DNA of 60,880 nt, the filler included, from Sanchytrium tribonematis (lineage: Eukaryota): NCBI GenBank assembly GCA_018985235.1. It is 8 parts of 8 records of this genome, joined end to end, with 100 filler letters (N's around TTAATTAATTAA, not from the genome) between each part and the next. Parts side by side here need not be neighbours in the genome. Positions count along the whole stretch, not along the records: positions 1 to 7,645 come from JADGIG010000426.1; positions 7,746 to 15,357 come from JADGIG010000427.1; positions 15,458 to 23,027 come from JADGIG010000429.1; positions 23,128 to 30,612 come from JADGIG010000431.1; positions 30,713 to 38,195 come from JADGIG010000432.1; positions 38,296 to 45,776 come from JADGIG010000433.1; positions 45,877 to 53,336 come from JADGIG010000434.1; positions 53,437 to 60,880 come from JADGIG010000435.1. One strand, given 5' to 3'. Position 1 is the stretch's first letter; each line of letters starts with the position of its first letter. The translations under genes and the position numbers were made by a program. The notes under the pieces were generated by a model. It was given only the letters and a program-made list of their open reading frames with translations, did no database searches and had not been told where the DNA came from. Positions 1-60,880 of the stretch are shown piece after piece.

Positions 1-1530
1 TGTCATATTCCATTTTCCAAATGATTTGTAAAGATACTGCAAGTATTTAGTACGCTCTCTAAATTCGAATCGAAACACTACTTCATTTTCAACTTTACTT
101 CTACCACCAACTAAAAATCTAAGATGGGATTTCATAAGCTCATTTTCACTGAGGTCGGTAGCCTCCATATTGTTCCATTTCAGTTGATCAATTACGTCTA
201 AGGTATCCTTTTTAGATTCTATGACGAATGATGCAAATACATGGGCCTCATTCAAAGTGTTGAATCTATATGTCAATTCCACAAATGGACGATTTATAAT
301 GTTAATCATCTTTAAAAATGTGCCTGGAGTTTCTCTAATGATTATGTGTAAAAGAGATTCTCTTTCTTCACCAATGTCGCTTCTTTCAGTAACAAATCGA
401 AGCCTCCCAAAGTCCATATTGGCGCCACTGCAAATAGCAATAAGTTTCTTTTTTGAAGATTTCGTTTCAGCAACCCATCTTTTTAAACCAGCCAAAGACA
501 ATGCACCAGATGGTTCTAAAATAGAGCGAGTGTCGCCAAATGTATCTTTTATGGCTGCACAGATTTCGTCATTAGTTACAACAACCATTTCATCTACTAA
601 ATTTTTGCAAATTCTATAGGTCTCTTCTCCTGCTCGTCCAACTGCCGTTCCGTCTGCAAATAAATTTGGTTCAGTTATGGTCACTAATTGATGACTTAAT
701 AAGGCTGCAGTCATTTTAGCTTGTTCATAATGCTCAACCCCAATGACCTTTATATGTGGATACAATCTTTTGACATACACTGCAATTCCAGCCAAAAGGC
801 CACCTCCACCACAACATGCGAATATGGCTTCCACATCATTCATATCATTATCTCGACAGATTTCTAGTGCTATTGTTCCGACACCTGCAATGATAAGTGG
901 ATCATCAAAAGGAGGAATCATTACATAGTTTTTTTCTTCTGCCAATCGTGTACAATAAGATTTAGCCTCATTAAAGTCATTTCCATACAAAATGACATCG
1001 GCGCCCAGTCTCGTCACATTGTCAACCTTTATTTTTGGAGTGCATTCTGGCATAACAATAGTCGCCTTACAGTCCAATTTCTGAGCCGACATTGCCAATG
1101 CTTGTGCATGATTACCAGCTGATGGAGCTATAAGACCTTGGTTGCGCTCTTTTTGGGTTAAATTTGCGATTTTGTTGAAAGCACCACGAATCTTAAAGCT
1201 GAAAACTGGTTGTAAATCTTCTCTTTTGAGATAAACCGAATTATTTAATTTGATGGATAAATTATGAGCCTTTTGAAGTGGAGTTTGAATTGCTACTTGG
1301 TACACTTTAGCTGTCAGAATCAGTTTCAGGTAGTCGATTTCATGCCAAAACGATTCAGAAATTTCATTATTGTCTTTTTTGTACGCAATCCCAGATGAAA
1401 TCTGCATGTTTTGAAACGGCAAAAAGCCAAACATGTAGATCGCATCATCAAACTTCGGCTGCAAAGAGTGGTGCCATTTGTCACTAAAGTCCAAATCGAT
1501 GGCCATAGTTGAAGTGCGCATAAAGATCAT
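1..1530 (-). CDS. ILV1: Biosynthetic threonine dehydratase, 3'-truncated by the window edge; start ATG uncertain (1530 is the most upstream)
   Basis: Manual translation (not in ORF track), open from 1530 to 1: DYLKLILTAKVY, LKREDLQPVFSFKIRGA, PPFDDPLIIAG, GGGGLLAG, LFADGTAV, EPSGALSLAG, SGANMDF. Confidence 0.95.
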   Translation of the reverse strand, partial: MIFMRTSTMAIDLDFSDKWHHSLQPKFDDAIYMFGFLPFQNMQISSGIAYKKDNNEISESFWHEIDYLKLILTAKVYQVAIQTPLQKAHNLSIKLNNSVYLKREDLQPVFSFKIRGAFNKIANLTQKERNQGLIAPSAGNHAQALAMSAQKLDCKATIVMPECTPKIKVDNVTRLGADVILYGNDFNEAKSYCTRLAEEKNYVMIPPFDDPLIIAGVGTIALEICRDNDMNDVEAIFACCGGGGLLAGIAVYVKRLYPHIKVIGVEHYEQAKMTAALLSHQLVTITEPNLFADGTAVGRAGEETYRICKNLVDEMVVVTNDEICAAIKDTFGDTRSILEPSGALSLAGLKRWVAETKSSKKKLIAICSGANMDFGRLRFVTERSDIGEERESLLHIIIRETPGTFLKMINIINRPFVELTYRFNTLNEAHVFASFVIESKKDTLDVIDQLKWNNMEATDLSENELMKSHLRFLVGGRSKVENEVVFRFEFRERTKYLQYLYKSFGKWNMT

Positions 1531-1544
1531 TTTAATTCATACAA

Positions 1545-3002
1545 ATGTTGATTTTGGAAAAGGATCAAATAAGGAGTATGACATTATCAGTTTCCAAAAT
1601 TCCACCGTTTCTACAGGACACAACCAACAACGAAGCAACCACTAGCTTAACTCTAGACGGTGACCATCTATATACATGCGGAACTTACCCTCCAAAATTT
1701 TCACAATTTAGTTTATCGAAGCATTCAACATTATTTTCAAGGCATGTTCAGCAGGATATATTGAAATTTAATGTGTTGCACGGCTCTAAATATGCTCTTT
1801 TAATGTCTAATCGTAATATTCAATTTCACACATTGTCAAAATGTATTTACACAACAAAACTCCCAGGAATCGCCACACATATGGCTTATTCACAATATTA
1901 CGCAAGATTATGGTTTTCTGGCAGTAATCTTTACTCACTGGATTTGAATAGTGGACAATTCGAAAATACTGTGAATCATCATATGGATCGTATCAATTGT
2001 ATGGATTATCATCCTGGACATTTGATGGTAGCTATTGGTGGCAAAGACTCCCTTAGCTTGATTGACTCCAGAACAATGGATGTCGTTGCCTCTGTGGATG
2101 CAAACTCTTTATCAGCTTGTAAATTTAGTATTGATGGATTTCATTTGGCAACTGGGGATGAAAGTGGCACTGTTAAAGTTTTCGATATAAGGCAATATCA
2201 ACCTTTAAGTACAATTATACATCAGTACTCTTCTCCCATCAAAGAGATAAAACAAATACAGTCTTCTACCGAAACGTATTGGGGATCATTATGTGAGCAC
2301 CAACTGAAAATTAGTTGCAACGGGAAAATTCAATGTACAATCGAGCCTGACTTTACTCTTAATGATTTTGTAAACATACCTAATAGTGGTGTATTCATTA
2401 TCGCAGGTGACAGCGAAGAGTTATCAACGATGTATGTCCCAGATATTGGTCCTGCTCCAGAGTTTGCTGCCTTTATGGATCAATTTCAAGATACGAATAC
2501 GACTCAATCTACTGAATACGAGCATTACAAATTTATTACAAAGCCTGAATTAAGAAGATTAGGATTAGATCAATTTATTGGGTCAGACCTTTTAAAACCA
2601 GTTATGCATGGATATTATTGCCACCACAGATTAATTGACACTGCCAAGCATGTCATGTTGGACTATGCTGGATACAGACAGCGTGAGTTGGAGAGTAAGG
2701 TGGAAGAAAAATTGTCTGAAACGAAGAAAGTCTCTTCGGATGATCGTTTCGCAATTGCAAATGACCCAGACTACGAAATTGATGAGAACGACGCTGACTT
2801 CAAGCGATTAAAACCTGTTATGCCCAAGAAAGGTGGTAATGCCAAGGTAAGAGCAAAGCAGCGAAAATATAGAGATGAACAGGAAGATTCCAGTGAGGCG
2901 GAGGAAAATGTTCTGGGATTACCCACTTTTGAAGACCAAATCACCAATGAAGATGTACGAGGTAATATTGTTTATGAATTTAAGAATACTGAAAATAAAT
3001 AA
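1545..3002 (+). CDS. NOL10: Nucleolar WD40 ribosome biogenesis protein NOL10/Enp2
   Basis: TCGTYPP, WD repeats, YVPDIGPAPEF, YKFITKPEL..LGL, MHGYY, DDRF..NDPDYEIDE. Confidence 0.85.
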   Translation: MLILEKDQIRSMTLSVSKIPPFLQDTTNNEATTSLTLDGDHLYTCGTYPPKFSQFSLSKHSTLFSRHVQQDILKFNVLHGSKYALLMSNRNIQFHTLSKCIYTTKLPGIATHMAYSQYYARLWFSGSNLYSLDLNSGQFENTVNHHMDRINCMDYHPGHLMVAIGGKDSLSLIDSRTMDVVASVDANSLSACKFSIDGFHLATGDESGTVKVFDIRQYQPLSTIIHQYSSPIKEIKQIQSSTETYWGSLCEHQLKISCNGKIQCTIEPDFTLNDFVNIPNSGVFIIAGDSEELSTMYVPDIGPAPEFAAFMDQFQDTNTTQSTEYEHYKFITKPELRRLGLDQFIGSDLLKPVMHGYYCHHRLIDTAKHVMLDYAGYRQRELESKVEEKLSETKKVSSDDRFAIANDPDYEIDENDADFKRLKPVMPKKGGNAKVRAKQRKYRDEQEDSSEAEENVLGLPTFEDQITNEDVRGNIVYEFKNTENK

Positions 3003-3020
3003 TTTTGTAAATTTGAGGGG

Positions 3021-3851
3021 ATGATGGAACTTGATGAATCAATTTTAGAATTAATAGAACTCACCAATACATCAGTTGTGAATCAAGCTGTTGAGTATTT
3101 GTCAGCTACACCATTTGAGGAATTGCAGCCAGAAACTCAGCAAACACTTTATGAGAAGCTCTTGCAAAAGGACTGTTTTGAACCGTTGTATAATTTATCC
3201 TTGATTTGTGCGCCAAACAATTTAGATTTATTGATGAAGAAATGCATTAAAAGCGACAGCGCCTGTAAAATATTAATGAATTTAACAAGGACTCAGCCTC
3301 ACATATGCACGCAGATTTTTCAACACAATAGTTTCGAACAGCTTCTTGGAACCGATCATGAATACATGTTCGCTGCGGTATTAAACATTTCGAAGTCAAA
3401 GGAGACACATGGGCTTTTGATTCAGTATTTACCTAATTGGGATTGTCATCCATTTATAATCGGAATAATGAAAAATTTGGCTTTTAATTGCGATATGCAT
3501 CCGGCCATTCTAGACATATTGCCGCTGTATCTTGGAAACTTGGCTGTTGACGGATTTCATGAGAATATCATTAATGATGATAGAGTGTTAGATGATTTGG
3601 AAAAAGATGAAATATCCGATTTCATTTTAAATCTGAAAGACGTTGAAGTTAAAGAAGCGCCTCAAGACCTCGTTCAACTTCTAATTTTACTACTTAGCGG
3701 AAGTGAATCTAATCGGCAAAAAATGAGTCATTTGGGATTATATTATTTATTACGTCATTTAGACAATTACGCGACTTTAAAAAAATGGGATGACCTAAAT
3801 GACACTATACTTAAATGTGTTGAGCTTTTAATTAATGAACGCGAGGAATAA
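3021..3851 (+). CDS. HGH1: HGH1/FAM203-like ARM-fold eEF2 chaperone
   Basis: LMNLTR, IMKNLAF and C-terminal RQKMSHLGLYYLLRHL...CVELLI resemble HGH1. Confidence 0.55.
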   Translation: MMELDESILELIELTNTSVVNQAVEYLSATPFEELQPETQQTLYEKLLQKDCFEPLYNLSLICAPNNLDLLMKKCIKSDSACKILMNLTRTQPHICTQIFQHNSFEQLLGTDHEYMFAAVLNISKSKETHGLLIQYLPNWDCHPFIIGIMKNLAFNCDMHPAILDILPLYLGNLAVDGFHENIINDDRVLDDLEKDEISDFILNLKDVEVKEAPQDLVQLLILLLSGSESNRQKMSHLGLYYLLRHLDNYATLKKWDDLNDTILKCVELLINEREE

Positions 3852-3878
3852 ATTTGCCATTATTTTAATTTTTCAAAC

Positions 3879-4959
3879 ATGGATTTCATTGAGAAAAGTT
3901 TTCTGCAAATACCTATTGAACAACTGAAAAAGAGCAACCGAATAACCTTGAAATGGATCGAAAAAGAAATCAAACAAACTCAGGTTTATAACAAAGATCG
4001 TTTAAAGAAGTTAAAAAACAAATTAGATTCAACTACACAAGAGGAAATTACAAACTCAGATATTGTAGATCAAAGAATTCAACACTTAGATGGCATATCA
4101 AATAACAATGAATTAGAACTAAATACTAGATTAAATCGGTGGTTAGTGGATTACTTTGTTTATCTAAAATGCTACCAATCTGCTCAATTTTTAATGGAGA
4201 ATGCCAATTTATCAAGTTTATGCGATGTTGAACTATTCAAAGAATTGCAATTAATTACTCAAAAATTAGAAAACCAGAATTGCGACCTTTTATTAAAGTG
4301 GTGCTCTGACAATCGCAGCTTGTTAAAAAAATCAAAATCAACTTTAGAATTCAAATGTAGACAGCAGGAGTATGTTCATTTAATCAAAAAGAAACAAATT
4401 ATGCAAGCCATCGACTATGCAAGAGAGCATTTTTCTTCGTTTGCGAGTGATCATCAACAGGATATTTATCTATTGATGGGTCTATTAACCACTCAATTAA
4501 AAACTAATTGCCTCGTTTACAAAAATCTTTTAGATGAGAAACAGTGGGACAAATTAGTCGCTCAATTTCAAACCGACTTTGCAAATATCCATGGATTAAC
4601 ACAACATCCCATTTTAATTCTATCCTTACAAGCAGGTCTTGCAGCTTTAAAAACAAATTCATGTCACCCAGATAAGCATCCCCATTGTCCAGTTTGCACT
4701 AAAGATTTGTTTGAGTTTTCCAAAAAGTTACCATCTTCGCATGTTACAAATACCGTATTACGTTGTCCTATTACTGGTGCAATCATGAATGAGCATAATT
4801 TACCAATGGTTTTACCATCCGGCTTTGTCATGAGCGAACAGGTTCTGATTTCTCATATAGGCTTGTCAAGAAATGCTAAAAGCTAGTGGCCATATTACCT
4901 GTCGACGGACATTGCGACAATTTCAATACAAAGAACTTCGGAAAGCTTTTATCACATAA
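3879..4959 (+). CDS. FYV10: GID/CTLH complex RING subunit MAEA/Fyv10; exons 3879-4841 and 4861-4959
   Basis: LisH-CTLH-CRA (LKWCSDNRSLLKK..STLEFK.RQQEY, LQAGLAALKT, CPVC, MNEHNLPMVLPSG). Splicing restores a MAEA-like end ACQEMLKASGHITCRRT..ELRKAFIT*. Confidence 0.88.
4842..4860 (+). other. 19-nt spliceosomal intron (gttctgatttctcatatag)
   Basis: GT-AG; removal restores the conserved MAEA C-terminus. Confidence 0.85.
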
Positions 4960-4962
4960 AAT

Positions 4963-5622
4963 TTATTTAATTTTTTTGAGCCTGGTTTCTACTGTTCTCA
5001 CTTTTGTTCCCATTTCTAAAGCATCTTTGCCGGTTTTGTTAAGGCGATCATTTTGATCAGCTAATTCAGAGCTCATCATTGTCGACATTTCCTTTAGTCT
5101 ACGAACAGAGTCAGACATATACGATAAATTTCTGGATATTTCTTCTTCGTGAACATCATGAGTCTCATCAGGAGCAACATGGTCTCTATCAAAAGATGAG
5201 TCATGTCTTGAACCAGATTTTGGAATTCTTGCTACTCTGCTAGAAGTTTCCGCCTTTTTAGTGATCTCATATCTCTTGACCTCTTCAATTTTTTTCTCTT
5301 CTTTTTTCAAATTACGTTTTCTTTTCCAGTTTGTGACAATTTTACCTGGATTTAAAGAACTCACAATAAAGTTCTTGTTTAATTGTTTCAAATCTTCTGT
5401 TCTATTAACAGCTTTATCAGCGTTAAGTGAAACTTTAGTAATGCCCACCTCGACATTTGAAAGTTGATTAGATTGTTGTCCCAAAGACGTTAAATTTTGC
5501 TCCGCCATATGTTCTGATTCCTTCAATCTTTTGACTGTCTGTCGAGACGATTCAAGTGATTTGAGCTTAGTCTGCTCGATTCTATCATTCATTAATTCAA
5601 TGTCAAATTCTTCGTCGATCAT
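4963..5622 (-). CDS. SEC9: SNAP-25/Sec9-like Qbc t-SNARE
   Basis: Two SNARE coiled coils (SLESSRQTV..LGQQSNQLSNVE; EEEISRNL..LKEMSTMMSSELADQNDRL). First ATG at 5622. Confidence 0.8.
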   Translation of the reverse strand: MIDEEFDIELMNDRIEQTKLKSLESSRQTVKRLKESEHMAEQNLTSLGQQSNQLSNVEVGITKVSLNADKAVNRTEDLKQLNKNFIVSSLNPGKIVTNWKRKRNLKKEEKKIEEVKRYEITKKAETSSRVARIPKSGSRHDSSFDRDHVAPDETHDVHEEEISRNLSYMSDSVRRLKEMSTMMSSELADQNDRLNKTGKDALEMGTKVRTVETRLKKIK

Positions 5623-5832
5623 CTCCGTGTCACAACGACTTTGCAAATTTCAAAGTGTTCAAAATTTAGATTAGGTCCAATCGCATGATTCTTTGAAGAT
5701 CACAAAATTTATACTTGTTGTCACATTTATTAAGTGGGTTAAAATGATATTATCACGGAGATGTCACGCGGTACGTAAAAAACGTCGTCCCAGAATCTTT
5801 TGGTTGAGACGGGAACTCCCAAAACACATAGG

Positions 5833-7563
5833 ATGTTATTCAATTTGGGTTGCTTTTCACAAATTCAACTGGTCAATCCTATTTCTACCCAGCCTGTTCC
5901 TGTTGCACCTTTAAACAAGTTATTTCAATTTCAAATGGATCCTACAACCTTTTTTAGCAATTCAAGCTTTGACCTCAAACTTATTGGTGGGCCTAGTTGG
6001 GTCTCATTCGATAAATCTACATTAACATTCAGTGGAACTCCTCCCGCGACCGGAACTTTTGACGTAATTCTGGAAGCTTTTTCATCTCAAGGAAATACAG
6101 CTGTGGATCATTTGGTTTTGAAGTCTATTTCAGGAGATCTGTCATCTGCTCCTGTACTGGTTTCTTCAGATGCTGTTTCATTATCAACCAAAAAGAATTT
6201 TAATCTAAAATTATTATCAAAACCTGCAACTGGTTTTGGATTAAAGGCCTTTGGAAATCGAAAAGAGCTTCCCGGATGGATCAAATTTGATTCTTTGTCG
6301 GGGGAAATGAGCGGTGTGCCACCTTCAGATGTTGAAATCCAAATTGACGTATATTTTAGTGATTCCGATGTCCGATTAGTTAAATCGTCAGCAACCTCAT
6401 TTAAATTATCCACAAATAATCACGCACCTACAATTATAATTGATAGTGTGTCAAATAATTCCAAAATATTATTAGATAAAGACTTTTTAGTGCTAAAATA
6501 CAAATTTTCTGATCCCGAAAACAACCCTTGTAAACTTGTAAATCTACCCTCTGATATTGAAAATTTAGACAATCAGCTAAAAATACCAAAATCTTATCTT
6601 ACTAAAAGCCTGTCTCTAGTTGCTAATGATGGAGTATCAAGCAGTGATCCTTTCATTTTGTTCTTTACAAATGATAAAAATAAGGCGACTACCATTGGTC
6701 CTGATGGAAAAGGCTCCAGCGATAAAACCACATTGTTATATACTCTAGCTGCTGTAGGTAGTATTCTTTTTTTCTGCATCTCCGCATATCTTTTGAGAAA
6801 GAAAGTGAATTCGAGACTTTTAAAAAAAACTGCTTATGTTGATTTAGGCTCCCCTACTTCAAGCAAAGCATCAATGGATTCCAAAGATCAAATATATTCA
6901 ATGTATTATGATAGGAATTCCAATAGAGGCTCTAAAGTTTCAATTACATCTTATTCAACTCATACTGTGGTAAAGGGATCTACAGTTGCCAAACTTCAAC
7001 AGCACTCAGTTGTTGCCAAGAACTATATGCAGAATGTGCCTGCAAATCAATATGCCCCCGTCTTTACTAAAGTTATTGCCAAATATAAACTCTGGACTTA
7101 TTCTCCATTACAATTAGATCGCTCCAGCTTGTATAATATGCCACAAAAAGGTATGAGAGCTGATTGGAAATTAGATGATTATATTTTAGGTCAAGGTAAC
7201 TTTAGTATTCGAACTGATGGTAATTCCGTGGTACCTACCTGGCTGACATTTGACCCTAATTCTGTCACATTTAAGGGTACTCCTGACCATGAGTGCGACT
7301 TAATTATTCGCATAGAATATCGAAAAAATGGTGCCTTCACGGATGACTTTATTTTCAGATTGATTGTTAGTCACGAAAAAAAGGCAACCAATGATGTTTT
7401 AAATCCTGACCGATTTATGGACTCGATATTCAGCACCAATAGCAGACAAGACAGACAATTGAGCAGGAACTCAAGTGTTCGCTTTTCATCTATGAATTTC
7501 ACAGATTTTAAAAAGTACATTAATATTAGCAGCAAAAAAGATCCAATTGATGAACTTATCTGA
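5833..7563 (+). CDS. Axl2-like type I membrane protein with cadherin-like (CADG/He_PIG) domains
   Basis: QPVPVAP..FQFQMDPTTF, repeated PSWVSFD..LTFSGTP / LPGWIKFD..MSGVP, one TM followed by RKK, and a further PTWLTFD..FKGTP domain after the TM. Confidence 0.7.
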   Translation: MLFNLGCFSQIQLVNPISTQPVPVAPLNKLFQFQMDPTTFFSNSSFDLKLIGGPSWVSFDKSTLTFSGTPPATGTFDVILEAFSSQGNTAVDHLVLKSISGDLSSAPVLVSSDAVSLSTKKNFNLKLLSKPATGFGLKAFGNRKELPGWIKFDSLSGEMSGVPPSDVEIQIDVYFSDSDVRLVKSSATSFKLSTNNHAPTIIIDSVSNNSKILLDKDFLVLKYKFSDPENNPCKLVNLPSDIENLDNQLKIPKSYLTKSLSLVANDGVSSSDPFILFFTNDKNKATTIGPDGKGSSDKTTLLYTLAAVGSILFFCISAYLLRKKVNSRLLKKTAYVDLGSPTSSKASMDSKDQIYSMYYDRNSNRGSKVSITSYSTHTVVKGSTVAKLQQHSVVAKNYMQNVPANQYAPVFTKVIAKYKLWTYSPLQLDRSSLYNMPQKGMRADWKLDDYILGQGNFSIRTDGNSVVPTWLTFDPNSVTFKGTPDHECDLIIRIEYRKNGAFTDDFIFRLIVSHEKKATNDVLNPDRFMDSIFSTNSRQDRQLSRNSSVRFSSMNFTDFKKYINISSKKDPIDELI

Positions 7564-7595
7564 GATTGTTTTGCTTCAATAAATTTACTTTCACA

Positions 7596-7645
7596 ATGAA
7601 GACTGTTTTGGTGACCGGTGGTTCTTCATTTATTTCACAACATAT
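7596..7645 (+). CDS. NAD(P)-dependent epimerase/dehydratase family, N-terminal fragment cut by a spacer
   Basis: MKTVLVTGGSSFISQH Rossmann start. Confidence 0.6.
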
Positions 7646-7745
7646 NNNNNNNNNNNNNNNNNNNNNNNNNNNNNNNNNNNNNNNNNNNNTTAATTAATTA
7701 ANNNNNNNNNNNNNNNNNNNNNNNNNNNNNNNNNNNNNNNNNNNN
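7646..7745. other. Artificial contig spacer
   Basis: N44-TTAATTAATTAA-N44 (six-frame stop linker). Confidence 0.99.
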
Positions 7746-8300
7746 AACCAACACAAGGGAATATACGTCAATATAGATGGTGGACTCAACATTTTTTCGC
7801 ACTCTTGGCTAAATTTTGGCGTGAATCGTGCAAAGTCACGTTACGAAACTCATCTGACTACCAATAATACTATCTGTGGGGTCCCCGACCCATGCTCTTT
7901 AAGAACTTTGAATAACAGATGTATAAAGCCAGGAATAGATTTACCAAAATGCCGAGAGCATCTCAAGACCTTGATCAAGATCGATAATTGCAGCAGTTTA
8001 TGTTATGAAAAAGAAGAAATTAAAATTCCAAAGGATTTATCTTGGTATGGTGCGAGTGAATTTCATTACGCTGTATTCGACACTATGAGGGATAACCACA
8101 TTAATGTCGCAGAAACAAGAGTATCTGTCCAAAACAGATGCCGAACAGATATGACGTTTGAATGCTTTCATGCAATGTATACTTTGGAAATTTTGGATTC
8201 ATTGGGAATTATTGAGATTAACATTCCACTGAGAATTAAGAATCAAGACATAACTTGGACGAGAGGGTTTGCGGCTTATTATTTCTTTCAAGAACACTAA
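7746..8300 (+). CDS. GDA1/CD39 apyrase (NTPDase), C-terminal fragment
   Basis: FSHSWLNFGVNRA, YGASEFHY, CFHAMY and ACR5-like ITWTRG; open from the contig edge. Confidence 0.7.
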   Translation, partial: NQHKGIYVNIDGGLNIFSHSWLNFGVNRAKSRYETHLTTNNTICGVPDPCSLRTLNNRCIKPGIDLPKCREHLKTLIKIDNCSSLCYEKEEIKIPKDLSWYGASEFHYAVFDTMRDNHINVAETRVSVQNRCRTDMTFECFHAMYTLEILDSLGIIEINIPLRIKNQDITWTRGFAAYYFFQEH

Positions 8301-8353
8301 TTTAATTAAAAGAACTAATTTAATAAAGATTTGCAAATTCCTCCGTGTATCTA

Positions 8354-9532
8354 ATGGTTCGAGTCAGAGCTAAAAAAATCATTAAAAGTAAAACTGAATT
8401 CTATGATAGAACAAAAAGTGTAAGCTCGTCAAAGCTGATTCCAATTCAAGGTCGCCAAATGGAAATTGATGAGATATTGACAAAATGTAATTTGGCCATC
8501 AAACAAAAATCTAAACTGAGTTTATATATAAGTGGTCAGCCTGGTCAAGGAAAAACACTTTCAGTTAACCATTCTGTTCAGAAGTTGCTGAAAAAAAACA
8601 ATAGAACACATTTAAAATATATTTCTGTCAACGGGATGAAAACCAAAAAAGCTGAACAAATATTCGTACATATATGGAGAGAAATAACATCTTCCAAATC
8701 CAGGATTAGCCATAAAACGGCACTAGAAAGATTGGAAGATTGGCTTTCTCAAGCTAATCGACCTTTCTTATTAATATTACTGGATGAAATTGATGGACTT
8801 TTAAATTCATCTCAATCAACGATTTACCACATCTTTGAATGGGTTCAGCGATACGATAGGATTATACTCATATCAATTTCAAATACATTCGATTTACCAG
8901 AAAAGGTCTTTAAACAAAAGATTGTTTCTCGAGTTGGACACGAAAGAATTGATTTCAATCCCTACAAAGCAGATGAACTTGTTGAAATCGCAAAAACCCA
9001 TATTGTTCGATCTTCTGATGCTGTCGAAAAGAGTGGTTCTCTAATTATCCAAAATGTTACTTTTGAGAAACAAGCTTTACGACTCTGTGCAAGTAAAGTC
9101 GCTTCTATTACGGCCGATGCAAGAAAAATGTTAAATATCTGCGAAATAATTATACATATGGCTAAAGATGAAAAAGTCACCAAAATTGATGTCAGATATG
9201 CGCACAAGTCATTGAGTAATATATTTTCGCAACCTTGCGATCAATTCTTAAGGAGCTCAATATCTTTGAATCCTCTTTACAAGATAGCATTGTCCAAAAT
9301 AATGGACGCTTGTGATATCAAAGGATCTTTGGAATATAAAGACATTGTGCAGCAATTTTGGGATGTTTATGCGGAGCATAGTAGGCCATTACAAGACGAA
9401 TGTGTCATTAGGCAATACTTCACTACACTTTTAAACTCAAACGTGTTGCAAGCTGTTGATAAATCTTATACTGAGCACTATTCAAAATCCCAGTATCGAT
9501 GGAACGGCTCTTTGACTTTTTTATTGAAATAA
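8354..9532 (+). CDS. ORC1: Origin recognition complex subunit 1 (ORC1/CDC6 AAA+), without BAH domain
   Basis: YISGQPGQGKT, LLDEIDGL, ISNTFDLPE, SRVG, KVASITADARKMLNIC. Confidence 0.8.
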   Translation: MVRVRAKKIIKSKTEFYDRTKSVSSSKLIPIQGRQMEIDEILTKCNLAIKQKSKLSLYISGQPGQGKTLSVNHSVQKLLKKNNRTHLKYISVNGMKTKKAEQIFVHIWREITSSKSRISHKTALERLEDWLSQANRPFLLILLDEIDGLLNSSQSTIYHIFEWVQRYDRIILISISNTFDLPEKVFKQKIVSRVGHERIDFNPYKADELVEIAKTHIVRSSDAVEKSGSLIIQNVTFEKQALRLCASKVASITADARKMLNICEIIIHMAKDEKVTKIDVRYAHKSLSNIFSQPCDQFLRSSISLNPLYKIALSKIMDACDIKGSLEYKDIVQQFWDVYAEHSRPLQDECVIRQYFTTLLNSNVLQAVDKSYTEHYSKSQYRWNGSLTFLLK

Positions 9533-9551
9533 ATTCCCTGTTTTATATCTT

Positions 9552-10322
9552 ATGACTTCGATTTTAGATCTGACTCAACTTGCAAAACAATCTATTTGTC
9601 AAATTTATTTATATTCAGACCAACTAGAAGATCCTGTAGAGAATGAATTTGTCCCACTCTCTGTAAATACTCCTGCTGGATTTACAATTTTTAATGAATT
9701 TGAATTGGCAACCATTCCTGCAATTTTGTTTTATGGACTGAAAAATACCAATGATGCAACAGTTTTAGCTGTTCATTATATCGACAAAGCTACACATACG
9801 CATAATACAACCAAATGTGAAGAATTATTGTTGGCTTGTCAAGCTCAAACAAGGCCAGTGTATCAGCAGATACAATTAAACAATGAAAGGCTTCAGGTTT
9901 TGAGAGAGCAAGAGCAAAAGCTCCAGCAATCTATTGAAAAAGACATGGAGCGGCAACAGAAAAAAGAAGTTTTTAAATCATGGTTTGATGATAGAAAGAA
10001 GCAAAGACTAGCGTATAAAAGCGATAAATTTGAAGGCGACATTATTCAGTTGAAATTTAGAGTCTTTAATGGGAGTACCTATCAGCAAGAGTTTTTGAAA
10101 ACGCACACGGTCAGAAACTTGTATGACTTTATTAATCATTTTGATATATTTCAAGAAGATTCTATGGATAAGGAAGAAAAAGAGCATTTTTTCAAACTGC
10201 ATAAAGACCATGGGCATGGATTTGTTATATCTTCGATGTTTCCAAAGCAGGAACTGACAGACATGTCACTTTCTCTCGAGCAAGTCGGAGTTCAAGGCAT
10301 GTTAATTGTTGAAGAGGTATAA
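9552..10322 (+). CDS. UBX-domain Cdc48/p97 cofactor (FAF1/FAF2-like)
   Basis: LREQEQ..QSIEKD coiled coil, then UBX (LKFR..GS..QEF..TVRNLYDFI, SMFPK). Confidence 0.75.
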   Translation: MTSILDLTQLAKQSICQIYLYSDQLEDPVENEFVPLSVNTPAGFTIFNEFELATIPAILFYGLKNTNDATVLAVHYIDKATHTHNTTKCEELLLACQAQTRPVYQQIQLNNERLQVLREQEQKLQQSIEKDMERQQKKEVFKSWFDDRKKQRLAYKSDKFEGDIIQLKFRVFNGSTYQQEFLKTHTVRNLYDFINHFDIFQEDSMDKEEKEHFFKLHKDHGHGFVISSMFPKQELTDMSLSLEQVGVQGMLIVEEV

Positions 10323-10328
10323 ATAAAT

Positions 10329-11460
10329 TTACTCCTTCTTCTGCTTGCTAAATAAGCGATTATCATCTATATTAAATGCCCAGAATTCATTAAAATGGCC
10401 AGAAACAAGTGCCACAATACATGGCAAGATAGTTACAGCAGGAGACAAATACAAAAGTGCAGGCTAAATAAATGTAAAATACTTGAGCGTGCTTATATGT
10501 GTGCATAACGTAAATGGTTGTCCCGAGACCCAGAACATATGCAAAAAGTCCTGTTATGAAATATCTGTTGGTATTTTTGACTCTATCAAAGAATTTACAG
10601 AGAGCGATAAACACACCAGGGATGACAATATCACCAAGGCCAAGTAAAGCAAATTTCCACTCGCCGTCTTCTAAAATTTTCCTGGGATATTGAAGTTTAA
10701 TGGGGCCATCGACTTTTGTTGCCACACTTACCATTACATCAGTTCCAAACACCCAAAAAATATCATAAAAGAAGAGTCCCCACATTAGAAGTATCCCCGT
10801 TTTTACAGAATCGAGATCCAATAGAGCGATTGCTTGAACTGAAAATGCAAAAGCTAGAATATTTGACAATATCCAGTGACCGTAAATGAAATAAGATGCA
10901 GCAATGCCAAGACTGATTAAAATTAGCAATAAACTTGCTGAACTCATACTCATTTGAATAATTTCTTCATCTCCATCTTTTTTAACTTGAGAATATGTCA
11001 ATTTATATTCTGAGCAACCTAGAAAAATAAGTATTTTCCCCACCGTATCTTCAATGAGACGCCAGGTAGCAAAAGTACCAAACATGGTAAAATACCCTTT
11101 CAGAGCTGTATTGATATCCACAACAGAAAAAATAATGTATAAACCGAACAAAGTTATAGACGCTGTAATCGGAAACCACAAAGCGTCAGAAGTTGTCATG
11201 GATTGACCTAGAACCGGTTTTTTCTTTTGAGAGCATGCAATATAAATCGGTATTATAGCGGACACAAAAATAAGAGTATATGCAAATAAATCCTCAAATT
11301 CTATCATGAAAAATTCAGTATATTCAATTGAAATGCTCTTTGCTTGTTCAAAATAGTTGCCAAGATATTTTGACGTCAAATTTAAGTATACCTCAAGCTC
11401 TTGTTTCCATTCAGTAGCATTAATTCCAGTGGAATTAAGAGTGGTAAAGTTACTAGACAT
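10329..11460 (-). CDS. SPP: Signal peptide peptidase (A22B); exons 11460-10483 and 10463-10329
   Basis: YDIFWVF and LGLGDIVIPG; splicing restores the QPALLYL motif. Confidence 0.93.
10464..10482 (-). other. 19-nt intron (gtattttacatttatttag)
   Basis: Removal joins HAQ|PALLYLSP, the invariant SPP motif. Confidence 0.95.
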
Positions 11461-11489
11461 CTCCAAAGTTTTGAAAAATAATCAAGTAT

Positions 11490-12380
11490 TTATTCAGCGG
11501 CATCAAATGCTTTCTTGTAGGAAGCTTTCTTTTGAGCAACTTTGTTCTTTCTTTCTGCCAAGCTCAATGGTCTCTTTCTGTTCTTGTTGACTAGCGCTTT
11601 AGCCTTTGCAATATCAACCTTTGCCTTAGGAACGTCTGGATTTGCCCTGATTTTGGAATGAGCATTTTTGTATAATGCTTCTAGACCAGCTGGCTCAACT
11701 TTTTCTTTAATAAATTTCGAAAATTGCTTTTTGTACTTTTCTGGGTCTTCTTCCTTCAACATAGTCATGTAATCTGAGATATGACCTCCAAAAATGTATT
11801 TTTTTAATACTTCGGTTTCCAATTCTTTGCTTTCAGAGTCAAAACCAGGAAATCTGTTTTCCGAGTGTGGAACGTAAAGACCACCATCTACAGCTCCTTT
11901 AAGTGCTGCAAAAATCTTTGATCCAGTAGTTGTTCGTCGTAATCCAACATCTAAGAAGCATTTGAAGGGTTGTACTTCACCGTCAGCTTCTACTAAATAG
12001 AACTCACCAGTTGCTTCTTGGCCTTCAAATTGAGTCAATTTCAATTTCTTCAAAAGCCTGCGCGCTACCAAAAGACCAGTGCAATAAGCAGCAGGCCAGT
12101 TACCCAATCCAGCTTTAATTCCAAAATGTTCCAACTCAGAAGAATTTGCTTGAGCTAATACAACATCTCCAACAACTTTAGCTTTTACAATCTGGGCAAT
12201 TACATGCTTATTGGTGAATCTGACGACAAGTCTATATTTTGCAGCATTATACTTGTTTTTAGCTTGAATGACTAGCTTCTTACGTTGGTAGTAATCAGTT
12301 TTACCCTCTCTTCTACGTCTATACTTGGTTTGATATCTCTTGTAGTAGGCAGTTGTTTTGTACTCTTTAACTAAAGGCAT
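11490..12380 (-). CDS. RPL5: 60S ribosomal protein L5 (uL18)
   Basis: YRRRREGKTDY, KYRLVVRFTN, AYCTGLL, DGGLYVPHS. Confidence 0.98.
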   Translation of the reverse strand: MPLVKEYKTTAYYKRYQTKYRRRREGKTDYYQRKKLVIQAKNKYNAAKYRLVVRFTNKHVIAQIVKAKVVGDVVLAQANSSELEHFGIKAGLGNWPAAYCTGLLVARRLLKKLKLTQFEGQEATGEFYLVEADGEVQPFKCFLDVGLRRTTTGSKIFAALKGAVDGGLYVPHSENRFPGFDSESKELETEVLKKYIFGGHISDYMTMLKEEDPEKYKKQFSKFIKEKVEPAGLEALYKNAHSKIRANPDVPKAKVDIAKAKALVNKNRKRPLSLAERKNKVAQKKASYKKAFDAAE

Positions 12381-12500
12381 TGGTCAGCATTTGATATTTT
12401 GAGTTTGTTTGCAAACACGTGTTTCTTATCCCCAACTGTGGAATTTAACCTATCGGAGACGAGCTAATTAATTTTTGGCAAAACTATATTTTGTAACAAG

Positions 12501-14082
12501 ATGTTCCGATCTCTGGTTCGCAATGCAATTGCAAAATCAAAAGAGCAACAAATGATCTCAAGAATTAAAGCCAAACAAGATGCTTCAAAGCTCGGTGGTG
12601 GATCAGCAGCTATTGAAAAACAACATTCTAAAGGAAAATTAACTGCTCGAGAAAGAATTTATTTACTTCTTGATAATAATTCTTTTTCAGAAACTGATAT
12701 GTTGGTTGAGCACGATTGCAATGACTTTGGAATGGAAAATAAGAAGTTTCCTGGCGATGGAGTTGTTACAGGAAGTGGTACAATCAATGGGCGGCCTGTT
12801 TATGTTTTCTCTCAAGATTTTACAGTATTTGGAGGCTCGCTGTCTAAAACACATGCTCAGAAGATTTGCAAAATTATGGACCACGCAGTACAAAATCAAT
12901 GTCCTATTATTGGATTGAATGATTCGGGTGGGGCCAGAATTCAAGAGGGAGTTGATTCCCTTGCCGGATATGCTGATATTTTCTTAAAAAATGTTTTAAG
13001 TAGTGGTGTTGTACCTCAGCTTTCAATGATTACAGGACCTTGTGCTGGTGGTGCTGTTTATTCCCCTGCATTGACAGATTTTACTTTTATGGTACGAGAC
13101 ACCTCTCATCTTTTCGTTACTGGACCAGATGTAGTCAAAGCCGTAACAAATGAGGTGGTTTCCTTTGAAGAACTTGGTGGGGCATCTGTTCATACCAGCA
13201 AATCTGGAGTTGCCCATCTAGCTTTTGAGAATGATATTGAAGCTATGGCTAAACTCAGAGAATTTTTTGACTTTTTACCTCTGAGCAACAAGCATCAACC
13301 TCCGATTAAATATACCTCTGATCCAATTGATAGGGCAGATAATGCTCTGGATATTATAGTACCAGCAGATTCCTCAAAAGCCTATGACATGAAGCATGTT
13401 ATAACCAGAATAGTTGACGATGGTAATTTCTTTGAAATTATGCCCAATTACGCAAAAAATATGATTATAGGCTTCTCAAGAGTATTTATAAATAATGTAG
13501 ATGAATGGGCAAACAGTCGGAATTGTCGCAAATCAGCCTAATATTTCTTCTGGTGTTTTGGACATCAATTCTTCAATCAAAGCTGCAAGATGGGTAAGAT
13601 TTTGCGATGCTTTCAACATTCCAATTTTAACATTCGTGGATGTTCCTGGATTTCTTCCTGGCGTTGCTCAAGAGCATAATGGCATTATTCGACATGGTGC
13701 TAAGCTTTTGTACGCATATGCTGAAGCTACTGTCCCTAAAATTACAATTATCACAAGAAAGGCATATGGAGGAGCATATGATGTTATGAGTAGTAAACAT
13801 CTACGAGGAGACGTCAATTACGGCTGGCCTACCGGTGAAATTGCAGTAATGGGAGCTAAAGGTGCAGTCGAAATTATTTTTAGAAAAGACAAAAATATCG
13901 CACAACAAGAAAAGGAATACACTGAAATTTTTGCAAATCCACTGCCCGCAGCACAAAGAGGTTTTCTTGACGACGTTATAATGCCAAAAACTACGAGACA
14001 TAGAGTAATTAAGGACTTGAAAATCTTAAGAAACAAACAGTTGAAAAATCCATGGAAAAAGCACGGAAACATTCCTTTATAA
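12501..14082 (+). CDS. PCCB: Propionyl-CoA carboxylase beta chain; exons 12501-13481 and 13501-14082
   Basis: [44 protein letters not shown]; splice joins [17 protein letters not shown]. Confidence 0.95.
13482..13500 (+). other. 19-nt intron (gtatttataaataatgtag)
   Basis: Joins two PCCB ORFs in frame at a conserved site. Confidence 0.93.
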
Positions 14083-14087
14083 ATAGT

Positions 14088-15357
14088 TTACTCTTGGTAT
14101 TTTCTAGCTCTTCCTCTTCTTACAGTTTTAGGAGTTGCCTTTGCCCAACTAGAAGGGAGACGTCTTCGACCACTTTTTTGTGTATCTCTAACACTAACGG
14201 TTTCTGACACTACACTTGAATCCTCTTGGGTGGCTTGAACTTGCTCTTCAGCATCATCGCTACTGACTATAATTACTTCATCAAGCTTTTTCTTTTTAGT
14301 CGCTGGCTTTTTACTAGCCAGAGCTCTGGTTTTTCTTTTGACTGGTGGCGGTTTGAAATTTTCTGTTTCTTCGTCACTACTACTTAGACCGATTTGTGGA
14401 ATTTCAGGTTTATCCACCTCCATATGCGCAGTATTAGGTGTATCGGGCTTTTTTAATTCTCCGTCATCAAGCCTCATTTCTTTGAATCCGGATTGTATTT
14501 CCTTGTCTATAAATGACATTTGAGAGCGAACAAGATCTGATAATCCATCATCCTCCTGTGACTCTATTATACTCTCATTATTCTCCATTTTCACTGTGAG
14601 AGACAGAACTCTTTCTCGAGAGAGTTTCAACATCCTTGATATCACTTTTTCGAGAGTGTCTTTTTCTTCTCTGCGTATGCACACCTCAATGGTGTCAGTC
14701 AATCTTTCAGACGGAAGCATTTTCAAGTCTGGTGATAGTCCAGCGATGATGTCAGCCATTTTAATGTCTTTTTCAACTTCTTCGTTAATTACTATCCCAG
14801 AGTTTCCATTTCGTATTATCTGTTTTCGTTTTTTGACAAATGAGACGCAGGTGAGTGGATTTGCAACATATTTGATTTGCTTTGCTAATCTTTGAGGATG
14901 TATGGGATCGAGAATTTCATCTTGCATCAATATGCTTAGTCGAATAATTGGCCAAGTTTCTTTATTTTCGTAATCGATTCCTTCAATATTATCTCTTATA
15001 CGCACCACATTATCGATAACATTTTTCTCAAGAGCATCAGGCAAGCAATCCATAGATATTTGTTCATAAACGTATTCTCTGTTTGGTAAATTAAATCTTT
15101 CGAGTGAATATTCGTTTGGACCTAATACAGTCAAAACATTTCCTTTTTTTAAGTGTGCCTCGTTAGGCTGGAGAGATGTCACAATACTTGATCCGGCCTG
15201 AAGAATATCAACATTGTCTAATTTTATAACTTCTGGTTCGCAAAAGTGTTCATGTCCCCAAAGCACGAAATTAATGAAATTGGGAAGTAACTCTTCAGGT
15301 AAATATCTCTTGGCAAAGTGGGTTCGGTTTTGATGAATCAACATAATAGAAAACATT
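14088..15357 (-). CDS. MRE11: Mre11 nuclease, 5'-truncated by a spacer
   Basis: IHQNR..YLPEELLP.F..VLWGHEH.C, GSSIVTSL..NE, PIIRL, YVANP. Confidence 0.88.
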
Positions 15358-15457
15358 NNNNNNNNNNNNNNNNNNNNNNNNNNNNNNNNNNNNNNNNNNN
15401 NTTAATTAATTAANNNNNNNNNNNNNNNNNNNNNNNNNNNNNNNNNNNNNNNNNNNN
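15358..15457. other. Artificial contig spacer
   Basis: N44-TTAATTAATTAA-N44. Confidence 0.99.
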
Positions 15458-15528
15458 CCAATTTAGGTGATTTGCTTCAAAAATGGTTTGATCCTATTTG
15501 TACATTCCATTGACAATGTGACCCCTTG

Positions 15529-16308
15529 ATGTTGATTGTATTTTTACATCTATTTGCATTTCCCACATTGACCAATCCACCCAGTTCATCCAAAAATGGA
15601 ATGATTGCAGATTACGTTGTAAACATATTACAGGACTTCGTAATAAGTGGAACATGTAGTTTTAAATCACTTGGACCAATTATATCAATGATTCAGTTTT
15701 TGAGATCAAAGCGGGACTCACTGGTGGATCAGTACCAATGCAAAGCTTCTTCTTCTTGCGGACAATTGTTCATTAAAAATTTGTTCAATGATTTTGATTA
15801 TGAATCGCCAATGGTTTTTAAAAGAACCAATAGTCGATTAACAAAATCAACTAACTTAGATAGAGAATCAAAACAAAATATATTGATAAATTTAAACTTG
15901 TTTTTTCGTATGTGGGACATCTTCGATTCTACATCGAAATGGAATTTTGCAAACTATATAGGTGTACTATTAGAGTTTTTATCAGAAGATCGTGTGATAC
16001 TTCATTCGAAAATAACTATTTTGTTGACTTTTATCAAACAATTTGAAATCATTCCCACAAATATTTTTGTTTACAAAATGAATCCGCTAATCAACGAATA
16101 CGGTTTGGATACGGATTATCACTTTGTTCATTCTGATGTTGTATTGGGGCTTTCTACAAAACACTTACTTGTATCAAAATATGTTCATCCGGACCATTAT
16201 TTAATGGATAAAGCACTAAATGAGTTAAAACTATTTGTAGGATCTCTTGAAGTTGACAATTTGACTTCTCGATTTTACTATTTCATAAAATCAAAACTAG
16301 GTGAATGA
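15529..16308 (+). CDS. Hypothetical, probably secreted protein
   Basis: 259-codon ORF; short hydrophobic leader MLIVFLHLFA; no recognised motif. Confidence 0.55.
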   Translation: MLIVFLHLFAFPTLTNPPSSSKNGMIADYVVNILQDFVISGTCSFKSLGPIISMIQFLRSKRDSLVDQYQCKASSSCGQLFIKNLFNDFDYESPMVFKRTNSRLTKSTNLDRESKQNILINLNLFFRMWDIFDSTSKWNFANYIGVLLEFLSEDRVILHSKITILLTFIKQFEIIPTNIFVYKMNPLINEYGLDTDYHFVHSDVVLGLSTKHLLVSKYVHPDHYLMDKALNELKLFVGSLEVDNLTSRFYYFIKSKLGE

Positions 16309-16370
16309 CAAAATTAATTCATCAAACAATAAATGAATAATCAATTTATTTTTTGCGACACTCCTTCAAA

Positions 16371-17369
16371 ATGATTAAAATCATGTCTTATAATATTTTA
16401 TCACCCCAAATTGCATCTAAAATGTCATACATGTATAAAAATTGCATATTAGAGAATAGATTTCCACGTATTATTGATAAAATATTAAAAATGAACCCTG
16501 ATGTATTATTTTTACAAGAAGTTGAATTAGATCAATTTACCCATTTAAAATCTATATTATCAGATTATTATGGTGATTATCAACAACGACTATCAAATCC
16601 AGATGGATGTGCTACATTTATCAAGCATCATTTGAAATTAAAGTATTTTAAACCCATTTTATTAAATATTCCAAATTCAATATCCAATCGAAATAATGTG
16701 TGTTTATTACATTTAATTGAATGTAATCATGAATTATTAGTATTAGCCAATACCCATATATTATATAATCCAAAAAGAGGCTATATTAAAGCATCTCAAA
16801 TTATTCAAATAAATAATGAAATTTTTAATTTAATGGATCAATTCAACTGCAAATCATCCCCAATTCTATTTGGTGGTGATTTTAATTTGAGTCCATCTAG
16901 TGCATTATATGAATTGATTACAAATGGGCATGTGAATTTACAAATGATTCCTGAGCATCAATTATCCAATCAACTCTCTACTCCAAAATCATCCCTCTCT
17001 ACATCATTAACCATTCCATGTATCATTCCTGATGATTTATATTTGCCATTTATTTATAAATCAGCGTATTTAGACCAGCATGATTATTTTACACAAGATT
17101 TGAAGAGTAAAAATGGATTTCATGGATTATTTGTTGATTTTATATTTTATGGGCATTTAAACAAGGATTATAAGCCAGTACGTGTTGATGGAATGTATCA
17201 ATCACTCAGTAGTGAATTAGAATGGAATGAGCCTCATGAAACTGTAAAATCATTAAAATGTGTTAAAATTGGAGAATTGACCCATCCATCAGCATGTGTA
17301 TCCATGCCACATCAAAATGAACCATCTGATCATTTCAGTGTGTATGCCGAATTTGTATTTAATCAATAA
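16371..17369 (+). CDS. CCR4/nocturnin/Angel-family EEP phosphoesterase
   Basis: MSYNIL, LFLQEVE, DGCATF, ANTHILYNPKRG, GGDFN, VDFIFY, PSDHF. Confidence 0.88.
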   Translation: MIKIMSYNILSPQIASKMSYMYKNCILENRFPRIIDKILKMNPDVLFLQEVELDQFTHLKSILSDYYGDYQQRLSNPDGCATFIKHHLKLKYFKPILLNIPNSISNRNNVCLLHLIECNHELLVLANTHILYNPKRGYIKASQIIQINNEIFNLMDQFNCKSSPILFGGDFNLSPSSALYELITNGHVNLQMIPEHQLSNQLSTPKSSLSTSLTIPCIIPDDLYLPFIYKSAYLDQHDYFTQDLKSKNGFHGLFVDFIFYGHLNKDYKPVRVDGMYQSLSSELEWNEPHETVKSLKCVKIGELTHPSACVSMPHQNEPSDHFSVYAEFVFNQ

Positions 17370-17556
17370 TAAACTGCTTTATTCTCTCAAAATGACTTGC
17401 GCAACTTGGTAAAGGTAAACCTAATAATTCATTTATTTCCACCAATACAAGACTGGTAAACACTCTGTGTATAGCTTTGTAATGAGTTTATCTCATTTAA
17501 ATGATCCAATCTCTTTTAATTATTCATTTCTAATTATGTCTATTCATTAAAATCAA

Positions 17557-17586
17557 CCAATGAGTCTAAATGAGTTGTCTATTTAA
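17557..17586 (+). promoter_or_regulatory. CCAAT + CTATTTAA (TATA-like) promoter of peptide gene 1
   Basis: CCAAT at -52 and CTATTTAA at -30 from ATG, same spacing in all three paralogs. Confidence 0.65.
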
Positions 17587-17608
17587 AGAGCGTATTCCCA
17601 TTTAAATA

Positions 17609-17779
17609 ATGTTATTCATTTCATCTTTTATTTCTGCTATTGCTTTATCTGTTGATGGACAAACTTGTACTCAAGTGATTCAAGAACAACATCAAAATGG
17701 AATTATTGGGATTACGGAAGTGGCACATGCTACTGCAAATTGTGAATATGCACATTCACCTGCTTACAACAAGAAATAA
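17609..17779 (+). CDS. Small secreted two-Cys peptide, paralog 1 (56 aa)
   Basis: MLFISSFISAIALSVDGQTCTQVIQEQHQNGIIGITEVAHATANCEYAHSPAYNKK*; not in ORF track. Confidence 0.8.
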   Translation: MLFISSFISAIALSVDGQTCTQVIQEQHQNGIIGITEVAHATANCEYAHSPAYNKK

Positions 17780-18009
17780 ATGAATTTCAAGTTGCAATTT
17801 GATTTTGATGAATTGCATTTTAAAACTGGGAGTGACATTTGCAAATGGATTCAAATTTGATTGCATTATACGTCATTGCTTTCGTTGACTGATGATCATG
17901 ACAATTTTGGTCGCTAAATTGTTCCATATATTATCAGGTCTAGCTCATTTTATTTGCACCAATGTCAGCACTTTTCCATATTTCTATTTATCAGGTAATG
18001 AAACTCGAA

Positions 18010-18039
18010 CCAATAGCTGTAGGACTGCTGGCTATTTAA
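18010..18039 (+). promoter_or_regulatory. CCAAT + CTATTTAA promoter of peptide gene 2
   Basis: Same -52/-30 spacing. Confidence 0.65.
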
Positions 18040-18061
18040 ACAGACTGATTCTTTTACATTA

Positions 18062-18235
18062 ATGTTATTCATTACATCCATTGCTGCGCTTCCAACTCCA
18101 ATGACTGTTGAAGATTGCCAAAGAATCATGAATAATGCTGTTAGGAAAGGTATCTTGAGTGTCACTAACAAGAATGTTTTTATTGCGAATTGTGAATACA
18201 AATTCACTCCAGAATACAACTCTGGTAAAAAATAA
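18062..18235 (+). CDS. Small secreted two-Cys peptide, paralog 2 (57 aa)
   Basis: MLFITSIAALPTPMTVEDCQRIMNNAVRKGILSVTNKNVFIANCEYKFTPEYNSGKK*; not in ORF track. Confidence 0.85.
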   Translation: MLFITSIAALPTPMTVEDCQRIMNNAVRKGILSVTNKNVFIANCEYKFTPEYNSGKK

Positions 18236-18420
18236 ATCGATATTTGGCAAATTGACAGTAACAAGTGAATCAATTTTCAAAAAAGTATCTTTCATTGTTA
18301 AACAAGATGAACGAGATGAAAGATTTAACTATTTATTAATCCACTTTATGGGTTAATCGTTGTTGGCCAATGAGTTGAAATTAAAAAGTTTATGACAATT
18401 TAATAATTCATATAATTGGA

Positions 18421-18450
18421 CCAATAACTGTAAATGAGTTGGCTATTTAA
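18421..18450 (+). promoter_or_regulatory. CCAAT + CTATTTAA promoter of peptide gene 3
   Basis: Same -52/-30 spacing. Confidence 0.65.
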
Positions 18451-18472
18451 GCAGACTATTCCCAATAGAATC

Positions 18473-18646
18473 ATGTTATTCATTTCAATGATTGCAGCTA
18501 TTCCATTTCCAATGTCAGTTGAAGACTGTCAAAATATCATGAACAGAGCAGTGAATCAAGGTAATTTGGATGTGACCAATAAAAATGTCTTTACAGCAAA
18601 TTGCGAATACAAGTGGACACCAGAGTATAACCCGGATCAACAATAA
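18473..18646 (+). CDS. Small secreted two-Cys peptide, paralog 3 (57 aa)
   Basis: MLFISMIAAIPFPMSVEDCQNIMNRAVNQGNLDVTNKNVFTANCEYKWTPEYNPDQQ*. Confidence 0.85.
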   Translation: MLFISMIAAIPFPMSVEDCQNIMNRAVNQGNLDVTNKNVFTANCEYKWTPEYNPDQQ

Positions 18647-18732
18647 ATCAATTTTTAGCCAATTTTTGTTAAAATGCTTGTAAAATACTTGTAATCATGG
18701 ATGATAACGGCAATCAATTTATTAATAATTCA

Positions 18733-18939
18733 CTAATCCATGACTCTATTGGGTATTTTACTAAAGATACTCGATTTAGAATTCTGTAATCCAATTACAA
18801 CCAATTCTTCCTCTTGATCATCAGATATATATTTATCATGACTCCATTTGTCTACTTTTTCGCATCTGGAGTGTTTGCTCTTCTTTTTCATTAATTTAGG
18901 TTTGTTTGAGTGGACCATTTGATGATCTTGTTTCATCAT
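18733..18939 (-). CDS. Possible small basic protein with a KWxHDKY motif
   Basis: DKWSHDKY resembles the WxHD motif of Btz/mRNP-export factors; short, weak support. Confidence 0.3.
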   Translation of the reverse strand: MMKQDHQMVHSNKPKLMKKKSKHSRCEKVDKWSHDKYISDDQEEELVVIGLQNSKSSIFSKIPNRVMD

Positions 18940-19572
18940 CTCCAGTTTATTTATTTTTTCAAACCAATCAACCAAAATGAAATGATCAGACTGATTTGAA
19001 AATACAAGTGGGTCGTAATGTTTTAAGATGTCAAGGACGCATATAATATTGCCATAGATATGGCAGCGTAATTTCCTAATCTAATTGACATTAGAATTGT
19101 AAAGAACCAGATAAAATGTGTATATGTCCAATTTCATTTTTATATCTATTGAAATTTCATGTGCTATGACGCTGGTAGTCTATTTATCAGTAGTTATCAT
19201 AAACACACTCTAAATGAGATAAAATAAAATTTGCGACCTAAAAGATTCGAAGACAAAACTGGACACGGTTTTTTCCTTAAAAAGTTGAAGTTGCTGGATG
19301 TGCCCGGAGTTAAACTTTTATTTTTAATATTATCCTCAATTAACAAATTGTGTGAGATGGCCACTAGATATCAAAGATTTATTTTGCAATGTTAATGCCC
19401 GTGGAGATACTTGGTATTTGGTCATTTAGCGCCTTTGCTGCAAAATTGCCCCAATTGGTGTTGCTAATAAAAAATTATATCAATGGAATCAATTGATTGG
19501 ATAGCATCCACAAAGGAGGGCAAGGCACAAGTTGCAATTTACCCATAAAGACAATGAAAAACCCATTTCACA

Positions 19573-20739
19573 ATGCTTTTCATCTCTATCTTGTATGCGC
19601 AATCTGTAGCAGCATGTGCCAATCCACGTATTCGTAAAGAAATCACATTAATGACAGCTCAAGAAATCACAGATTTGAAGAATGGATTGGATGTTTTACA
19701 ACAAAGTGGCAGATTATCATGGTATGGTCAACGACATTCTGAATTATTTGAGATCATACATGGCAATAATGATTTCTTTCCATCTCATCGTGCATTTTTA
19801 TGGCAATTTGAAACAGAATTGAGAAATGCAAGTGGGAATCCAACATTAACCCTTCCATTTATTGACGAGGGATCTATTGCAGATCAATTTGGTACTCAAG
19901 TCTCTAATGGACTATCATTAATGAATCTAGGATCCATGAAAGGATGCGTTACAGGTGGATTATTAAAAAATTGGCAATCTGTTTATCCAGAACCACATTG
20001 CATCTCAAGAGATATTGATCCAACATCCGTATTACGTGGTAGAGCATTAATTGATAGTTTTATATCCACTACATTTGATTTTACAACATTTTCAAGCACA
20101 TTTGAGAATTCTATCCATAATGCATTTCATTTTTATATGGGTGGTGATATGGCTGAATCTTATAGTAGCAATGACCCTATTTTCTTTCTGCATCATGCAT
20201 TTAATGATTACATGGTCTTGCGATGGCAGTTGATTCACGGAGGTATCGCAAATTTGCCAACTGGCATCATGGGTGGCAAATTACTCCAAACAATGCCCAT
20301 CACAGTCTCACAAGCCATGTCCATGACTGGTATTTGTGTCCAATACCAAGATAAACCCACTGTCAATGCCCAATTGGCAAAAAGACAAGTCAATTACAAA
20401 GGATTATCCCCAGTATTAACCAATTTCAACCAATATCTCCCCAATAATCCAAAAAAGAGTGATTATTACAATGTATTATCACAACAAGCATCCAAATATA
20501 AAGCCAATCCATCCAATGCCACCCACACCAGTTGTTTACAAACTATTTTGGAATATCATCAGGGATCTTTAGTATTTTTACCCATTAATAAGCCCATTGA
20601 ACAAGATAAATTAAAGAAAATGAAGATTAGTGTGGCTAATGTCCAATTGGCATATGCAAATATGGATAATACTGCCAAACAATTGGCACAAGTTGGTCAT
20701 TTGCAATTATATGATGCCACCAAACGTGTTTATGTATAA
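19573..20739 (+). CDS. Secreted tyrosinase (type-3 di-copper)
   Basis: C..PRIRKE start; CuA H..(IH)..FFPSHR; CuB HNAFH..GGDM..SSNDPIFFLHH; KR site before a C-terminal domain. Confidence 0.92.
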   Translation: MLFISILYAQSVAACANPRIRKEITLMTAQEITDLKNGLDVLQQSGRLSWYGQRHSELFEIIHGNNDFFPSHRAFLWQFETELRNASGNPTLTLPFIDEGSIADQFGTQVSNGLSLMNLGSMKGCVTGGLLKNWQSVYPEPHCISRDIDPTSVLRGRALIDSFISTTFDFTTFSSTFENSIHNAFHFYMGGDMAESYSSNDPIFFLHHAFNDYMVLRWQLIHGGIANLPTGIMGGKLLQTMPITVSQAMSMTGICVQYQDKPTVNAQLAKRQVNYKGLSPVLTNFNQYLPNNPKKSDYYNVLSQQASKYKANPSNATHTSCLQTILEYHQGSLVFLPINKPIEQDKLKKMKISVANVQLAYANMDNTAKQLAQVGHLQLYDATKRVYV

Positions 20740-20750
20740 TAAATCATGTT

Positions 20751-21583
20751 TTATTGATTCCATTGACTTCTTTCTTCAATTTGTTCTGCTGTCATGGCAA
20801 CCAAACCTGATTTATCTCCACGATTTCCATTCCAAACTTTTGGAATCACACTGATGTGTTCCTCATTTCCAACAATTATTTTTTTGTTGATTTGTTTTTC
20901 AACCAAATCAATCCAATCCTTAAATGTCATAGTTAGTGGTTTGTTGTAAGTTCCATAATTTGGCATCCCATGATACATGTCATCACCTCTAGTAGACGAA
21001 ATAATCCATTGACCTCCACCAATTGCATCAATAAACACCACTGCCGGTGACATAAAAACAAAATTCGATCCAATATTGTAAAAAATTGGATACTCTTTCC
21101 TAATTGTAATTAACATTTCAAATAAAAAGACATATGCAGCAGAATCTAAAGCCAATCCCTTATTTCTGAGAATTCTCAGTAAATGATTACGATTTTTGAT
21201 GACAATTGTTGTAGGATCTCCTTTCTTCCATCTTCTTGTATTCAAACTAACTTTATGGTCGATTCCGAAATCATTATTGGATAAGTCACCATATTCCCTC
21301 TCCAATTTCTCATAAAGTCGTCTGCCAAATTCATCCACATCAATTCCTTCTATCAAGCTAGACTTTATTTCTTGATCAAAAATGTCTCGATTCCAAGGCA
21401 AAGTATGATCATCTCCACTATCCAACTGAGGTGCTTTAATGCGACGGTTATTGACAAATCTTCCCGAGCCGGTCATTCCCAAAGCAACATTATTGTTGGT
21501 GTTACTGGGGTTTGTTTGACCCGGAGCTAATCCATCATTTGATCCAACAATTTCAAACCAAACACTACCAATGCAAAGTACAT
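20751..21583 (-). CDS. Hypothetical protein whose likely leader (MYFALVVFGLK) is out of frame with the main ORF; pseudogene or spliced
   Basis: Long ORF ending in CAA-TAA-A. The ATG 21583 frame stops at 21527; its leader resembles that of the neighbouring gene. Confidence 0.5.
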
Positions 21584-21719
21584 TTGCAATTTGGGGGAAC
21601 GATGCCTCTTTTGTAGCCAATTAGGGGTTATTTGTACCCACACGTGGTACCCCTCATTCTTCACCCGTGTGACATCAAAAAACATGGGTCAAATCCATTC
21701 CCATTTTCAAATGTCAAAA

Positions 21720-22694
21720 TCATCCATTTATTGATAGCCATCTCCAAAAGGGGCGTAATTCCCATGGTAGCCATTTTTGAATCTCATTATTAGATGCACT
21801 AAATGTAAACTGAAATGGATCTTGAAATTTAATTGGCAAATCGTATTGATACATTGATATATCCAATTCTCCATTTCCAAATTCATCAATGAGTGCAAGA
21901 ATGACATTTAATTGTTGTTTTCTACTAGTGGGTCTATTTGTAAAGAATTTGATGGCAAATTGCTTTAATAAATTTGGCAAATCTTTTATATGATTTTTCA
22001 TGACTATCCCATATAAATCATTCATGACTGCTGTATAGACACCATTTTGAGTGAAATAAACCCCATTATTATCCATAGATGTCATAATAAGGGACCAAAT
22101 ACGATCCATTTCACCAAGTTTTAATGAATTTGATTTCAAATACTTAGAGAAATAAAACAGGGAGTTGACAGGACCAGCTGGTTCCAAATTACATAAAGTC
22201 GGGTTATAGTGATTTTTGAATAATACTTGCTGGAATATGAAAATATACATGGCTTCGATGCTTTCATAATGAATATGTAGCTCCTCTATTGTTGGAAATT
22301 TTACATTTCTAAATGTCGTAGATTTAGATCTCACTGCTCTGGCTTTAGCGACTGCTTGTTGTGCTGTTAATAAATCATCATTTGGAATTGGATTATGAGG
22401 AACATGCATATTCTTTGCAAATGCTTCCAATCCAATGTCCAATACATCTGGTGAATCAGTGCCTTGTTGAACCATTTTCTGTGCAGTGGCTTCTATTAGA
22501 CGGCCATGTTTCGTTAAAGGTCTAAAGTGATTTAGAGTTGTTGGAGAACTTATTTCTGTTTTCAAAGAGGGTGCAAATGCTATATCACTACTTGCGGATA
22601 CACTTGCTATATCACTACTTGCGGATACACTACCTTGCGGTACTCTAGTTACCTTAATTCCAAATACAATCAATGATAAAATGTACAGTCCCAT
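21720..22694 (-). CDS. Hypothetical secreted protein
   Basis: 324-aa ORF; leader MGLYILSLIVFG; low-complexity N-terminus. Confidence 0.6.
   Translation of the reverse strand: MGLYILSLIVFGIKVTRVPQGSVSASSDIASVSASSDIAFAPSLKTEISSPTTLNHFRPLTKHGRLIEATAQKMVQQGTDSPDVLDIGLEAFAKNMHVPHNPIPNDDLLTAQQAVAKARAVRSKSTTFRNVKFPTIEELHIHYESIEAMYIFIFQQVLFKNHYNPTLCNLEPAGPVNSLFYFSKYLKSNSLKLGEMDRIWSLIMTSMDNNGVYFTQNGVYTAVMNDLYGIVMKNHIKDLPNLLKQFAIKFFTNRPTSRKQQLNVILALIDEFGNGELDISMYQYDLPIKFQDPFQFTFSASNNEIQKWLPWELRPFWRWLSING
22578..22631. repeat. Perfect 27-bp tandem duplication (SVSASSDIA x2)
   Basis: tgctatatcactacttgcggatacact occurs twice in succession. Confidence 0.95.
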
Positions 22695-23027
22695 GTTTGG
22701 AGGGATCCAATTTCCAATTGCAAAATAGGAGATGATTTGTACCCACTCCTGTTTTAGTTATAATATTTATTATTAAGTCCAATTCATATTCTTACCACCC
22801 TTGTTAACACCCATTAATTCTTGAATTCTCGTAATTCTAAATGAGTCAAATTTACAATGTATTCAAAATCGCACCCTGATTGGTCACAAATTTCACTGTT
22901 GTTTTTTTAATCAAATCCCCATGTGTGATCATCAAATCAACATCTCCCACTCTAATATTCAATAACTTATTAAATGGAATCACTAAAATCTCTTCAAATT
23001 TATTCAATCTGCGAGTCAATTGAAGTT

Positions 23028-23127
23028 NNNNNNNNNNNNNNNNNNNNNNNNNNNNNNNNNNNNNNNNNNNNTTAATTAATTAANNNNNNNNNNNNNNNNN
23101 NNNNNNNNNNNNNNNNNNNNNNNNNNN
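23028..23127. other. Artificial contig spacer
   Basis: N44-TTAATTAATTAA-N44. Confidence 0.99.
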
Positions 23128-23426
23128 TGACTCATCAATTGGTGATCTTGCGTATCCACGTACCATTCCAGCATTTCTTCAATTTTTGAAGCATTCAAAG
23201 TTGTTAATAGTTGCTCACTAAACACATGCTTTGTAAAGACTTGGTCATTTGAAGACAATTCCATCGGGATTTCACAAGAATCATCAATACTTAAATTTTC
23301 TTTTAAATCTTTAAACAACTTGTTAATTAGATTGAACTTGTTGTGACTATTGGATTCAAATTGGAATTGATCTAACAAAATTGTTGTCGAAGCCAGAGAT
23401 TCACTTGAAAGAGACAATGGGGGCAT
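23128..23426 (-). CDS. Hypothetical protein, N-terminal fragment cut by a spacer
   Basis: ATG-started ORF open to the contig edge. Confidence 0.5.
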
Positions 23427-23453
23427 GTTTGAGATTATTGGTTTTGTGTTTCA

Positions 23454-25262
23454 TTATTCTAAATCGTCTTTGTAAACAGCAATCATTTGTCTCATGTACA
23501 ATTTTGTGGTCATTAATTGTTCAAAATATAAAATATAATCTGGTTTTTGCTGTTTTTGAAATAAGACGCTACTAGGATGCACATACAAGGTATCTTTAGT
23601 TATAACAGATCTATACATATTATTTTCTTTGATAGCCAAATGATGTTTAAATCCAGATAGAAAACACTTTCTCATATCTTTTGCATCAAATTCGTTGCTA
23701 ATTGGACAAATTTGTCTTAATTGTTGTCTAATACGTACAGCCTGCTGTATATTTTTTAAATTTAAATTATTTTCACTACAAAATATTTTAGGATCTTTTT
23801 GCTCTAAATATGTATTTAAAATCGTATGGTATGTGAAAAAATCTCCATTTTGATGAATAAATCTGTCCCATTTCTGCCATGCATTTGTTCTTTTTTCATC
23901 TTCAAAGGGGTGCAATAAAATGGTTTCTACTGATAAACAGCTTACAATATCAATCATTGCTGCTGAACAAGAATATTTTATGCTTTCAATTAAAACTCTT
24001 TGAAGTGGCGGATCTAATGGGTATCTGGTCATTTGCTTTCCAATTTTAGTTAATTGAAATTCTCTATCAATGGCTCCCATCAATAATAATTGCTGAGTGG
24101 CTCTTAGTATATTTTGATCGTTTGGTGGTTCAATCCAGCTAAACTTTAAGACATCCACTTTCAGACCTTTCAGCAAAAGTATGGTAGCAGCCAAATGACT
24201 TCTTTTCAACTCGCAGTCAATTTCTTTGGGCAACTCTAACATTTGCTTATAAGTTATCATTCTATAACATTCACCAGGTCTTTCTCTTCCAGCACGACCT
24301 GTTCTCTGTTTAATATTTTGCAAACTGCTTGGTTCCACTCTTAATTGTTCGATGCCACCAATACATCTCTTTATTTTTGACTGGCATGAATCGATTACGT
24401 AAACAACACCAGGGATCGTAACCGATGTTTCCGCAATATTACTACAAATAATCAGCTTTCTGTGCTCACTTATACTGTATAATGCTTGATAAGCTTTGGG
24501 ATTAAAATTGGAAGCATAAAGAGTCATAATATGAAGTTTTGGAAGAATCATTTGCTTCAAAAGATAGTCTTTTTGCAAAGTTTTGAGTCTAGCTTTAACT
24601 AGAGTTGCAAGGCCTTCTATTTCTTCCATACCTGGCATAAAGCATAAAATGTGACCAGGGCCCTTCTCAGTATGAATTTTTATGATAGATTCGATTGCAT
24701 TTACTTGCAAGCTTTCAATCTGTTTTTCCAAATGGAAAACTTCAACAGGGTGTGGTTTGGTGGGAATGTGAACCAATTTTGGATTAAATTCTCTGTAATA
24801 TTTTGCAAACAATTGTGAATCAATTGTCGCACTCATTAAAATTATCTTCAATTCTTTTCTTTTTGGTAAAATGTTTCTGAGTAATCCAAGCAAAACATCC
24901 ATTCTCAGTCCACGTTCGTGAACTTCATCTAATATAATTGTTTGATATTTTGATAATGTAGGTTCTTGCAAGGATTGTCTTAACAGCCATCCATCGGTGC
25001 AGAAAAGTATTCTGGTGTTGCTATTAATATTATCTTCAAATCTGACTGCATAAGACACGCAATTTGAATCCATTTCTGATGCTACACGTCTGGCTAAAGA
25101 TATGGCGGCCAATCTCCTAGGTTGAACTACCACTATATTGTTGTCTAACATTTGCGGTATTTGAGTACTTTTACCACTTCCTGTTTCTGCCGAAAGTATT
25201 AGCACCTGATTCTCTTTAATTAACTGTTGCAATCGTTCCTTATGTCTGGTGATTGGTAACAT
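23454..25262 (-). CDS. DEAH-box RNA helicase (DHX33/Dhr2-like)
   Basis: AETGSGKST, QPRRLAA, DEVHER, MSAT, NIAETSVTI, QRTGRAGR, HA2 region, VHPSS. Confidence 0.9.
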   Translation of the reverse strand: MLPITRHKERLQQLIKENQVLILSAETGSGKSTQIPQMLDNNIVVVQPRRLAAISLARRVASEMDSNCVSYAVRFEDNINSNTRILFCTDGWLLRQSLQEPTLSKYQTIILDEVHERGLRMDVLLGLLRNILPKRKELKIILMSATIDSQLFAKYYREFNPKLVHIPTKPHPVEVFHLEKQIESLQVNAIESIIKIHTEKGPGHILCFMPGMEEIEGLATLVKARLKTLQKDYLLKQMILPKLHIMTLYASNFNPKAYQALYSISEHRKLIICSNIAETSVTIPGVVYVIDSCQSKIKRCIGGIEQLRVEPSSLQNIKQRTGRAGRERPGECYRMITYKQMLELPKEIDCELKRSHLAATILLLKGLKVDVLKFSWIEPPNDQNILRATQQLLLMGAIDREFQLTKIGKQMTRYPLDPPLQRVLIESIKYSCSAAMIDIVSCLSVETILLHPFEDEKRTNAWQKWDRFIHQNGDFFTYHTILNTYLEQKDPKIFCSENNLNLKNIQQAVRIRQQLRQICPISNEFDAKDMRKCFLSGFKHHLAIKENNMYRSVITKDTLYVHPSSVLFQKQQKPDYILYFEQLMTTKLYMRQMIAVYKDDLE

Positions 25263-25647
25263 CCTAACTCCTACTGTTTAATGGATTTTAAAAATCTTTA
25301 ATTGTGCCGATTGACTCTGATCCTACTGATTCAATTGATATTCGGAAACAATTATACAATAGTGACTCCATTGCTTCAAGCACCGGACTTCTAGAGCTTG
25401 ATAATGCACAAAATGTATTAAAATAAGAAATTGTAAATGTTTTTTACGATAAATAAATTCTGTAGACTTTGTGCAAGTTAAATCAAGTATTTAGAACCAC
25501 AGAACCCTTAAATTTGAATTTAGACATGCCCTTGGTTTCAAATGAAGTAATATGGATAAATGGTGAATGCAATACATCACTTCGCTAATTACTGATTAGC
25601 AAGAAATAGTTTACGATTAAAAATTAGCACAAATATTATTAAGGCCA

Positions 25648-26360
25648 ATGTTGACCGAAATTTATTTGACATTTTGGATTTGGATTTCTTTTTTAACAAT
25701 TACAGTTAATGCAATACCATGGGTAGACTATCGAATTAGCCATCAAGAGCAAGTGACGAAGCTCATAACTAGAAACTTAGTGGGCATTCAAGTTGGCGAA
25801 GCGATATTGCTTTATAGCTTTGCAATTATTTTAGTGATTCTAATGGTGGGTGTGGTGTATTTTGGAGACGAGGGACAATGCGTGGTTCCCTTAAAGATTG
25901 ATATTGAGCAGATTGAGTATGTGAAAGTACCTTGCAAAATTTTGGAAGGTTCAGTAACTAACAGATTTAAAAAAAGGCGAAATTTGAAGGTTGAAGTGAT
26001 GAAACCTAAAAGACAGGATTCAAAGGCTGCAAATTCAATTGTTGACCCTCTTTGGGATTGGGATAATATGTTTAATAAGTCTGAGCTGGAAAAAACTGAG
26101 GATATGATGAAATGCTTTCAAAAAATTGTTCAGGGTTTAATTTAATTTATTTAGAAATGACACCAAAAGTGGAAAATATTCAAAAGAAAATTGGAGGTAC
26201 GGAATATGAGATTTTAAAAGCAAGAATTTTGTTTAGATTTGATATCATGTACAGGGCTGAAAAGAATTCTAATCTTGAGAAATTAAATTTCTTATTTCTA
26301 GAAAAATTAATCGATGAAGCAAAGCATACCCAGGAATTAATCAATCAGGCATTAGTTTAA
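25648..26360 (+). CDS. Hypothetical membrane protein; exons 25648-26134 and 26155-26360
   Basis: Two N-terminal hydrophobic helices; a 20-nt intron fuses two ORF-track ORFs in frame (VQ-E-MTPK). Confidence 0.6.
26135..26154 (+). other. 20-nt intron (gtttaatttaatttatttag)
   Basis: Same TTTATTTAG 3' end as the SPP, eRF1 and PGM3 introns; restores frame. Confidence 0.7.
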
Positions 26361-26589
26361 TAAATGATGATTCAAAAATTGAGCCAAGCAATTTCCGTGT
26401 TTCAAACCATATTCAAGAACGCTTTCTGCGTTAAACCAAACCACAAAAATGTCACTGGAAATTAATATTTCGCATTTAAAATGAAACCTCTTCTGCGTAA
26501 TACATTTGAGTAATTTCTTCTAGTCATAAATGACGTTTTTGGCCTAAACTATTGAAGAAAAAAGTCGATCGTGATTTTAAAACACATAC

Positions 26590-27366
26590 ATGATATTTAC
26601 TCTGGCGGACGCGTATAAAATTTGTTGGGGTGGGGCTCTATGTTTATTTCTTCAAAATCTTCTTATGGCAATTATTACTTTTGAAAGAAAAAGAAGTGAA
26701 AAATTGTTTTTTATGATACTCTTGGGTTTGGTGCTATGTATAATCGAAGCTACTTTAGTTTTTGCGAAGCCTGTCATCGGATCCTCTTTAGAACTAAAAA
26801 TTATTAAAAACGTCGTTTGGGTATGCATTGTGCAGAATAGCATATGGCTCTATTGTGAACGTATTCGTTCATTAGGGTCGGTGTTGGATTCTGATAAATA
26901 CCTCAAGTATATTCCCAGTGTTGTCTTAATACTCCAACTGCCGAGTGTCATGGTCAATTTAATTGCAGCTATAGAAGATTTATTTGACAAGACCATATTC
27001 TTTTCCGTTTTTGTTACAATATTCTTTTTGGGAATTATATTAATTGAAATATATTTGTACATTCAACTGTTCAAAAAACTCGACATTGTCTTGAGCGACA
27101 AGCCAAACAAAAATGAGAAATTGCAACTTAATTTGAAACTCTCAACGATAGTAGTATCATTCATGGAACTGCTTCTTGCAATTCTCAGATGCTTCTATCC
27201 CATCAATTTCATATTGTCACCCATTATCTATTTATTAAGAATTTCGGTGTTGATGCAATTTTACAACAATTTAGTTCCGGAATCCGCAAGAGATAGGATT
27301 GATTCTTTGAGGCAGAATTCTTACAGCACCGAACCACTAGATTTTAGCTACTTTTCGCAAACTTAA
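26590..27366 (+). CDS. Seven-TM receptor-like membrane protein
   Basis: About 7 hydrophobic segments in 258 aa; motifs shared with 36739 and 37704. Confidence 0.65.
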   Translation: MIFTLADAYKICWGGALCLFLQNLLMAIITFERKRSEKLFFMILLGLVLCIIEATLVFAKPVIGSSLELKIIKNVVWVCIVQNSIWLYCERIRSLGSVLDSDKYLKYIPSVVLILQLPSVMVNLIAAIEDLFDKTIFFSVFVTIFFLGIILIEIYLYIQLFKKLDIVLSDKPNKNEKLQLNLKLSTIVVSFMELLLAILRCFYPINFILSPIIYLLRISVLMQFYNNLVPESARDRIDSLRQNSYSTEPLDFSYFSQT

Positions 27367-27792
27367 TAAATTAATAAATAAAATGCTGCTTTTTTAGTAC
27401 TGAATAATTTGATGGCGATGGCAAGATGCAAAACATTATAATACAGAACAATAATCAATTCTAAGATTGAAATAGAACCAGCCAATCTATTTCTCGTACC
27501 AACTAACAAATTTTTTTGCGATTATTGGATACGTGTAATACATAAGTCTTTAAGATTGATTTGAAACAACTCTCGGGTTAATCTAATCACCTATTCATGA
27601 AATGTGTAGTCCAGCTTATTTCACAAGTTAATTGAAATGCATATACCTCAACGAAGCATTTGCTCACAAGCAATTTAAATCAAAATTTTATTATCCAATC
27701 AAAACTTTGAAATAGTGACTTGTTAAATTTCTAATTGGATAGCTGTTGTTAAAAATTCTATTACGGACTATCCCAAGATCCAGAGTAAATCA

Positions 27793-29214
27793 ATGGAAGG
27801 GTTATTCAGCAGGAAGTTTATGGATCAAATATCTTTTGCATTGATTTTACTTATTGTTTTGTTTTTGAGTGTGTCCTTGTTGCTTTCAGAAAATGTACCG
27901 TTGTTTCTTGTCTTTGCGCTCACGTGTAGCAAATTTGGATACTTTTTAATAGAATTTGATTATTTATATGGTACTTGGACAATTATTAATTCTGCATTTG
28001 CTCCCATCCAAAAGAATTTAGAAAATTTAAATGTAAAATTCAACAGAGACTCTAAGAACTCAAGAATGCATCATCTGGATGCGCTGAGAGGTATAGCGGC
28101 AATTGTCGTGGTGCTTTACCACTGCACAAAATTAGAGTTTGCAGAGAAGCAATACTCTGATGCTATTACTCAAGATTCTTCGCACATTTTATTTTATCCA
28201 GCTAAACTCGGATCCACAATGGTAGATTTTTTTGTAGTACTAAGTGGCTATGTTCTCGGAAGGGTTTACTGGAATTCTAAACGCGCTAAAGATTTTTACA
28301 AATTATTTATAGGAAGAGCAATCAGATTTTATCCTTTACATTGGGCTACAACATCTGTTTATTTTGTTGCAATAGTGTATATTGGATTTCATTTTGACGA
28401 CTTTTATCTTCAAAGCCTTACGTTTAGCCGTTTCGAAAGATGTTACACTCTCACACACATGTGGGAATATTATTTTGATTCTTCATGGAATACAGTACGT
28501 TCATGCAACGGTCCTAGTTGGTCTTTGAGTGCTGAATGGATGATTAATATTGTGATGTTTATTGCAATACGATTATTTCCAGATTTTGTGAGTCTATTTA
28601 TTTTTGAGTGCATTGCTGTTGTTGGATACAAAAGTGTTGGTACTTCAATGGTTTTTCCTTTATTTCATGCATTTTTTGTAGGATGTATTGCGTCCAAATT
28701 GGTAGGATGGATCAAAATACCATTAAAGCCAGTCAAAATCATTTTTGATTTTTTATCAATCTATCAAATTATGAATTTTTATAGCAGTGTCATGTTAGAT
28801 GCAGATGGTCAAGCAACTTTATCCCACTCGGAAATGGGACTAAAGATTGTTCCTTATAGTACTGTTTTGTTTATTTTACTCGACCAAAGCTATTATATCC
28901 CGAAATTGATTGGAAATTCTATTTTGAAATACATTGGCAAAATTAGTTTTGCCCTCTATTTGTCACATATTCCATTATTAATGATATTAAAAGCAATTCG
29001 TGCTGATCAGATTGTAGTTTATAATAATGTCGATCTATCGGGTGTGATTTTGCTCATTTTGATTGTTGCTGATTTGTGTAATCGATTTATTGAGGAATCC
29101 AGCCGCGAGCATATACAACCTCTGCTTGGTTTAAAGAAACTAGATAAGGAAAAGGGCTATGAGGAAATACCTTCAGATGAATTGGAAGAAGGTCTAGTAA
29201 AAAGCAAACATTAA
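27793..29214 (+). CDS. Acyltransferase-3 (OafA/OatA-like) membrane O-acyltransferase
   Basis: LDALRGIAAIVVVLYH, VDFFVVLSGYV, RAIRFYP, WSLSAEW, IGKISFALYLSH. Confidence 0.88.
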   Translation: MEGLFSRKFMDQISFALILLIVLFLSVSLLLSENVPLFLVFALTCSKFGYFLIEFDYLYGTWTIINSAFAPIQKNLENLNVKFNRDSKNSRMHHLDALRGIAAIVVVLYHCTKLEFAEKQYSDAITQDSSHILFYPAKLGSTMVDFFVVLSGYVLGRVYWNSKRAKDFYKLFIGRAIRFYPLHWATTSVYFVAIVYIGFHFDDFYLQSLTFSRFERCYTLTHMWEYYFDSSWNTVRSCNGPSWSLSAEWMINIVMFIAIRLFPDFVSLFIFECIAVVGYKSVGTSMVFPLFHAFFVGCIASKLVGWIKIPLKPVKIIFDFLSIYQIMNFYSSVMLDADGQATLSHSEMGLKIVPYSTVLFILLDQSYYIPKLIGNSILKYIGKISFALYLSHIPLLMILKAIRADQIVVYNNVDLSGVILLILIVADLCNRFIEESSREHIQPLLGLKKLDKEKGYEEIPSDELEEGLVKSKH

Positions 29215-29232
29215 AGTGCAAATTATAATTAT

Positions 29233-30612
29233 TTATTCAGAGACACCAGTCATAGAAACTTTAGCTGGTTTTCGTCTTCTTAAACTTGCTAATAATGTAT
29301 TAATCACAATACCAGAAATAAATGCAGATACAGCAACTCTCAACATTCCAGTTATTGTCAGATTTAATAGACCGTTGCCAACTTTCCAAGCATTGTAATT
29401 ATTAAAATTAATCAACAACACATCAGCGGTTGTCAAAAAATTCGCACTCGAATCAGTCGCGTCCACTGTTTCAAACGTAGACGACTGAAAACTTACAATT
29501 GAATTTTGTGTCACAGGCAAGTGAGGTCTTGTTAAAATTACCTGTCTTTCTGTTGTGGTTTTCACAATTTTCTCCGAAGAAAGACCTGCCAAACTTGTTG
29601 TAGCATCTGCCAAAGCAGAAGAAAACAACTGTTTCGTAGATTTCTCCATCAGTATTGTTTCTGCAGTGTTGGACAGCCGTGGGGATGTTTTTTGAATTCC
29701 CAAATTATTCAGCAAACACGTTCCTGTCATATAAGCCAAATTATTAGCAGGAACTGGATTGTCACTTAGATTACAAGTTGAGGTGGTAACTGTGGAACTA
29801 ATCACTACAACACTTTGTAAATAATTGTTTTGTGCATAAACAGATTTAACATTTTTCACCATTAGACTTGCATCGAGCCAATTATTAGAGACATCTAGAT
29901 TTTGCCCATAAAACAAGAAATCGCCATAAATCTGGTTGTTGGCCAAATTAAATGAGTTTCTGTATATTGAGGAATTGGAAATGACAACAGCTCCAGTCAA
30001 CTGATTGTTTTGTAAATCCAAATTAAGCAGACTATCGGGAATAGACGGAACAGCTCCAAACAAATTGTTATTCGACATTTTCAATAACTTTAAGCTAGGA
30101 GGTATCGATGGCAACGTGGAAGTCAATCCACAACTTACCATTTCAAGTGACTGGCAAGGTGGAAGTTGCGAAATAATGCCAATTGGGTTTCTAGTCAAAT
30201 TTAAATTTACAACGCTGTCCATAAATGAAAACATCTGGTTTAAATTGTTGTAGTCTAATCTGATTGTTGTGATGGTAGAAGATGTAATTTGTGGGTTTGC
30301 AAGAGTGTTGTTATTTAAGTCCAACTCCTTGACAATCACATTCGTCGCGGAGAAAATGCTTAATTTATTGCCACTGAGATCTAAAGTGGCACTGTTACAA
30401 TTTAAATTAGTTAAAGTAGCAGATCCAAGTGCACCTGCAGCTATTGTAACGCTTAGGCAGCTACTGCTGAGAACAAAAGATTGGATAATCTTATTTTGAA
30501 TGTTCAAATTAGACATTGAGACTGTATTTGTGATTTTCAATCCAAAATTGTCTGTAGTAGCTGACCAAGAAAAGTCTTTGGTGATCGAATCAACATCTAG
30601 TTGTTGCAAATT
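29233..30612 (-). CDS. LRR receptor-like protein, 5'-truncated; Ser/Thr stalk, C-terminal TM and basic tail
   Basis: LxLxxN repeats, LPxxLxxL repeats, CNLSDNP cap, TM followed by RRRK. Confidence 0.8.
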   Translation of the reverse strand, partial: NLQQLDVDSITKDFSWSATTDNFGLKITNTVSMSNLNIQNKIIQSFVLSSSCLSVTIAAGALGSATLTNLNCNSATLDLSGNKLSIFSATNVIVKELDLNNNTLANPQITSSTITTIRLDYNNLNQMFSFMDSVVNLNLTRNPIGIISQLPPCQSLEMVSCGLTSTLPSIPPSLKLLKMSNNNLFGAVPSIPDSLLNLDLQNNQLTGAVVISNSSIYRNSFNLANNQIYGDFLFYGQNLDVSNNWLDASLMVKNVKSVYAQNNYLQSVVVISSTVTTSTCNLSDNPVPANNLAYMTGTCLLNNLGIQKTSPRLSNTAETILMEKSTKQLFSSALADATTSLAGLSSEKIVKTTTERQVILTRPHLPVTQNSIVSFQSSTFETVDATDSSANFLTTADVLLINFNNYNAWKVGNGLLNLTITGMLRVAVSAFISGIVINTLLASLRRRKPAKVSMTGVSE

Positions 30613-30712
30613 NNNNNNNNNNNNNNNNNNNNNNNNNNNNNNNNNNNNNNNNNNNNTTAATTAATTAANNNNNNNNNNNNNNNNNNNNNNNNNNNNNNNN
30701 NNNNNNNNNNNN
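30613..30712. other. Artificial contig spacer
   Basis: N44-TTAATTAATTAA-N44. Confidence 0.99.
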
Positions 30713-31076
30713 CATTATTTAGTACATTCACTTTGTTTGTGAAGATGCTGTTCATTGGAAAGATATATATCCAATAACCAATACTGTGCAGAGCACAGTA
30801 TAAGAGCAGGGCATTAAAAATGATTTGGCAGAGCCAAATAAAATGCAGAGCATTTTTTGTAAAATTTACAATTTTTTAAATTTTTTTATTTTTGCATCTG
30901 TTTGGATTAGGAATAATAAAAACGCATAATTTGAGAGTGATCTCTACGAGAATTGACTCATTTGTCAATTAATGCCGATTTCGAAGTGCACTATTAGCCT
31001 CTTAACAATCGCAGAGCTCTTGTTAATACTATTAATATAGTTTGGATTTGGCATTGAACGGATTCTTCAAATAAAT

Positions 31077-33762
31077 TTATTGAGTATCGTAATCCACAAT
31101 TTTAGTTTTTTTCTTCAATTTCTTGAGCCACATATTGAAATGAACAACTCCAATCACAACAACGCCACTCACCAATAATTTGAAAATCATATTTAAATTC
31201 CACTTGATACTGAATATGGGCACTCCAAATTTCACAATTCCATTTCCAACAAATGATGCAATAGTGCTCTGCTGTATCACTAAATGGGTACTATTTATTT
31301 CAATTGATGTTGAAATGGTGAATTTATTCCGATAAATGACTCGAGTAGCAACTAAATTATAATAATTTACTTGGATTTTCAGAACTCATGATTGGAATAG
31401 TTGAAAGTGTTGGAGACTCGGATGTAATTTGTAAATTCAATGACCGAGTAGTTAAATAGTACTTCTTACACATGGTATAATTGCTAATATGAGTACTATT
31501 TAATAATGGACTGAATGATAAATCACAATCAGCTAATAAATTGGTAGAATTGATTTTTAAATCATATACATTTGATTTACCCAATAGGACTTTCATGGGA
31601 CTTTGTAATACGAGTACATCATCAAATGAATTGTTTTCATCCCTAAAATCTCCCAATACGACAATTTTAAGAGACGCAGGAAATGTTGGAAATGGACCTG
31701 TTAAAGAATTCCCCTGAATTTGCAATTCTTCTAGATTGGGTGGTAAACTAGTAATGGGACCAGTCAAATTGCAAAAACTCAATCTCAATACCTTTAAACT
31801 ATTAGGAAGTACTGGCCAAGGTTGATTCAAATTAATGCTTGACACATGAAGTGTCTCTAAACCCTCTGCAAATAATGGCAATGGGCCACCAATAGATCCA
31901 AATATCTGAATCAATTTAATGTTTCCAGGAATATTTTCTGGTATTTTAGCAGTTTGATTGTATATAGAAGCAATTAAAAGACTCTCTAAAGAAAATGGAA
32001 GATCTGAAATTAAAAATGCATATCCATTATTTGTCTTTGCTGTATTGGATATTCTAATTTCAGTCACATTTTGACCAGTGCAACTGAATCCACCATAATA
32101 CGAATCACAACAATTATCATCCACATTTGAATAATCAATTCCAATATTTTGAAATAATTTTTTAGTATCTGAGCACGATTTAAGTTTTATTGGATCTGTA
32201 TATCGTTGATTCACATGGATACAGCTTGTAAAATTGGTTAAACCATTTGCTGCAATATTATTCCATGAAACATCACAGCCAAAATTGGTGATTTGTCCCA
32301 AAGTGAGTATTTTATCAATAAAATTATGCTTAAAATTGAACAATAAATTTGGAGTTTGTGAGAAATAAGTCATATCTACCACTCCTTTAATCTGATTGTA
32401 AGAAACATCAATATAAAACAAGGATTTTGCACTCCATCCATTTTCAAAAGAATCCAAATGATTATAAGCTACTGCCAAATAACCAAGGCCATTGACCAGT
32501 GGCATACTGCCATTAATCTCATTTGATTTAATAAAAAGCATTAACAAATTACTTGGCAATTTGCCTTTCATTCCCCCACTGAAATGATTCAAAGAAAAGT
32601 CAATTTCCGACAGTCGTGACAGCCCTGACAAATCTGGAAATACACTTGATATTTGGTTGAACCTTAAATCGATATTATTTAATAATGGTGGTAGCAAAGA
32701 AGTATTAAATGTGCCATTTAAATTACCACTTCCATTAAATCGAATTGAAACAATACGATTTTCAGTGCAACTTATTTGATGGTATTTTTCATCACAGCAA
32801 TTGGATATTCCAGCAAGATAATTAAAGTAGTCCGGACTTGCCAAATGCATGTTTAATTGTTTGTAAAATAAAATCAAATTTGAACAATCTGGAGAAGGTG
32901 CTACAGTCGCATTTTTAAAGTTGAATTTACATCCACGTGCTTGTAAACCAGTCAAATCACCCGCATTATCTGGTTCAAGATACACTTCAGACGTATAACA
33001 CGCTGTGATTCGATCAGGATGTTTTACAAACAATCTATCAAATTTAGTATCAGTTCCTAAACCCAAATGGGTTATATTTGGTGAGGTTATTGTGAGATTT
33101 CCTGATGCAATGCTCTCATGTAGTTCCAAATATCTCATATTTTTAAAATCTTGTGAGATAAACCCAGTTAAATCACACTTGCAATAAATCAAATTTAGTA
33201 CTTCTATCGTGTCTGGCAATATTCTTTTCAATGGAATTCTCAAATTACTGAAATACGAATTGTGCAATTCTTTCAAATTTGTCATATTAAGTGGCAGAAT
33301 ATCAAATGTCAAAATTGGTGTTTCTAAATATTCCAATGAATCGGGCATTTTTATTGTCAATGGTTGATTGAAATTCGTTGTTCTAAGATATGTTATGTTT
33401 GGTAACACATCCATTTGTATTTGAATCGTATATCCATAATATAAATCTAATACTTTTAGAGTTTCTGGTAATTTTGTGATTGAAAAGTCTTTTTCACAAT
33501 ATAAGAGGGCCAAAACGCGTAAATTTGATGGAAATACAAGAGATGGATTGGTTGGTTTACCATATTCACCAATAAAATCCCAATGTAATTCAATAACTCG
33601 ATCATTTTCACATACTACGCCATATCCCAAACAACAATCTTTGTCATATTGGACAGTATATTCTGGATACAAGTACTTCATATCTAGATCTTGTGCTAGT
33701 TTGACTACTACGGGACAGTCTATGGAAACAGAAATCAAAAGAGAGAGAAGAAGCGCGTACAT
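31077..33762 (-). CDS. Multi-module LRR receptor-like protein; exons 33762-31371 and 31351-31077
   Basis: Three C..CC..C..(R)VxxI caps each followed by LRRs and a Cys cap. Splicing adds VGNG..TM..KKLKKK, similar to the 29233 gene's C-terminus. Confidence 0.82.
31352..31370 (-). other. 19-nt intron (gtaaattattataatttag)
   Basis: Links the LRR ORF in frame to the TM exon. Confidence 0.82.
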
Positions 33763-33953
33763 TTAAAAATGGGTAATGTCAAACATGTTTTGTAAACATG
33801 ACATGGCATTTGTCCTATTGATCACTGTGATCAAAGATCAATACACAGGAGACACATGTGACTGGATTTTACAGATTTGATTGGATTGGAGGGAGTTGTT
33901 TGTGTAACATCAATTCTTTTTAAAGCGAAAGGCACACATGGGTGGGAAAAGCA

Positions 33954-34298
33954 ATGTTTTGGATGTCTACTTTAATGGCTGTGAACTTAGTCGTAAGAAC
34001 TAACGAATATTTGTATCGTCTATTGGGAGCTCCATCTAATTGGCAAACGTCTGAAGAAAATATTTGGAAACAGTATCCATATGTGATGAAAAGAAAGGGA
34101 ATTTCAGAATTTGACGAATCTGGAGAGACAATGGTCAACTTGCAGCAAGTAATGGATGAAGCACCATTCTCCAGCTACATTACTGTTTACGGAATTACTG
34201 ATAGTTCTTCATGTAAAGCTAAATATTTTAAAACTCAAGTCTGTAGTGCTGACGATATTTTAAAACATTTGAAATCATGCTACAATCAACTGAAATAA
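33954..34298 (+). CDS. Small hypothetical, probably secreted protein
   Basis: Leader MFWMSTLMA; ends AAA-TAA-A. Confidence 0.5.
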   Translation: MFWMSTLMAVNLVVRTNEYLYRLLGAPSNWQTSEENIWKQYPYVMKRKGISEFDESGETMVNLQQVMDEAPFSSYITVYGITDSSSCKAKYFKTQVCSADDILKHLKSCYNQLK

Positions 34299-34384
34299 AT
34301 TATTTGAATCAAATCTCCGTTTCATCATATTTTTTGAAACTGATTAGGCAATTTGCATTTCTTCTAGAATTCTCTCCTTCTGAC

Positions 34385-35523
34385 ATGTTCTTTCAACTCG
34401 TGTGTGCCTCACTCTTTAAAGACCACTTTGACTCGTTAAAATGGAAGAAATCTCAAGAAGATGGTATTATGACCATCAAAAAACACAATCTATTGGATAT
34501 TAAAGGCTTTCAGACCACGACTGACTACAAATTCTACCATTATTTAACCCCAGTAGATGCCACACCTGCATTTCCATCCAAAAAAGACAGCCTCATCCTC
34601 CAATTCGCAGTCACATTCGAACAAGACATTGATTGTGGCGGAGGATATCTCAAGGTCATTCCGACCACTCCATTGAAAGAATTCAATTCCGATAGTAAAT
34701 ATCACATCATGTTTGGCCCAGATATCTGTGGACCCACTAAAAAAGTCCATTTTATCATCCATTACAAGGGTGAAAATCACCAATTAAAACACCATTTAAG
34801 TGCCCCTCACGACACTTTAATGCACATCTACACTCTAGAAATCACTGGTAAACAAGAATACAAGGTATATGTCGACAACAAAGTCATTAAAGAAGGTAAA
34901 ATTGTGGATGATTTTGATGTTTTGCCACCCAAACAAATTTTGGATCCTAAAGCCAAAAAACCAGAAGATTGGGATGATAGAATGAAAATAGATGATCCTA
35001 AAGATGAAAAACCAGATGATTGGGATAATGTTGAACAATATATTGATGATCCAGATGCAGAAAAGCCAGAAAATTGGGATGATGAAATGGATGGGACTTG
35101 GGAACCTGCACAAATTGTAAACCCAGAATACAAGGGAGAATGGAAGGCAAAACAAATTGATAATCCAAAATACAAGGGAGAATGGTAAATATTAACTGAT
35201 TTAGGGAGCATCCGATGATTAAAAATCCAGATTATAAATATGATGATTCTATTGTGAATTATGAGATTGGTGGACTTGCAATTGATGTATGGCAAGTAAA
35301 AGCAGGTACATTATACAGCCATGTATTATTAACTCGTGATTTGAAAGAAGCAGAAAAGGAAAGAGAAGAATTGATGGAATTAAAAGAAAAAGAAGAAGAA
35401 TTGAAAAAAGAAAAGGAAAAGAAGGATGCTGATGAAAAGGCAGAGAAATTAGAAAAGACTGAAGAGAAAGAAGACAAGGAGGAAGAGGAAGAAGAGGAAG
35501 AAGAAGAAAAGGAAGAATTGTAA
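34385..35523 (+). CDS. CALR: Calreticulin; exons 34385-35184 and 35205-35523
   Basis: IDCGGGYLK, IMFGPDICG, KPEDWD repeats, acidic tail ending KEEL; splice gives GEW|EHPMIKNPDY. Confidence 0.95.
35185..35204 (+). other. 20-nt intron (gtaaatattaactgatttag)
   Basis: Restores the conserved third P-domain repeat. Confidence 0.93.
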
Positions 35524-35571
35524 TAAATTCATTTTCAAATATTTTTTGCCAAATTTGCCACGGAGTGAAAC

Positions 35572-35769
35572 ATGAAAAGAGAGATTGCAAAATCATCTCA
35601 AAGTAAAAAAGAAGAGTCTAAAAAGACAGGTAAAGAAGAAAAAAAAGATAGAGATAGAAGAAGACCCCGTAAACCATATCAAAAGAGACCACGTCATAAG
35701 AAAGAAGTAGAAAAGACTCCTGAAGAATTGGATAAAGAATTACAGGAATATATGAGCAAAGAGGTATAA
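35572..35769 (+). CDS. Small basic protein with a Chtop/Aly-REF (FoP) C-terminal UAP56-binding motif
   Basis: KTPEELDKELQEYM after an R/K-rich stretch. Confidence 0.65.
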   Translation: MKREIAKSSQSKKEESKKTGKEEKKDRDRRRPRKPYQKRPRHKKEVEKTPEELDKELQEYMSKEV

Positions 35770-36082
35770 ATCATAATAAAAAGAGTATTATATTACATGA
35801 TAATGAGATTGTTTTAATAATACGCTACTGCAACTTTGGGTGAAAGGAAATGGTTTTGCAAACATTGGAGAGAAGTACTCTGAAATAGTGGAATGGACAA
35901 TGTAAATCGTTTTAGCTATATTTTAATCGCATTGCTGCAGTATAGATGCACGCCCTAATGAGGAATAACGGTGAACACTGGGCACAAGGCGAAAGGAGAA
36001 GAATCTTTGCAAAAATGTGAATAGATACACGCTACAAAACCGCTTAAATTGATTATATTGTCTAATTTAGATAATCTTGCAT

Positions 36083-36156
36083 GTTTTCGTGGTGTAGTTG
36101 GTTATCACGTCCGCCTAACACGCGGACGGTCTCCGGTTCGAACCCGGACGAAAACA
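36083..36156 (+). tRNA. tRNA-Val (AAC)
   Basis: Acceptor GTTTTCG/CGAAAAC; anticodon arm TCCGC-CTAACAC-GCGGA; T arm TCCGG-TTCGAAC-CCGGA; downstream T-run. Confidence 0.97.
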
Positions 36157-36241
36157 CTCCTTTATTTTACTTCTCATGACAATTTACATGTACTATTATT
36201 AATACTATAATCTTAGTTACCCATAAGTAAAAGAATTCAAT

Positions 36242-36559
36242 TTATTTTAAAATAGATTTCCCATTAGATTTACCTGATACATCACTCATAATCGTAGGAC
36301 TTCCCAAATCTTCCCAATGATGACATGGCAACATATCAGATACAATAGAATCTCTATCACTAAAATGTGATCTCAATTGTAATGCATATGATGATCTAAA
36401 GAAATATGGCTTCGATTGGCGTGAATAGAGACTATTTTGATGTTGATTTCTATCACAGACACGATATTGGATATATTTGATCGCGAATATGAGGAATATG
36501 AGACATACAGAGCAGATGATAATGGCTAAAAAGATGTAATTTTCATCAACCGAATTCAT
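36242..36559 (-). CDS. Small single-pass membrane protein
   Basis: N-terminal TM and Ser-rich tail; ends AAA-TAA-A. Confidence 0.55.
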   Translation of the reverse strand: MNSVDENYIFLAIIICSVCLIFLIFAIKYIQYRVCDRNQHQNSLYSRQSKPYFFRSSYALQLRSHFSDRDSIVSDMLPCHHWEDLGSPTIMSDVSGKSNGKSILK

Positions 36560-36738
36560 TTTGAAAGGGGTTTATCGACTCCGAATGATGATCATGGGTG
36601 ACAACGTGTTTTGTAGAATGTACTTGAGATACTTCATGCAATGAAGTTTAATTGGGATTGTAATTCAGATCCGTATATTATTAAATATCTCCCAATTTCA
36701 TTTGAAAAATAGCAAAATAGTTTGAAACTTGGAGATCA

Positions 36739-37542
36739 ATGCACATGTTATTAGAAATGTTGTTGACAGGTGGATGCTGCATCCTCTTCAATGTGGTATG
36801 CATCCTTTACACCATCAAATACCTCAAAATCAACTCAAAACCCACTAGAATTGCACTTTTTATATTCTCAAGTGCCATTCTCACCCATATATCCATGATT
36901 TGCTTCATTTATATACCACTGTTATCACTAGTAACCGCAATTACTTATTTCTCAGTCGTCATGGGTGTCGGATATGCTTACAAAACACGATTAATCTCAT
37001 TAGGTGTCTCTACCACCAAATTAGAACAATTTACTGTAAAATACACTATGTTTGTATTCTTCATTTGTGTATTAGGTGTCAGTATCGCAGGATCATTTAG
37101 ATTTCTGAATCTATTTGGTGATTTGTACATGTATTTGTCATTTGCATTTTTAATTGCAAATATTTCATGGGAAATCTTGTTATTCATCGTATTAATTAGG
37201 AAAGTTGATTTCTATTTTGAATATAGAAGATCATTACAATCATTATTACTACGTAAATCCACTATTTATTTCATTATTTTAATCATTTCTCTCATTTTAT
37301 CCATTATTTTCAATATTTTATATGGCACTGGTCCAGATAAACTCATAGAAGGTCATTTAAGAACATGGACATACTCATTAAGATCCATTATACTTGTAGA
37401 TTTCTATAAAGACATTAAATTGCGATTTCATCAAAATGAACATTCTTTGAGATTTGCAACTTTGGAGTATTTGAAATCATATCATTCACAAATAGACTCA
37501 CAAATAGATTCTAGAATAGAATTAAGCATTGTTGAACAATAA
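36739..37542 (+). CDS. Seven-TM receptor-like membrane protein
   Basis: About 7 TM; tandem paralog at 37704. Confidence 0.7.
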   Translation: MHMLLEMLLTGGCCILFNVVCILYTIKYLKINSKPTRIALFIFSSAILTHISMICFIYIPLLSLVTAITYFSVVMGVGYAYKTRLISLGVSTTKLEQFTVKYTMFVFFICVLGVSIAGSFRFLNLFGDLYMYLSFAFLIANISWEILLFIVLIRKVDFYFEYRRSLQSLLLRKSTIYFIILIISLILSIIFNILYGTGPDKLIEGHLRTWTYSLRSIILVDFYKDIKLRFHQNEHSLRFATLEYLKSYHSQIDSQIDSRIELSIVEQ

Positions 37543-37703
37543 ATACCATTTTAAAATGATGATTTTCAAACTGGGAGTCATTAGATGGATCACATGATGC
37601 TTTTTATCGAATCAATTGGCATAAAAAACATCTAGCCAGTCCATAGACCATCCAATGATTCGCTATCATATTTTAGTGCCATCTGGCATCAAACGTGGAG
37701 TAT

Positions 37704-38195
37704 ATGAAGATCATTTTGACCACCATTTTGGCATTTACCGTGGTTTCCAATGTGGTGAGCCTCATTTATACCATCAAGCAACTCCAATACACTTCCAAAC
37801 CAGCTAAAACAGCCATTACCATATTCATATCATCCATTATAGCCCATATTTGTCTGTATTTGATGCTCCCCATTTATTCTGATGTTTTTGCATTTCCTGC
37901 TACGTTGTGCTTTATCATCATATTTATGGGTATTGCTTTAGCGTATAAACAACGCATTTATGCACTAGGCATCTCATTATCCCAATTTGAACATTTAATT
38001 ACCAAATTAACCCTCCCAATTTTCACCATTTGCATTTCTGGCATTATTTCAACAGGCATTTTAACATTTTTATATCAAAATACCCTCTATTATTTCTATA
38101 TTGGCACCGCATTCTTGTCTATCAGTATCCTATATGAATTATTATTATTTCTAGTCGTCATCAACAAATTAAATTTCTATTTTGACCATCGCCCC
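37704..38195 (+). CDS. Seven-TM receptor-like paralog, 3'-truncated
   Basis: YTIK.L..SKP, AYK.R..LG and E.LLF.V.I.K..FYF shared with 36739. Confidence 0.75.
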
Positions 38196-38295
38196 NNNNN
38201 NNNNNNNNNNNNNNNNNNNNNNNNNNNNNNNNNNNNNNNTTAATTAATTAANNNNNNNNNNNNNNNNNNNNNNNNNNNNNNNNNNNNNNNNNNNN
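38196..38295. other. Artificial contig spacer
   Basis: N44-TTAATTAATTAA-N44. Confidence 0.99.
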
Positions 38296-38832
38296 TTAGA
38301 GTATACAAAAGGAGCTGTCGATCAGCTGAAAGGAAGTGTAGAGAACTCTTTAGAAATCAAAAACTATACCATTTTAAATGTTCTGGATGAATCCCAAAGT
38401 ATTTTAGATGAATCTGAAAATAGTTTACAAGATATTATGTACAGAGCGCAAATATTACCATATCAAACCATTTTTGCAATGTTTAGAAAATTTACGCATG
38501 AAGAATTACTGGAGGATCTTACCGAAATTTGTTATGAAATTCAGGGTAATTTCATTATCAAAAGTGAGTTGTGTTTTAATGAGAAAAGCATTATTTCTGC
38601 CCGAAATGACATCCTTTTAAAGTTATCTTCTGGTTTTCCTTTTTTAAAGTCTGATGTTCAGTCGAATTTGTTAAATGAAGACCTTTTAATTATACTAAAA
38701 CCTCTTTGTATTTTAGAAGACCAATTGTGGCGATGTAAATACAACGCGGATACGGACTTTGAAATTCAATTTCCAAAATACCACGAAAGGCAGAAGCGTT
38801 TGGTAGCGGAGTTGGAATTAAGCCTGGACTAG
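38296..38832 (+). CDS. RNA polymerase III subunit RPC5-like, C-terminal fragment
   Basis: IQGNFIIKS, ARNDIL, W...ADTDF...FP....Q resemble POLR3E; open from the contig edge. Confidence 0.55.
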   Translation, partial: LEYTKGAVDQLKGSVENSLEIKNYTILNVLDESQSILDESENSLQDIMYRAQILPYQTIFAMFRKFTHEELLEDLTEICYEIQGNFIIKSELCFNEKSIISARNDILLKLSSGFPFLKSDVQSNLLNEDLLIILKPLCILEDQLWRCKYNADTDFEIQFPKYHERQKRLVAELELSLD

Positions 38833-38913
38833 TATCAATCTACAATAATTAACTAATAAAAATATTGTCGCGATTGTATTTCTTAGATAATCTCCAGGTT
38901 TTATATTCTCAAA

Positions 38914-39471
38914 ATGCTTTCTCGTTATCTTTTACAAGGATTTCGAACCACTTACAAATATAATGCAGCTACAAAGATGGAGCCATTTCAACCTCAGAAT
39001 AAAGCTGAATTCGCGCTTACATCAATTGATAAACTAGTCAATTATATTCGAACTGGCAGTATTTGGCCAATGACATTTGGGCTAGCTTGTTGTGCCGTGG
39101 AAATGATGCATATGGCGGCTAGTCGATATGATCAAGATCGATTTGGAATATTGTTTAGAGCTAGTCCAAGACAATCTGATGTGATGATTGTTGCTGGCAC
39201 ACTCACTAATAAAATGTCACCTGCACTGAGGAAGGTATATGATCAGATGCCTGAACCTAGATGGGTCATATCAATGGGAAGTTGCGCAAATGGCGGTGGC
39301 TATTATCACTACTCTTATGCGGTTGTGCGCGGTTGCGACAGAATTGTTCCTGTTGACATTTATGTTCCAGGATGTCCGCCCACGGCAGAAGCATTGCTCT
39401 ATGGTGTATTGCAACTACAAAAGAAAATTAAAAAGACAAGAAACGTTACATACTGGTATAGGCAGCAATAA
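38914..39471 (+). CDS. NDUFS7: Complex I PSST subunit
   Basis: [36 protein letters not shown]. Confidence 0.98.
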
Positions 39472-39488
39472 ATCAATTTTAAATGATT

Positions 39489-39854
39489 TTATTGATCATA
39501 AACAGTTATAAAATCAATTTTAGAATTTGGATCTTCATATACGGTAATAAACTCGTCCTCTTGTGGTTTGTATTCAGTAATAAATTTTAATGCGCGGTCG
39601 TCATAGGTGGTTATAAAATCTACTGGTTCCTCTTTGTATGTCGTTATAAATTCGAGAGGTTTGTCTTCATATGTGGTAATAAACTCTAAAGATCCACCTG
39701 GTGATATCATTTTATCTTTACCTTCTGTCGATTGATCTTTTATTTCTTCTTCATAAATTGAATCTTTTCTTTGGTTGACTTTCTTGGAATGTTTAAATAT
39801 TTTGGACAGCATCTGAGAAAACCCACAACCAACATTATTATTAATCGTTTTCAT
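39489..39854 (-). CDS. Small protein with six tandem (E/D/K)FITxY repeats
   Basis: Repeats of about 11 aa (33 nt) kept in frame; ends CAA-TAA-A. Confidence 0.7.
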   Translation of the reverse strand: MKTINNNVGCGFSQMLSKIFKHSKKVNQRKDSIYEEEIKDQSTEGKDKMISPGGSLEFITTYEDKPLEFITTYKEEPVDFITTYDDRALKFITEYKPQEDEFITVYEDPNSKIDFITVYDQ

Positions 39855-39951
39855 TTTACTTTGTTTAATGTTGACCCCTTTTACTTAAAGTGTGTACAAA
39901 ATGCACATGTTGAAATAATGTCACAAACGTCTCGAAATATTTATTGACCTT

Positions 39952-41787
39952 TTATTCGTAAAAAGAATCACAATAGTTTTGAGTTAAATCAGAATCTTTG
40001 GCTTCCTGATCTGATATTGGGCGGATTTTTTTATACTTGACATATTCAAATGCTTCTGCATTCTTGGTCCTAAGTTCTGATAACCACGAATTAAAAGTAG
40101 CACTCTCATTTTCACTTGGACATACAGATCTTACTAATGTTATGGCAGAATCGGCTATATCCTCATTTCCTTCAGATATCTCTTTTTCGATAAATTTTGT
40201 CATTGCGTGAATGGTTTCCGTGACGCGGTCCTCATCTTCTAGTGCTTGCACAAAATCATTTTCAAAGCTTTCTTTTGTGATTTCTACATCCGGTATCACA
40301 GAATTTAAACTTGCCAACTCCAACAACTCATCCAAGTCGGCATCTATTCCAGTTTTGACGCTCATTTTCATTTTCTTTTTGTAAATCTTTTCAGTCATGT
40401 CGTCATCCGGTATTTTATCCTTGTAATTCTCAACTAGCTGAATAAATGTTTTAGATGGTTGCATTTCTGCTTTGAGATGCGGTGGCAATTCGAAATCAAC
40501 TTTTCTCCCAAGATATTTTAACAAACTGACATAATAAATGTAATGATAAGACAGCAAATGGTATTTTGACACATCTACATCATTTTCTAGAGATCCTTTA
40601 ATAATCTTGTCGAAAGCATCCTGGGTATTGCGACTAGGTTTTGCACTTTTCCATACATTTTCATGTTTTGAATTGTTTTCATTAGGAAGCCCTGGAAATG
40701 GGAATTTTCGAACATCTTGTTGATAAGGAATATACTGAAGGAGTCCATAATACGATCCTTCGTCGTAAACTGGTCGTAAAACTCCTAGTCTTTGATGGGT
40801 ATTCACTCTAGTCTGGACTCTCAAAACAGCACACATAGACTTATTAAGCAAGCTTTGGATAAAAGCTTGAAAGCAAATTTGACCTTTTTTATCGCCTTTA
40901 ACAATCCAAACATGGGACAAGCAACATTCTATGTCGAATTTTTCTAATGGAATACTTCCAAGGTAATCAACCCCTCTTGGTGACTCATCTTTAGCCTTTA
41001 AGTAAGCCGCATCTGCATCATCAAGTACCACCAATGCATTAGCATATTTGTATGCTATGCGATAAGAATCTGGCCCCTCACGTTCGTTTAAATTAACAGA
41101 TGCTTGTTCAGATTGATCAGCATCTTTTTCTGCCACTTCCAAATCTGCTTCTTCAACACTCTCTTTCACTTCATGTAGTGTTGGTCCAATTGTTCTGGTA
41201 GTTTTTGTAAGAATTTTAATGTCAAATTTTATCTGATCAGTAATGTACAATGGTCCGCTATAAGACGTACTCTCTCTAACAGATTTTACAAAAAACAAGT
41301 CTAACAAATTTACCTGAAAAGGCAATTTTAAATTGTGTCTAGTTTTCGTTGTATAATAATGTGGCTCTATATGAATTGCATGCAACTGCTGTAAAAATTG
41401 GCTCTCTTCTGTTTTGTCGCTAAATTCAAATTCATGATCATTTAAAATGACCAGTTGGTTTATGTTGGTTTTCAATTTTTTCTTCAATTCACCTTGCTGT
41501 TGTTTTAACAATTCCACTGCCTCAAAGGTTCCACTAACAACATCAATTTGGCTGGGATCTTCCACTTCATGCTTTTTGTTTACTTCATATAGCACTTGTC
41601 GCAAATCAGATTCTTCTTCGATAAGTCTGGCTGTGATATGATCATAGTCTTGACTATTATCTTTGTCCTTGGTACCCACGAGCACAACTATTGAGTTATA
41701 CCAAGCATAGTGATACATCATTAATTTGGCAAGATATATTTGCACATTATGAATCCGTAAATCCACAACAAATGCAGTTAACGGCAT
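39952..41787 (-). CDS. KU80: Ku80-like NHEJ protein
   Basis: vWA start (AFVVD), AYKY..LV, AFIQSL...AVLR, IPYQQDVRKFPF and a Ku80-type helical C-terminus. Confidence 0.7.
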   Translation of the reverse strand: MPLTAFVVDLRIHNVQIYLAKLMMYHYAWYNSIVVLVGTKDKDNSQDYDHITARLIEEESDLRQVLYEVNKKHEVEDPSQIDVVSGTFEAVELLKQQQGELKKKLKTNINQLVILNDHEFEFSDKTEESQFLQQLHAIHIEPHYYTTKTRHNLKLPFQVNLLDLFFVKSVRESTSYSGPLYITDQIKFDIKILTKTTRTIGPTLHEVKESVEEADLEVAEKDADQSEQASVNLNEREGPDSYRIAYKYANALVVLDDADAAYLKAKDESPRGVDYLGSIPLEKFDIECCLSHVWIVKGDKKGQICFQAFIQSLLNKSMCAVLRVQTRVNTHQRLGVLRPVYDEGSYYGLLQYIPYQQDVRKFPFPGLPNENNSKHENVWKSAKPSRNTQDAFDKIIKGSLENDVDVSKYHLLSYHYIYYVSLLKYLGRKVDFELPPHLKAEMQPSKTFIQLVENYKDKIPDDDMTEKIYKKKMKMSVKTGIDADLDELLELASLNSVIPDVEITKESFENDFVQALEDEDRVTETIHAMTKFIEKEISEGNEDIADSAITLVRSVCPSENESATFNSWLSELRTKNAEAFEYVKYKKIRPISDQEAKDSDLTQNYCDSFYE

Positions 41788-41816
41788 CAGACAAGGGTTA
41801 AGTTTAAAACTTTATA

Positions 41817-43277
41817 ATGGATTTTATTAATTTACAAATAGAAGATGAATCTTTTATTCAATTACAATGCACAGTTCCTAAAGAGCAAATTTATTCAAAA
41901 TCTATTTCTCAAGATCAAATCCAATTGCAATGCACTGCGCCAGATCAAATTACAGTTGCCGAAAAAATGGAACTGAGTACTTTAAGCCATATTCAATTCT
42001 CAACACAAAATAGCAACAATTCTAATGAGCCTGTGGTTAATTTAAATACCCCAGAATTTGCCAATGATAAAATTACGTCAATGAATTTGGAAAGCCCTTT
42101 AGACGGTGAAAATATGGTTTTGACAGGGGAGTTGGCTAACCCTGACGCGCTTATAATCCATAAGGTGATTCACTCAACAGCAAATTTGGAAAATCTAATT
42201 GAATTTAAATCTCAATCCTATAAAAATCTTAATCATAGTAATCAAGAAGAAGCATTAAAATACACAAAAGATGAAATAATCGCAACCAAAACAGGTTCTG
42301 TTGTCACTACGGATAATGATAAATTAGTTATGGTCGATTCTCTTCCCACTGAAAAAAAATCGACGTTATTGGAGGAAAATAAAGTGAGCAATTTGAGCGA
42401 TTTCGATGTTATGAAAATGTCCAAGATACATCCAATGGAGAGTTGCCATCCATACAATTGCTTAACTCCCCCTTCACAAATCCTTCCAACTCCAACACCG
42501 CCTCCTTCGAGATCTAAATTGCTGGCTGCGTCTCCACAGAAAGCCCAAAGCGCGGACGATTGTTTTGACTTTGACACAAATTTACTAATTCCAAATCAAA
42601 AAACACTCGAACTGGTATCGGATGGAAAGGTGTTTAATTCTGCATTGAAAAAATTCGAGACTCAAATCAATGATCAAACAAATCATGGGGACTGTCTATC
42701 TGTTGTCGAAGCTTCTATTATTGAAGATTATGATCTCCCTATGATTCCAGCTCCTGCGCCTATTGATTATTTCAGCTCAACAATGGATGACAAAGTCAAT
42801 ACTATTTTATTTCTGTCCTTTCAGTTTATAATACTAGATGACTCAGGACACATTCAAGATTTGATTGCACATCGAGGTGGTCATTTTGTGGAAAATTTCC
42901 CAAAGGACATTCGCACTGATTTGCAAGTCATTTTAATAGCAAAGCGGCCAGACGAGTCTATGGAATTCCTCTATAGTCTTGCTTCAAATGTACCGAAAAT
43001 CGCATCCTTTTGGATTGATGATTGCATCGAAGCAAATGATATAATTTCATTTCAAGGGTATCATTTGGCTAATGGATATGTTAAGGATTCTCCAATTTTC
43101 GCCACTTATGTACCTCATATATTAGACGGAGTGTGCTTTAATCTGGACACGAATGAGTGGCAATTTTTATTGGCTCAATGTGGAGCAGAATTATCTTCAA
43201 TTGGATTAAAATTCAATTCTAGGTTATTTATATTGAGTCTTATTCAGCAAAAGAATTTATTCAAATCTATATATTAA
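41817..43277 (+). CDS. BRCT protein, Rad9/Crb2/53BP1-like C-terminus
   Basis: LIA......FLYSLASNVPKIASFWIDDC......YHLANGY resembles 53BP1 BRCT1; disordered S/TQ-containing N-terminus. Confidence 0.55.
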   Translation: MDFINLQIEDESFIQLQCTVPKEQIYSKSISQDQIQLQCTAPDQITVAEKMELSTLSHIQFSTQNSNNSNEPVVNLNTPEFANDKITSMNLESPLDGENMVLTGELANPDALIIHKVIHSTANLENLIEFKSQSYKNLNHSNQEEALKYTKDEIIATKTGSVVTTDNDKLVMVDSLPTEKKSTLLEENKVSNLSDFDVMKMSKIHPMESCHPYNCLTPPSQILPTPTPPPSRSKLLAASPQKAQSADDCFDFDTNLLIPNQKTLELVSDGKVFNSALKKFETQINDQTNHGDCLSVVEASIIEDYDLPMIPAPAPIDYFSSTMDDKVNTILFLSFQFIILDDSGHIQDLIAHRGGHFVENFPKDIRTDLQVILIAKRPDESMEFLYSLASNVPKIASFWIDDCIEANDIISFQGYHLANGYVKDSPIFATYVPHILDGVCFNLDTNEWQFLLAQCGAELSSIGLKFNSRLFILSLIQQKNLFKSIY

Positions 43278-44391
43278 CTACTGAACTACCACACTCCAAG
43301 GATGGTCAATTTCTCCATATTGAATAGATAAGATTTTTTCGTTGAAATATTTGGCAAGCTCGCCAGCCTCACTTTTAGGGTTTTTGGGATCTAGTGGGAT
43401 TTTTACATCTTTCCCATTGTAATTTATGTTCTTGATTGGTGCTACAATACACGCAGTTCCAGCTCCAAACATTTCGATAATCTTAATTAAAAAATTATAC
43501 CTCATTTTTCTTTTGTTTTTCTAGAATGTCTGTCATGGTAATTTTACCTTCTCTAACCTTAATTCCATTTTCTTGAGCCAATTTTAAAATGCTATCTCGA
43601 GTGACTCCTGGTAAAATAGTCCCGTCTTTTAGTGGAGGAGTAACTAGTTCAGCTTCCCCATTGTTTTTCCAGTAAACAAATACATTCATGGTTCCTACCT
43701 CTGACAACTCATCATCCACAAGCCATAATATCTGAGAATGGCCCTTTTCCTGGGACAATTTTTGTGGAAGAATAGTTGGTCCATAATTTGACCCTATTTT
43801 GTAGGCACCAGAGCCACCTCTCCATGCCCTAGCGTACTCTTTTGTAGCGTACAAACTGACTGCTTTAAATCCCTCTTTGAAATACGGCCCAACTGGTGAG
43901 CAGATTACAAATAATTTGGCCTTTAAAGATGGAGAGACACCCAATGATGCGGAAGTACCAATTACAGTTGGCCTTAGATAAAGTGAAAATCCTTTTCGGT
44001 CCGGTATAAATTTGGAATCTACTTTGCATAATTCTTTGATATAATGCAGAAGCTCGGATTCTTTAATGGTGGGTAATGCAAGTCTTTCACAAGAAGATTT
44101 TAGTCTTTTCATGTTCATATCCGGCCTAAATAATCGTATCTTTCCGGATTTATCTTTGTAAGCTTTTAATCCTTCAAAGCATTCGGTCGCGTAATGAAAA
44201 ACTGAGCAGCTTGGATCTAATGATAATTTTTGGTATGGTATAATTCTGGGATCTTTCCATTCTTTATCGAAATCAATCTCAAACATATGATCACTAAACT
44301 GCTGTCCGAATACTAGTGTGTCTAGATTTGGCAAAGATTTCGGGCTTGTTGTTTTCTTTATCAAGATTTTACTCAAGCTTCTTCGAAACAT
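43278..44391 (-). CDS. BAT1: Branched-chain amino acid aminotransferase; exons 44391-43501 and 43481-43278
   Basis: FSDHM, FEGLKAY, LYLRPT, KIGSNYG, EVGTMN, ILPGVTR; splice gives E|IIEMFGAGTA. Confidence 0.95.
43482..43500 (-). other. 19-nt intron (gtataattttttaattaag)
   Basis: Joins the BCAT ORFs in frame before EMFGAGTA. Confidence 0.92.
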
Positions 44392-44794
44392 GGTGGGGAG
44401 ATTCAAATTTTTTGTTTTCCAAAATCCAAACGTAAAATGTTAAAAAGAATTTATTTTGCTACTTGAACGCTAGTAGATACCCATATCTGTTGGGCATTTG
44501 CTATCAAAGCAAAATTTTAATTTAAATGTGTAAGATTTGACATAATTTTAATTCTGTGATTTTAAAGTAACCAAATTCATGATTTGCTTTCAAGGTACAC
44601 TCATATTTAATGAGTGTGTATAATAAGCATAGATTCAAACTCCAAAAATCATTTCCTGCTCAGACCGACAACCATTTCCCCTTAAAGGCTAAGAAATTCA
44701 AACCCTGTAAGTATTTTAAACGAGAGTTGTCGTGAAGACTCAAGATTATATTATCAATAAAATTGTCTTCCTTCAACTTTTCCCCTTCAATCAA

Positions 44795-45622
44795 ATGTTT
44801 ACTGAGAAATTGCCAAAATTGTACTTCAGCGGGACGCCCAAAGCTGGAACTAGTTCTATTCACCGTGTTATATTCAATAAGCTGTCGCCGAATGAGACTC
44901 TTTTTCTTGAGCCAACTCACAAAGTAGAACATTATGAGACGGATTCTGTGTTAAAACTTAATATTTATGATATACCTTTCGACTTGTTGAAAGACACTGA
45001 TGTGAGTGACGGTCATCTGATTTTTGTTCATAATAGTCAAGACCCGCAGCCACTAGAAGCAGTTTTGCCTCTCATAGCTAAGGCTAGTTTGTGCACCATA
45101 TTACTTCACAAAAGAGACGGGGTGCCAGAAGAAGTAATGCTTGATCTTATACGAGAATCGCAGCAAAGATTAAGTGAAGAAGATATTGATGCTCAAGTTT
45201 TAGCAACATCTATTTATGATAGCTCAATTTTTGAGGGACTCTCATTAGTTTTGCAAAAGCACCTCAATACCCCTGCACTTGAGAATGTTCTTAATATCAC
45301 TTGTTCATTGACCTTTGTTGAAAAGCTTTATTTGTTAGATACTTCTTCGAAGTTGTATATAAGCATGGACTCTGCATCTTTGTCTGCATACGATATAATA
45401 AGTGATAGCATCGACATGATAGTGGATTGCTTAGCTCTTTACACAACAAATGATATAAAAAAATCTCAAATTGCCTTGTCACATGTCCACTTGGTCTGCA
45501 TTCGAGTACACAAGGAACTTGTTTTAATTGGACTGACTAGAGAAATGCATCCAATAACATGGCACAATTTGGAATGCATATCCGAGCAAGTCAAGGATAT
45601 TTTGAAAATAAAATCAAAATAA
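44795..45622 (+). CDS. GTR2: Rag GTPase RagC/D (Gtr2)-like with degenerate G motifs
   Basis: SSIHRVIFNKLSPNETLFLEPT, LHKRDG, TSIYDSSIFEGLSLVLQK, SKLYISMDS, SDSIDM. Confidence 0.85.
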   Translation: MFTEKLPKLYFSGTPKAGTSSIHRVIFNKLSPNETLFLEPTHKVEHYETDSVLKLNIYDIPFDLLKDTDVSDGHLIFVHNSQDPQPLEAVLPLIAKASLCTILLHKRDGVPEEVMLDLIRESQQRLSEEDIDAQVLATSIYDSSIFEGLSLVLQKHLNTPALENVLNITCSLTFVEKLYLLDTSSKLYISMDSASLSAYDIISDSIDMIVDCLALYTTNDIKKSQIALSHVHLVCIRVHKELVLIGLTREMHPITWHNLECISEQVKDILKIKSK

Positions 45623-45623
45623 T

Positions 45624-45776
45624 TTATTTGGGTGGAATAACTGAACAAAGGGATCTATACTCTTCCCTAACGATCCATCTACTTCCAGTTTCCGTCCTTC
45701 GCTTTTCGGATAGTTCTTTGATTTTGTGTTCGATTCGATTTTTTGGTATGTTTGGATATTTCTGGTGAATATCAAT
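45624..45776 (-). CDS. C-terminal fragment, possibly the CAF-1 p150/Cac1 winged helix
   Basis: IHQKYPNIPKNRIEHKIKELSEK....SRWIVREE*; open from the contig edge. Confidence 0.45.
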   Translation of the reverse strand: MDIHQKYPNIPKNRIEHKIKELSEKRRTETGSRWIVREEYRSLCSVIPPK

Positions 45777-45876
45777 NNNNNNNNNNNNNNNNNNNNNNNN
45801 NNNNNNNNNNNNNNNNNNNNTTAATTAATTAANNNNNNNNNNNNNNNNNNNNNNNNNNNNNNNNNNNNNNNNNNNN
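45777..45876. other. Artificial contig spacer
   Basis: N44-TTAATTAATTAA-N44. Confidence 0.99.
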
Positions 45877-45878
45877 CT

Positions 45879-45960
45879 GGGGGGGGGGAATTGTATTTTT
45901 ATAGTCGAAATCCTATCCAATTCCCCCGGGGGAATTGATTAGGAGGGGGGAATTGGATGG
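45879..45960. repeat. G-rich GGGGGAATTG repeats with a perfect 20-bp palindrome
   Basis: CAATTCCCCCGGGGGAATTG at 45918-45937; three G(n)AATTG copies at a contig edge. Confidence 0.7.
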
Positions 45961-46108
45961 GTAAACACTTTACTTAACAATACCCGAATAAAGTGAGTGG
46001 TCGTTCTATTTGAGTAAATTCGTTAGAGCAAAACTTTAAGTCTCAGATCAAGCCAATTCACCATAAAAAACAAAATGGGGCCAAATATATGATAATGTAT
46101 CCAAATAT

Positions 46109-47059
46109 TTAATTATTCTTTTTGTCGGGATTGCCCAAATCTTTGTTTCTCTCTTCCCAACTGCAATATAGCAATATTGCCGCACCTGGTCCTATCGTAA
46201 AACTTTTAATCAAAAATGAAACCAGTTGCATTTTGCCACCTTCTACTGCAACAAATAATGCCATGGATATCAATAAGCTTATCATGTCCAGTATCAGTAT
46301 AAATAAAGGCCCATTTAACGAAGGAGATTGCAAAACTTGCACATAATATCCTAAATCGAAAGACGGATCTAGCATTCCTTTGAAGAAATAAGCGGCACAC
46401 ATTCCCGCAAACAAATTTAAAACAGATACTGCTGAGGCTTCACCGTGTGAAATTCCGATTTTCTTAATGACTAAAGGTAGCAGTGGCAAGATAAAATTGA
46501 AAAACATCATGTATTCAGCAAACCAACTAATTTCCGATAAAGCCACAGGTAACAATGCAACTGCTGTAGCCCACCCGCTGACAGTCATTGATCCAACTTT
46601 TTTACTCAAAATAGGGCCTCTTTTTCCAGACAACAACCACATTGATGGCAACCAAAACAATGGGACAGCTACAGAGATTCCTATTATTTGACCCAACAAT
46701 AAAACAACCTCTCCAAATGCGACAAAGCCTCGCGCTGAGCTTCTTCCAGTTTCCGCACAAACCAGCATGAAAGCTCCAAGTCCAAATGAATTAATAAAAA
46801 ATGATGTGAATGCAGCATCCTTTGGTTTTAAAGCTGCTTTGTCGAAAAAGGCAGTGATCATGCACAAAAATCTGTCAATAGGAAGGAAACCTGTTTGATA
46901 GAATCGGATGCCATCAATTTTGTTTCCAAAGTTGTGAGGCGCATACAGACACTTTTCGCTCATTTTTGCAAATTCTTTATCGCTTCCCATGAATTTGATG
47001 GCTATTATTAGAGTAGTAATTGCAATGATAATGGAGAGAGTGGCGGCTACTTTTCGCAT
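46109..47059 (-). CDS. Multi-pass membrane protein of unknown function
   Basis: Several TM helices; QTGFLPIDRFLC, GQIIGISVAVPL, IGPGAA. Confidence 0.7.
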   Translation of the reverse strand: MRKVAATLSIIIAITTLIIAIKFMGSDKEFAKMSEKCLYAPHNFGNKIDGIRFYQTGFLPIDRFLCMITAFFDKAALKPKDAAFTSFFINSFGLGAFMLVCAETGRSSARGFVAFGEVVLLLGQIIGISVAVPLFWLPSMWLLSGKRGPILSKKVGSMTVSGWATAVALLPVALSEISWFAEYMMFFNFILPLLPLVIKKIGISHGEASAVSVLNLFAGMCAAYFFKGMLDPSFDLGYYVQVLQSPSLNGPLFILILDMISLLISMALFVAVEGGKMQLVSFLIKSFTIGPGAAILLYCSWEERNKDLGNPDKKNN

Positions 47060-47162
47060 TGTTTTAAATTCCCCATGGCTCAAGACAGGAAAGTACCATA
47101 AACTGTGTTTAAGGCTTACCCCATGGAAGACATTTCCTAGCACTCGAATTCACATCAGATAT

Positions 47163-48074
47163 TTATTGTTTTTGTCCAGTCTTTATTTGCTGCAAATGTT
47201 TGAATTCATTTTGATTTTTATCCTCAATTATAGATTTTAATTTTTCAATTTCGACATTAGCGTTTGCAAGTTCGATATTTTTTTCTCTTATTTTCTGCAT
47301 CAGGTTGTCACTTTGATCAGAATCACTAATCATTTTGCTTTTTGATTTTTCCAAATCATGTTTGCGACCCAAACTATCTAGCTTGTAACGAAGATCTTCA
47401 CATTTTGCCAGTAAAGACTTGTTTTCGCTGAAAAGATTGTCAAATTCAGTATTTAGTTTTGATAACGAATGGTCTTTGAATTCCATGTCATTCTTGTATT
47501 TCGCTTTAAAATCTTTGCTCTCAAGAACAAGGTTATCATACGATGCTGTCATTTGGTCAATCTTGGTTTCCAATTCCGCACCTCTTGCTTTCAGTTTATC
47601 GTTGGATTGCTTCATTTCTTTTAAACTGGACTTCAATCGATAATTTTCAGTTTGACATGATTTAATTTCAACATTTAATTGCAAAATTTTACCCTCTTTT
47701 TCCTTCAATTGCCTCTCGCAACCATTCACTTTGGTTTTTCCATTCTGCAGTTCTTTCTTTAATTCTGAGACAGATTGTTCGAGTTTTCCGATTTTTAATT
47801 CTGCAGCCTTTTTCTGTGTCATAATTGTAGAGTTTTGAGTCTTCAATTCGTGGTTTGCTTTCTGAGTCTTATCAAAACTCAATTTTGTAGAAGCTAGATC
47901 TGACTTAATCTTTGAAGTATCCTTGTCATATTTCATTTTCAAATTTGTATTTTCTTGCTTGAGAATCAATTCATTTTGTACAGAGACGAGATACTTTTTA
48001 TGCATCAAATCAATTTCGCTCTTGAGTCCTTTATTGACTTTCCTTACAATTTTTTCTTCTTTCACTGTCATCAT
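47163..48074 (-). CDS. Long coiled-coil protein
   Basis: K/E/L heptads throughout; first ATG at 48074. Confidence 0.65.
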   Translation of the reverse strand: MMTVKEEKIVRKVNKGLKSEIDLMHKKYLVSVQNELILKQENTNLKMKYDKDTSKIKSDLASTKLSFDKTQKANHELKTQNSTIMTQKKAAELKIGKLEQSVSELKKELQNGKTKVNGCERQLKEKEGKILQLNVEIKSCQTENYRLKSSLKEMKQSNDKLKARGAELETKIDQMTASYDNLVLESKDFKAKYKNDMEFKDHSLSKLNTEFDNLFSENKSLLAKCEDLRYKLDSLGRKHDLEKSKSKMISDSDQSDNLMQKIREKNIELANANVEIEKLKSIIEDKNQNEFKHLQQIKTGQKQ

Positions 48075-48431
48075 CTGAGTTTTCTTCAGTCTGGTTTTAA
48101 ATTTGCAAAAATTAGGAGCAGTCCAATCAAACCAACTTAAATCAGAATTGTAAATCCTTGTAATTTTTTCTCGACACACCCAGCGCTGATTGAACTTAGA
48201 CCAGTAATTTTTATCGCGAAGAAGCAGCAGCAGCAAAAAATCTTTTGCTTAAGAAACTCTACCATTTGTATATTTACTTTTTTCGTAATGAGCAATGCAT
48301 TACCATATTTAGACTCGAAAAATCTTTAATTGTTTACTGGTCTCATTATATTTGATGTACCACCATTCAAATCCAAACTCCACATCTAATATACAAATAT
48401 ATACAAATTGACCATAGCACAAATTTGTTTA

Positions 48432-48848
48432 ATGGAAACCGATACCATTGTTGAAAGGCCCCCAAGATGCTGTTGCTGTAATGCAAATATCGGCATAGTA
48501 ATCATGTCTCTACTAACACTGGCTTTAGGTATTTTGTCATTACTTTCGCACTCTTGGCCAATTGGAACGATTTGGACAGTTATTGGAGTTTTTGGCATCG
48601 GAGTATGCTATGCCAAGAAACACTATCTAGTTTTTCTTGCCATTTCAACAATGGGTCAAGCTATTATTGTTGTTTTAGCTTTGTTGGCTATGGTTACGAT
48701 AAATCAAACCAACTCTAAAGATTACCAGAATTCAATTTATTTGACTTGCTCTTTAACAATTCTATTTTCTTTATTGATGGGGTTGATGTCCATCATTTAC
48801 CTCAGACGGCTGCACAGATTTTACAATAAATCAGACAATTTACTTTAA
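48432..48848 (+). CDS. Small four-TM protein with an N-terminal Cys cluster
   Basis: RCCCC followed by 4 hydrophobic helices. Confidence 0.6.
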   Translation: METDTIVERPPRCCCCNANIGIVIMSLLTLALGILSLLSHSWPIGTIWTVIGVFGIGVCYAKKHYLVFLAISTMGQAIIVVLALLAMVTINQTNSKDYQNSIYLTCSLTILFSLLMGLMSIIYLRRLHRFYNKSDNLL

Positions 48849-48884
48849 ATCCAATTCTTTATTACTATCAAATAACTAATTTTT

Positions 48885-49112
48885 TTATTTTTTAGTCCTG
48901 TACATGCTCATACCTATTCCAAAAATGGTTAATCCTTGAAAGAAAATTCGAAGTCTCATCATTGTTTGGGAATTTCTTTGATTTCCTCTTAAAAATTCTC
49001 TTACACCAACAACACAAGCACCAGCGGCTGCAAATCCAGTAATTGGTATCCATGGTTCGGCTAATAATTTTTCTTTTGTAAAAGGTGTTTTCACTAAAGG
49101 AGGTTGTGTCAT
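48885..49112 (-). CDS. HIG1-domain protein (Rcf1/HIGD-like)
   Basis: KLLAEPWIP, GNQRNSQTMMRLRIFFQGLT. Confidence 0.85.
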   Translation of the reverse strand: MTQPPLVKTPFTKEKLLAEPWIPITGFAAAGACVVGVREFLRGNQRNSQTMMRLRIFFQGLTIFGIGMSMYRTKK

Positions 49113-49232
49113 AGCAAAGATTTGACTATATCGCAAATCTTATACTTCTTTCTGGTCGGAAATTATAAATTTAGAGTAACAGGAGTTTAGAAAGTTACAT
49201 TATAATTCTCAATTTTAAAATGCTTTATTTAT

Positions 49233-49733
49233 TCAGTACATAAGTTCAATTTTTGCAGTAGGATGATTTGATGCCATGTACGTCTTGGAAAATTCTTCAA
49301 ATTCAGCCTTGACGTTTCCAATTTTGGTGACTTGAAAATTTCCAATAGGGCAGACAGCATCTTCACAATTTGGACCTGGTTGAACACCAGTCAATTCTTT
49401 ATATGCCGGTATTGAAATATCATGAGCACTACCATTGTCTAAAACTACTAGGGTGACCGATTTTCCGTTAAAGGTGTACTGTTCCACATCATAGCAGTTT
49501 CCGCCACCTTTCACCAGAAATCCTTTTGATTGAGCAAAAGCCCAAACCAATTGGATATCTAAGATGCCTCCCTCGCTGGTTTTAACCAAATCACAACCAC
49601 CATATCCTGCGGCTAATGCTGATGCAGCATTATATGTATTATGACAAGTCAAACCACCCGGTATTTGACTGTTACCAAGTGCAGCAATGCATGCAGCTTC
49701 TTGTGGAATTGAAAAGAAAACAGGAAAAAACAT
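49233..49733 (-). CDS. Small secreted Cys-rich protein, DPBB (cerato-platanin/barwin/expansin-like)
   Basis: GNCY...TFNGKSVTLVVLD...HDISIPAYKELTG; 6 Cys; leader MFFPVFFS. Confidence 0.55.
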   Translation of the reverse strand: MFFPVFFSIPQEAACIAALGNSQIPGGLTCHNTYNAASALAAGYGGCDLVKTSEGGILDIQLVWAFAQSKGFLVKGGGNCYDVEQYTFNGKSVTLVVLDNGSAHDISIPAYKELTGVQPGPNCEDAVCPIGNFQVTKIGNVKAEFEEFSKTYMASNHPTAKIELMY

Positions 49734-50043
49734 TTATAACAAACAATACATTGCTTTCTTATATACCCAATTACTGGGTCACTTGACTTGATTACATGAT
49801 CGATGCCATAAAACTTTGGCGAAGATCAGCAAACAGATCACTCTCATGATTTGTAAACGTCGAAACGTTACATGATCTGTTTCTAGGTTTGGGTGTCTTC
49901 GTTTTCATTCGTGATAGCCACCACGATAGAATCTATGATAAATAAATTAGCATCACTATGATCTTGATTTCAACTTTTATAATGAAACTTGACGGAATTT
50001 CAAGTGTTAAATTTAATAGTTTCTCAAATTTTAACAAAATTTA

Positions 50044-50637
50044 TTAAAAGAATGAGAGTGCCAAAAGTCCTAATGTCATAATAATAGCTGAAGCCCCTGC
50101 CGTCGTTGTCACTGCTGGTGTAGCTGCTTGAGTTGTTGTAGCAGATTGTGATTGCATGGCTGGAGTGGTGGAATTACCAGCAAGATAATAAGCAACAGTA
50201 TTGGTTGGAGTCAAAGTAGTTGTGGCGGATGATGGAAGTGCAGAACATTGCTCATTCGCACCAGTAGGACCGAAGCAGGTGCTATTAGTATCACACACTT
50301 GAACACCAGTAATTGTGATTCTCATATCTGAATGACTACCTACTGCTGATGCCGTGACTACTACAGTGCTCAAGGAAGTTGTATTTAGGGTCACCCCACT
50401 TTTGATTTGATTTTCTGACACAGCCATGGTCCAATCAGTATTTTGTTGAATATCCAAATGTGAGATGGCCACATTTGCTGTATAAGCTATTTTGAATACT
50501 TGACCATTTGCATTATAAGTTGGTGAGAAGTTGAAAGTTTCTTGGACAGTTGTTACATCATTTGTGTTTTCAATAATTCCATAATTACAGGTAACAACAG
50601 GTGGATATGGAACAGCACTTACAATTTGAAGAAGCAT
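50044..50637 (-). CDS. Putative GPI-anchored Thr-rich surface protein
   Basis: Leader MLLQIVSA, Cys-containing domain, T/A-rich stalk, C-terminal AGASAIIMTLGLLALSFF. Confidence 0.75.
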   Translation of the reverse strand: MLLQIVSAVPYPPVVTCNYGIIENTNDVTTVQETFNFSPTYNANGQVFKIAYTANVAISHLDIQQNTDWTMAVSENQIKSGVTLNTTSLSTVVVTASAVGSHSDMRITITGVQVCDTNSTCFGPTGANEQCSALPSSATTTLTPTNTVAYYLAGNSTTPAMQSQSATTTQAATPAVTTTAGASAIIMTLGLLALSFF

Positions 50638-50769
50638 CAGCTGGCTGATTTGTGGATTTTTTACCTTTATATACTTTTGAGTCCGTGCGCAGGTCACATG
50701 GAAATGGCTAATTGGTCCTTTAAGCTCAGAAATTTTTTATACATCTTATTTTCTTAATATAAAATTTAT

Positions 50770-51646
50770 TTATAAAATCATAAATAGCGCAACTATTGAT
50801 AAAATCCCACAAGAGATAGAAGTAGCTGAATTGATGCCTGTTTCTGTAGCTTTTGGGATACTTTCAAACAATGACATTTGTGAGGCGTAACTCAAGTAAG
50901 AATTCAACAAGGTGTTTTCTACAGGAACAGCGGTCTAAATTAGAAGAAATTACATCTGTATTAACTTCGCTTTCCGTGGACTCAATTTGGCTTTCTACAG
51001 ATTGGAGCAAAAGTGTGGAGGCACTTTCCATATCTGTTTGTGTGTTACTTGCATAAGTGTTTGATGTCCAAATATTTGTCCAAGGCTCTGCAACGCTGCT
51101 AGAAATAGTTGATTGTAAAGTGGTGTGGCCTTGGATTTCTTTAGTATCTATCTCGCTACTTGAGATGTCTAAAGAATTTTTATTTGTAGCATCGAGTGAT
51201 GTTGCAGTGCTTGTGGCTTCTGGTATTGATACGGTGACACTATCCGAAATGTCAAAGGCCGAACTACTTGATGAAACAACCATTTGAAAAGTACTTGAAG
51301 TTGATGTGTCTACCAGTACAGTGGTTGACATTTGAGATGTGTTTAACTCGCTCGAAGACGAATCTTGGCTAGTAGTCCCAATCGCATCAATGGTGGATGA
51401 TGTTTCAGAAAGTTCAGAGGATGTATCAATCTGGATCGTGCTTGTGCTGACTGTAGATTCAATAGTGGTGTAAACCCAAGTGGAAGATTCTAAAGCAATT
51501 TCAGTTGTAGAAGCAAACTCAATGATGGAGGAGCTTGATTCCATATTCCAAATTAAATTGGAGGAGGTGCTTGATTCAATCGCGTCACTTTCTCCAGCAC
51601 TAAACAATAAACTGCTAATGTCTAAACCGTATACAATCGCGAGCAT
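50770..51646 (-). CDS. Putative GPI-anchored Ser/Thr-rich mucin-like protein; exons 51646-50954 and 50934-50770
   Basis: S/T-rich body; splicing gives C-terminal NSATSISCGILSIVALFMIL*. Confidence 0.75.
50935..50953 (-). other. 19-nt intron (gtaatttcttctaatttag)
   Basis: Contains CTAAT branch-like motif; removal yields a GPI-signal-like end. Confidence 0.8.
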
Positions 51647-51749
51647 CTTTCAACATGGGCTCTTGTGCCCTTTTTATACACAAGACAATGTGCTTATGCC
51701 ATAGGTATAAATCACACTTTTGGCCATTTGGATAAAACGCGGATAAAAA

Positions 51750-53071
51750 ATGAGTTCTTCAACAAATGAAGAAGAAATACAGATGTTCAAAATAAAGAAA
51801 TTGGTTAGACATTTAACAGATGTAAGAGGGAATGGCACATCTATGATATCTTTAATTATGCCACCGAATACTCAATTACCGCTTATTACGAAAATGTTGG
51901 CAGATGAATACGGCACGGCCACGAATATAAAGAGCAGAGTCAACAAATTATCTGTTCTAGCTGCTATTACTAGTGCACAACAAAGACTTAAATTATATAA
52001 GGATATTCCTCCAAATGGATTGATTTTATACACGGGAACCATAGATGACCATGGTAAAGATAAAAAAGTTACAATTGATTTCGAACCATTTAAACCCATT
52101 AACACCAGTATGTATATGTGTGATAATAAATTTCACACAGAAGCTTTAAGTGAGTTGTTGACGAGCGATGATAAATTTGGATTTATTGTTATGGACGGTA
52201 ATGGATCTCTTTTTGGCACACTTTCTGGAAACGCACGTGAGATTTTGCAAAAAATTTCAGTAGAACTCCCAAAAAAGCACGGTCGTGGTGGTCAATCCGC
52301 GATGAGATTTGCGCGATTGAGAGAGGAAAAACGTCACAATTATGTTCGTAAAGTTTCTGAACTATCAGTCCAGAATTTTATCACCAATGATCAGCCAAAT
52401 GTCAGTGGTCTAATTTTAGCAGGAAGTGCTGATTTTAAAAATGTTTTGGAACAATCTGATTTATTTGATCCACGTCTTAAAGCAATTGTCATCAAGGTTG
52501 TAGACACAAGTTATGGTGGCGAGAATGGATTTAATCAAGCAATTACTTTGTCGCAAGAAGTTTTGTCAAATGTTAAATTTGTGCGAGAAAAGCAACTATT
52601 GGAAAAGTTTTTTGAGGAAATTTCAAAGGATACTGGCAAATATGTTTTTGGTGTAGACGACACTTTGAAGGGTCTCGATATGGGTGCTGTGGAAACTCTG
52701 ATTGTATTTGAAAATCTCGATGTTGAAAGGTTGATTTTTATTTATTTAGGTACCAAGTGAGAGATTCTAATGGCGCGGAGCAAATACTGATGCTGACACC
52801 CAGTCAAAAGCAAGAGCATAGTTTTAAGGATTCAGAAGGCAATGACCTCGAAATAATTGAGTCAGTCACTCTCGTCGAATGGCTTGCAGAAAATTACAAG
52901 AATTTTGGAACAACCTTGGAATTTGTTACCGATAAAAGTAGTGAAGGAAATCAATTTGTTAAAGGTATAGGTGGTATTGGAGGTATTTTGAGATATCAAG
53001 TTGACTTTACTGAGCTTGCAGCATATGACGAAGAGTCTGATGATTATTTTTCAGATGACGATTTCATTTAA
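51750..53071 (+). CDS. SUP45: Eukaryotic release factor 1; exons 51750-52729 and 52750-53071
   Basis: [23 protein letters not shown]; splice gives DVER|YQVRD. Confidence 0.97.
52730..52749 (+). other. 20-nt intron (gttgatttttatttatttag)
   Basis: Joins the eRF1 ORFs in frame. Confidence 0.93.
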
Positions 53072-53247
53072 TAAACCAAAGGTACGAAGAAAACTTTGCC
53101 CTGGCTAAAAATACATTGAATTCTTTGGTTCGGAAAGATTTACGAATCACAGTTGAAACACAGGGCCAAGCGTCTTGTTGCCAATCAGATCGTGTAAATA
53201 TATTAACAAGACAATTAAAAAGACAGTTACTCTCACAGATACCACAA

Positions 53248-53336
53248 ATGCTTTTCACAGTTGGAATTTTCGGTTCTCAATGCTCTAACACTGACAGAGT
53301 TAGAAAAGAAGTTAGGGATATGACTCCTGAAGACTG
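53248..53336 (+). CDS. Second secreted tyrosinase-like gene, N-terminal fragment
   Basis: MLFTVGIFGSQCSNTDRVRKEVRDMTPED parallels MLFISILYAQSVAACANPRIRKEITLMTAQE at 19573. Confidence 0.65.
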
Positions 53337-53436
53337 NNNNNNNNNNNNNNNNNNNNNNNNNNNNNNNNNNNNNNNNNNNNTTAATTAATTAANNNNNNNN
53401 NNNNNNNNNNNNNNNNNNNNNNNNNNNNNNNNNNNN
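53337..53436. other. Artificial contig spacer
   Basis: N44-TTAATTAATTAA-N44. Confidence 0.99.
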
Positions 53437-55106
53437 TCCTCTCGCTTTAAATAGCCTCTCGCTAAACCACAACTTCTAACAATAATTTCACCCAATTCAC
53501 CTATACCACATAATTGCTTCTGTTTGTTTAAGATTAATAGTTGAACATCAATCATCCCGATTCCAGCACTCATAACATGTTTCGGAAGCAGATAATTTGG
53601 ATTGCTATGTTTGCTGGGAATGTGTAAATAAGAGACACTTCTTTGGGTTTCAGTGGTTCCATACATGTTGACCACACCACAATTTGAAGCAATGCTTTGT
53701 AATTTCATGACATCCCTCTTTGTCAATACATCACCAACAAAGAATGCTAATTTTAAACGCGGCATCAACACTGAATGATGAGTTACAATTTGACCCATCG
53801 CTGGTGTTAAATGAGTCACAGTCAATTGATGTTCGTGAATCCATTTGCTTAATAATCCATTGTGGATTGTGTCATGGCTAGGAATATATAATTGAGCACC
53901 TAAGAATATAGGAGTAAACACGTCACGCTGTATTGGATCATGTGCAATTCCAGACAACATTGTAAACTTGTCTTTGTCACTAAGCTTAAATTCTTGTTGC
54001 ATCCATGGATAAAAATGAGTTAATGAAAAATGTCTGCCTCTAACTCCCTTTGGAATACCAGTGCTACCACTAGTGAAAGATAATGTGGCAATATCATTCG
54101 GTAATATCTCAATATTTAAGTAGGTGGTTGGATAGTTGAGCACTCTGTCGGCCACTAATTTATCTATTGTAACGCTAATATTTCTAAGAGTACATTTCAA
54201 GGACATTTCCTTTAAGAGAGATTCAACTTGCTCATGCAATGGGCCAGATCTCTCAAAATGTAACATAGCCTTTGGCTGGGCCACATTAAGATAAATCACC
54301 TGTCTTTCTGGTGGGTAAAGTGGATCAATAATATTAATTGTGCAGCCAGATGCCAAAATTCCCATCATGGCAATAACTAATTCTACACCTCGATATGCAA
54401 AGATTGTCACAACATCGCCTTTTTGCAAATCATTGTCATGTAAATATCTGGCAACAATCATGGTCATCTTGAGAATCTCTGAGTATGACCAACTAGTCAA
54501 TATATCACGTTGTTCCGTAATAAACGGCGTATTATTATTGACGGCATTTCTATAAAAGATGTCAATAATACTACCTGGCCACTGATCCCAATGCAAATCA
54601 CTAACGGGGTTAGGTAATAAAGATGTCGCAAACTTTGTCACTAAAGAAACTTGCCAAACATTTGTTGAAGTGGGAATCGTAAACAGTATCTGAATTTGAT
54701 CTAGCAAATCTTTAATTCTGTCTTGCGTATAGAGTGTTGCGTTGTAATGGCAGGTGACTTCAAATTGAAGTGCCTTGATGCTGGGTAACATCTTTACGCA
54801 AAACTCCATTTGACTAGATTTTCTTTCAAGACTACTCAAGCATAATGACGAACTCTTATCATTAGAAAAATTTGATTCAGAATTAATGGCCATGAGAATA
54901 TCTTTTAAAGTGTCATTGTCAGTGACATGATACTTGAAAGATTTATCATCAATTCCAAGTTGAACATTTGGAGAAACATGTCTTGCTAATAAAATAACTA
55001 TCGAAGCGGCAAGCATATCAAATGGGTCATTTATGAGATCAAAAGTTTTTGAAATAAACGCTCCAATTTGTTGGTTCTCGTGAGCGAAATCGGTCGGAAA
55101 TTGCAT
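53437..55106 (-). CDS. LYS2: L-aminoadipate-semialdehyde dehydrogenase large subunit, 3'-truncated
   Basis: LSFTSGSTGIPKGVRGRHFSL, FTMLSGIAHDPIQRD, HLTPAMGQ, NMYGTTETQRSVSY. Confidence 0.95.
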
Positions 55107-55149
55107 GTCACTCCTTGATTTCAAGACTTATCAAAATGGATTTATTAAA

Positions 55150-56652
55150 TTAGTTTGAGGCATAACTATTATCTGAGTCAGTTTCTTCGAGCAGTCTACC
55201 CTGCTTGATAATCTCCGAAGCAATGAACTTTATATCTGATTGTTGCAATTGAGGAGAAATGAAGGGAATACGGAAAAATTTGGGCATAACTTTTAATGGA
55301 GCATAATCCACCATCAATTGAGATTGCTGTAATTTTGAATGAATGTTGATTGTGTATTTTTCAACAATTTGAAAAACCTCAAAGTAATCATCAAGTTCTT
55401 CTACTAAAATCTTTTTAATATCATCCAAATTATACCTTTGTAACAATTTGAATGGAATGTAGTAAAAGCAGGTTGTGACAAATGCTGGATCGTCTAAGAG
55501 TAGTAATTGGGAACTACTTTGTACCTCCTGAACCATCCAATTCGCGCATTCAAAAGAATGATCGACTCTATATTCGAATCCTTGGTTACCGAAATACATC
55601 CAGCTCAAGAATAATTTGATACCGTCTGCTCTTCTACCACAACCAAGAGTTCCATCACCCATATCATATTCTGATCCGTGAAAAAGATATTGCGCATTGA
55701 GAGAGTTAGCTGATAATACGGTTTTGTCAAAGGTCAACAAAGCAGAACATTGGACTGGGACTCCCATAAGCTTATGTGGATTGACTGTGACACTGTTTGC
55801 TAGTTCAATGCCTTTCAGCAATGATTTGTGTTTCTTACTAAACATCACCGGACCTCCCCAACTACCATCGACATGGCACCATAAATGATATTTTCTACAG
55901 ACCGCAGATATTTGATCAATTGGATCGAATGCTCCCAAAACTGTTGTGCCTGCTGTGCAATTGACAAAGAAAGGCATTTTGCCGTCGTTGATTGATTTTT
56001 GTACTAATTCATCCAACTTTCTTGGATCCATACGACCATTAATAGTTGGGACTTTAACAACATTATTTAATCCGATTCCCATAACCATGGCAGCTTTATC
56101 TATGCTATAGTGAGAATGATCGCTGGTGAATACAACCAAAGGACTCGTAATTCCGTTCATTTTCACATCACTTAATATGTAATTTCGTGCAGTAACCATT
56201 GCAGTTAAATTTGAATGACTTCCGCCAGGATTAAGTAGCCCACCTCCATTCTTGAAACCTAAAAGGTTACACATTTCAGAGATACACTTCTTCTCCATCA
56301 AAGTGGCAACAGGTGAGACATGATAAACATGAACGTTAGTATTTAAAACCGCAATTAATAACTCACCTATGATTCCAATTGCGCTTGTACCGGCGTATAG
56401 CTTATCTAAGAAATATTTGTGATTCGTGCTTGGTGAATATTTGAGGACTTGCTGGCACATATCGATCATACTTTCCAATGATTCACCATTTTCGGATAAA
56501 TCCAAATTTAGGATAGATTCAAGGGACTGAGGTGTCAAAATTTGACCGACTTCGTGGGTTTCTAACTTTTCCGTAATCATTGGCTTCAATTGTTGCAATA
56601 AATATTCGAATTGATCTTTGTCATTAGAAAATTTATCAAAAAACTTTGGCAT
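55150..56652 (-). CDS. Group II PLP decarboxylase, animal-type GAD/CSAD-like
   Basis: PGGSHSN, SHYSIDKAA, TAGTTVLGAFD, HVDGSWGG, NPHK, CGRRAD. Confidence 0.9.
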   Translation of the reverse strand: MPKFFDKFSNDKDQFEYLLQQLKPMITEKLETHEVGQILTPQSLESILNLDLSENGESLESMIDMCQQVLKYSPSTNHKYFLDKLYAGTSAIGIIGELLIAVLNTNVHVYHVSPVATLMEKKCISEMCNLLGFKNGGGLLNPGGSHSNLTAMVTARNYILSDVKMNGITSPLVVFTSDHSHYSIDKAAMVMGIGLNNVVKVPTINGRMDPRKLDELVQKSINDGKMPFFVNCTAGTTVLGAFDPIDQISAVCRKYHLWCHVDGSWGGPVMFSKKHKSLLKGIELANSVTVNPHKLMGVPVQCSALLTFDKTVLSANSLNAQYLFHGSEYDMGDGTLGCGRRADGIKLFLSWMYFGNQGFEYRVDHSFECANWMVQEVQSSSQLLLLDDPAFVTTCFYYIPFKLLQRYNLDDIKKILVEELDDYFEVFQIVEKYTINIHSKLQQSQLMVDYAPLKVMPKFFRIPFISPQLQQSDIKFIASEIIKQGRLLEETDSDNSYASN

Positions 56653-57013
56653 ATTGTTCAGGGGAATTTGCCAAATATTTATCTAGATTTTGGACCAATC
56701 ACGTTGATTGGATATCCTGTAAGTCATTGCCGATCAATCTGACTGGGCGGCGTTGATTTGACACAAATTTCGCCATTTTTCAGTCTGCACATGTATACGA
56801 ATTGATGTGCTTGAAATTGTATTTGGATATAATAATTCATTTCCAAATTAGACAATTCTTTCCAACAGGTAAAATTCAAAAGTTTCGAAGTATCATGGCT
56901 TAAATAACTTAGTCTTTTATAATTCATTAAATTTAGTCAACCAGTATATCATTGAACCGCAAGGGTGGATGAGATAATTTGTAACAAAATATTAACTTTA
57001 TCGTGCAAAATCT

Positions 57014-58574
57014 TTATTGAAATTCCAAAGGCTTATCTCCCAACCCGCACATGTCAAAAACAAGACCTGCAACCTTATATCCTAATTCCTTGCACTTTTC
57101 TTCCGTTTCATGTTCTGCATAGACTCGTACAACATCTTCAGTTCCACTCGGACGGACAAACGATCTTCCCCCACTTTTGGTCAAAATGTCTATTTTGCTT
57201 TGTATACCATTCGGCTCAACCAGTGTCTGTTCAGCATTAGTTGTCTTAAAAGCATATCGATCCTTCACCTTAACTTTAATCAACATCGAAGGCATATCAT
57301 TGTATAAATTATCCCAGGATTCTGGAGTCATTTTAAGAGCCTGTAAAAAGTACAAAACCATAAAAAGATCACTTAAAGCATCGCCTGTGGTTTGATTTAC
57401 CAATTGGATTAATGCATGTAGTTTCGGACTAAATAAACTTAAATTACTATTTCTGTGCTTCCTTCTTAAGAGAATCGCTAAATAGGACAGTCCCGTGCCC
57501 ATTGGCTTCAAAGTAAATGCCAACATCATAAGATTCCGCTTGATGATGTAAATGCTTGACACCAGTAGGTGTAAAATCAACAGGAATACCTAGCGATTTA
57601 AGGTACTTGGTGCTGCTCCCATTAGCGTATGCAGTTTGAACAACACCCATTTTAACTTTAATTTTGTACTCTTTTAATAAAGCATCAATTCCTTTGGCAC
57701 ATAAAGCACTTATTCTATCACCATCTAGCAAATGAAAACCATTTTTTATATAATAAAAAACAATACGGTCAGCATCTCCATCAAAACTTGCTCCAAGTTG
57801 ACCATGTTTTACTGGAGTATCATCAATGTTTGATGGTGCTTGAACCTTGGTCTTGACGAAATCTGCACCACAATTGGAATTGAGAACCCCATCATTATTA
57901 AATTGGTGAATATTATACTCAGGCATATAAAATTGCATAGTGTGTAGTAAAAGTCCTAATTTAGGAGCTCCAATTCCGTTCGAGCCATCGACAGAAACTT
58001 TCACGTAAGGATCATTCAAGTCATCAGTCAGTAATTTAAAATTTGAGCAAATAGTTTTATAATATTCCTTCTCAACATTATCAATTGTGTTATGAGTATT
58101 ATAATAAAGGGTTGCCCAGTGTAGTTGTGGAGTGGTCACAAGACCTAAATCAAAGACAGTTGCTCCACCATGTTTTAAAGCTTCGAGTATATGTCCCATA
58201 AGTCTTGGACCGCTTTCTCTAGTGTCTCTTCCGACTACGACAATTGGATTTGTATCACCAATTGACTCTTTAAGCTTCAGTTCGTTCACCACTTGGCTCA
58301 TTTGCAAATTCACCATATCGGTAGCATATTGTTCCCATTTTGTTTCGAGCATATGCCCTGTTGGATCAACAATTTTTACACCATTATCTTCAGCAGGGTT
58401 ATGCGAAGCCGTTAACATTATTCCTATGGCTTGCTTTTGATGGGAACTACGTAATGCCGCCAATCGTCCCACAGCGTATACAATGTAATCTAGTCGGCTG
58501 TGGTGATCCCGAAAGCCAGCAGTTCCATACTTAACGTTTTTGGGCTGTTGCAAAGATTTTAAATATTCCTCCAT
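57014..58574 (-). CDS. PGM3: Phosphoacetylglucosamine mutase; exons 58574-57448 and 57428-57014
   Basis: YGTAGFR, TASHNP, DGDADR, YFEANGHGT, NQTTGDALSD, RPSGTED. Confidence 0.96.
57429..57447 (-). other. 19-nt intron (gtaatttaagtttatttag)
   Basis: Removes an in-frame TAG and joins both PGM3 ORFs. Confidence 0.9.
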
Positions 58575-58645
58575 GTCTCAAAAGAACAAATAAATTAACA
58601 AAATTATCTAATTTATTAGCAGAGATAATGTCAAAATGTCATGGT

Positions 58646-59473
58646 TCAGCTATTTTCGTATTTGGATTTCAATGCCTTGTTTTCAATTAAAAGTAGTTCG
58701 TATTTCTGCTGAAGTTCTGCCAAGTCAGAATTTAGTTGGACATTCACCTTTGCAAGTTCAATGACTTGCTTGTTTGAATTTTCTAAATTCTTTTTAAGAG
58801 ATGTCAAATGGTCAATATTAAAAGAATTTGAATTTGGCCGAGGTGGACCATTTTGGAAACTAGTTTGAGGAATTGAACCGTTGCTTGGTCCAACTGGAGC
58901 CAAACGGCTAGGATTGAGATTATTTGGAATCATTGAAGTCAAGGGAGGGAAGTTGGGGCTGATGTGCGAATTATCGTAAAATAAATCTTGAGTTCTTTGT
59001 GAATGAGGAGGCTGGAACACGTTGATACCTTGGCTACTTTTAGGAGCTATGACTCTGGATGGTATGTTAGGGCTGGCGACTGGACTAGCTGAAGGTGACG
59101 GTCTAGGAGAATGACCTTGCTCAGATGCTTTTTCACGCAATTGAGATAGTCTGGAGGTTATTGAATCATAATATTGGACCTTCGAACTTGAAGCAGTAAA
59201 AACGTTGTGCTCAAATCTTTTCGCAAGTCCCACAACTTTTTCAATGGTTTTACCCTCGGCAAACAATTTGAGTAGATTTGCAGTTTCGTTAACGTTAGAT
59301 ACGCGCTCTGCTGTTGATACTTCTAATTGCCAATTGATTGAAGTAGAAATATCATTAGAAGCGTGGGCTCCAGGTGCAGACGCATCATTTGTCCATTGAG
59401 AGTCTGGGGTTGGAACTTCGAAGTGAACGGATGAATAACTAGAGGCTGTGCAGAGCGAATTGTCGTTCTCCAT
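58646..59473 (-). CDS. KIX (Med15/Gal11-type) domain protein with a C-terminal coiled coil
   Basis: NWQ..VS..ER.....LAKRFEHNVF..SSSK.QYY..I..RL; Pro-rich linker; Leu heptads. Confidence 0.6.
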   Translation of the reverse strand: MENDNSLCTASSYSSVHFEVPTPDSQWTNDASAPGAHASNDISTSINWQLEVSTAERVSNVNETANLLKLFAEGKTIEKVVGLAKRFEHNVFTASSSKVQYYDSITSRLSQLREKASEQGHSPRPSPSASPVASPNIPSRVIAPKSSQGINVFQPPHSQRTQDLFYDNSHISPNFPPLTSMIPNNLNPSRLAPVGPSNGSIPQTSFQNGPPRPNSNSFNIDHLTSLKKNLENSNKQVIELAKVNVQLNSDLAELQQKYELLLIENKALKSKYENS

Positions 59474-59669
59474 ACTGTTTTACAATTTTGGGAGCCGTCT
59501 GTTTTTCATTCGATTTGTGATCGTTTACCAGTAAAAAAAGGCAAGTTGATTGGTGCAAACTGTTTATCCCTTCTTCTGAAAAACAAGTTTTGCAAATTTT
59601 ATCATATAACTTGGTTGACTGCTCAAGGTGTTTTCATTTAAAATAAATTTAAACCTTTCAAATCAACTT

Positions 59670-59681
59670 TTTGGCGCCAAA
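59670..59681. promoter_or_regulatory. Palindromic E2F-like site
   Basis: TTTGGCGCCAAA in the divergent intergenic region upstream of RecQ. Confidence 0.45.
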
Positions 59682-59816
59682 CCCTACTCCTAATTGAATA
59701 CACCAGTATATGTAAACAATTGAAACCACTATAGGCTAAAAGCTTTAGCTACATAAAAGTACAAAATTCGGTCAATGCAGGTGTATTGTTTTTGTTACAA
59801 AATTTCCGTGAAAAAT

Positions 59817-60880
59817 ATGAAAGAAAAGTTGGCAGTGGAAATTGTTGACCTGTTGATCAAGTGCGAAAATGCACCCAACAGCGAATATGGAACTTACAAG
59901 ATATCTCTGGTTGACTTACTCAATAGATATAAAAACATCAAAGCAACAGCTGGAATTATTGATTCATCAAAAATATCAAATGCCGAAAACGATTCCAGCC
60001 TTGCAATTCACAACACATATAGCTATAAAGATGCCAAAAACAAATTTTTTGACGCTTCTATAGTGGGTTTTAATGACAACACAAAAATTGCTTCAAAAGA
60101 TCTAGAAAATCAAATATTTGGTGACTCAGTTACGGCCGAGATTAATAAGATTCATAATGTTAATAATATAAAATTCAGTGATGAAGAAGTGGAAAACGTC
60201 CCAATTGTAACAAAAGCTGAGAATAGAAACGATTTAATATTTAGCGATGATGATTCAGAGGAAAATTTAGAAGATCTTGAATCTGTCAAGAGTATAAACT
60301 CGATCGAAACCTTTGATGTTGAATTTGAACCCATTCTTGTCTCCCATGTACCTCCCACTCAGCCATCATCAACACAATTCGAATCTGAAATAGAAATCGT
60401 CAATGAAAGAGAAGATAAGCAATATACTTGGACATCACAATGCTTTAAGCTCTTAAAATCGGTATTTCGTTTAAAGTCTTTTCGACCTAATCAGCTACAA
60501 GCTATTAATTATACCCTACAAGGGCATGATACATTTGTGTTAATGCCCACAGGTGGTGGAAAATCATTATGTTTTCAACTTCCATCTCTAATATCAGGCA
60601 TCACAATTGTTATCACGCCTCTCCTTTCGTTGATGATGGATCAAGTCAATGCTCTGTTAAGCAAAGGAGTCAAGGTAGGTGCATTTTGGGGAGAAATGGG
60701 AGCAAAGCAGAAAAGAGAATTAAGGGACCAACTTGACGAAGCTCCCCTAAATCTAAATATACTGTATGTTACACCTGAAATGCTTATGAAAAGCCAATCA
60801 TTGCAGAACCAATTGACAGTGATACATAGAAGAGGAGATTTATCAAGATTTGTAATTGATGAAGCACATTGTTTAAGTCA
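59817..60880 (+). CDS. SGS1: RecQ helicase (Sgs1/BLM-like), 3'-truncated by the window; in-frame alternative ATG at 59775
   Basis: Manual translation: FRPNQLQAIN, LMPTGGGKSLCFQLP, PLLSLMMDQV, LYVTPE, VIDEAHC. Confidence 0.92.
   Translation, partial: MKEKLAVEIVDLLIKCENAPNSEYGTYKISLVDLLNRYKNIKATAGIIDSSKISNAENDSSLAIHNTYSYKDAKNKFFDASIVGFNDNTKIASKDLENQIFGDSVTAEINKIHNVNNIKFSDEEVENVPIVTKAENRNDLIFSDDDSEENLEDLESVKSINSIETFDVEFEPILVSHVPPTQPSSTQFESEIEIVNEREDKQYTWTSQCFKLLKSVFRLKSFRPNQLQAINYTLQGHDTFVLMPTGGGKSLCFQLPSLISGITIVITPLLSLMMDQVNALLSKGVKVGAFWGEMGAKQKRELRDQLDEAPLNLNILYVTPEMLMKSQSLQNQLTVIHRRGDLSRFVIDEAHCLS

What the first reader, a model, noticed from the sequence alone, without database searches (positions are those of the whole stretch)
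4842..57447. Ten 19-20-nt spliceosomal introns with a fixed-position branch-point motif
Seen: GT-AG introns at 4842-4860, 10464-10482, 13482-13500, 26135-26154, 31352-31370, 35185-35204, 43482-43500, 50935-50953, 52730-52749 and 57429-57447. Seven are 19 nt and three are 20 nt. Seven restore conserved proteins (MAEA, SPP QPALLY, PCCB, calreticulin, BCAT, eRF1, PGM3). All ten end T-N-A-T-N-W-A-G, i.e. an invariant A at -6 with T at -8 and -5, while the 5' end conserves little beyond GTW. Established: introns this small are known mainly from chlorarachniophyte nucleomorphs and heterotrich ciliates; typical fungal introns are several times longer. Inference: a fungal lineage with a minimal, length-measuring spliceosome and a fused branch point/3' splice site.
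Basis: partly seen in the sequence, partly recalled or inferred. Interest (0 to 1): 0.88.

Follow-up and report, generated by a model that had tools for sequence, protein, structure and literature searches.

The report
Sanchytrid fungi have 19-base introns
Genes of this algae-parasitising fungus (a sanchytrid, related to Amoeboradix) are interrupted by 19-20-base segments that are very likely spliced out as introns, shorter than the typical introns I found reported for any fungus or animal, and the public protein sets of these fungi stop short at these points.

Summary
Confirmed at DNA level. All ten GT..AG segments lie at the stated coordinates (five per strand; seven 19 nt, three 20 nt) and all end TNATNWAG. 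In four genes tested without any motif, the stated segment scores best against homologue profiles; BCAT and calreticulin join flush with solved structures. The organism is a sanchytrid fungus (PCCB clade with Amoeboradix gromovi, 100/100). All 8 orthologues from relatives (eRF1, PCCB, SPP) break at the same residue; the 4 resolvable ones imply 19-nt introns with A forced at -6. The 3' end is a degenerate U2 branch site abutting the AG, as in Encephalitozoon, Yarrowia and Stentor, so the motif is known; the length is new for fungi (Encephalitozoon minimum 22 nt). The published sanchytrid proteomes were called without splicing, and I found no description of these introns. No RNA was available: splicing and the branch A are inferred. 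'Minimal spliceosome' is not supported: Amoeboradix annotations list U1, U2, U2AF, U5 and branching proteins; Slu7 and Prp18 are not listed (a lead only). Added: an eleventh candidate, and all ten sit in the last 40% of their genes. The scan's earlier notes report tiny introns in Rozella, none in sanchytrids.

The parts
4842..4860 (+). 19-nt intron, phase 0, MAEA/Fyv10 (GID/CTLH subunit) gene, after codon 321; 32 codons follow
   Evidence: best of 103 GT/GC-AG candidates against a 60-homologue profile, 375.9 bits vs 343.3 unspliced; alignment flush
10464..10482 (-). 19-nt intron, phase 0, signal peptide peptidase gene, just before the PAL motif
   Evidence: Pfam PF04258 positions 252|253 contiguous; best of 83 candidates; same break in 3 of 3 relatives
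13482..13500 (+). 19-nt intron, phase 0, propionyl-CoA carboxylase beta gene, after codon 327
   Evidence: Pfam PF01039 positions 290|291 contiguous; best of 88 candidates, 1027 vs 608 bits unspliced; same break in 3 of 3 relatives
   Evidence: same motif, highest-scoring unlisted short GT-AG; no homologue test succeeded
26135..26154 (+). 20-nt intron, phase 1, unnamed membrane-protein gene; removal adds 68 codons
   Evidence: top candidate at this locus in a motif-free coding-score scan; no homologue
31352..31370 (-). 19-nt intron, phase 1, leucine-rich-repeat protein gene; removal adds 91 codons ending in a hydrophobic stretch and basic tail
   Evidence: ORF extension and motif; the neighbouring LRR-like gene at 29233-30660 ends similarly; no homologue test
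35185..35204 (+). 20-nt intron, phase 2, calreticulin gene
   Evidence: exon ends map to residues 270 and 274 of chain 6eny_G with exactly three codons between
43482..43500 (-). 19-nt intron, phase 0, branched-chain aminotransferase gene; ends AAG
   Evidence: exon 1 residue 93 of 100 = 2cog_A 317, exon 2 residue 2 = 326, so the join is flush
50935..50953 (-). 19-nt intron, phase 0, Ser/Thr-rich secreted protein gene; removal adds 54 codons ending in a hydrophobic tail that looks like a GPI-anchor signal (recalled pattern)
   Evidence: ORF extension and motif; no homologue
52730..52749 (+). 20-nt intron, phase 2, eRF1 gene, after codon 326
   Evidence: best of 143 candidates, 752 vs 634 bits unspliced; same break in 2 of 2 relatives, 19 nt in A. 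gromovi
57429..57447 (-). 19-nt intron, phase 2, phosphoacetylglucosamine mutase (PGM3/AGM1) gene
   Evidence: both exons match 2dka_A in different frames; top candidate in the coding-score scan; boundaries not fixed by homology

Best explanation
These 19-20-base GT-AG segments interrupt conserved genes of a sanchytrid fungus at the same positions as in its relatives, and are likely major-spliceosome (U2-type) introns whose branch point is predicted to be the invariant A six bases from the 3' end. Shown: the segments, the motif, the restored proteins, the shared breaks in relatives. Inferred mechanism: U1/U6 read little more than GTW; U2 pairs with a degenerate (C/T)TNAT site at -9 to -5 and bulges the A at -6; branching gives a loop of 14-15 nt and a 5-nt tail; the AG right behind the branch site is docked without scanning, so no polypyrimidine tract fits. 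With so little sequence information, distance likely supplies specificity: 5 nt from branch A to intron end, 13-14 nt from the 5' G to the branch A. The spliceosome is likely broadly complete rather than minimal, and may have lost Slu7 and Prp18, which yeast does not need when the branch-to-acceptor distance is short.
For: Motif-free profile test ranks the stated intron first in 4 of 4 genes (of 143, 88, 83 and 103 candidates), 7-34 bits above the next intron and 8-14 bits above the best plain 1-2-nt frameshift. Flush joins for BCAT and calreticulin. All 8 orthologues found in the clade end or leave frame at the same residue. In 4 of the 8 the read-through tail fixes a 19-nt intron; the genetic code forces A at -6 in 4 of 4, C at -9 in 3 and T at -8 in 1, while other intron positions differ; the same method recovered the window's own lengths in 3 of 3 controls. 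Pairing to the U2 GUAGUA motif at the -6 register beat interior shuffles (155 of 100,000 reached it) and -6 was best or tied in 8 of 11 (overlaps with the invariant-T result). The same 3' geometry is published for E. cuniculi, Y. lipolytica and Stentor. A. gromovi's annotation lists Prp8, Brr2, SF3B1, both U2AF subunits, U1-70K, Prp22, Prp17, Cwc25, Isy1 and CCDC94. Slu7/Prp18 dispensability at short distance: PMC10711555.
Against: No transcript evidence of any kind; the branch A is not mapped. Only 60.9 kb and 10-11 introns were seen, with no whole genome, so longer or in-frame (18, 21 nt) introns elsewhere are not excluded; a leave-one-out matrix would have missed the MAEA intron. Four of 8 relative tails stop inside the intron and are unresolved; one (P0245) also fits 18 nt with A at -5. 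The resolved A. gromovi PCCB case rests on three downstream codons. In 3 of 11 introns another A pairs better with canonical U2 than -6 does. The relatives' introns are orthologues of three window introns, so they are not independent draws. The absence of Slu7/Prp18 rests on a published automatic annotation of 3,755 rows for about half the proteome, where my recalled identifier for Prp16 also found nothing.
Confidence: 0.76

Rival explanations
1. They are real spliceosomal introns, but the A at -6 is part of an extended acceptor motif read by a protein (as with nematode TTTCAG), and branching is elsewhere or variable.
For: Several introns have other As that pair as well or better with canonical U2 (3 of 11 better); -4 and -3 are also strongly T (8 and 9 of 10), so the conserved block could be a 3' motif. 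In myxozoan short introns the putative branch As move with intron length.
Against: C at -9, T at -8, A at -6 and pyrimidine at -5 reproduce the WCTRAY branch consensus in register; the A stays at -6 in both 19- and 20-nt introns.
Confidence: 0.12
2. They are true introns that are spliced inefficiently or conditionally, as in microsporidia, so most transcripts retain them; the 3'-biased position would limit the damage or serve regulation.
For: Short E. cuniculi introns are spliced at under 20% on average; Mikrocytos 16- and 17-nt introns at 63% and 37%. All ten lie in the last 40% of the coding sequence.
Against: Retention truncates eRF1, PCCB, BCAT, PGM3 and the SPP PAL motif, and the exon-2 frames are intact and conserved, so substantial splicing must occur. 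This rival differs in degree, not kind.
Confidence: 0.07
3. The segments stay in the mRNA and are bypassed by programmed ribosomal frameshifting or hopping, or are removed by a non-spliceosomal route.
For: No RNA data exclude it; all ten lengths are non-multiples of three.
Against: Exact GT..AG ends in 10 of 10; clean removal beats the best 1-2-nt frameshift by 8-14 bits in 4 of 4 genes; no shared slippery site is visible; in-frame stops lie within or at the start of several segments; spliceosomal genes are annotated in the sister genus. Non-3n lengths are what an ORF-break search would preferentially find.
Confidence: 0.03
4. Assembly errors or pseudogene frameshifts, with GT..AG ends chosen after the fact.
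For: The window is a fragmented assembly; 614 GT..AG strings of 19-20 nt exist in it. Three of the ten have no homologue test.
Against: Relatives at 74-86% protein identity break at the identical residue; Logan contigs of run X1 bridge four introns without gaps (possibly the same source, so not independent); length excess of about 11 at 19-20 nt.
Confidence: 0.02

Closest known systems
Short introns of the microsporidian Encephalitozoon cuniculi (PMC3629993, PMC2483917, PMC6349667; passages read)
   Same: Holomycotan parasite, intron-poor, GT-AG, branch consensus CTAAYTT, which read with a following AG puts the A at -6 (my reading of the consensus).
   Different: 22-76 nt, strict 5' and branch motifs, strongly reduced spliceosome, 5'-biased positions in microsporidia. 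Here 19-20 nt, degenerate motifs, 3'-biased positions in metabolic and housekeeping genes, many spliceosomal proteins annotated in the sister genus.
Tiny introns of Stentor coeruleus and other heterotrichs (PMC9505925; passages read)
   Same: AU-rich, two adjacent lengths, branch A fixed with a 5-nt 3' tail, weak 5' site (GUA), spliceosome largely complete.
   Different: 15-16 nt, thousands of introns, free-living ciliate; independent origin.
Chlorarachniophyte nucleomorph introns (18-21 nt) and Mikrocytos mackini introns (16-17 nt) (PMC10245619; passages read)
   Same: Same size class and narrow range in reduced genomes.
   Different: Nucleomorph is intron-rich and a relic nucleus; Mikrocytos has only 17-19 spliceosomal proteins, highly conserved intron sequence and no introns in metabolic genes, whereas PCCB, BCAT and PGM3 carry them here.
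Yarrowia lipolytica, Trichomonas and Giardia fused branch point-AG introns (PMC2483917; passages read)
   Same: No polypyrimidine tract; fixed branch-to-AG distance; in Y. lipolytica the A also falls at -6.
   Different: Long introns (Y. lipolytica median 204 nt) with a strong ACTAAC consensus.
Myxobolid and dicyemid short introns (PMC13644364; parts 1-2 of 3 read)
   Same: Parasitic opisthokonts with ultra-short introns and a 5' site reduced to GTa.
   Different: Median 22-27 nt, broad range including 20-nt classes, 3' signal reduced to AG, putative branch As shift with length.

Membership tests
U2-type (major) spliceosomal introns | GT 5' end and AG 3' end | tested here: met
   10 of 10
U2-type (major) spliceosomal introns | Removal restores a conserved reading frame exactly | tested here: met
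   6 of 10 flush against homologues; PGM3 frame only (55, 56); 3 without homologues
U2-type (major) spliceosomal introns | Branch-site consensus able to pair with U2 GUAGUA | tested here: met
   TNAT at -8..-5 in 10 of 10, C/T at -9 in 8 of 10; register test; forced letters in relatives. Sequence fit only.
U2-type (major) spliceosomal introns | Excised from RNA through a lariat at that A | not testable with these tools
   no RNA holder listed
U2-type (major) spliceosomal introns | Organism encodes the major spliceosome (proteins and U1, U2, U4, U5, U6) | tested here: inconclusive
   proteins annotated in the sister genus A. gromovi; no snRNA in the window; no genome held
U12-type (minor) introns | Extended conserved 5' site and strong branch motif (recalled consensus) | tested here: not met
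   5' positions 3-9 are only A/T-rich
Ultrasmall fixed-length intron systems (Stentor, nucleomorph, Mikrocytos) | Nearly all introns of the genome fall in a range of 2-4 lengths under about 22 nt | tested here: inconclusive
   10-11 of 10-11 seen on 8 contigs are 19-20 nt and no other length is in excess; 4 of 4 resolved relatives 19 nt; genome-wide test impossible
Reduced-spliceosome systems (microsporidia, Mikrocytos) | Loss of most spliceosomal proteins | tested here: not met
   sister genus lists U1-70K, a U1A/U2B''-type protein, a Prp40-type protein, both U2AF subunits, SF3B1, Prp8, Brr2, Prp22, Prp17, Cwc25, Isy1, CCDC94 and cactin; spot checks of a published table, not a full survey, and not this species
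Sanchytriomycota (host organism) | Forms a clade with a described sanchytrid | tested here: met
   PCCB tree of 30 selected rows: window, A. gromovi and two unnamed ENA proteins, 100/100; nearest named eRF1, PCCB and SPP are A. gromovi at 83, 85 and 82%

The most novel reading that the evidence does not exclude
The whole phylum Sanchytriomycota uses one class of 19-20-nt introns, the shortest typical intron length in fungi and animals, spliced by a largely intact spliceosome that lost Slu7 and Prp18 as the branch point fused to the acceptor; the introns survive almost only as single, 3'-proximal introns, the reverse of the 5' bias of other intron-poor fungi, possibly because such weak introns are recognised with help from 3'-end processing.
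Probability: 0.25. Interest if true: 0.85.

Novelty: new variant of a known kind. Interest (0 to 1): 0.68.

Why it matters
It adds an independent origin of ultrasmall introns, inside the zoosporic fungi and next to Blastocladiomycota, with the same 5-nt branch-to-end tail as Stentor and a similar end to Encephalitozoon. That points to a shared structural floor of the spliceosome and makes it testable by comparison with close relatives that have ordinary introns. It also has a practical effect: the sanchytrid proteomes were called by translating ORFs straight from contigs, so intron-bearing genes (10-11 among roughly 50 here) are truncated or split in public sets, as seen for eRF1, PCCB and SPP. 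Protein counts and domain-loss inferences for this phylum may need revisiting.

Tried and rejected
No whole genome is held. Sequencing-run search: no RNA holder listed; one DNA holder, possibly the source. The 50%-cluster search with MAEA gave useful outgroups but no separate sanchytrid relative. A motif-free codon-score scan was weak: the stated intron ranked first at 4 loci and second at 2, was not in the printed top four for eRF1, and MAEA, SPP and LRR fell below thresholds; the high-scoring long candidates I inspected mostly fuse neighbouring genes and I rejected them. Rfam found no snRNA in the window. Pfam did not name the genes at 22837, 26135, 31352 (exon 2) or 50935; the protein atlas gave no answer. 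Candidate 31022-31040 (+) has the motif but lies in a 22-codon ORF; left as probable chance. Other 19-20-nt motif hits (11468, 37082, 41367, 48857, 54686) are antisense, intergenic or inside intact ORFs and fit the chance rate. Host alga, ciliate, microsporidian or aphelid origin rejected by the tree and nearest homologues. PMC3809491 (constrained microsporidian introns) is not held.
Full report
What the window is. It is 60,880 bases, 34.4% GC, standard code, gene-dense (56 non-overlapping stop-to-stop ORFs of 100 codons or more cover 51,858 of about 60,180 bases). Seven spacers of Ns around a 12-base stop linker divide it into eight pieces of falling length, 7,645 to 7,444 bases; I read these as eight separate contigs, so the ten introns sample seven contigs. 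The nearest named homologues of eRF1, PCCB and signal peptide peptidase (SPP) are EukProt proteins of Amoeboradix gromovi at 83, 85 and 82% identity (the SPP protein is assigned by sharing contig name NODE_581 with the PCCB one). A PCCB tree of 30 rows that I chose groups the window, A. gromovi and two unnamed ENA proteins at 100/100. The organism is therefore a sanchytrid but not A. gromovi. Its GC is close to the 34.64% published for the other described species, Sanchytrium tribonematis, which makes that species likely but unconfirmed.

The observation. All ten segments are at the stated coordinates, five on each strand, seven of 19 and three of 20 nt, all GT..AG. From the 3' end, T-8, A-6 and T-5 are invariant, -9 is C or T in 8 of 10, -4 is T in 8 and -3 is T in 9; the 5' end shows GTA (7) or GTT (3) and then only AT-richness. 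Shuffling the interiors produced an invariant-A column in 32 and three invariant columns in 2 of 200,000 trials. The pattern GTW..TNATNWAG occurs 12 times at 19 nt and 5 at 20 nt, against a mean of 2.8 and a maximum of 6 at the other 47 lengths from 12 to 60 (summed). The excess of about 11 matches the ten listed plus one new candidate at 22837-22855 on the minus strand, whose removal adds 20 codons. No other length class is in excess.

Are they introns? For eRF1, PCCB, SPP and MAEA I built profiles from 60 full-length homologues each (of 117, 116, 116 and 149 available, first 60 in the length range) and scored every GT-AG or GC-AG of 10-150 nt near the break, using no motif. The stated intron ranked first of 143, 88, 83 and 103 candidates, 6.9, 33.7, 14.8 and 8.3 bits above the next, 7.5-14 bits above the best plain frameshift and 33-419 bits above the unspliced ORF; the alignments run through the junctions without gaps. 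Pfam positions are contiguous for SPP (252|253) and PCCB (290|291). BCAT and calreticulin exons map flush onto solved structures. PGM3 needs the frame change, but 10 residues stand where Candida has 21, so the boundaries are not fixed by homology. The three remaining introns have no homologue test; two of them add a hydrophobic C-terminal anchor-like tail. Logan contigs of DNA run X1 bridge the SPP, PCCB, 50935 and eRF1 introns without gaps, but X1 may be the source.

Relatives. Public proteins called on unspliced DNA read into introns. All eight orthologues found in the clade leave the family sequence at the same residue as the window's: eRF1 in A. gromovi and one ENA record, PCCB in A. gromovi and two ENA records, SPP likewise. 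I fitted intron lengths 12-30 to each tail under the genetic code. The method recovered the window's own 19, 19 and 20 nt in 3 of 3 controls. Four relatives resolve, all to 19 nt: A. gromovi eRF1 (score 32 against 0 for 20 nt), A. gromovi PCCB (only three downstream codons), and PCCB and SPP of one ENA record (13 and 24 codons restored). The code forces A at -6 in all four, C at -9 and a pyrimidine at -5 in three, and T at -8 and -5 in the fourth, while the rest of the interiors differ. The other four stop inside the intron and are unresolved; one of them also fits 18 nt with A at -5. The eRF1 intron is 20 nt here and 19 nt in A. gromovi with A at -6 in both, so the A is anchored to the 3' end. 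These are orthologues of three window introns, not independent samples.

How it most likely works. The (C/T)TNAT block matches the WCTRAY branch consensus of intron-poor eukaryotes in the register that makes -6 the branch A. Pairing to U2 GUAGUA (motif as given) at that register was reached by 155 of 100,000 shuffles, and -6 was best or tied in 8 of 11 introns; in three another A paired better. I infer a lariat loop of 14-15 nt and a 5-nt tail, direct docking of the adjacent AG, no polypyrimidine tract, and specificity supplied largely by distance. In yeast, Slu7 and Prp18 are dispensable at short branch-to-acceptor distance, Prp18 is described as a ruler imposing a minimum distance, and the shortest natural distance there is 10 nt (PMC10711555, passages); by that convention the distance here is 5. 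The published A. gromovi annotation table (3,755 rows, supplementary file 4 of PMC8371127) lists Prp8, Brr2, SF3B1, both U2AF subunits, an SF1-type KH protein, U1-70K, a U1A/U2B''-type and a Prp40-type protein, Prp22, Prp17, Cwc25, Isy1, CCDC94 and cactin. It has no entry for Slu7 or Prp18 by name or by recalled identifier, but my recalled identifier for Prp16 also found nothing, and only about half the proteome is annotated. So 'minimal spliceosome' is not supported, and loss of Slu7/Prp18 is a lead, not a result.

Position in genes. Each gene has one intron, and all ten lie at 0.63-0.91 of the coding length (mean 0.78; 579 of 1,000,000 uniform simulations reached this). Four fall after codon 321-327. 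Microsporidian introns are described as 5'-biased, and a Cryptococcus study notes that only a 5' retention bias had been observed, though terminal introns are rarely lost. Density is about 0.2 per kb of ORF, against 1.30 for Allomyces. Terminal-exon coupling to 3'-end processing is my speculation.

Comparison with what is known. Introns of this size are published for Stentor (15-16 nt, branch A at position 10 or 11, 5-nt tail), Mikrocytos (16-17 nt) and chlorarachniophyte nucleomorphs (18-21 nt). In opisthokonts the shortest I found are E. cuniculi at 22-76 nt and myxobolids with a median of 22 nt and classes down to 20. A fixed branch-to-AG distance is known in Y. lipolytica, T. vaginalis and Giardia, and E. 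cuniculi has CTAAYTT. So each element has precedent; the combination, the length and the lineage are new. The sanchytrid genome paper predicted proteins with TransDecoder on contigs (section 18 read); its main text has 'intron' once, in a reference title, and 'splic' not at all; 8 readable supplementary files mention introns only in one annotation row, while one scanned PDF and two oversized files could not be seen and might bear on this. Searches for sanchytrid names with intron terms and for tiny or shortest introns in fungi listed no description; subscription journals are largely outside the library. Papers seen as passages only: PMC10459994, PMC10245619, PMC9505925, PMC2483917, PMC6349667, PMC8476143, PMC10406608, PMC3629993, PMC2395259, PMC10711555; PMC13644364 as parts 1-2 of 3.

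Verdict. The introns are very likely real (about 0.93), the -6 branch likely (about 0.8), and a phylum-wide fixed 19-20-nt class plausible but sampled thinly. New variant of a known kind; interest 0.68. RNA evidence is the missing test.

Noticed in passing
window 22837-22855 (-): Eleventh candidate 19-nt intron with the full motif (C-9, T-8, A-6, T-5); removal extends a contig-edge ORF by 20 codons.
   Followed up: partly
all ten introns: One intron per gene, all in the last 40% of the coding sequence; four after codon 321-327 (MAEA, SPP, PCCB, eRF1). Unexplained.
   Followed up: partly
window 7646-7745 and six similar spacers: The window is eight contigs of decreasing length joined by N runs around a 12-base stop linker; genes at these joins (GDA1/CD39, a Mre11-like ORF, RPC5, Lys2-like AMP-binding enzyme) are cut, not broken.
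   Followed up: yes
window 10390-14082: SPP and PCCB share a contig in A. gromovi (NODE_581) and have matching contig lengths in two ENA records, so local gene order is kept across sanchytrids; the ENA records show at least two further unnamed sanchytrid lineages in metagenomes.
   Followed up: partly
A. gromovi annotation table, PMC8371127 supplementary file 4: Slu7 and Prp18 are not listed while many other spliceosomal proteins are; fits a very short branch-to-acceptor distance but may be annotation failure.
   Followed up: partly
window 1536-3851: NOL10-like (488-codon ORF) and Hgh1-like (276 aa, DUF383/384 hits) proteins look shorter than their usual relatives (usual lengths recalled), and intergenic spacers are often under 100 bases.
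   Followed up: no
window 27727-29214 (+): Acyltransferase-3 family membrane protein (PF01757), a family common in bacteria; origin not tested.
   Followed up: no
window 18023-18235 and 18434-18646 (+); 36721-37542 and 37677-38195 (+); 29233-33762 (-): Tandem paralogue pairs: two small secreted-looking ORFs, two multi-pass membrane ORFs and two leucine-rich-repeat surface proteins.
   Followed up: no
window 36083-36157 (+): tRNA-Val (AAC), no intron reported.
   Followed up: no
window 45877-45975: Start of contig 7 is a short dispersed repeat: many Logan contigs match it with loose ends and high summed depth.
   Followed up: no
window 7746-12660: Run X1 contigs differ from the window at 26 listed sites, some as two alleles, suggesting heterozygosity or mixed strains; none lies in an intron.
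   Followed up: no

Follow-up and report, generated by a model that had tools for sequence, protein, structure and literature searches.

We report a tandem trio of small genes encoding paralogous peptides, each with two cysteines in a C-x24-C arrangement. These are almost certainly real genes, their products are probably secreted, and they represent a new protein family of a kind familiar among fungi. Our preferred, still tentative reading is that the trio comprises co-regulated, secreted, effector-type mini-proteins that would act where parasite and host meet, by binding a conserved extracellular target. It is possible, though somewhat doubtful, that the trio is the tip of a hidden micro-secretome of an algae-parasitizing phylum that has been little studied, in which stripped-down genes encode a new family of single-disulfide helical-hairpin effectors acting on the algal host. 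Orphan clusters of small secreted proteins are, as a class, ordinary in fungi, and the function given here to the trio is a proposal only.

The window (the whole stretch of DNA analyzed, 60,880 nt) consists of eight pieces of ~7.5 kb; the trio lies on the piece spanning 15458-23027, and genes beyond that piece are not linked to it. Spacers of the form N44-linker-N44 are found at 7646, 15358, 23028, 30613, 38196, 45777 and 53337, and several ORFs are cut at piece junctions, e.g. an Mre11 fragment ending at 15356. Besides the trio, its piece carries an exonuclease-endonuclease-phosphatase gene, a tyrosinase and three unknown ORFs, namely one of 259 aa and a pair on the minus strand. The genome is compact, and the GC content of the window is 34.8%. 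An excerpt of PMC8371127 describes sanchytrids as fast-evolving algal parasites with genomes of 10-11 Mb and a GC content of ~35%. The uL18 protein of the window is 57-62% identical to all named fungi among the matches listed; its identity to one EukProt protein is 88%, and to one ENA protein 85%. Judged by GC content, a long branch and the annotation format of its EukProt sister, the source organism is probably a sanchytrid algal parasite; the effector label depends on this parasitic habit, which we infer. Coordinates are collected in Table 1.

Table 1. Positions of the trio genes, their promoter boxes and other features in the window
Feature	Position	Strand	Remarks
Distal CCAAT box, copy 1	17506..17510	+	-103
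Proximal CCAAT box, copy 1	17557..17561	+	-52
TATA-like box CTATTTAA, copy 1	17579..17586	+	-30
Copy 1	17609..17779	+	56 aa; diverged paralog; predicted leader 10-17 aa; TAA within AATAAA
Distal CCAAT box, copy 2	17959..17963	+	-103
Proximal CCAAT box, copy 2	18010..18014	+	-52
TATA-like box CTATTTAA, copy 2	18032..18039	+	-30
Copy 2	18062..18235	+	57 aa; predicted 9-aa leader, then two X-Pro dipeptides; predicted helical hairpin
Spacer between copies 2 and 3	18252..18351		Run X1 has two haplotypes here that differ by 23 substitutions and 10 gap letters
Distal CCAAT box, copy 3	18367..18371	+	-106
Proximal CCAAT box, copy 3	18421..18425	+	-52
TATA-like box CTATTTAA, copy 3	18443..18450	+	-30
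Copy 3	18473..18646	+	57 aa; predicted 9-aa leader, then two X-Pro dipeptides
Tyrosinase, neighbor of trio	19573..20739	+	PF00264, E 1e-26; short leader; outside the trio promoter layout
Short-leader ORF starts	5833, 19573, 53248, 33954	+	The sister-lineage protein P0054 starts likewise
Short-leader ORF starts	22694, 33762, 49733, 50637, 51646	-	

An earlier note on this DNA had described three paralogous ORFs of 56-57 aa starting at 17609, 18062 and 18473, and these were confirmed, with the C-x24-C spacing and the signature ANCEY-x3-P-x-YN both present in 3/3 copies. Copies 2 and 3 are close to one another, as had been stated, with 70% identity. Copy 1 shares 35-37% identity with them (tblastn within the window, E ~1e-7), yet keeps the Cys spacing, the central Gly and both Tyr. 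The alignment of the three copies contains 17 invariant columns, including both Cys, G31, T36, ANCEY, P51, Y53 and N54. Searches of the window with tblastn, hmmsearch and nhmmer returned these three copies only and no fourth. In run X1, only four records covered 17380-19000 at 80% likeness, all of them in place, and paralogs more diverged than that are invisible at 80%.

All three trio proteins, together with a 70-aa form of copy 3 beginning at an upstream ATG, were absent from a collection of 15 billion proteins, in which 6/6 longer window proteins queried were present (source EukProt). A 100-aa cut-off, the default of TransDecoder, would explain why genes of 56-57 aa lack annotation. According to an excerpt of PMC8371127, sanchytrid proteins were predicted on contigs with TransDecoder at default settings. 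The protein names of the EukProt sister follow the format of such TransDecoder-on-contigs predictions. The annotation gap is that real genes of less than 100 aa with ultra-short leaders are missing from the recorded proteome, and the secretome counts of the lineage are therefore probably too low.

Between copies 2 and 3, 22.5 synonymous differences were counted over 35.2 sites and 24.5 non-synonymous differences over 135.8 sites, which corresponds to a dS of 1.44, with silent sites near saturation, a dN of 0.21 and a dN/dS of 0.14 (Fisher p=4.7e-7). Differences at the three codon positions were 10/10/27 (chi-square p=0.002). The dN/dS comparison that the earlier note had recommended thus points to purifying selection. 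Values for copy 1 were 0.49 against copy 2 and 0.69 against copy 3 (39 codons), and its sequence has drifted further. A shifted or antisense frame was rejected as the selected unit, given that the other plus-strand frames are 36-38% identical and contain stops, and that a stop interrupts the antisense frame of copy 3.

The window was also aligned to contigs of run X1, which are possibly its own source and hence not independent. Over 17380-19000 there were 30 substitutions, with 0 in the 519 coding bases and 0 in the nine motif boxes; the substitutions fall in two blocks, which makes this a weak test (p from 1e-5 to 0.46 by block counting). The divergence in the spacer between copies 2 and 3 is far above that of the flanking genes and ends before both the coding sequences and the CCAAT boxes. 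Purifying selection and the lack of coding differences between haplotypes are a better fit to a conserved target or a structural role than to immune evasion. Another X1 contig shares sequence from 18949 onward, and one skips 53 nt at 19221-19275.

The start of CCAAT lies exactly 52 nt, and that of CTATTTAA exactly 30 nt, 5' of the ATG in 3/3 copies, in agreement with the spacing first reported for this locus. A second, distal CCAAT at -103, -103 and -106 in copies 1, 2 and 3 had been overlooked. The composite CCAAT-N17-CTATTTAA occurs three times in the window, on the plus strand only and always at a trio gene, against 0.009 occurrences expected by chance. The promoter motif bases are identical at 13/13 positions across the three copies, and the flanks from -130 to -71 share 20-37% identity. 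Because silent sites and flanks have decayed while the 13 motif bases remain identical, the promoter layout is itself under selection and not a mere leftover of duplication. We ascribe the exact spacing to duplication and to selection acting on a CCAAT+TATA core promoter of ordinary type. With purifying selection on copies 2 and 3 and 13/13 invariant motif bases, the proposal of a real, co-regulated family is well supported.

CCAAT (NF-Y/HAP) and TATA elements together are typical of regulated RNA polymerase II promoters. The trio resembles such promoters in the placement of CCAAT upstream of a TATA-like box and in its putatively secreted products, and the window is alike in that its housekeeping genes have no TATA box; the trio differs in that the TATA-like box lies close to the ATG, with a predicted near-absent 5' UTR. 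Since transcription initiates ~25-30 nt 3' of a TATA box, the predicted 5' UTR is a few bases long, and the in-frame ATG of copy 3 at 18434, which precedes CTATTTAA, is probably outside the mRNA. Six genes of the window have a TATA-like box 29-36 nt from the ATG, and their 5' UTRs would likewise be nearly absent. Among 40 long ORFs, a TATA-like box at -25 to -40 was found in three, all belonging to the 10 with a hydrophobic N-terminus, and in 0/30 others (Fisher p=0.012, where the three positive ORFs form one cluster at 49233-51646 and hence are not independent). This distribution fits the rule that TATA boxes generally mark regulated genes.

The stop codon embedded in AATAAA, to which the earlier note had drawn attention, was seen in 3/3 copies but is not special to them. 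In the 40 window ORFs of at least 150 aa, AATAAA embeds the stop in 11 and sits within -3 to +12 of it in 18, and such an AATAAA recurs throughout the genome. TAA terminates 31/40 long ORFs in the window. Some tandem gaps in the genome measure just 18-29 nt, which together with the TAA/AATAAA stops suggests that UTRs are minimal or that transcripts overlap; each copy of the trio is preceded by 237-282 nt.

The leaders of the trio are 9-10 residues long, hydrophobic and uncharged, and thus shorter than textbook signal peptides. Small residues at -3 and -1 are consistent with cleavage behind residue 9 (copies 2 and 3) or residue 10 (copy 1), and the paired X-Pro dipeptides of copies 2 and 3 stand right behind the predicted cut. 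Such dipeptides are trimmed by dipeptidyl aminopeptidases in other secreted peptides. Nine further ORFs of the window whose first 7-14 residues are uncharged and mostly hydrophobic were selected by eye: two tyrosinases, one protein with an Ig domain, one LRR protein and five unknown ORFs. Pro often occurs two places behind the likely cut in the short-leader proteins. Standard signal-peptide predictors may miss leaders of ~7-14 residues. The sister-lineage tyrosinase P0054 combines a 10-residue leader with a GPI-type C-terminus; as such a tail requires ER entry, this supports a secretory route for so short a leader. To judge from these sequences, very short leaders seem to be a general habit of the lineage's secretory proteins. 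The trio leader fits these short leaders, which makes the secretion proposed in the earlier note likely.

AF2, given mature copy 2 as a single sequence, predicted helices at residues 7-20, 25-38 and 41-44 (mean pLDDT 76.5, pTM 0.53), with a pLDDT of ~90 across residues 11-30. In this model Cys10 and Cys35 are symmetric about the turn, as the staple of an antiparallel hairpin needs. A three-sequence model of copy 1 was all-helical too (pLDDT 68.5). The invariant mature residues are placed mostly at the predicted disulfide end, and Gly and Thr would flank the turn. The models suggest that the peptides are likely disulfide-closed helical hairpins, and the disulfide loop postulated earlier becomes likely with the Cys pair set in register. 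Mature net charges are ~-2.0 in copy 1, ~+2.7 in copy 2 and ~-3.3 in copy 3, with pI values of 5.8, 9.1 and 4.3, and predicted helix 1 is amphipathic, with a hydrophobic moment of 1.9-2.0 in copies 2 and 3. Foldseek returned no match to the predicted fold at E<=0.001, and the best structural rows of VIA were generic helical pairs (Z 5.3, rmsd 3.8, 47 aligned); these searches stayed at a generic helical level and are not evidence of a new fold.

The absence of a recognizable family, remarked on in the earlier note, holds for every library searched. Pfam gave sub-threshold matches only, with no family at cut-off; NCBIfam matched 0/3 trio proteins, and the best E among PDB sequences was 0.18. A word-index search of proteins of 30-100 aa with the three-sequence alignment left 0/2 candidates confirmed. 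A full HMMER search over 1.84 billion representatives produced five matches at E<=0.001 and no true relative: all five were rejected as summed multi-stretch hits in unrelated repetitive proteins (tape measure, ankyrin and others), the best stretch scoring 5.7-11.8 bits. Confirmed pattern matches numbered 0/80 in JGI metagenomes, where the promoter pattern had 0 matches, 0/66 in viral contigs and 0/49 in prokaryote genomes. The ESM Atlas yielded no usable match, which shows neither absence nor novelty. Non-coding RNA was rejected as an explanation, as the single Rfam match lay outside the trio and scored 17.4 bits against a gathering score of 382. The lineage's small proteins are largely absent from libraries, and blank searches therefore say little of the family's true spread. 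Among the sanchytrid papers listed, none concerned secreted proteins or effectors, judged by title or start of abstract, and the main text of PMC8371127 contains neither "secreted" nor "effector" (0 occurrences). Literature listings on unusually short fungal signal peptides contained nothing for this lineage.

The trio is like the small secreted proteins of fungi in size (56-57 aa against a criterion of <200-300 aa), putative leader, tandem copies, promoter layout, lack of a Pfam family at cut-off, lineage restriction and even Cys number. It differs from them in having two Cys only, a 9-10-residue leader, purifying selection between paralogs, and a source organism that is probably a zoosporic algal parasite. 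Many definitions of "cysteine-rich" effectors require four Cys, and the two of the trio fall below this. The predicted Cys-closed helix-turn-helix of ~45 residues is similar to plant alpha-hairpinins and ciliate Er-type pheromones, but these have two or three disulfides, whereas one is predicted in the trio, and there was no PDB sequence match. Alpha-hairpinins are defined by the four-Cys motif C-x3-C...C-x3-C and hydrophobins by an eight-Cys pattern; the trio has C-x24-C only, i.e. two Cys. Fungal peptide pheromones carry either dibasic-flanked repeated cores (alpha-factor type) or a C-terminal CAAX (a-factor type), and the trio has neither; its dibasic sites are confined to the C-terminus of copies 1 and 2 and one RK in copy 2, with none in copy 3. 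A putative secretory leader, a Tyr-bearing peptide and a tyrosinase on the same contig are shared with the precursors of dikaritin/ustiloxin RiPPs, but those systems have Kex2-flanked and Kex2-processed repeated cores, which are absent from the trio, and a DUF3328 gene nearby, whereas none of the other five ORFs on the 7.6-kb contig piece is such a gene.

The tyrosinase lies 926 nt downstream of the trio on the same strand and contig. It is without the Pro-rich stalk and GPI-type tail present in both orthologs (P0054, P0055) and would therefore be soluble. Just two close relatives were found among 1565 candidates, one from EukProt and one from ENA. Within 130 nt it has no TATA-like box, and it has no CCAAT at -52, so that it is not under the trio promoter layout. 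The promoters thus gave no sign of co-regulation of trio and tyrosinase. A role of the trio as a tyrosinase chaperone ("caddie") was ruled out by size and because copies 2 and 3 contain no His. A lysine-rich ORF of 68 aa lies on the minus strand at 18733-18939, between copy 3 and the tyrosinase.

Candidate secreted effectors are usually lineage-restricted, tandem, small proteins with an even number of Cys and no Pfam family. Under the effector-type reading, all three genes would be co-induced in a single life stage, with an NF-Y/HAP-type CCAAT factor and TBP driving strong, stage-specific transcription. The mRNA would be very short, having a 5' UTR of a few bases and a poly(A) signal at the stop. 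The 9-10-residue leader would direct the peptide to the ER and be removed by cleavage behind Ala9 or Ala10, and in copies 2 and 3 the two X-Pro dipeptides might then be removed by a Ste13/DPP-IV-type peptidase, a class of enzyme that trims such dipeptides. The ~45-residue product would fold as a helix-turn-helix with a single disulfide staple and a short third helix. It is hypothesized that the invariant Cys pair, Ala-Asn-Cys-Glu-Tyr, Pro and Tyr-Asn at the disulfide end form a binding pole, and that variable helix faces and opposite charges tune the paralogs to related targets or compartments. The target would most likely be a host-wall or host-defence component encountered at encystment and penetration of the algal cell. 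Avirulence-type (arms-race) effectors are marked by diversifying selection, and the dN/dS of 0.14 between copies 2 and 3 is not of that kind; purifying selection, together with the absence of all 30 X1 substitutions from the coding sequences (a weak test), is a poor fit to a recognized, arms-race effector. An arms-race role, or one as cationic antimicrobials, is disfavored by the purifying selection and the mixed charges. For a different zoosporic parasite of algae, an excerpt of PMC8657485 describes up-regulated effector-like genes called by PHI-base similarity, which is context and not support.

The earlier note had offered four functions, of which the classical pheromone and the cationic antimicrobial are weakened, while the effector-type and the wall or adhesive roles remain. 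Rather unlikely, in our estimation, is that the trio encodes structural peptides of a coat or glue, produced in large amounts when the cell encysts or the sporangium wall forms, and Tyr-cross-linked by a secreted tyrosinase such as that at 19573. Each peptide has two invariant Tyr, a short-leader tyrosinase predicted to be soluble is close by, and a structural product driven by dosage would agree with the tandem copies, the strong core promoter and the purifying selection. DOPA glues, however, are Tyr-rich and repeated, whereas the trio has only two Tyr per peptide and no repeats; the tyrosinase stands outside the trio promoter layout, and the trio profile matches no part of the tyrosinases. 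At least one further tyrosinase start exists on another contig piece (53248, the gene being cut by the contig end), and the adjacency may therefore be chance. It is improbable that the peptides are signals (pheromones, quorum or zoospore-aggregation cues) for the fungus's own receptors. Small, leadered tandem paralogs would suit such a role, the X-Pro dipeptides of copies 2 and 3 recall DPP-processed propeptides, and the predicted small helical disulfide fold is near ciliate pheromones in size; but one disulfide is predicted and not three, dibasic-flanked repeats and a CAAX end are lacking, the haplotypes seen have no coding difference, and no receptor-like gene was found on the contig piece.

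Antimicrobial or competitor-suppressing peptides guarding the infected algal cell are a quite improbable alternative. The amphipathic helix 1 of copies 2 and 3 and the cationic copy 2 (pI 9.1) would be in keeping with this, but the net positive charge of cationic antimicrobials is found in 1/3 copies (+2.7 vs -2.0 and -3.3). Copies 1 and 3 are acidic, even though copy 3 is 70% identical to copy 2, and conservation is centered on an aromatic/polar pole and not on charge. It is highly improbable that the trio represents intracellular, non-secreted micro-proteins or non-functional duplicated DNA, to which a leader of just 9-10 residues and the lack of annotation might point. Non-functional DNA is excluded by the dN/dS of 0.14 and the invariant promoter boxes, and the invariant Cys pair and an N-terminus like that of the lineage's secretory enzymes favor the secretory route over an intracellular one.

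Almost nothing is known of the molecular basis by which zoosporic fungi attach to, enter and subdue algae. If the stripped-down design is true, it comprises a TATA box 30 nt from the ATG (a near-leaderless mRNA), a stop codon within the poly(A) signal, and a signal peptide of 7-10 residues with no charged n-region, which would rank with the shortest functional signal peptides of eukaryotes. Gene callers with a 100-residue cut-off would overlook genes of this design, as would signal-peptide predictors. Peptides of ~45 residues make chemical synthesis and direct tests on host cultures feasible, even without parasite genetics.

A second cluster, at 49233-51646 on the minus strand, consists of three unrelated short-leader ORFs (166, 197 and 260 aa), each having its TATA box 32-36 nt upstream of the ATG, and the 166-aa ORF has a sub-threshold match to cerato-platanin (E 0.075). 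Elsewhere in the window, frame breaks at 13480-13500 and near 52755-52790, within conserved genes that are presumably those for a carboxylase beta subunit and eRF1, resemble introns of ~19-30 nt.
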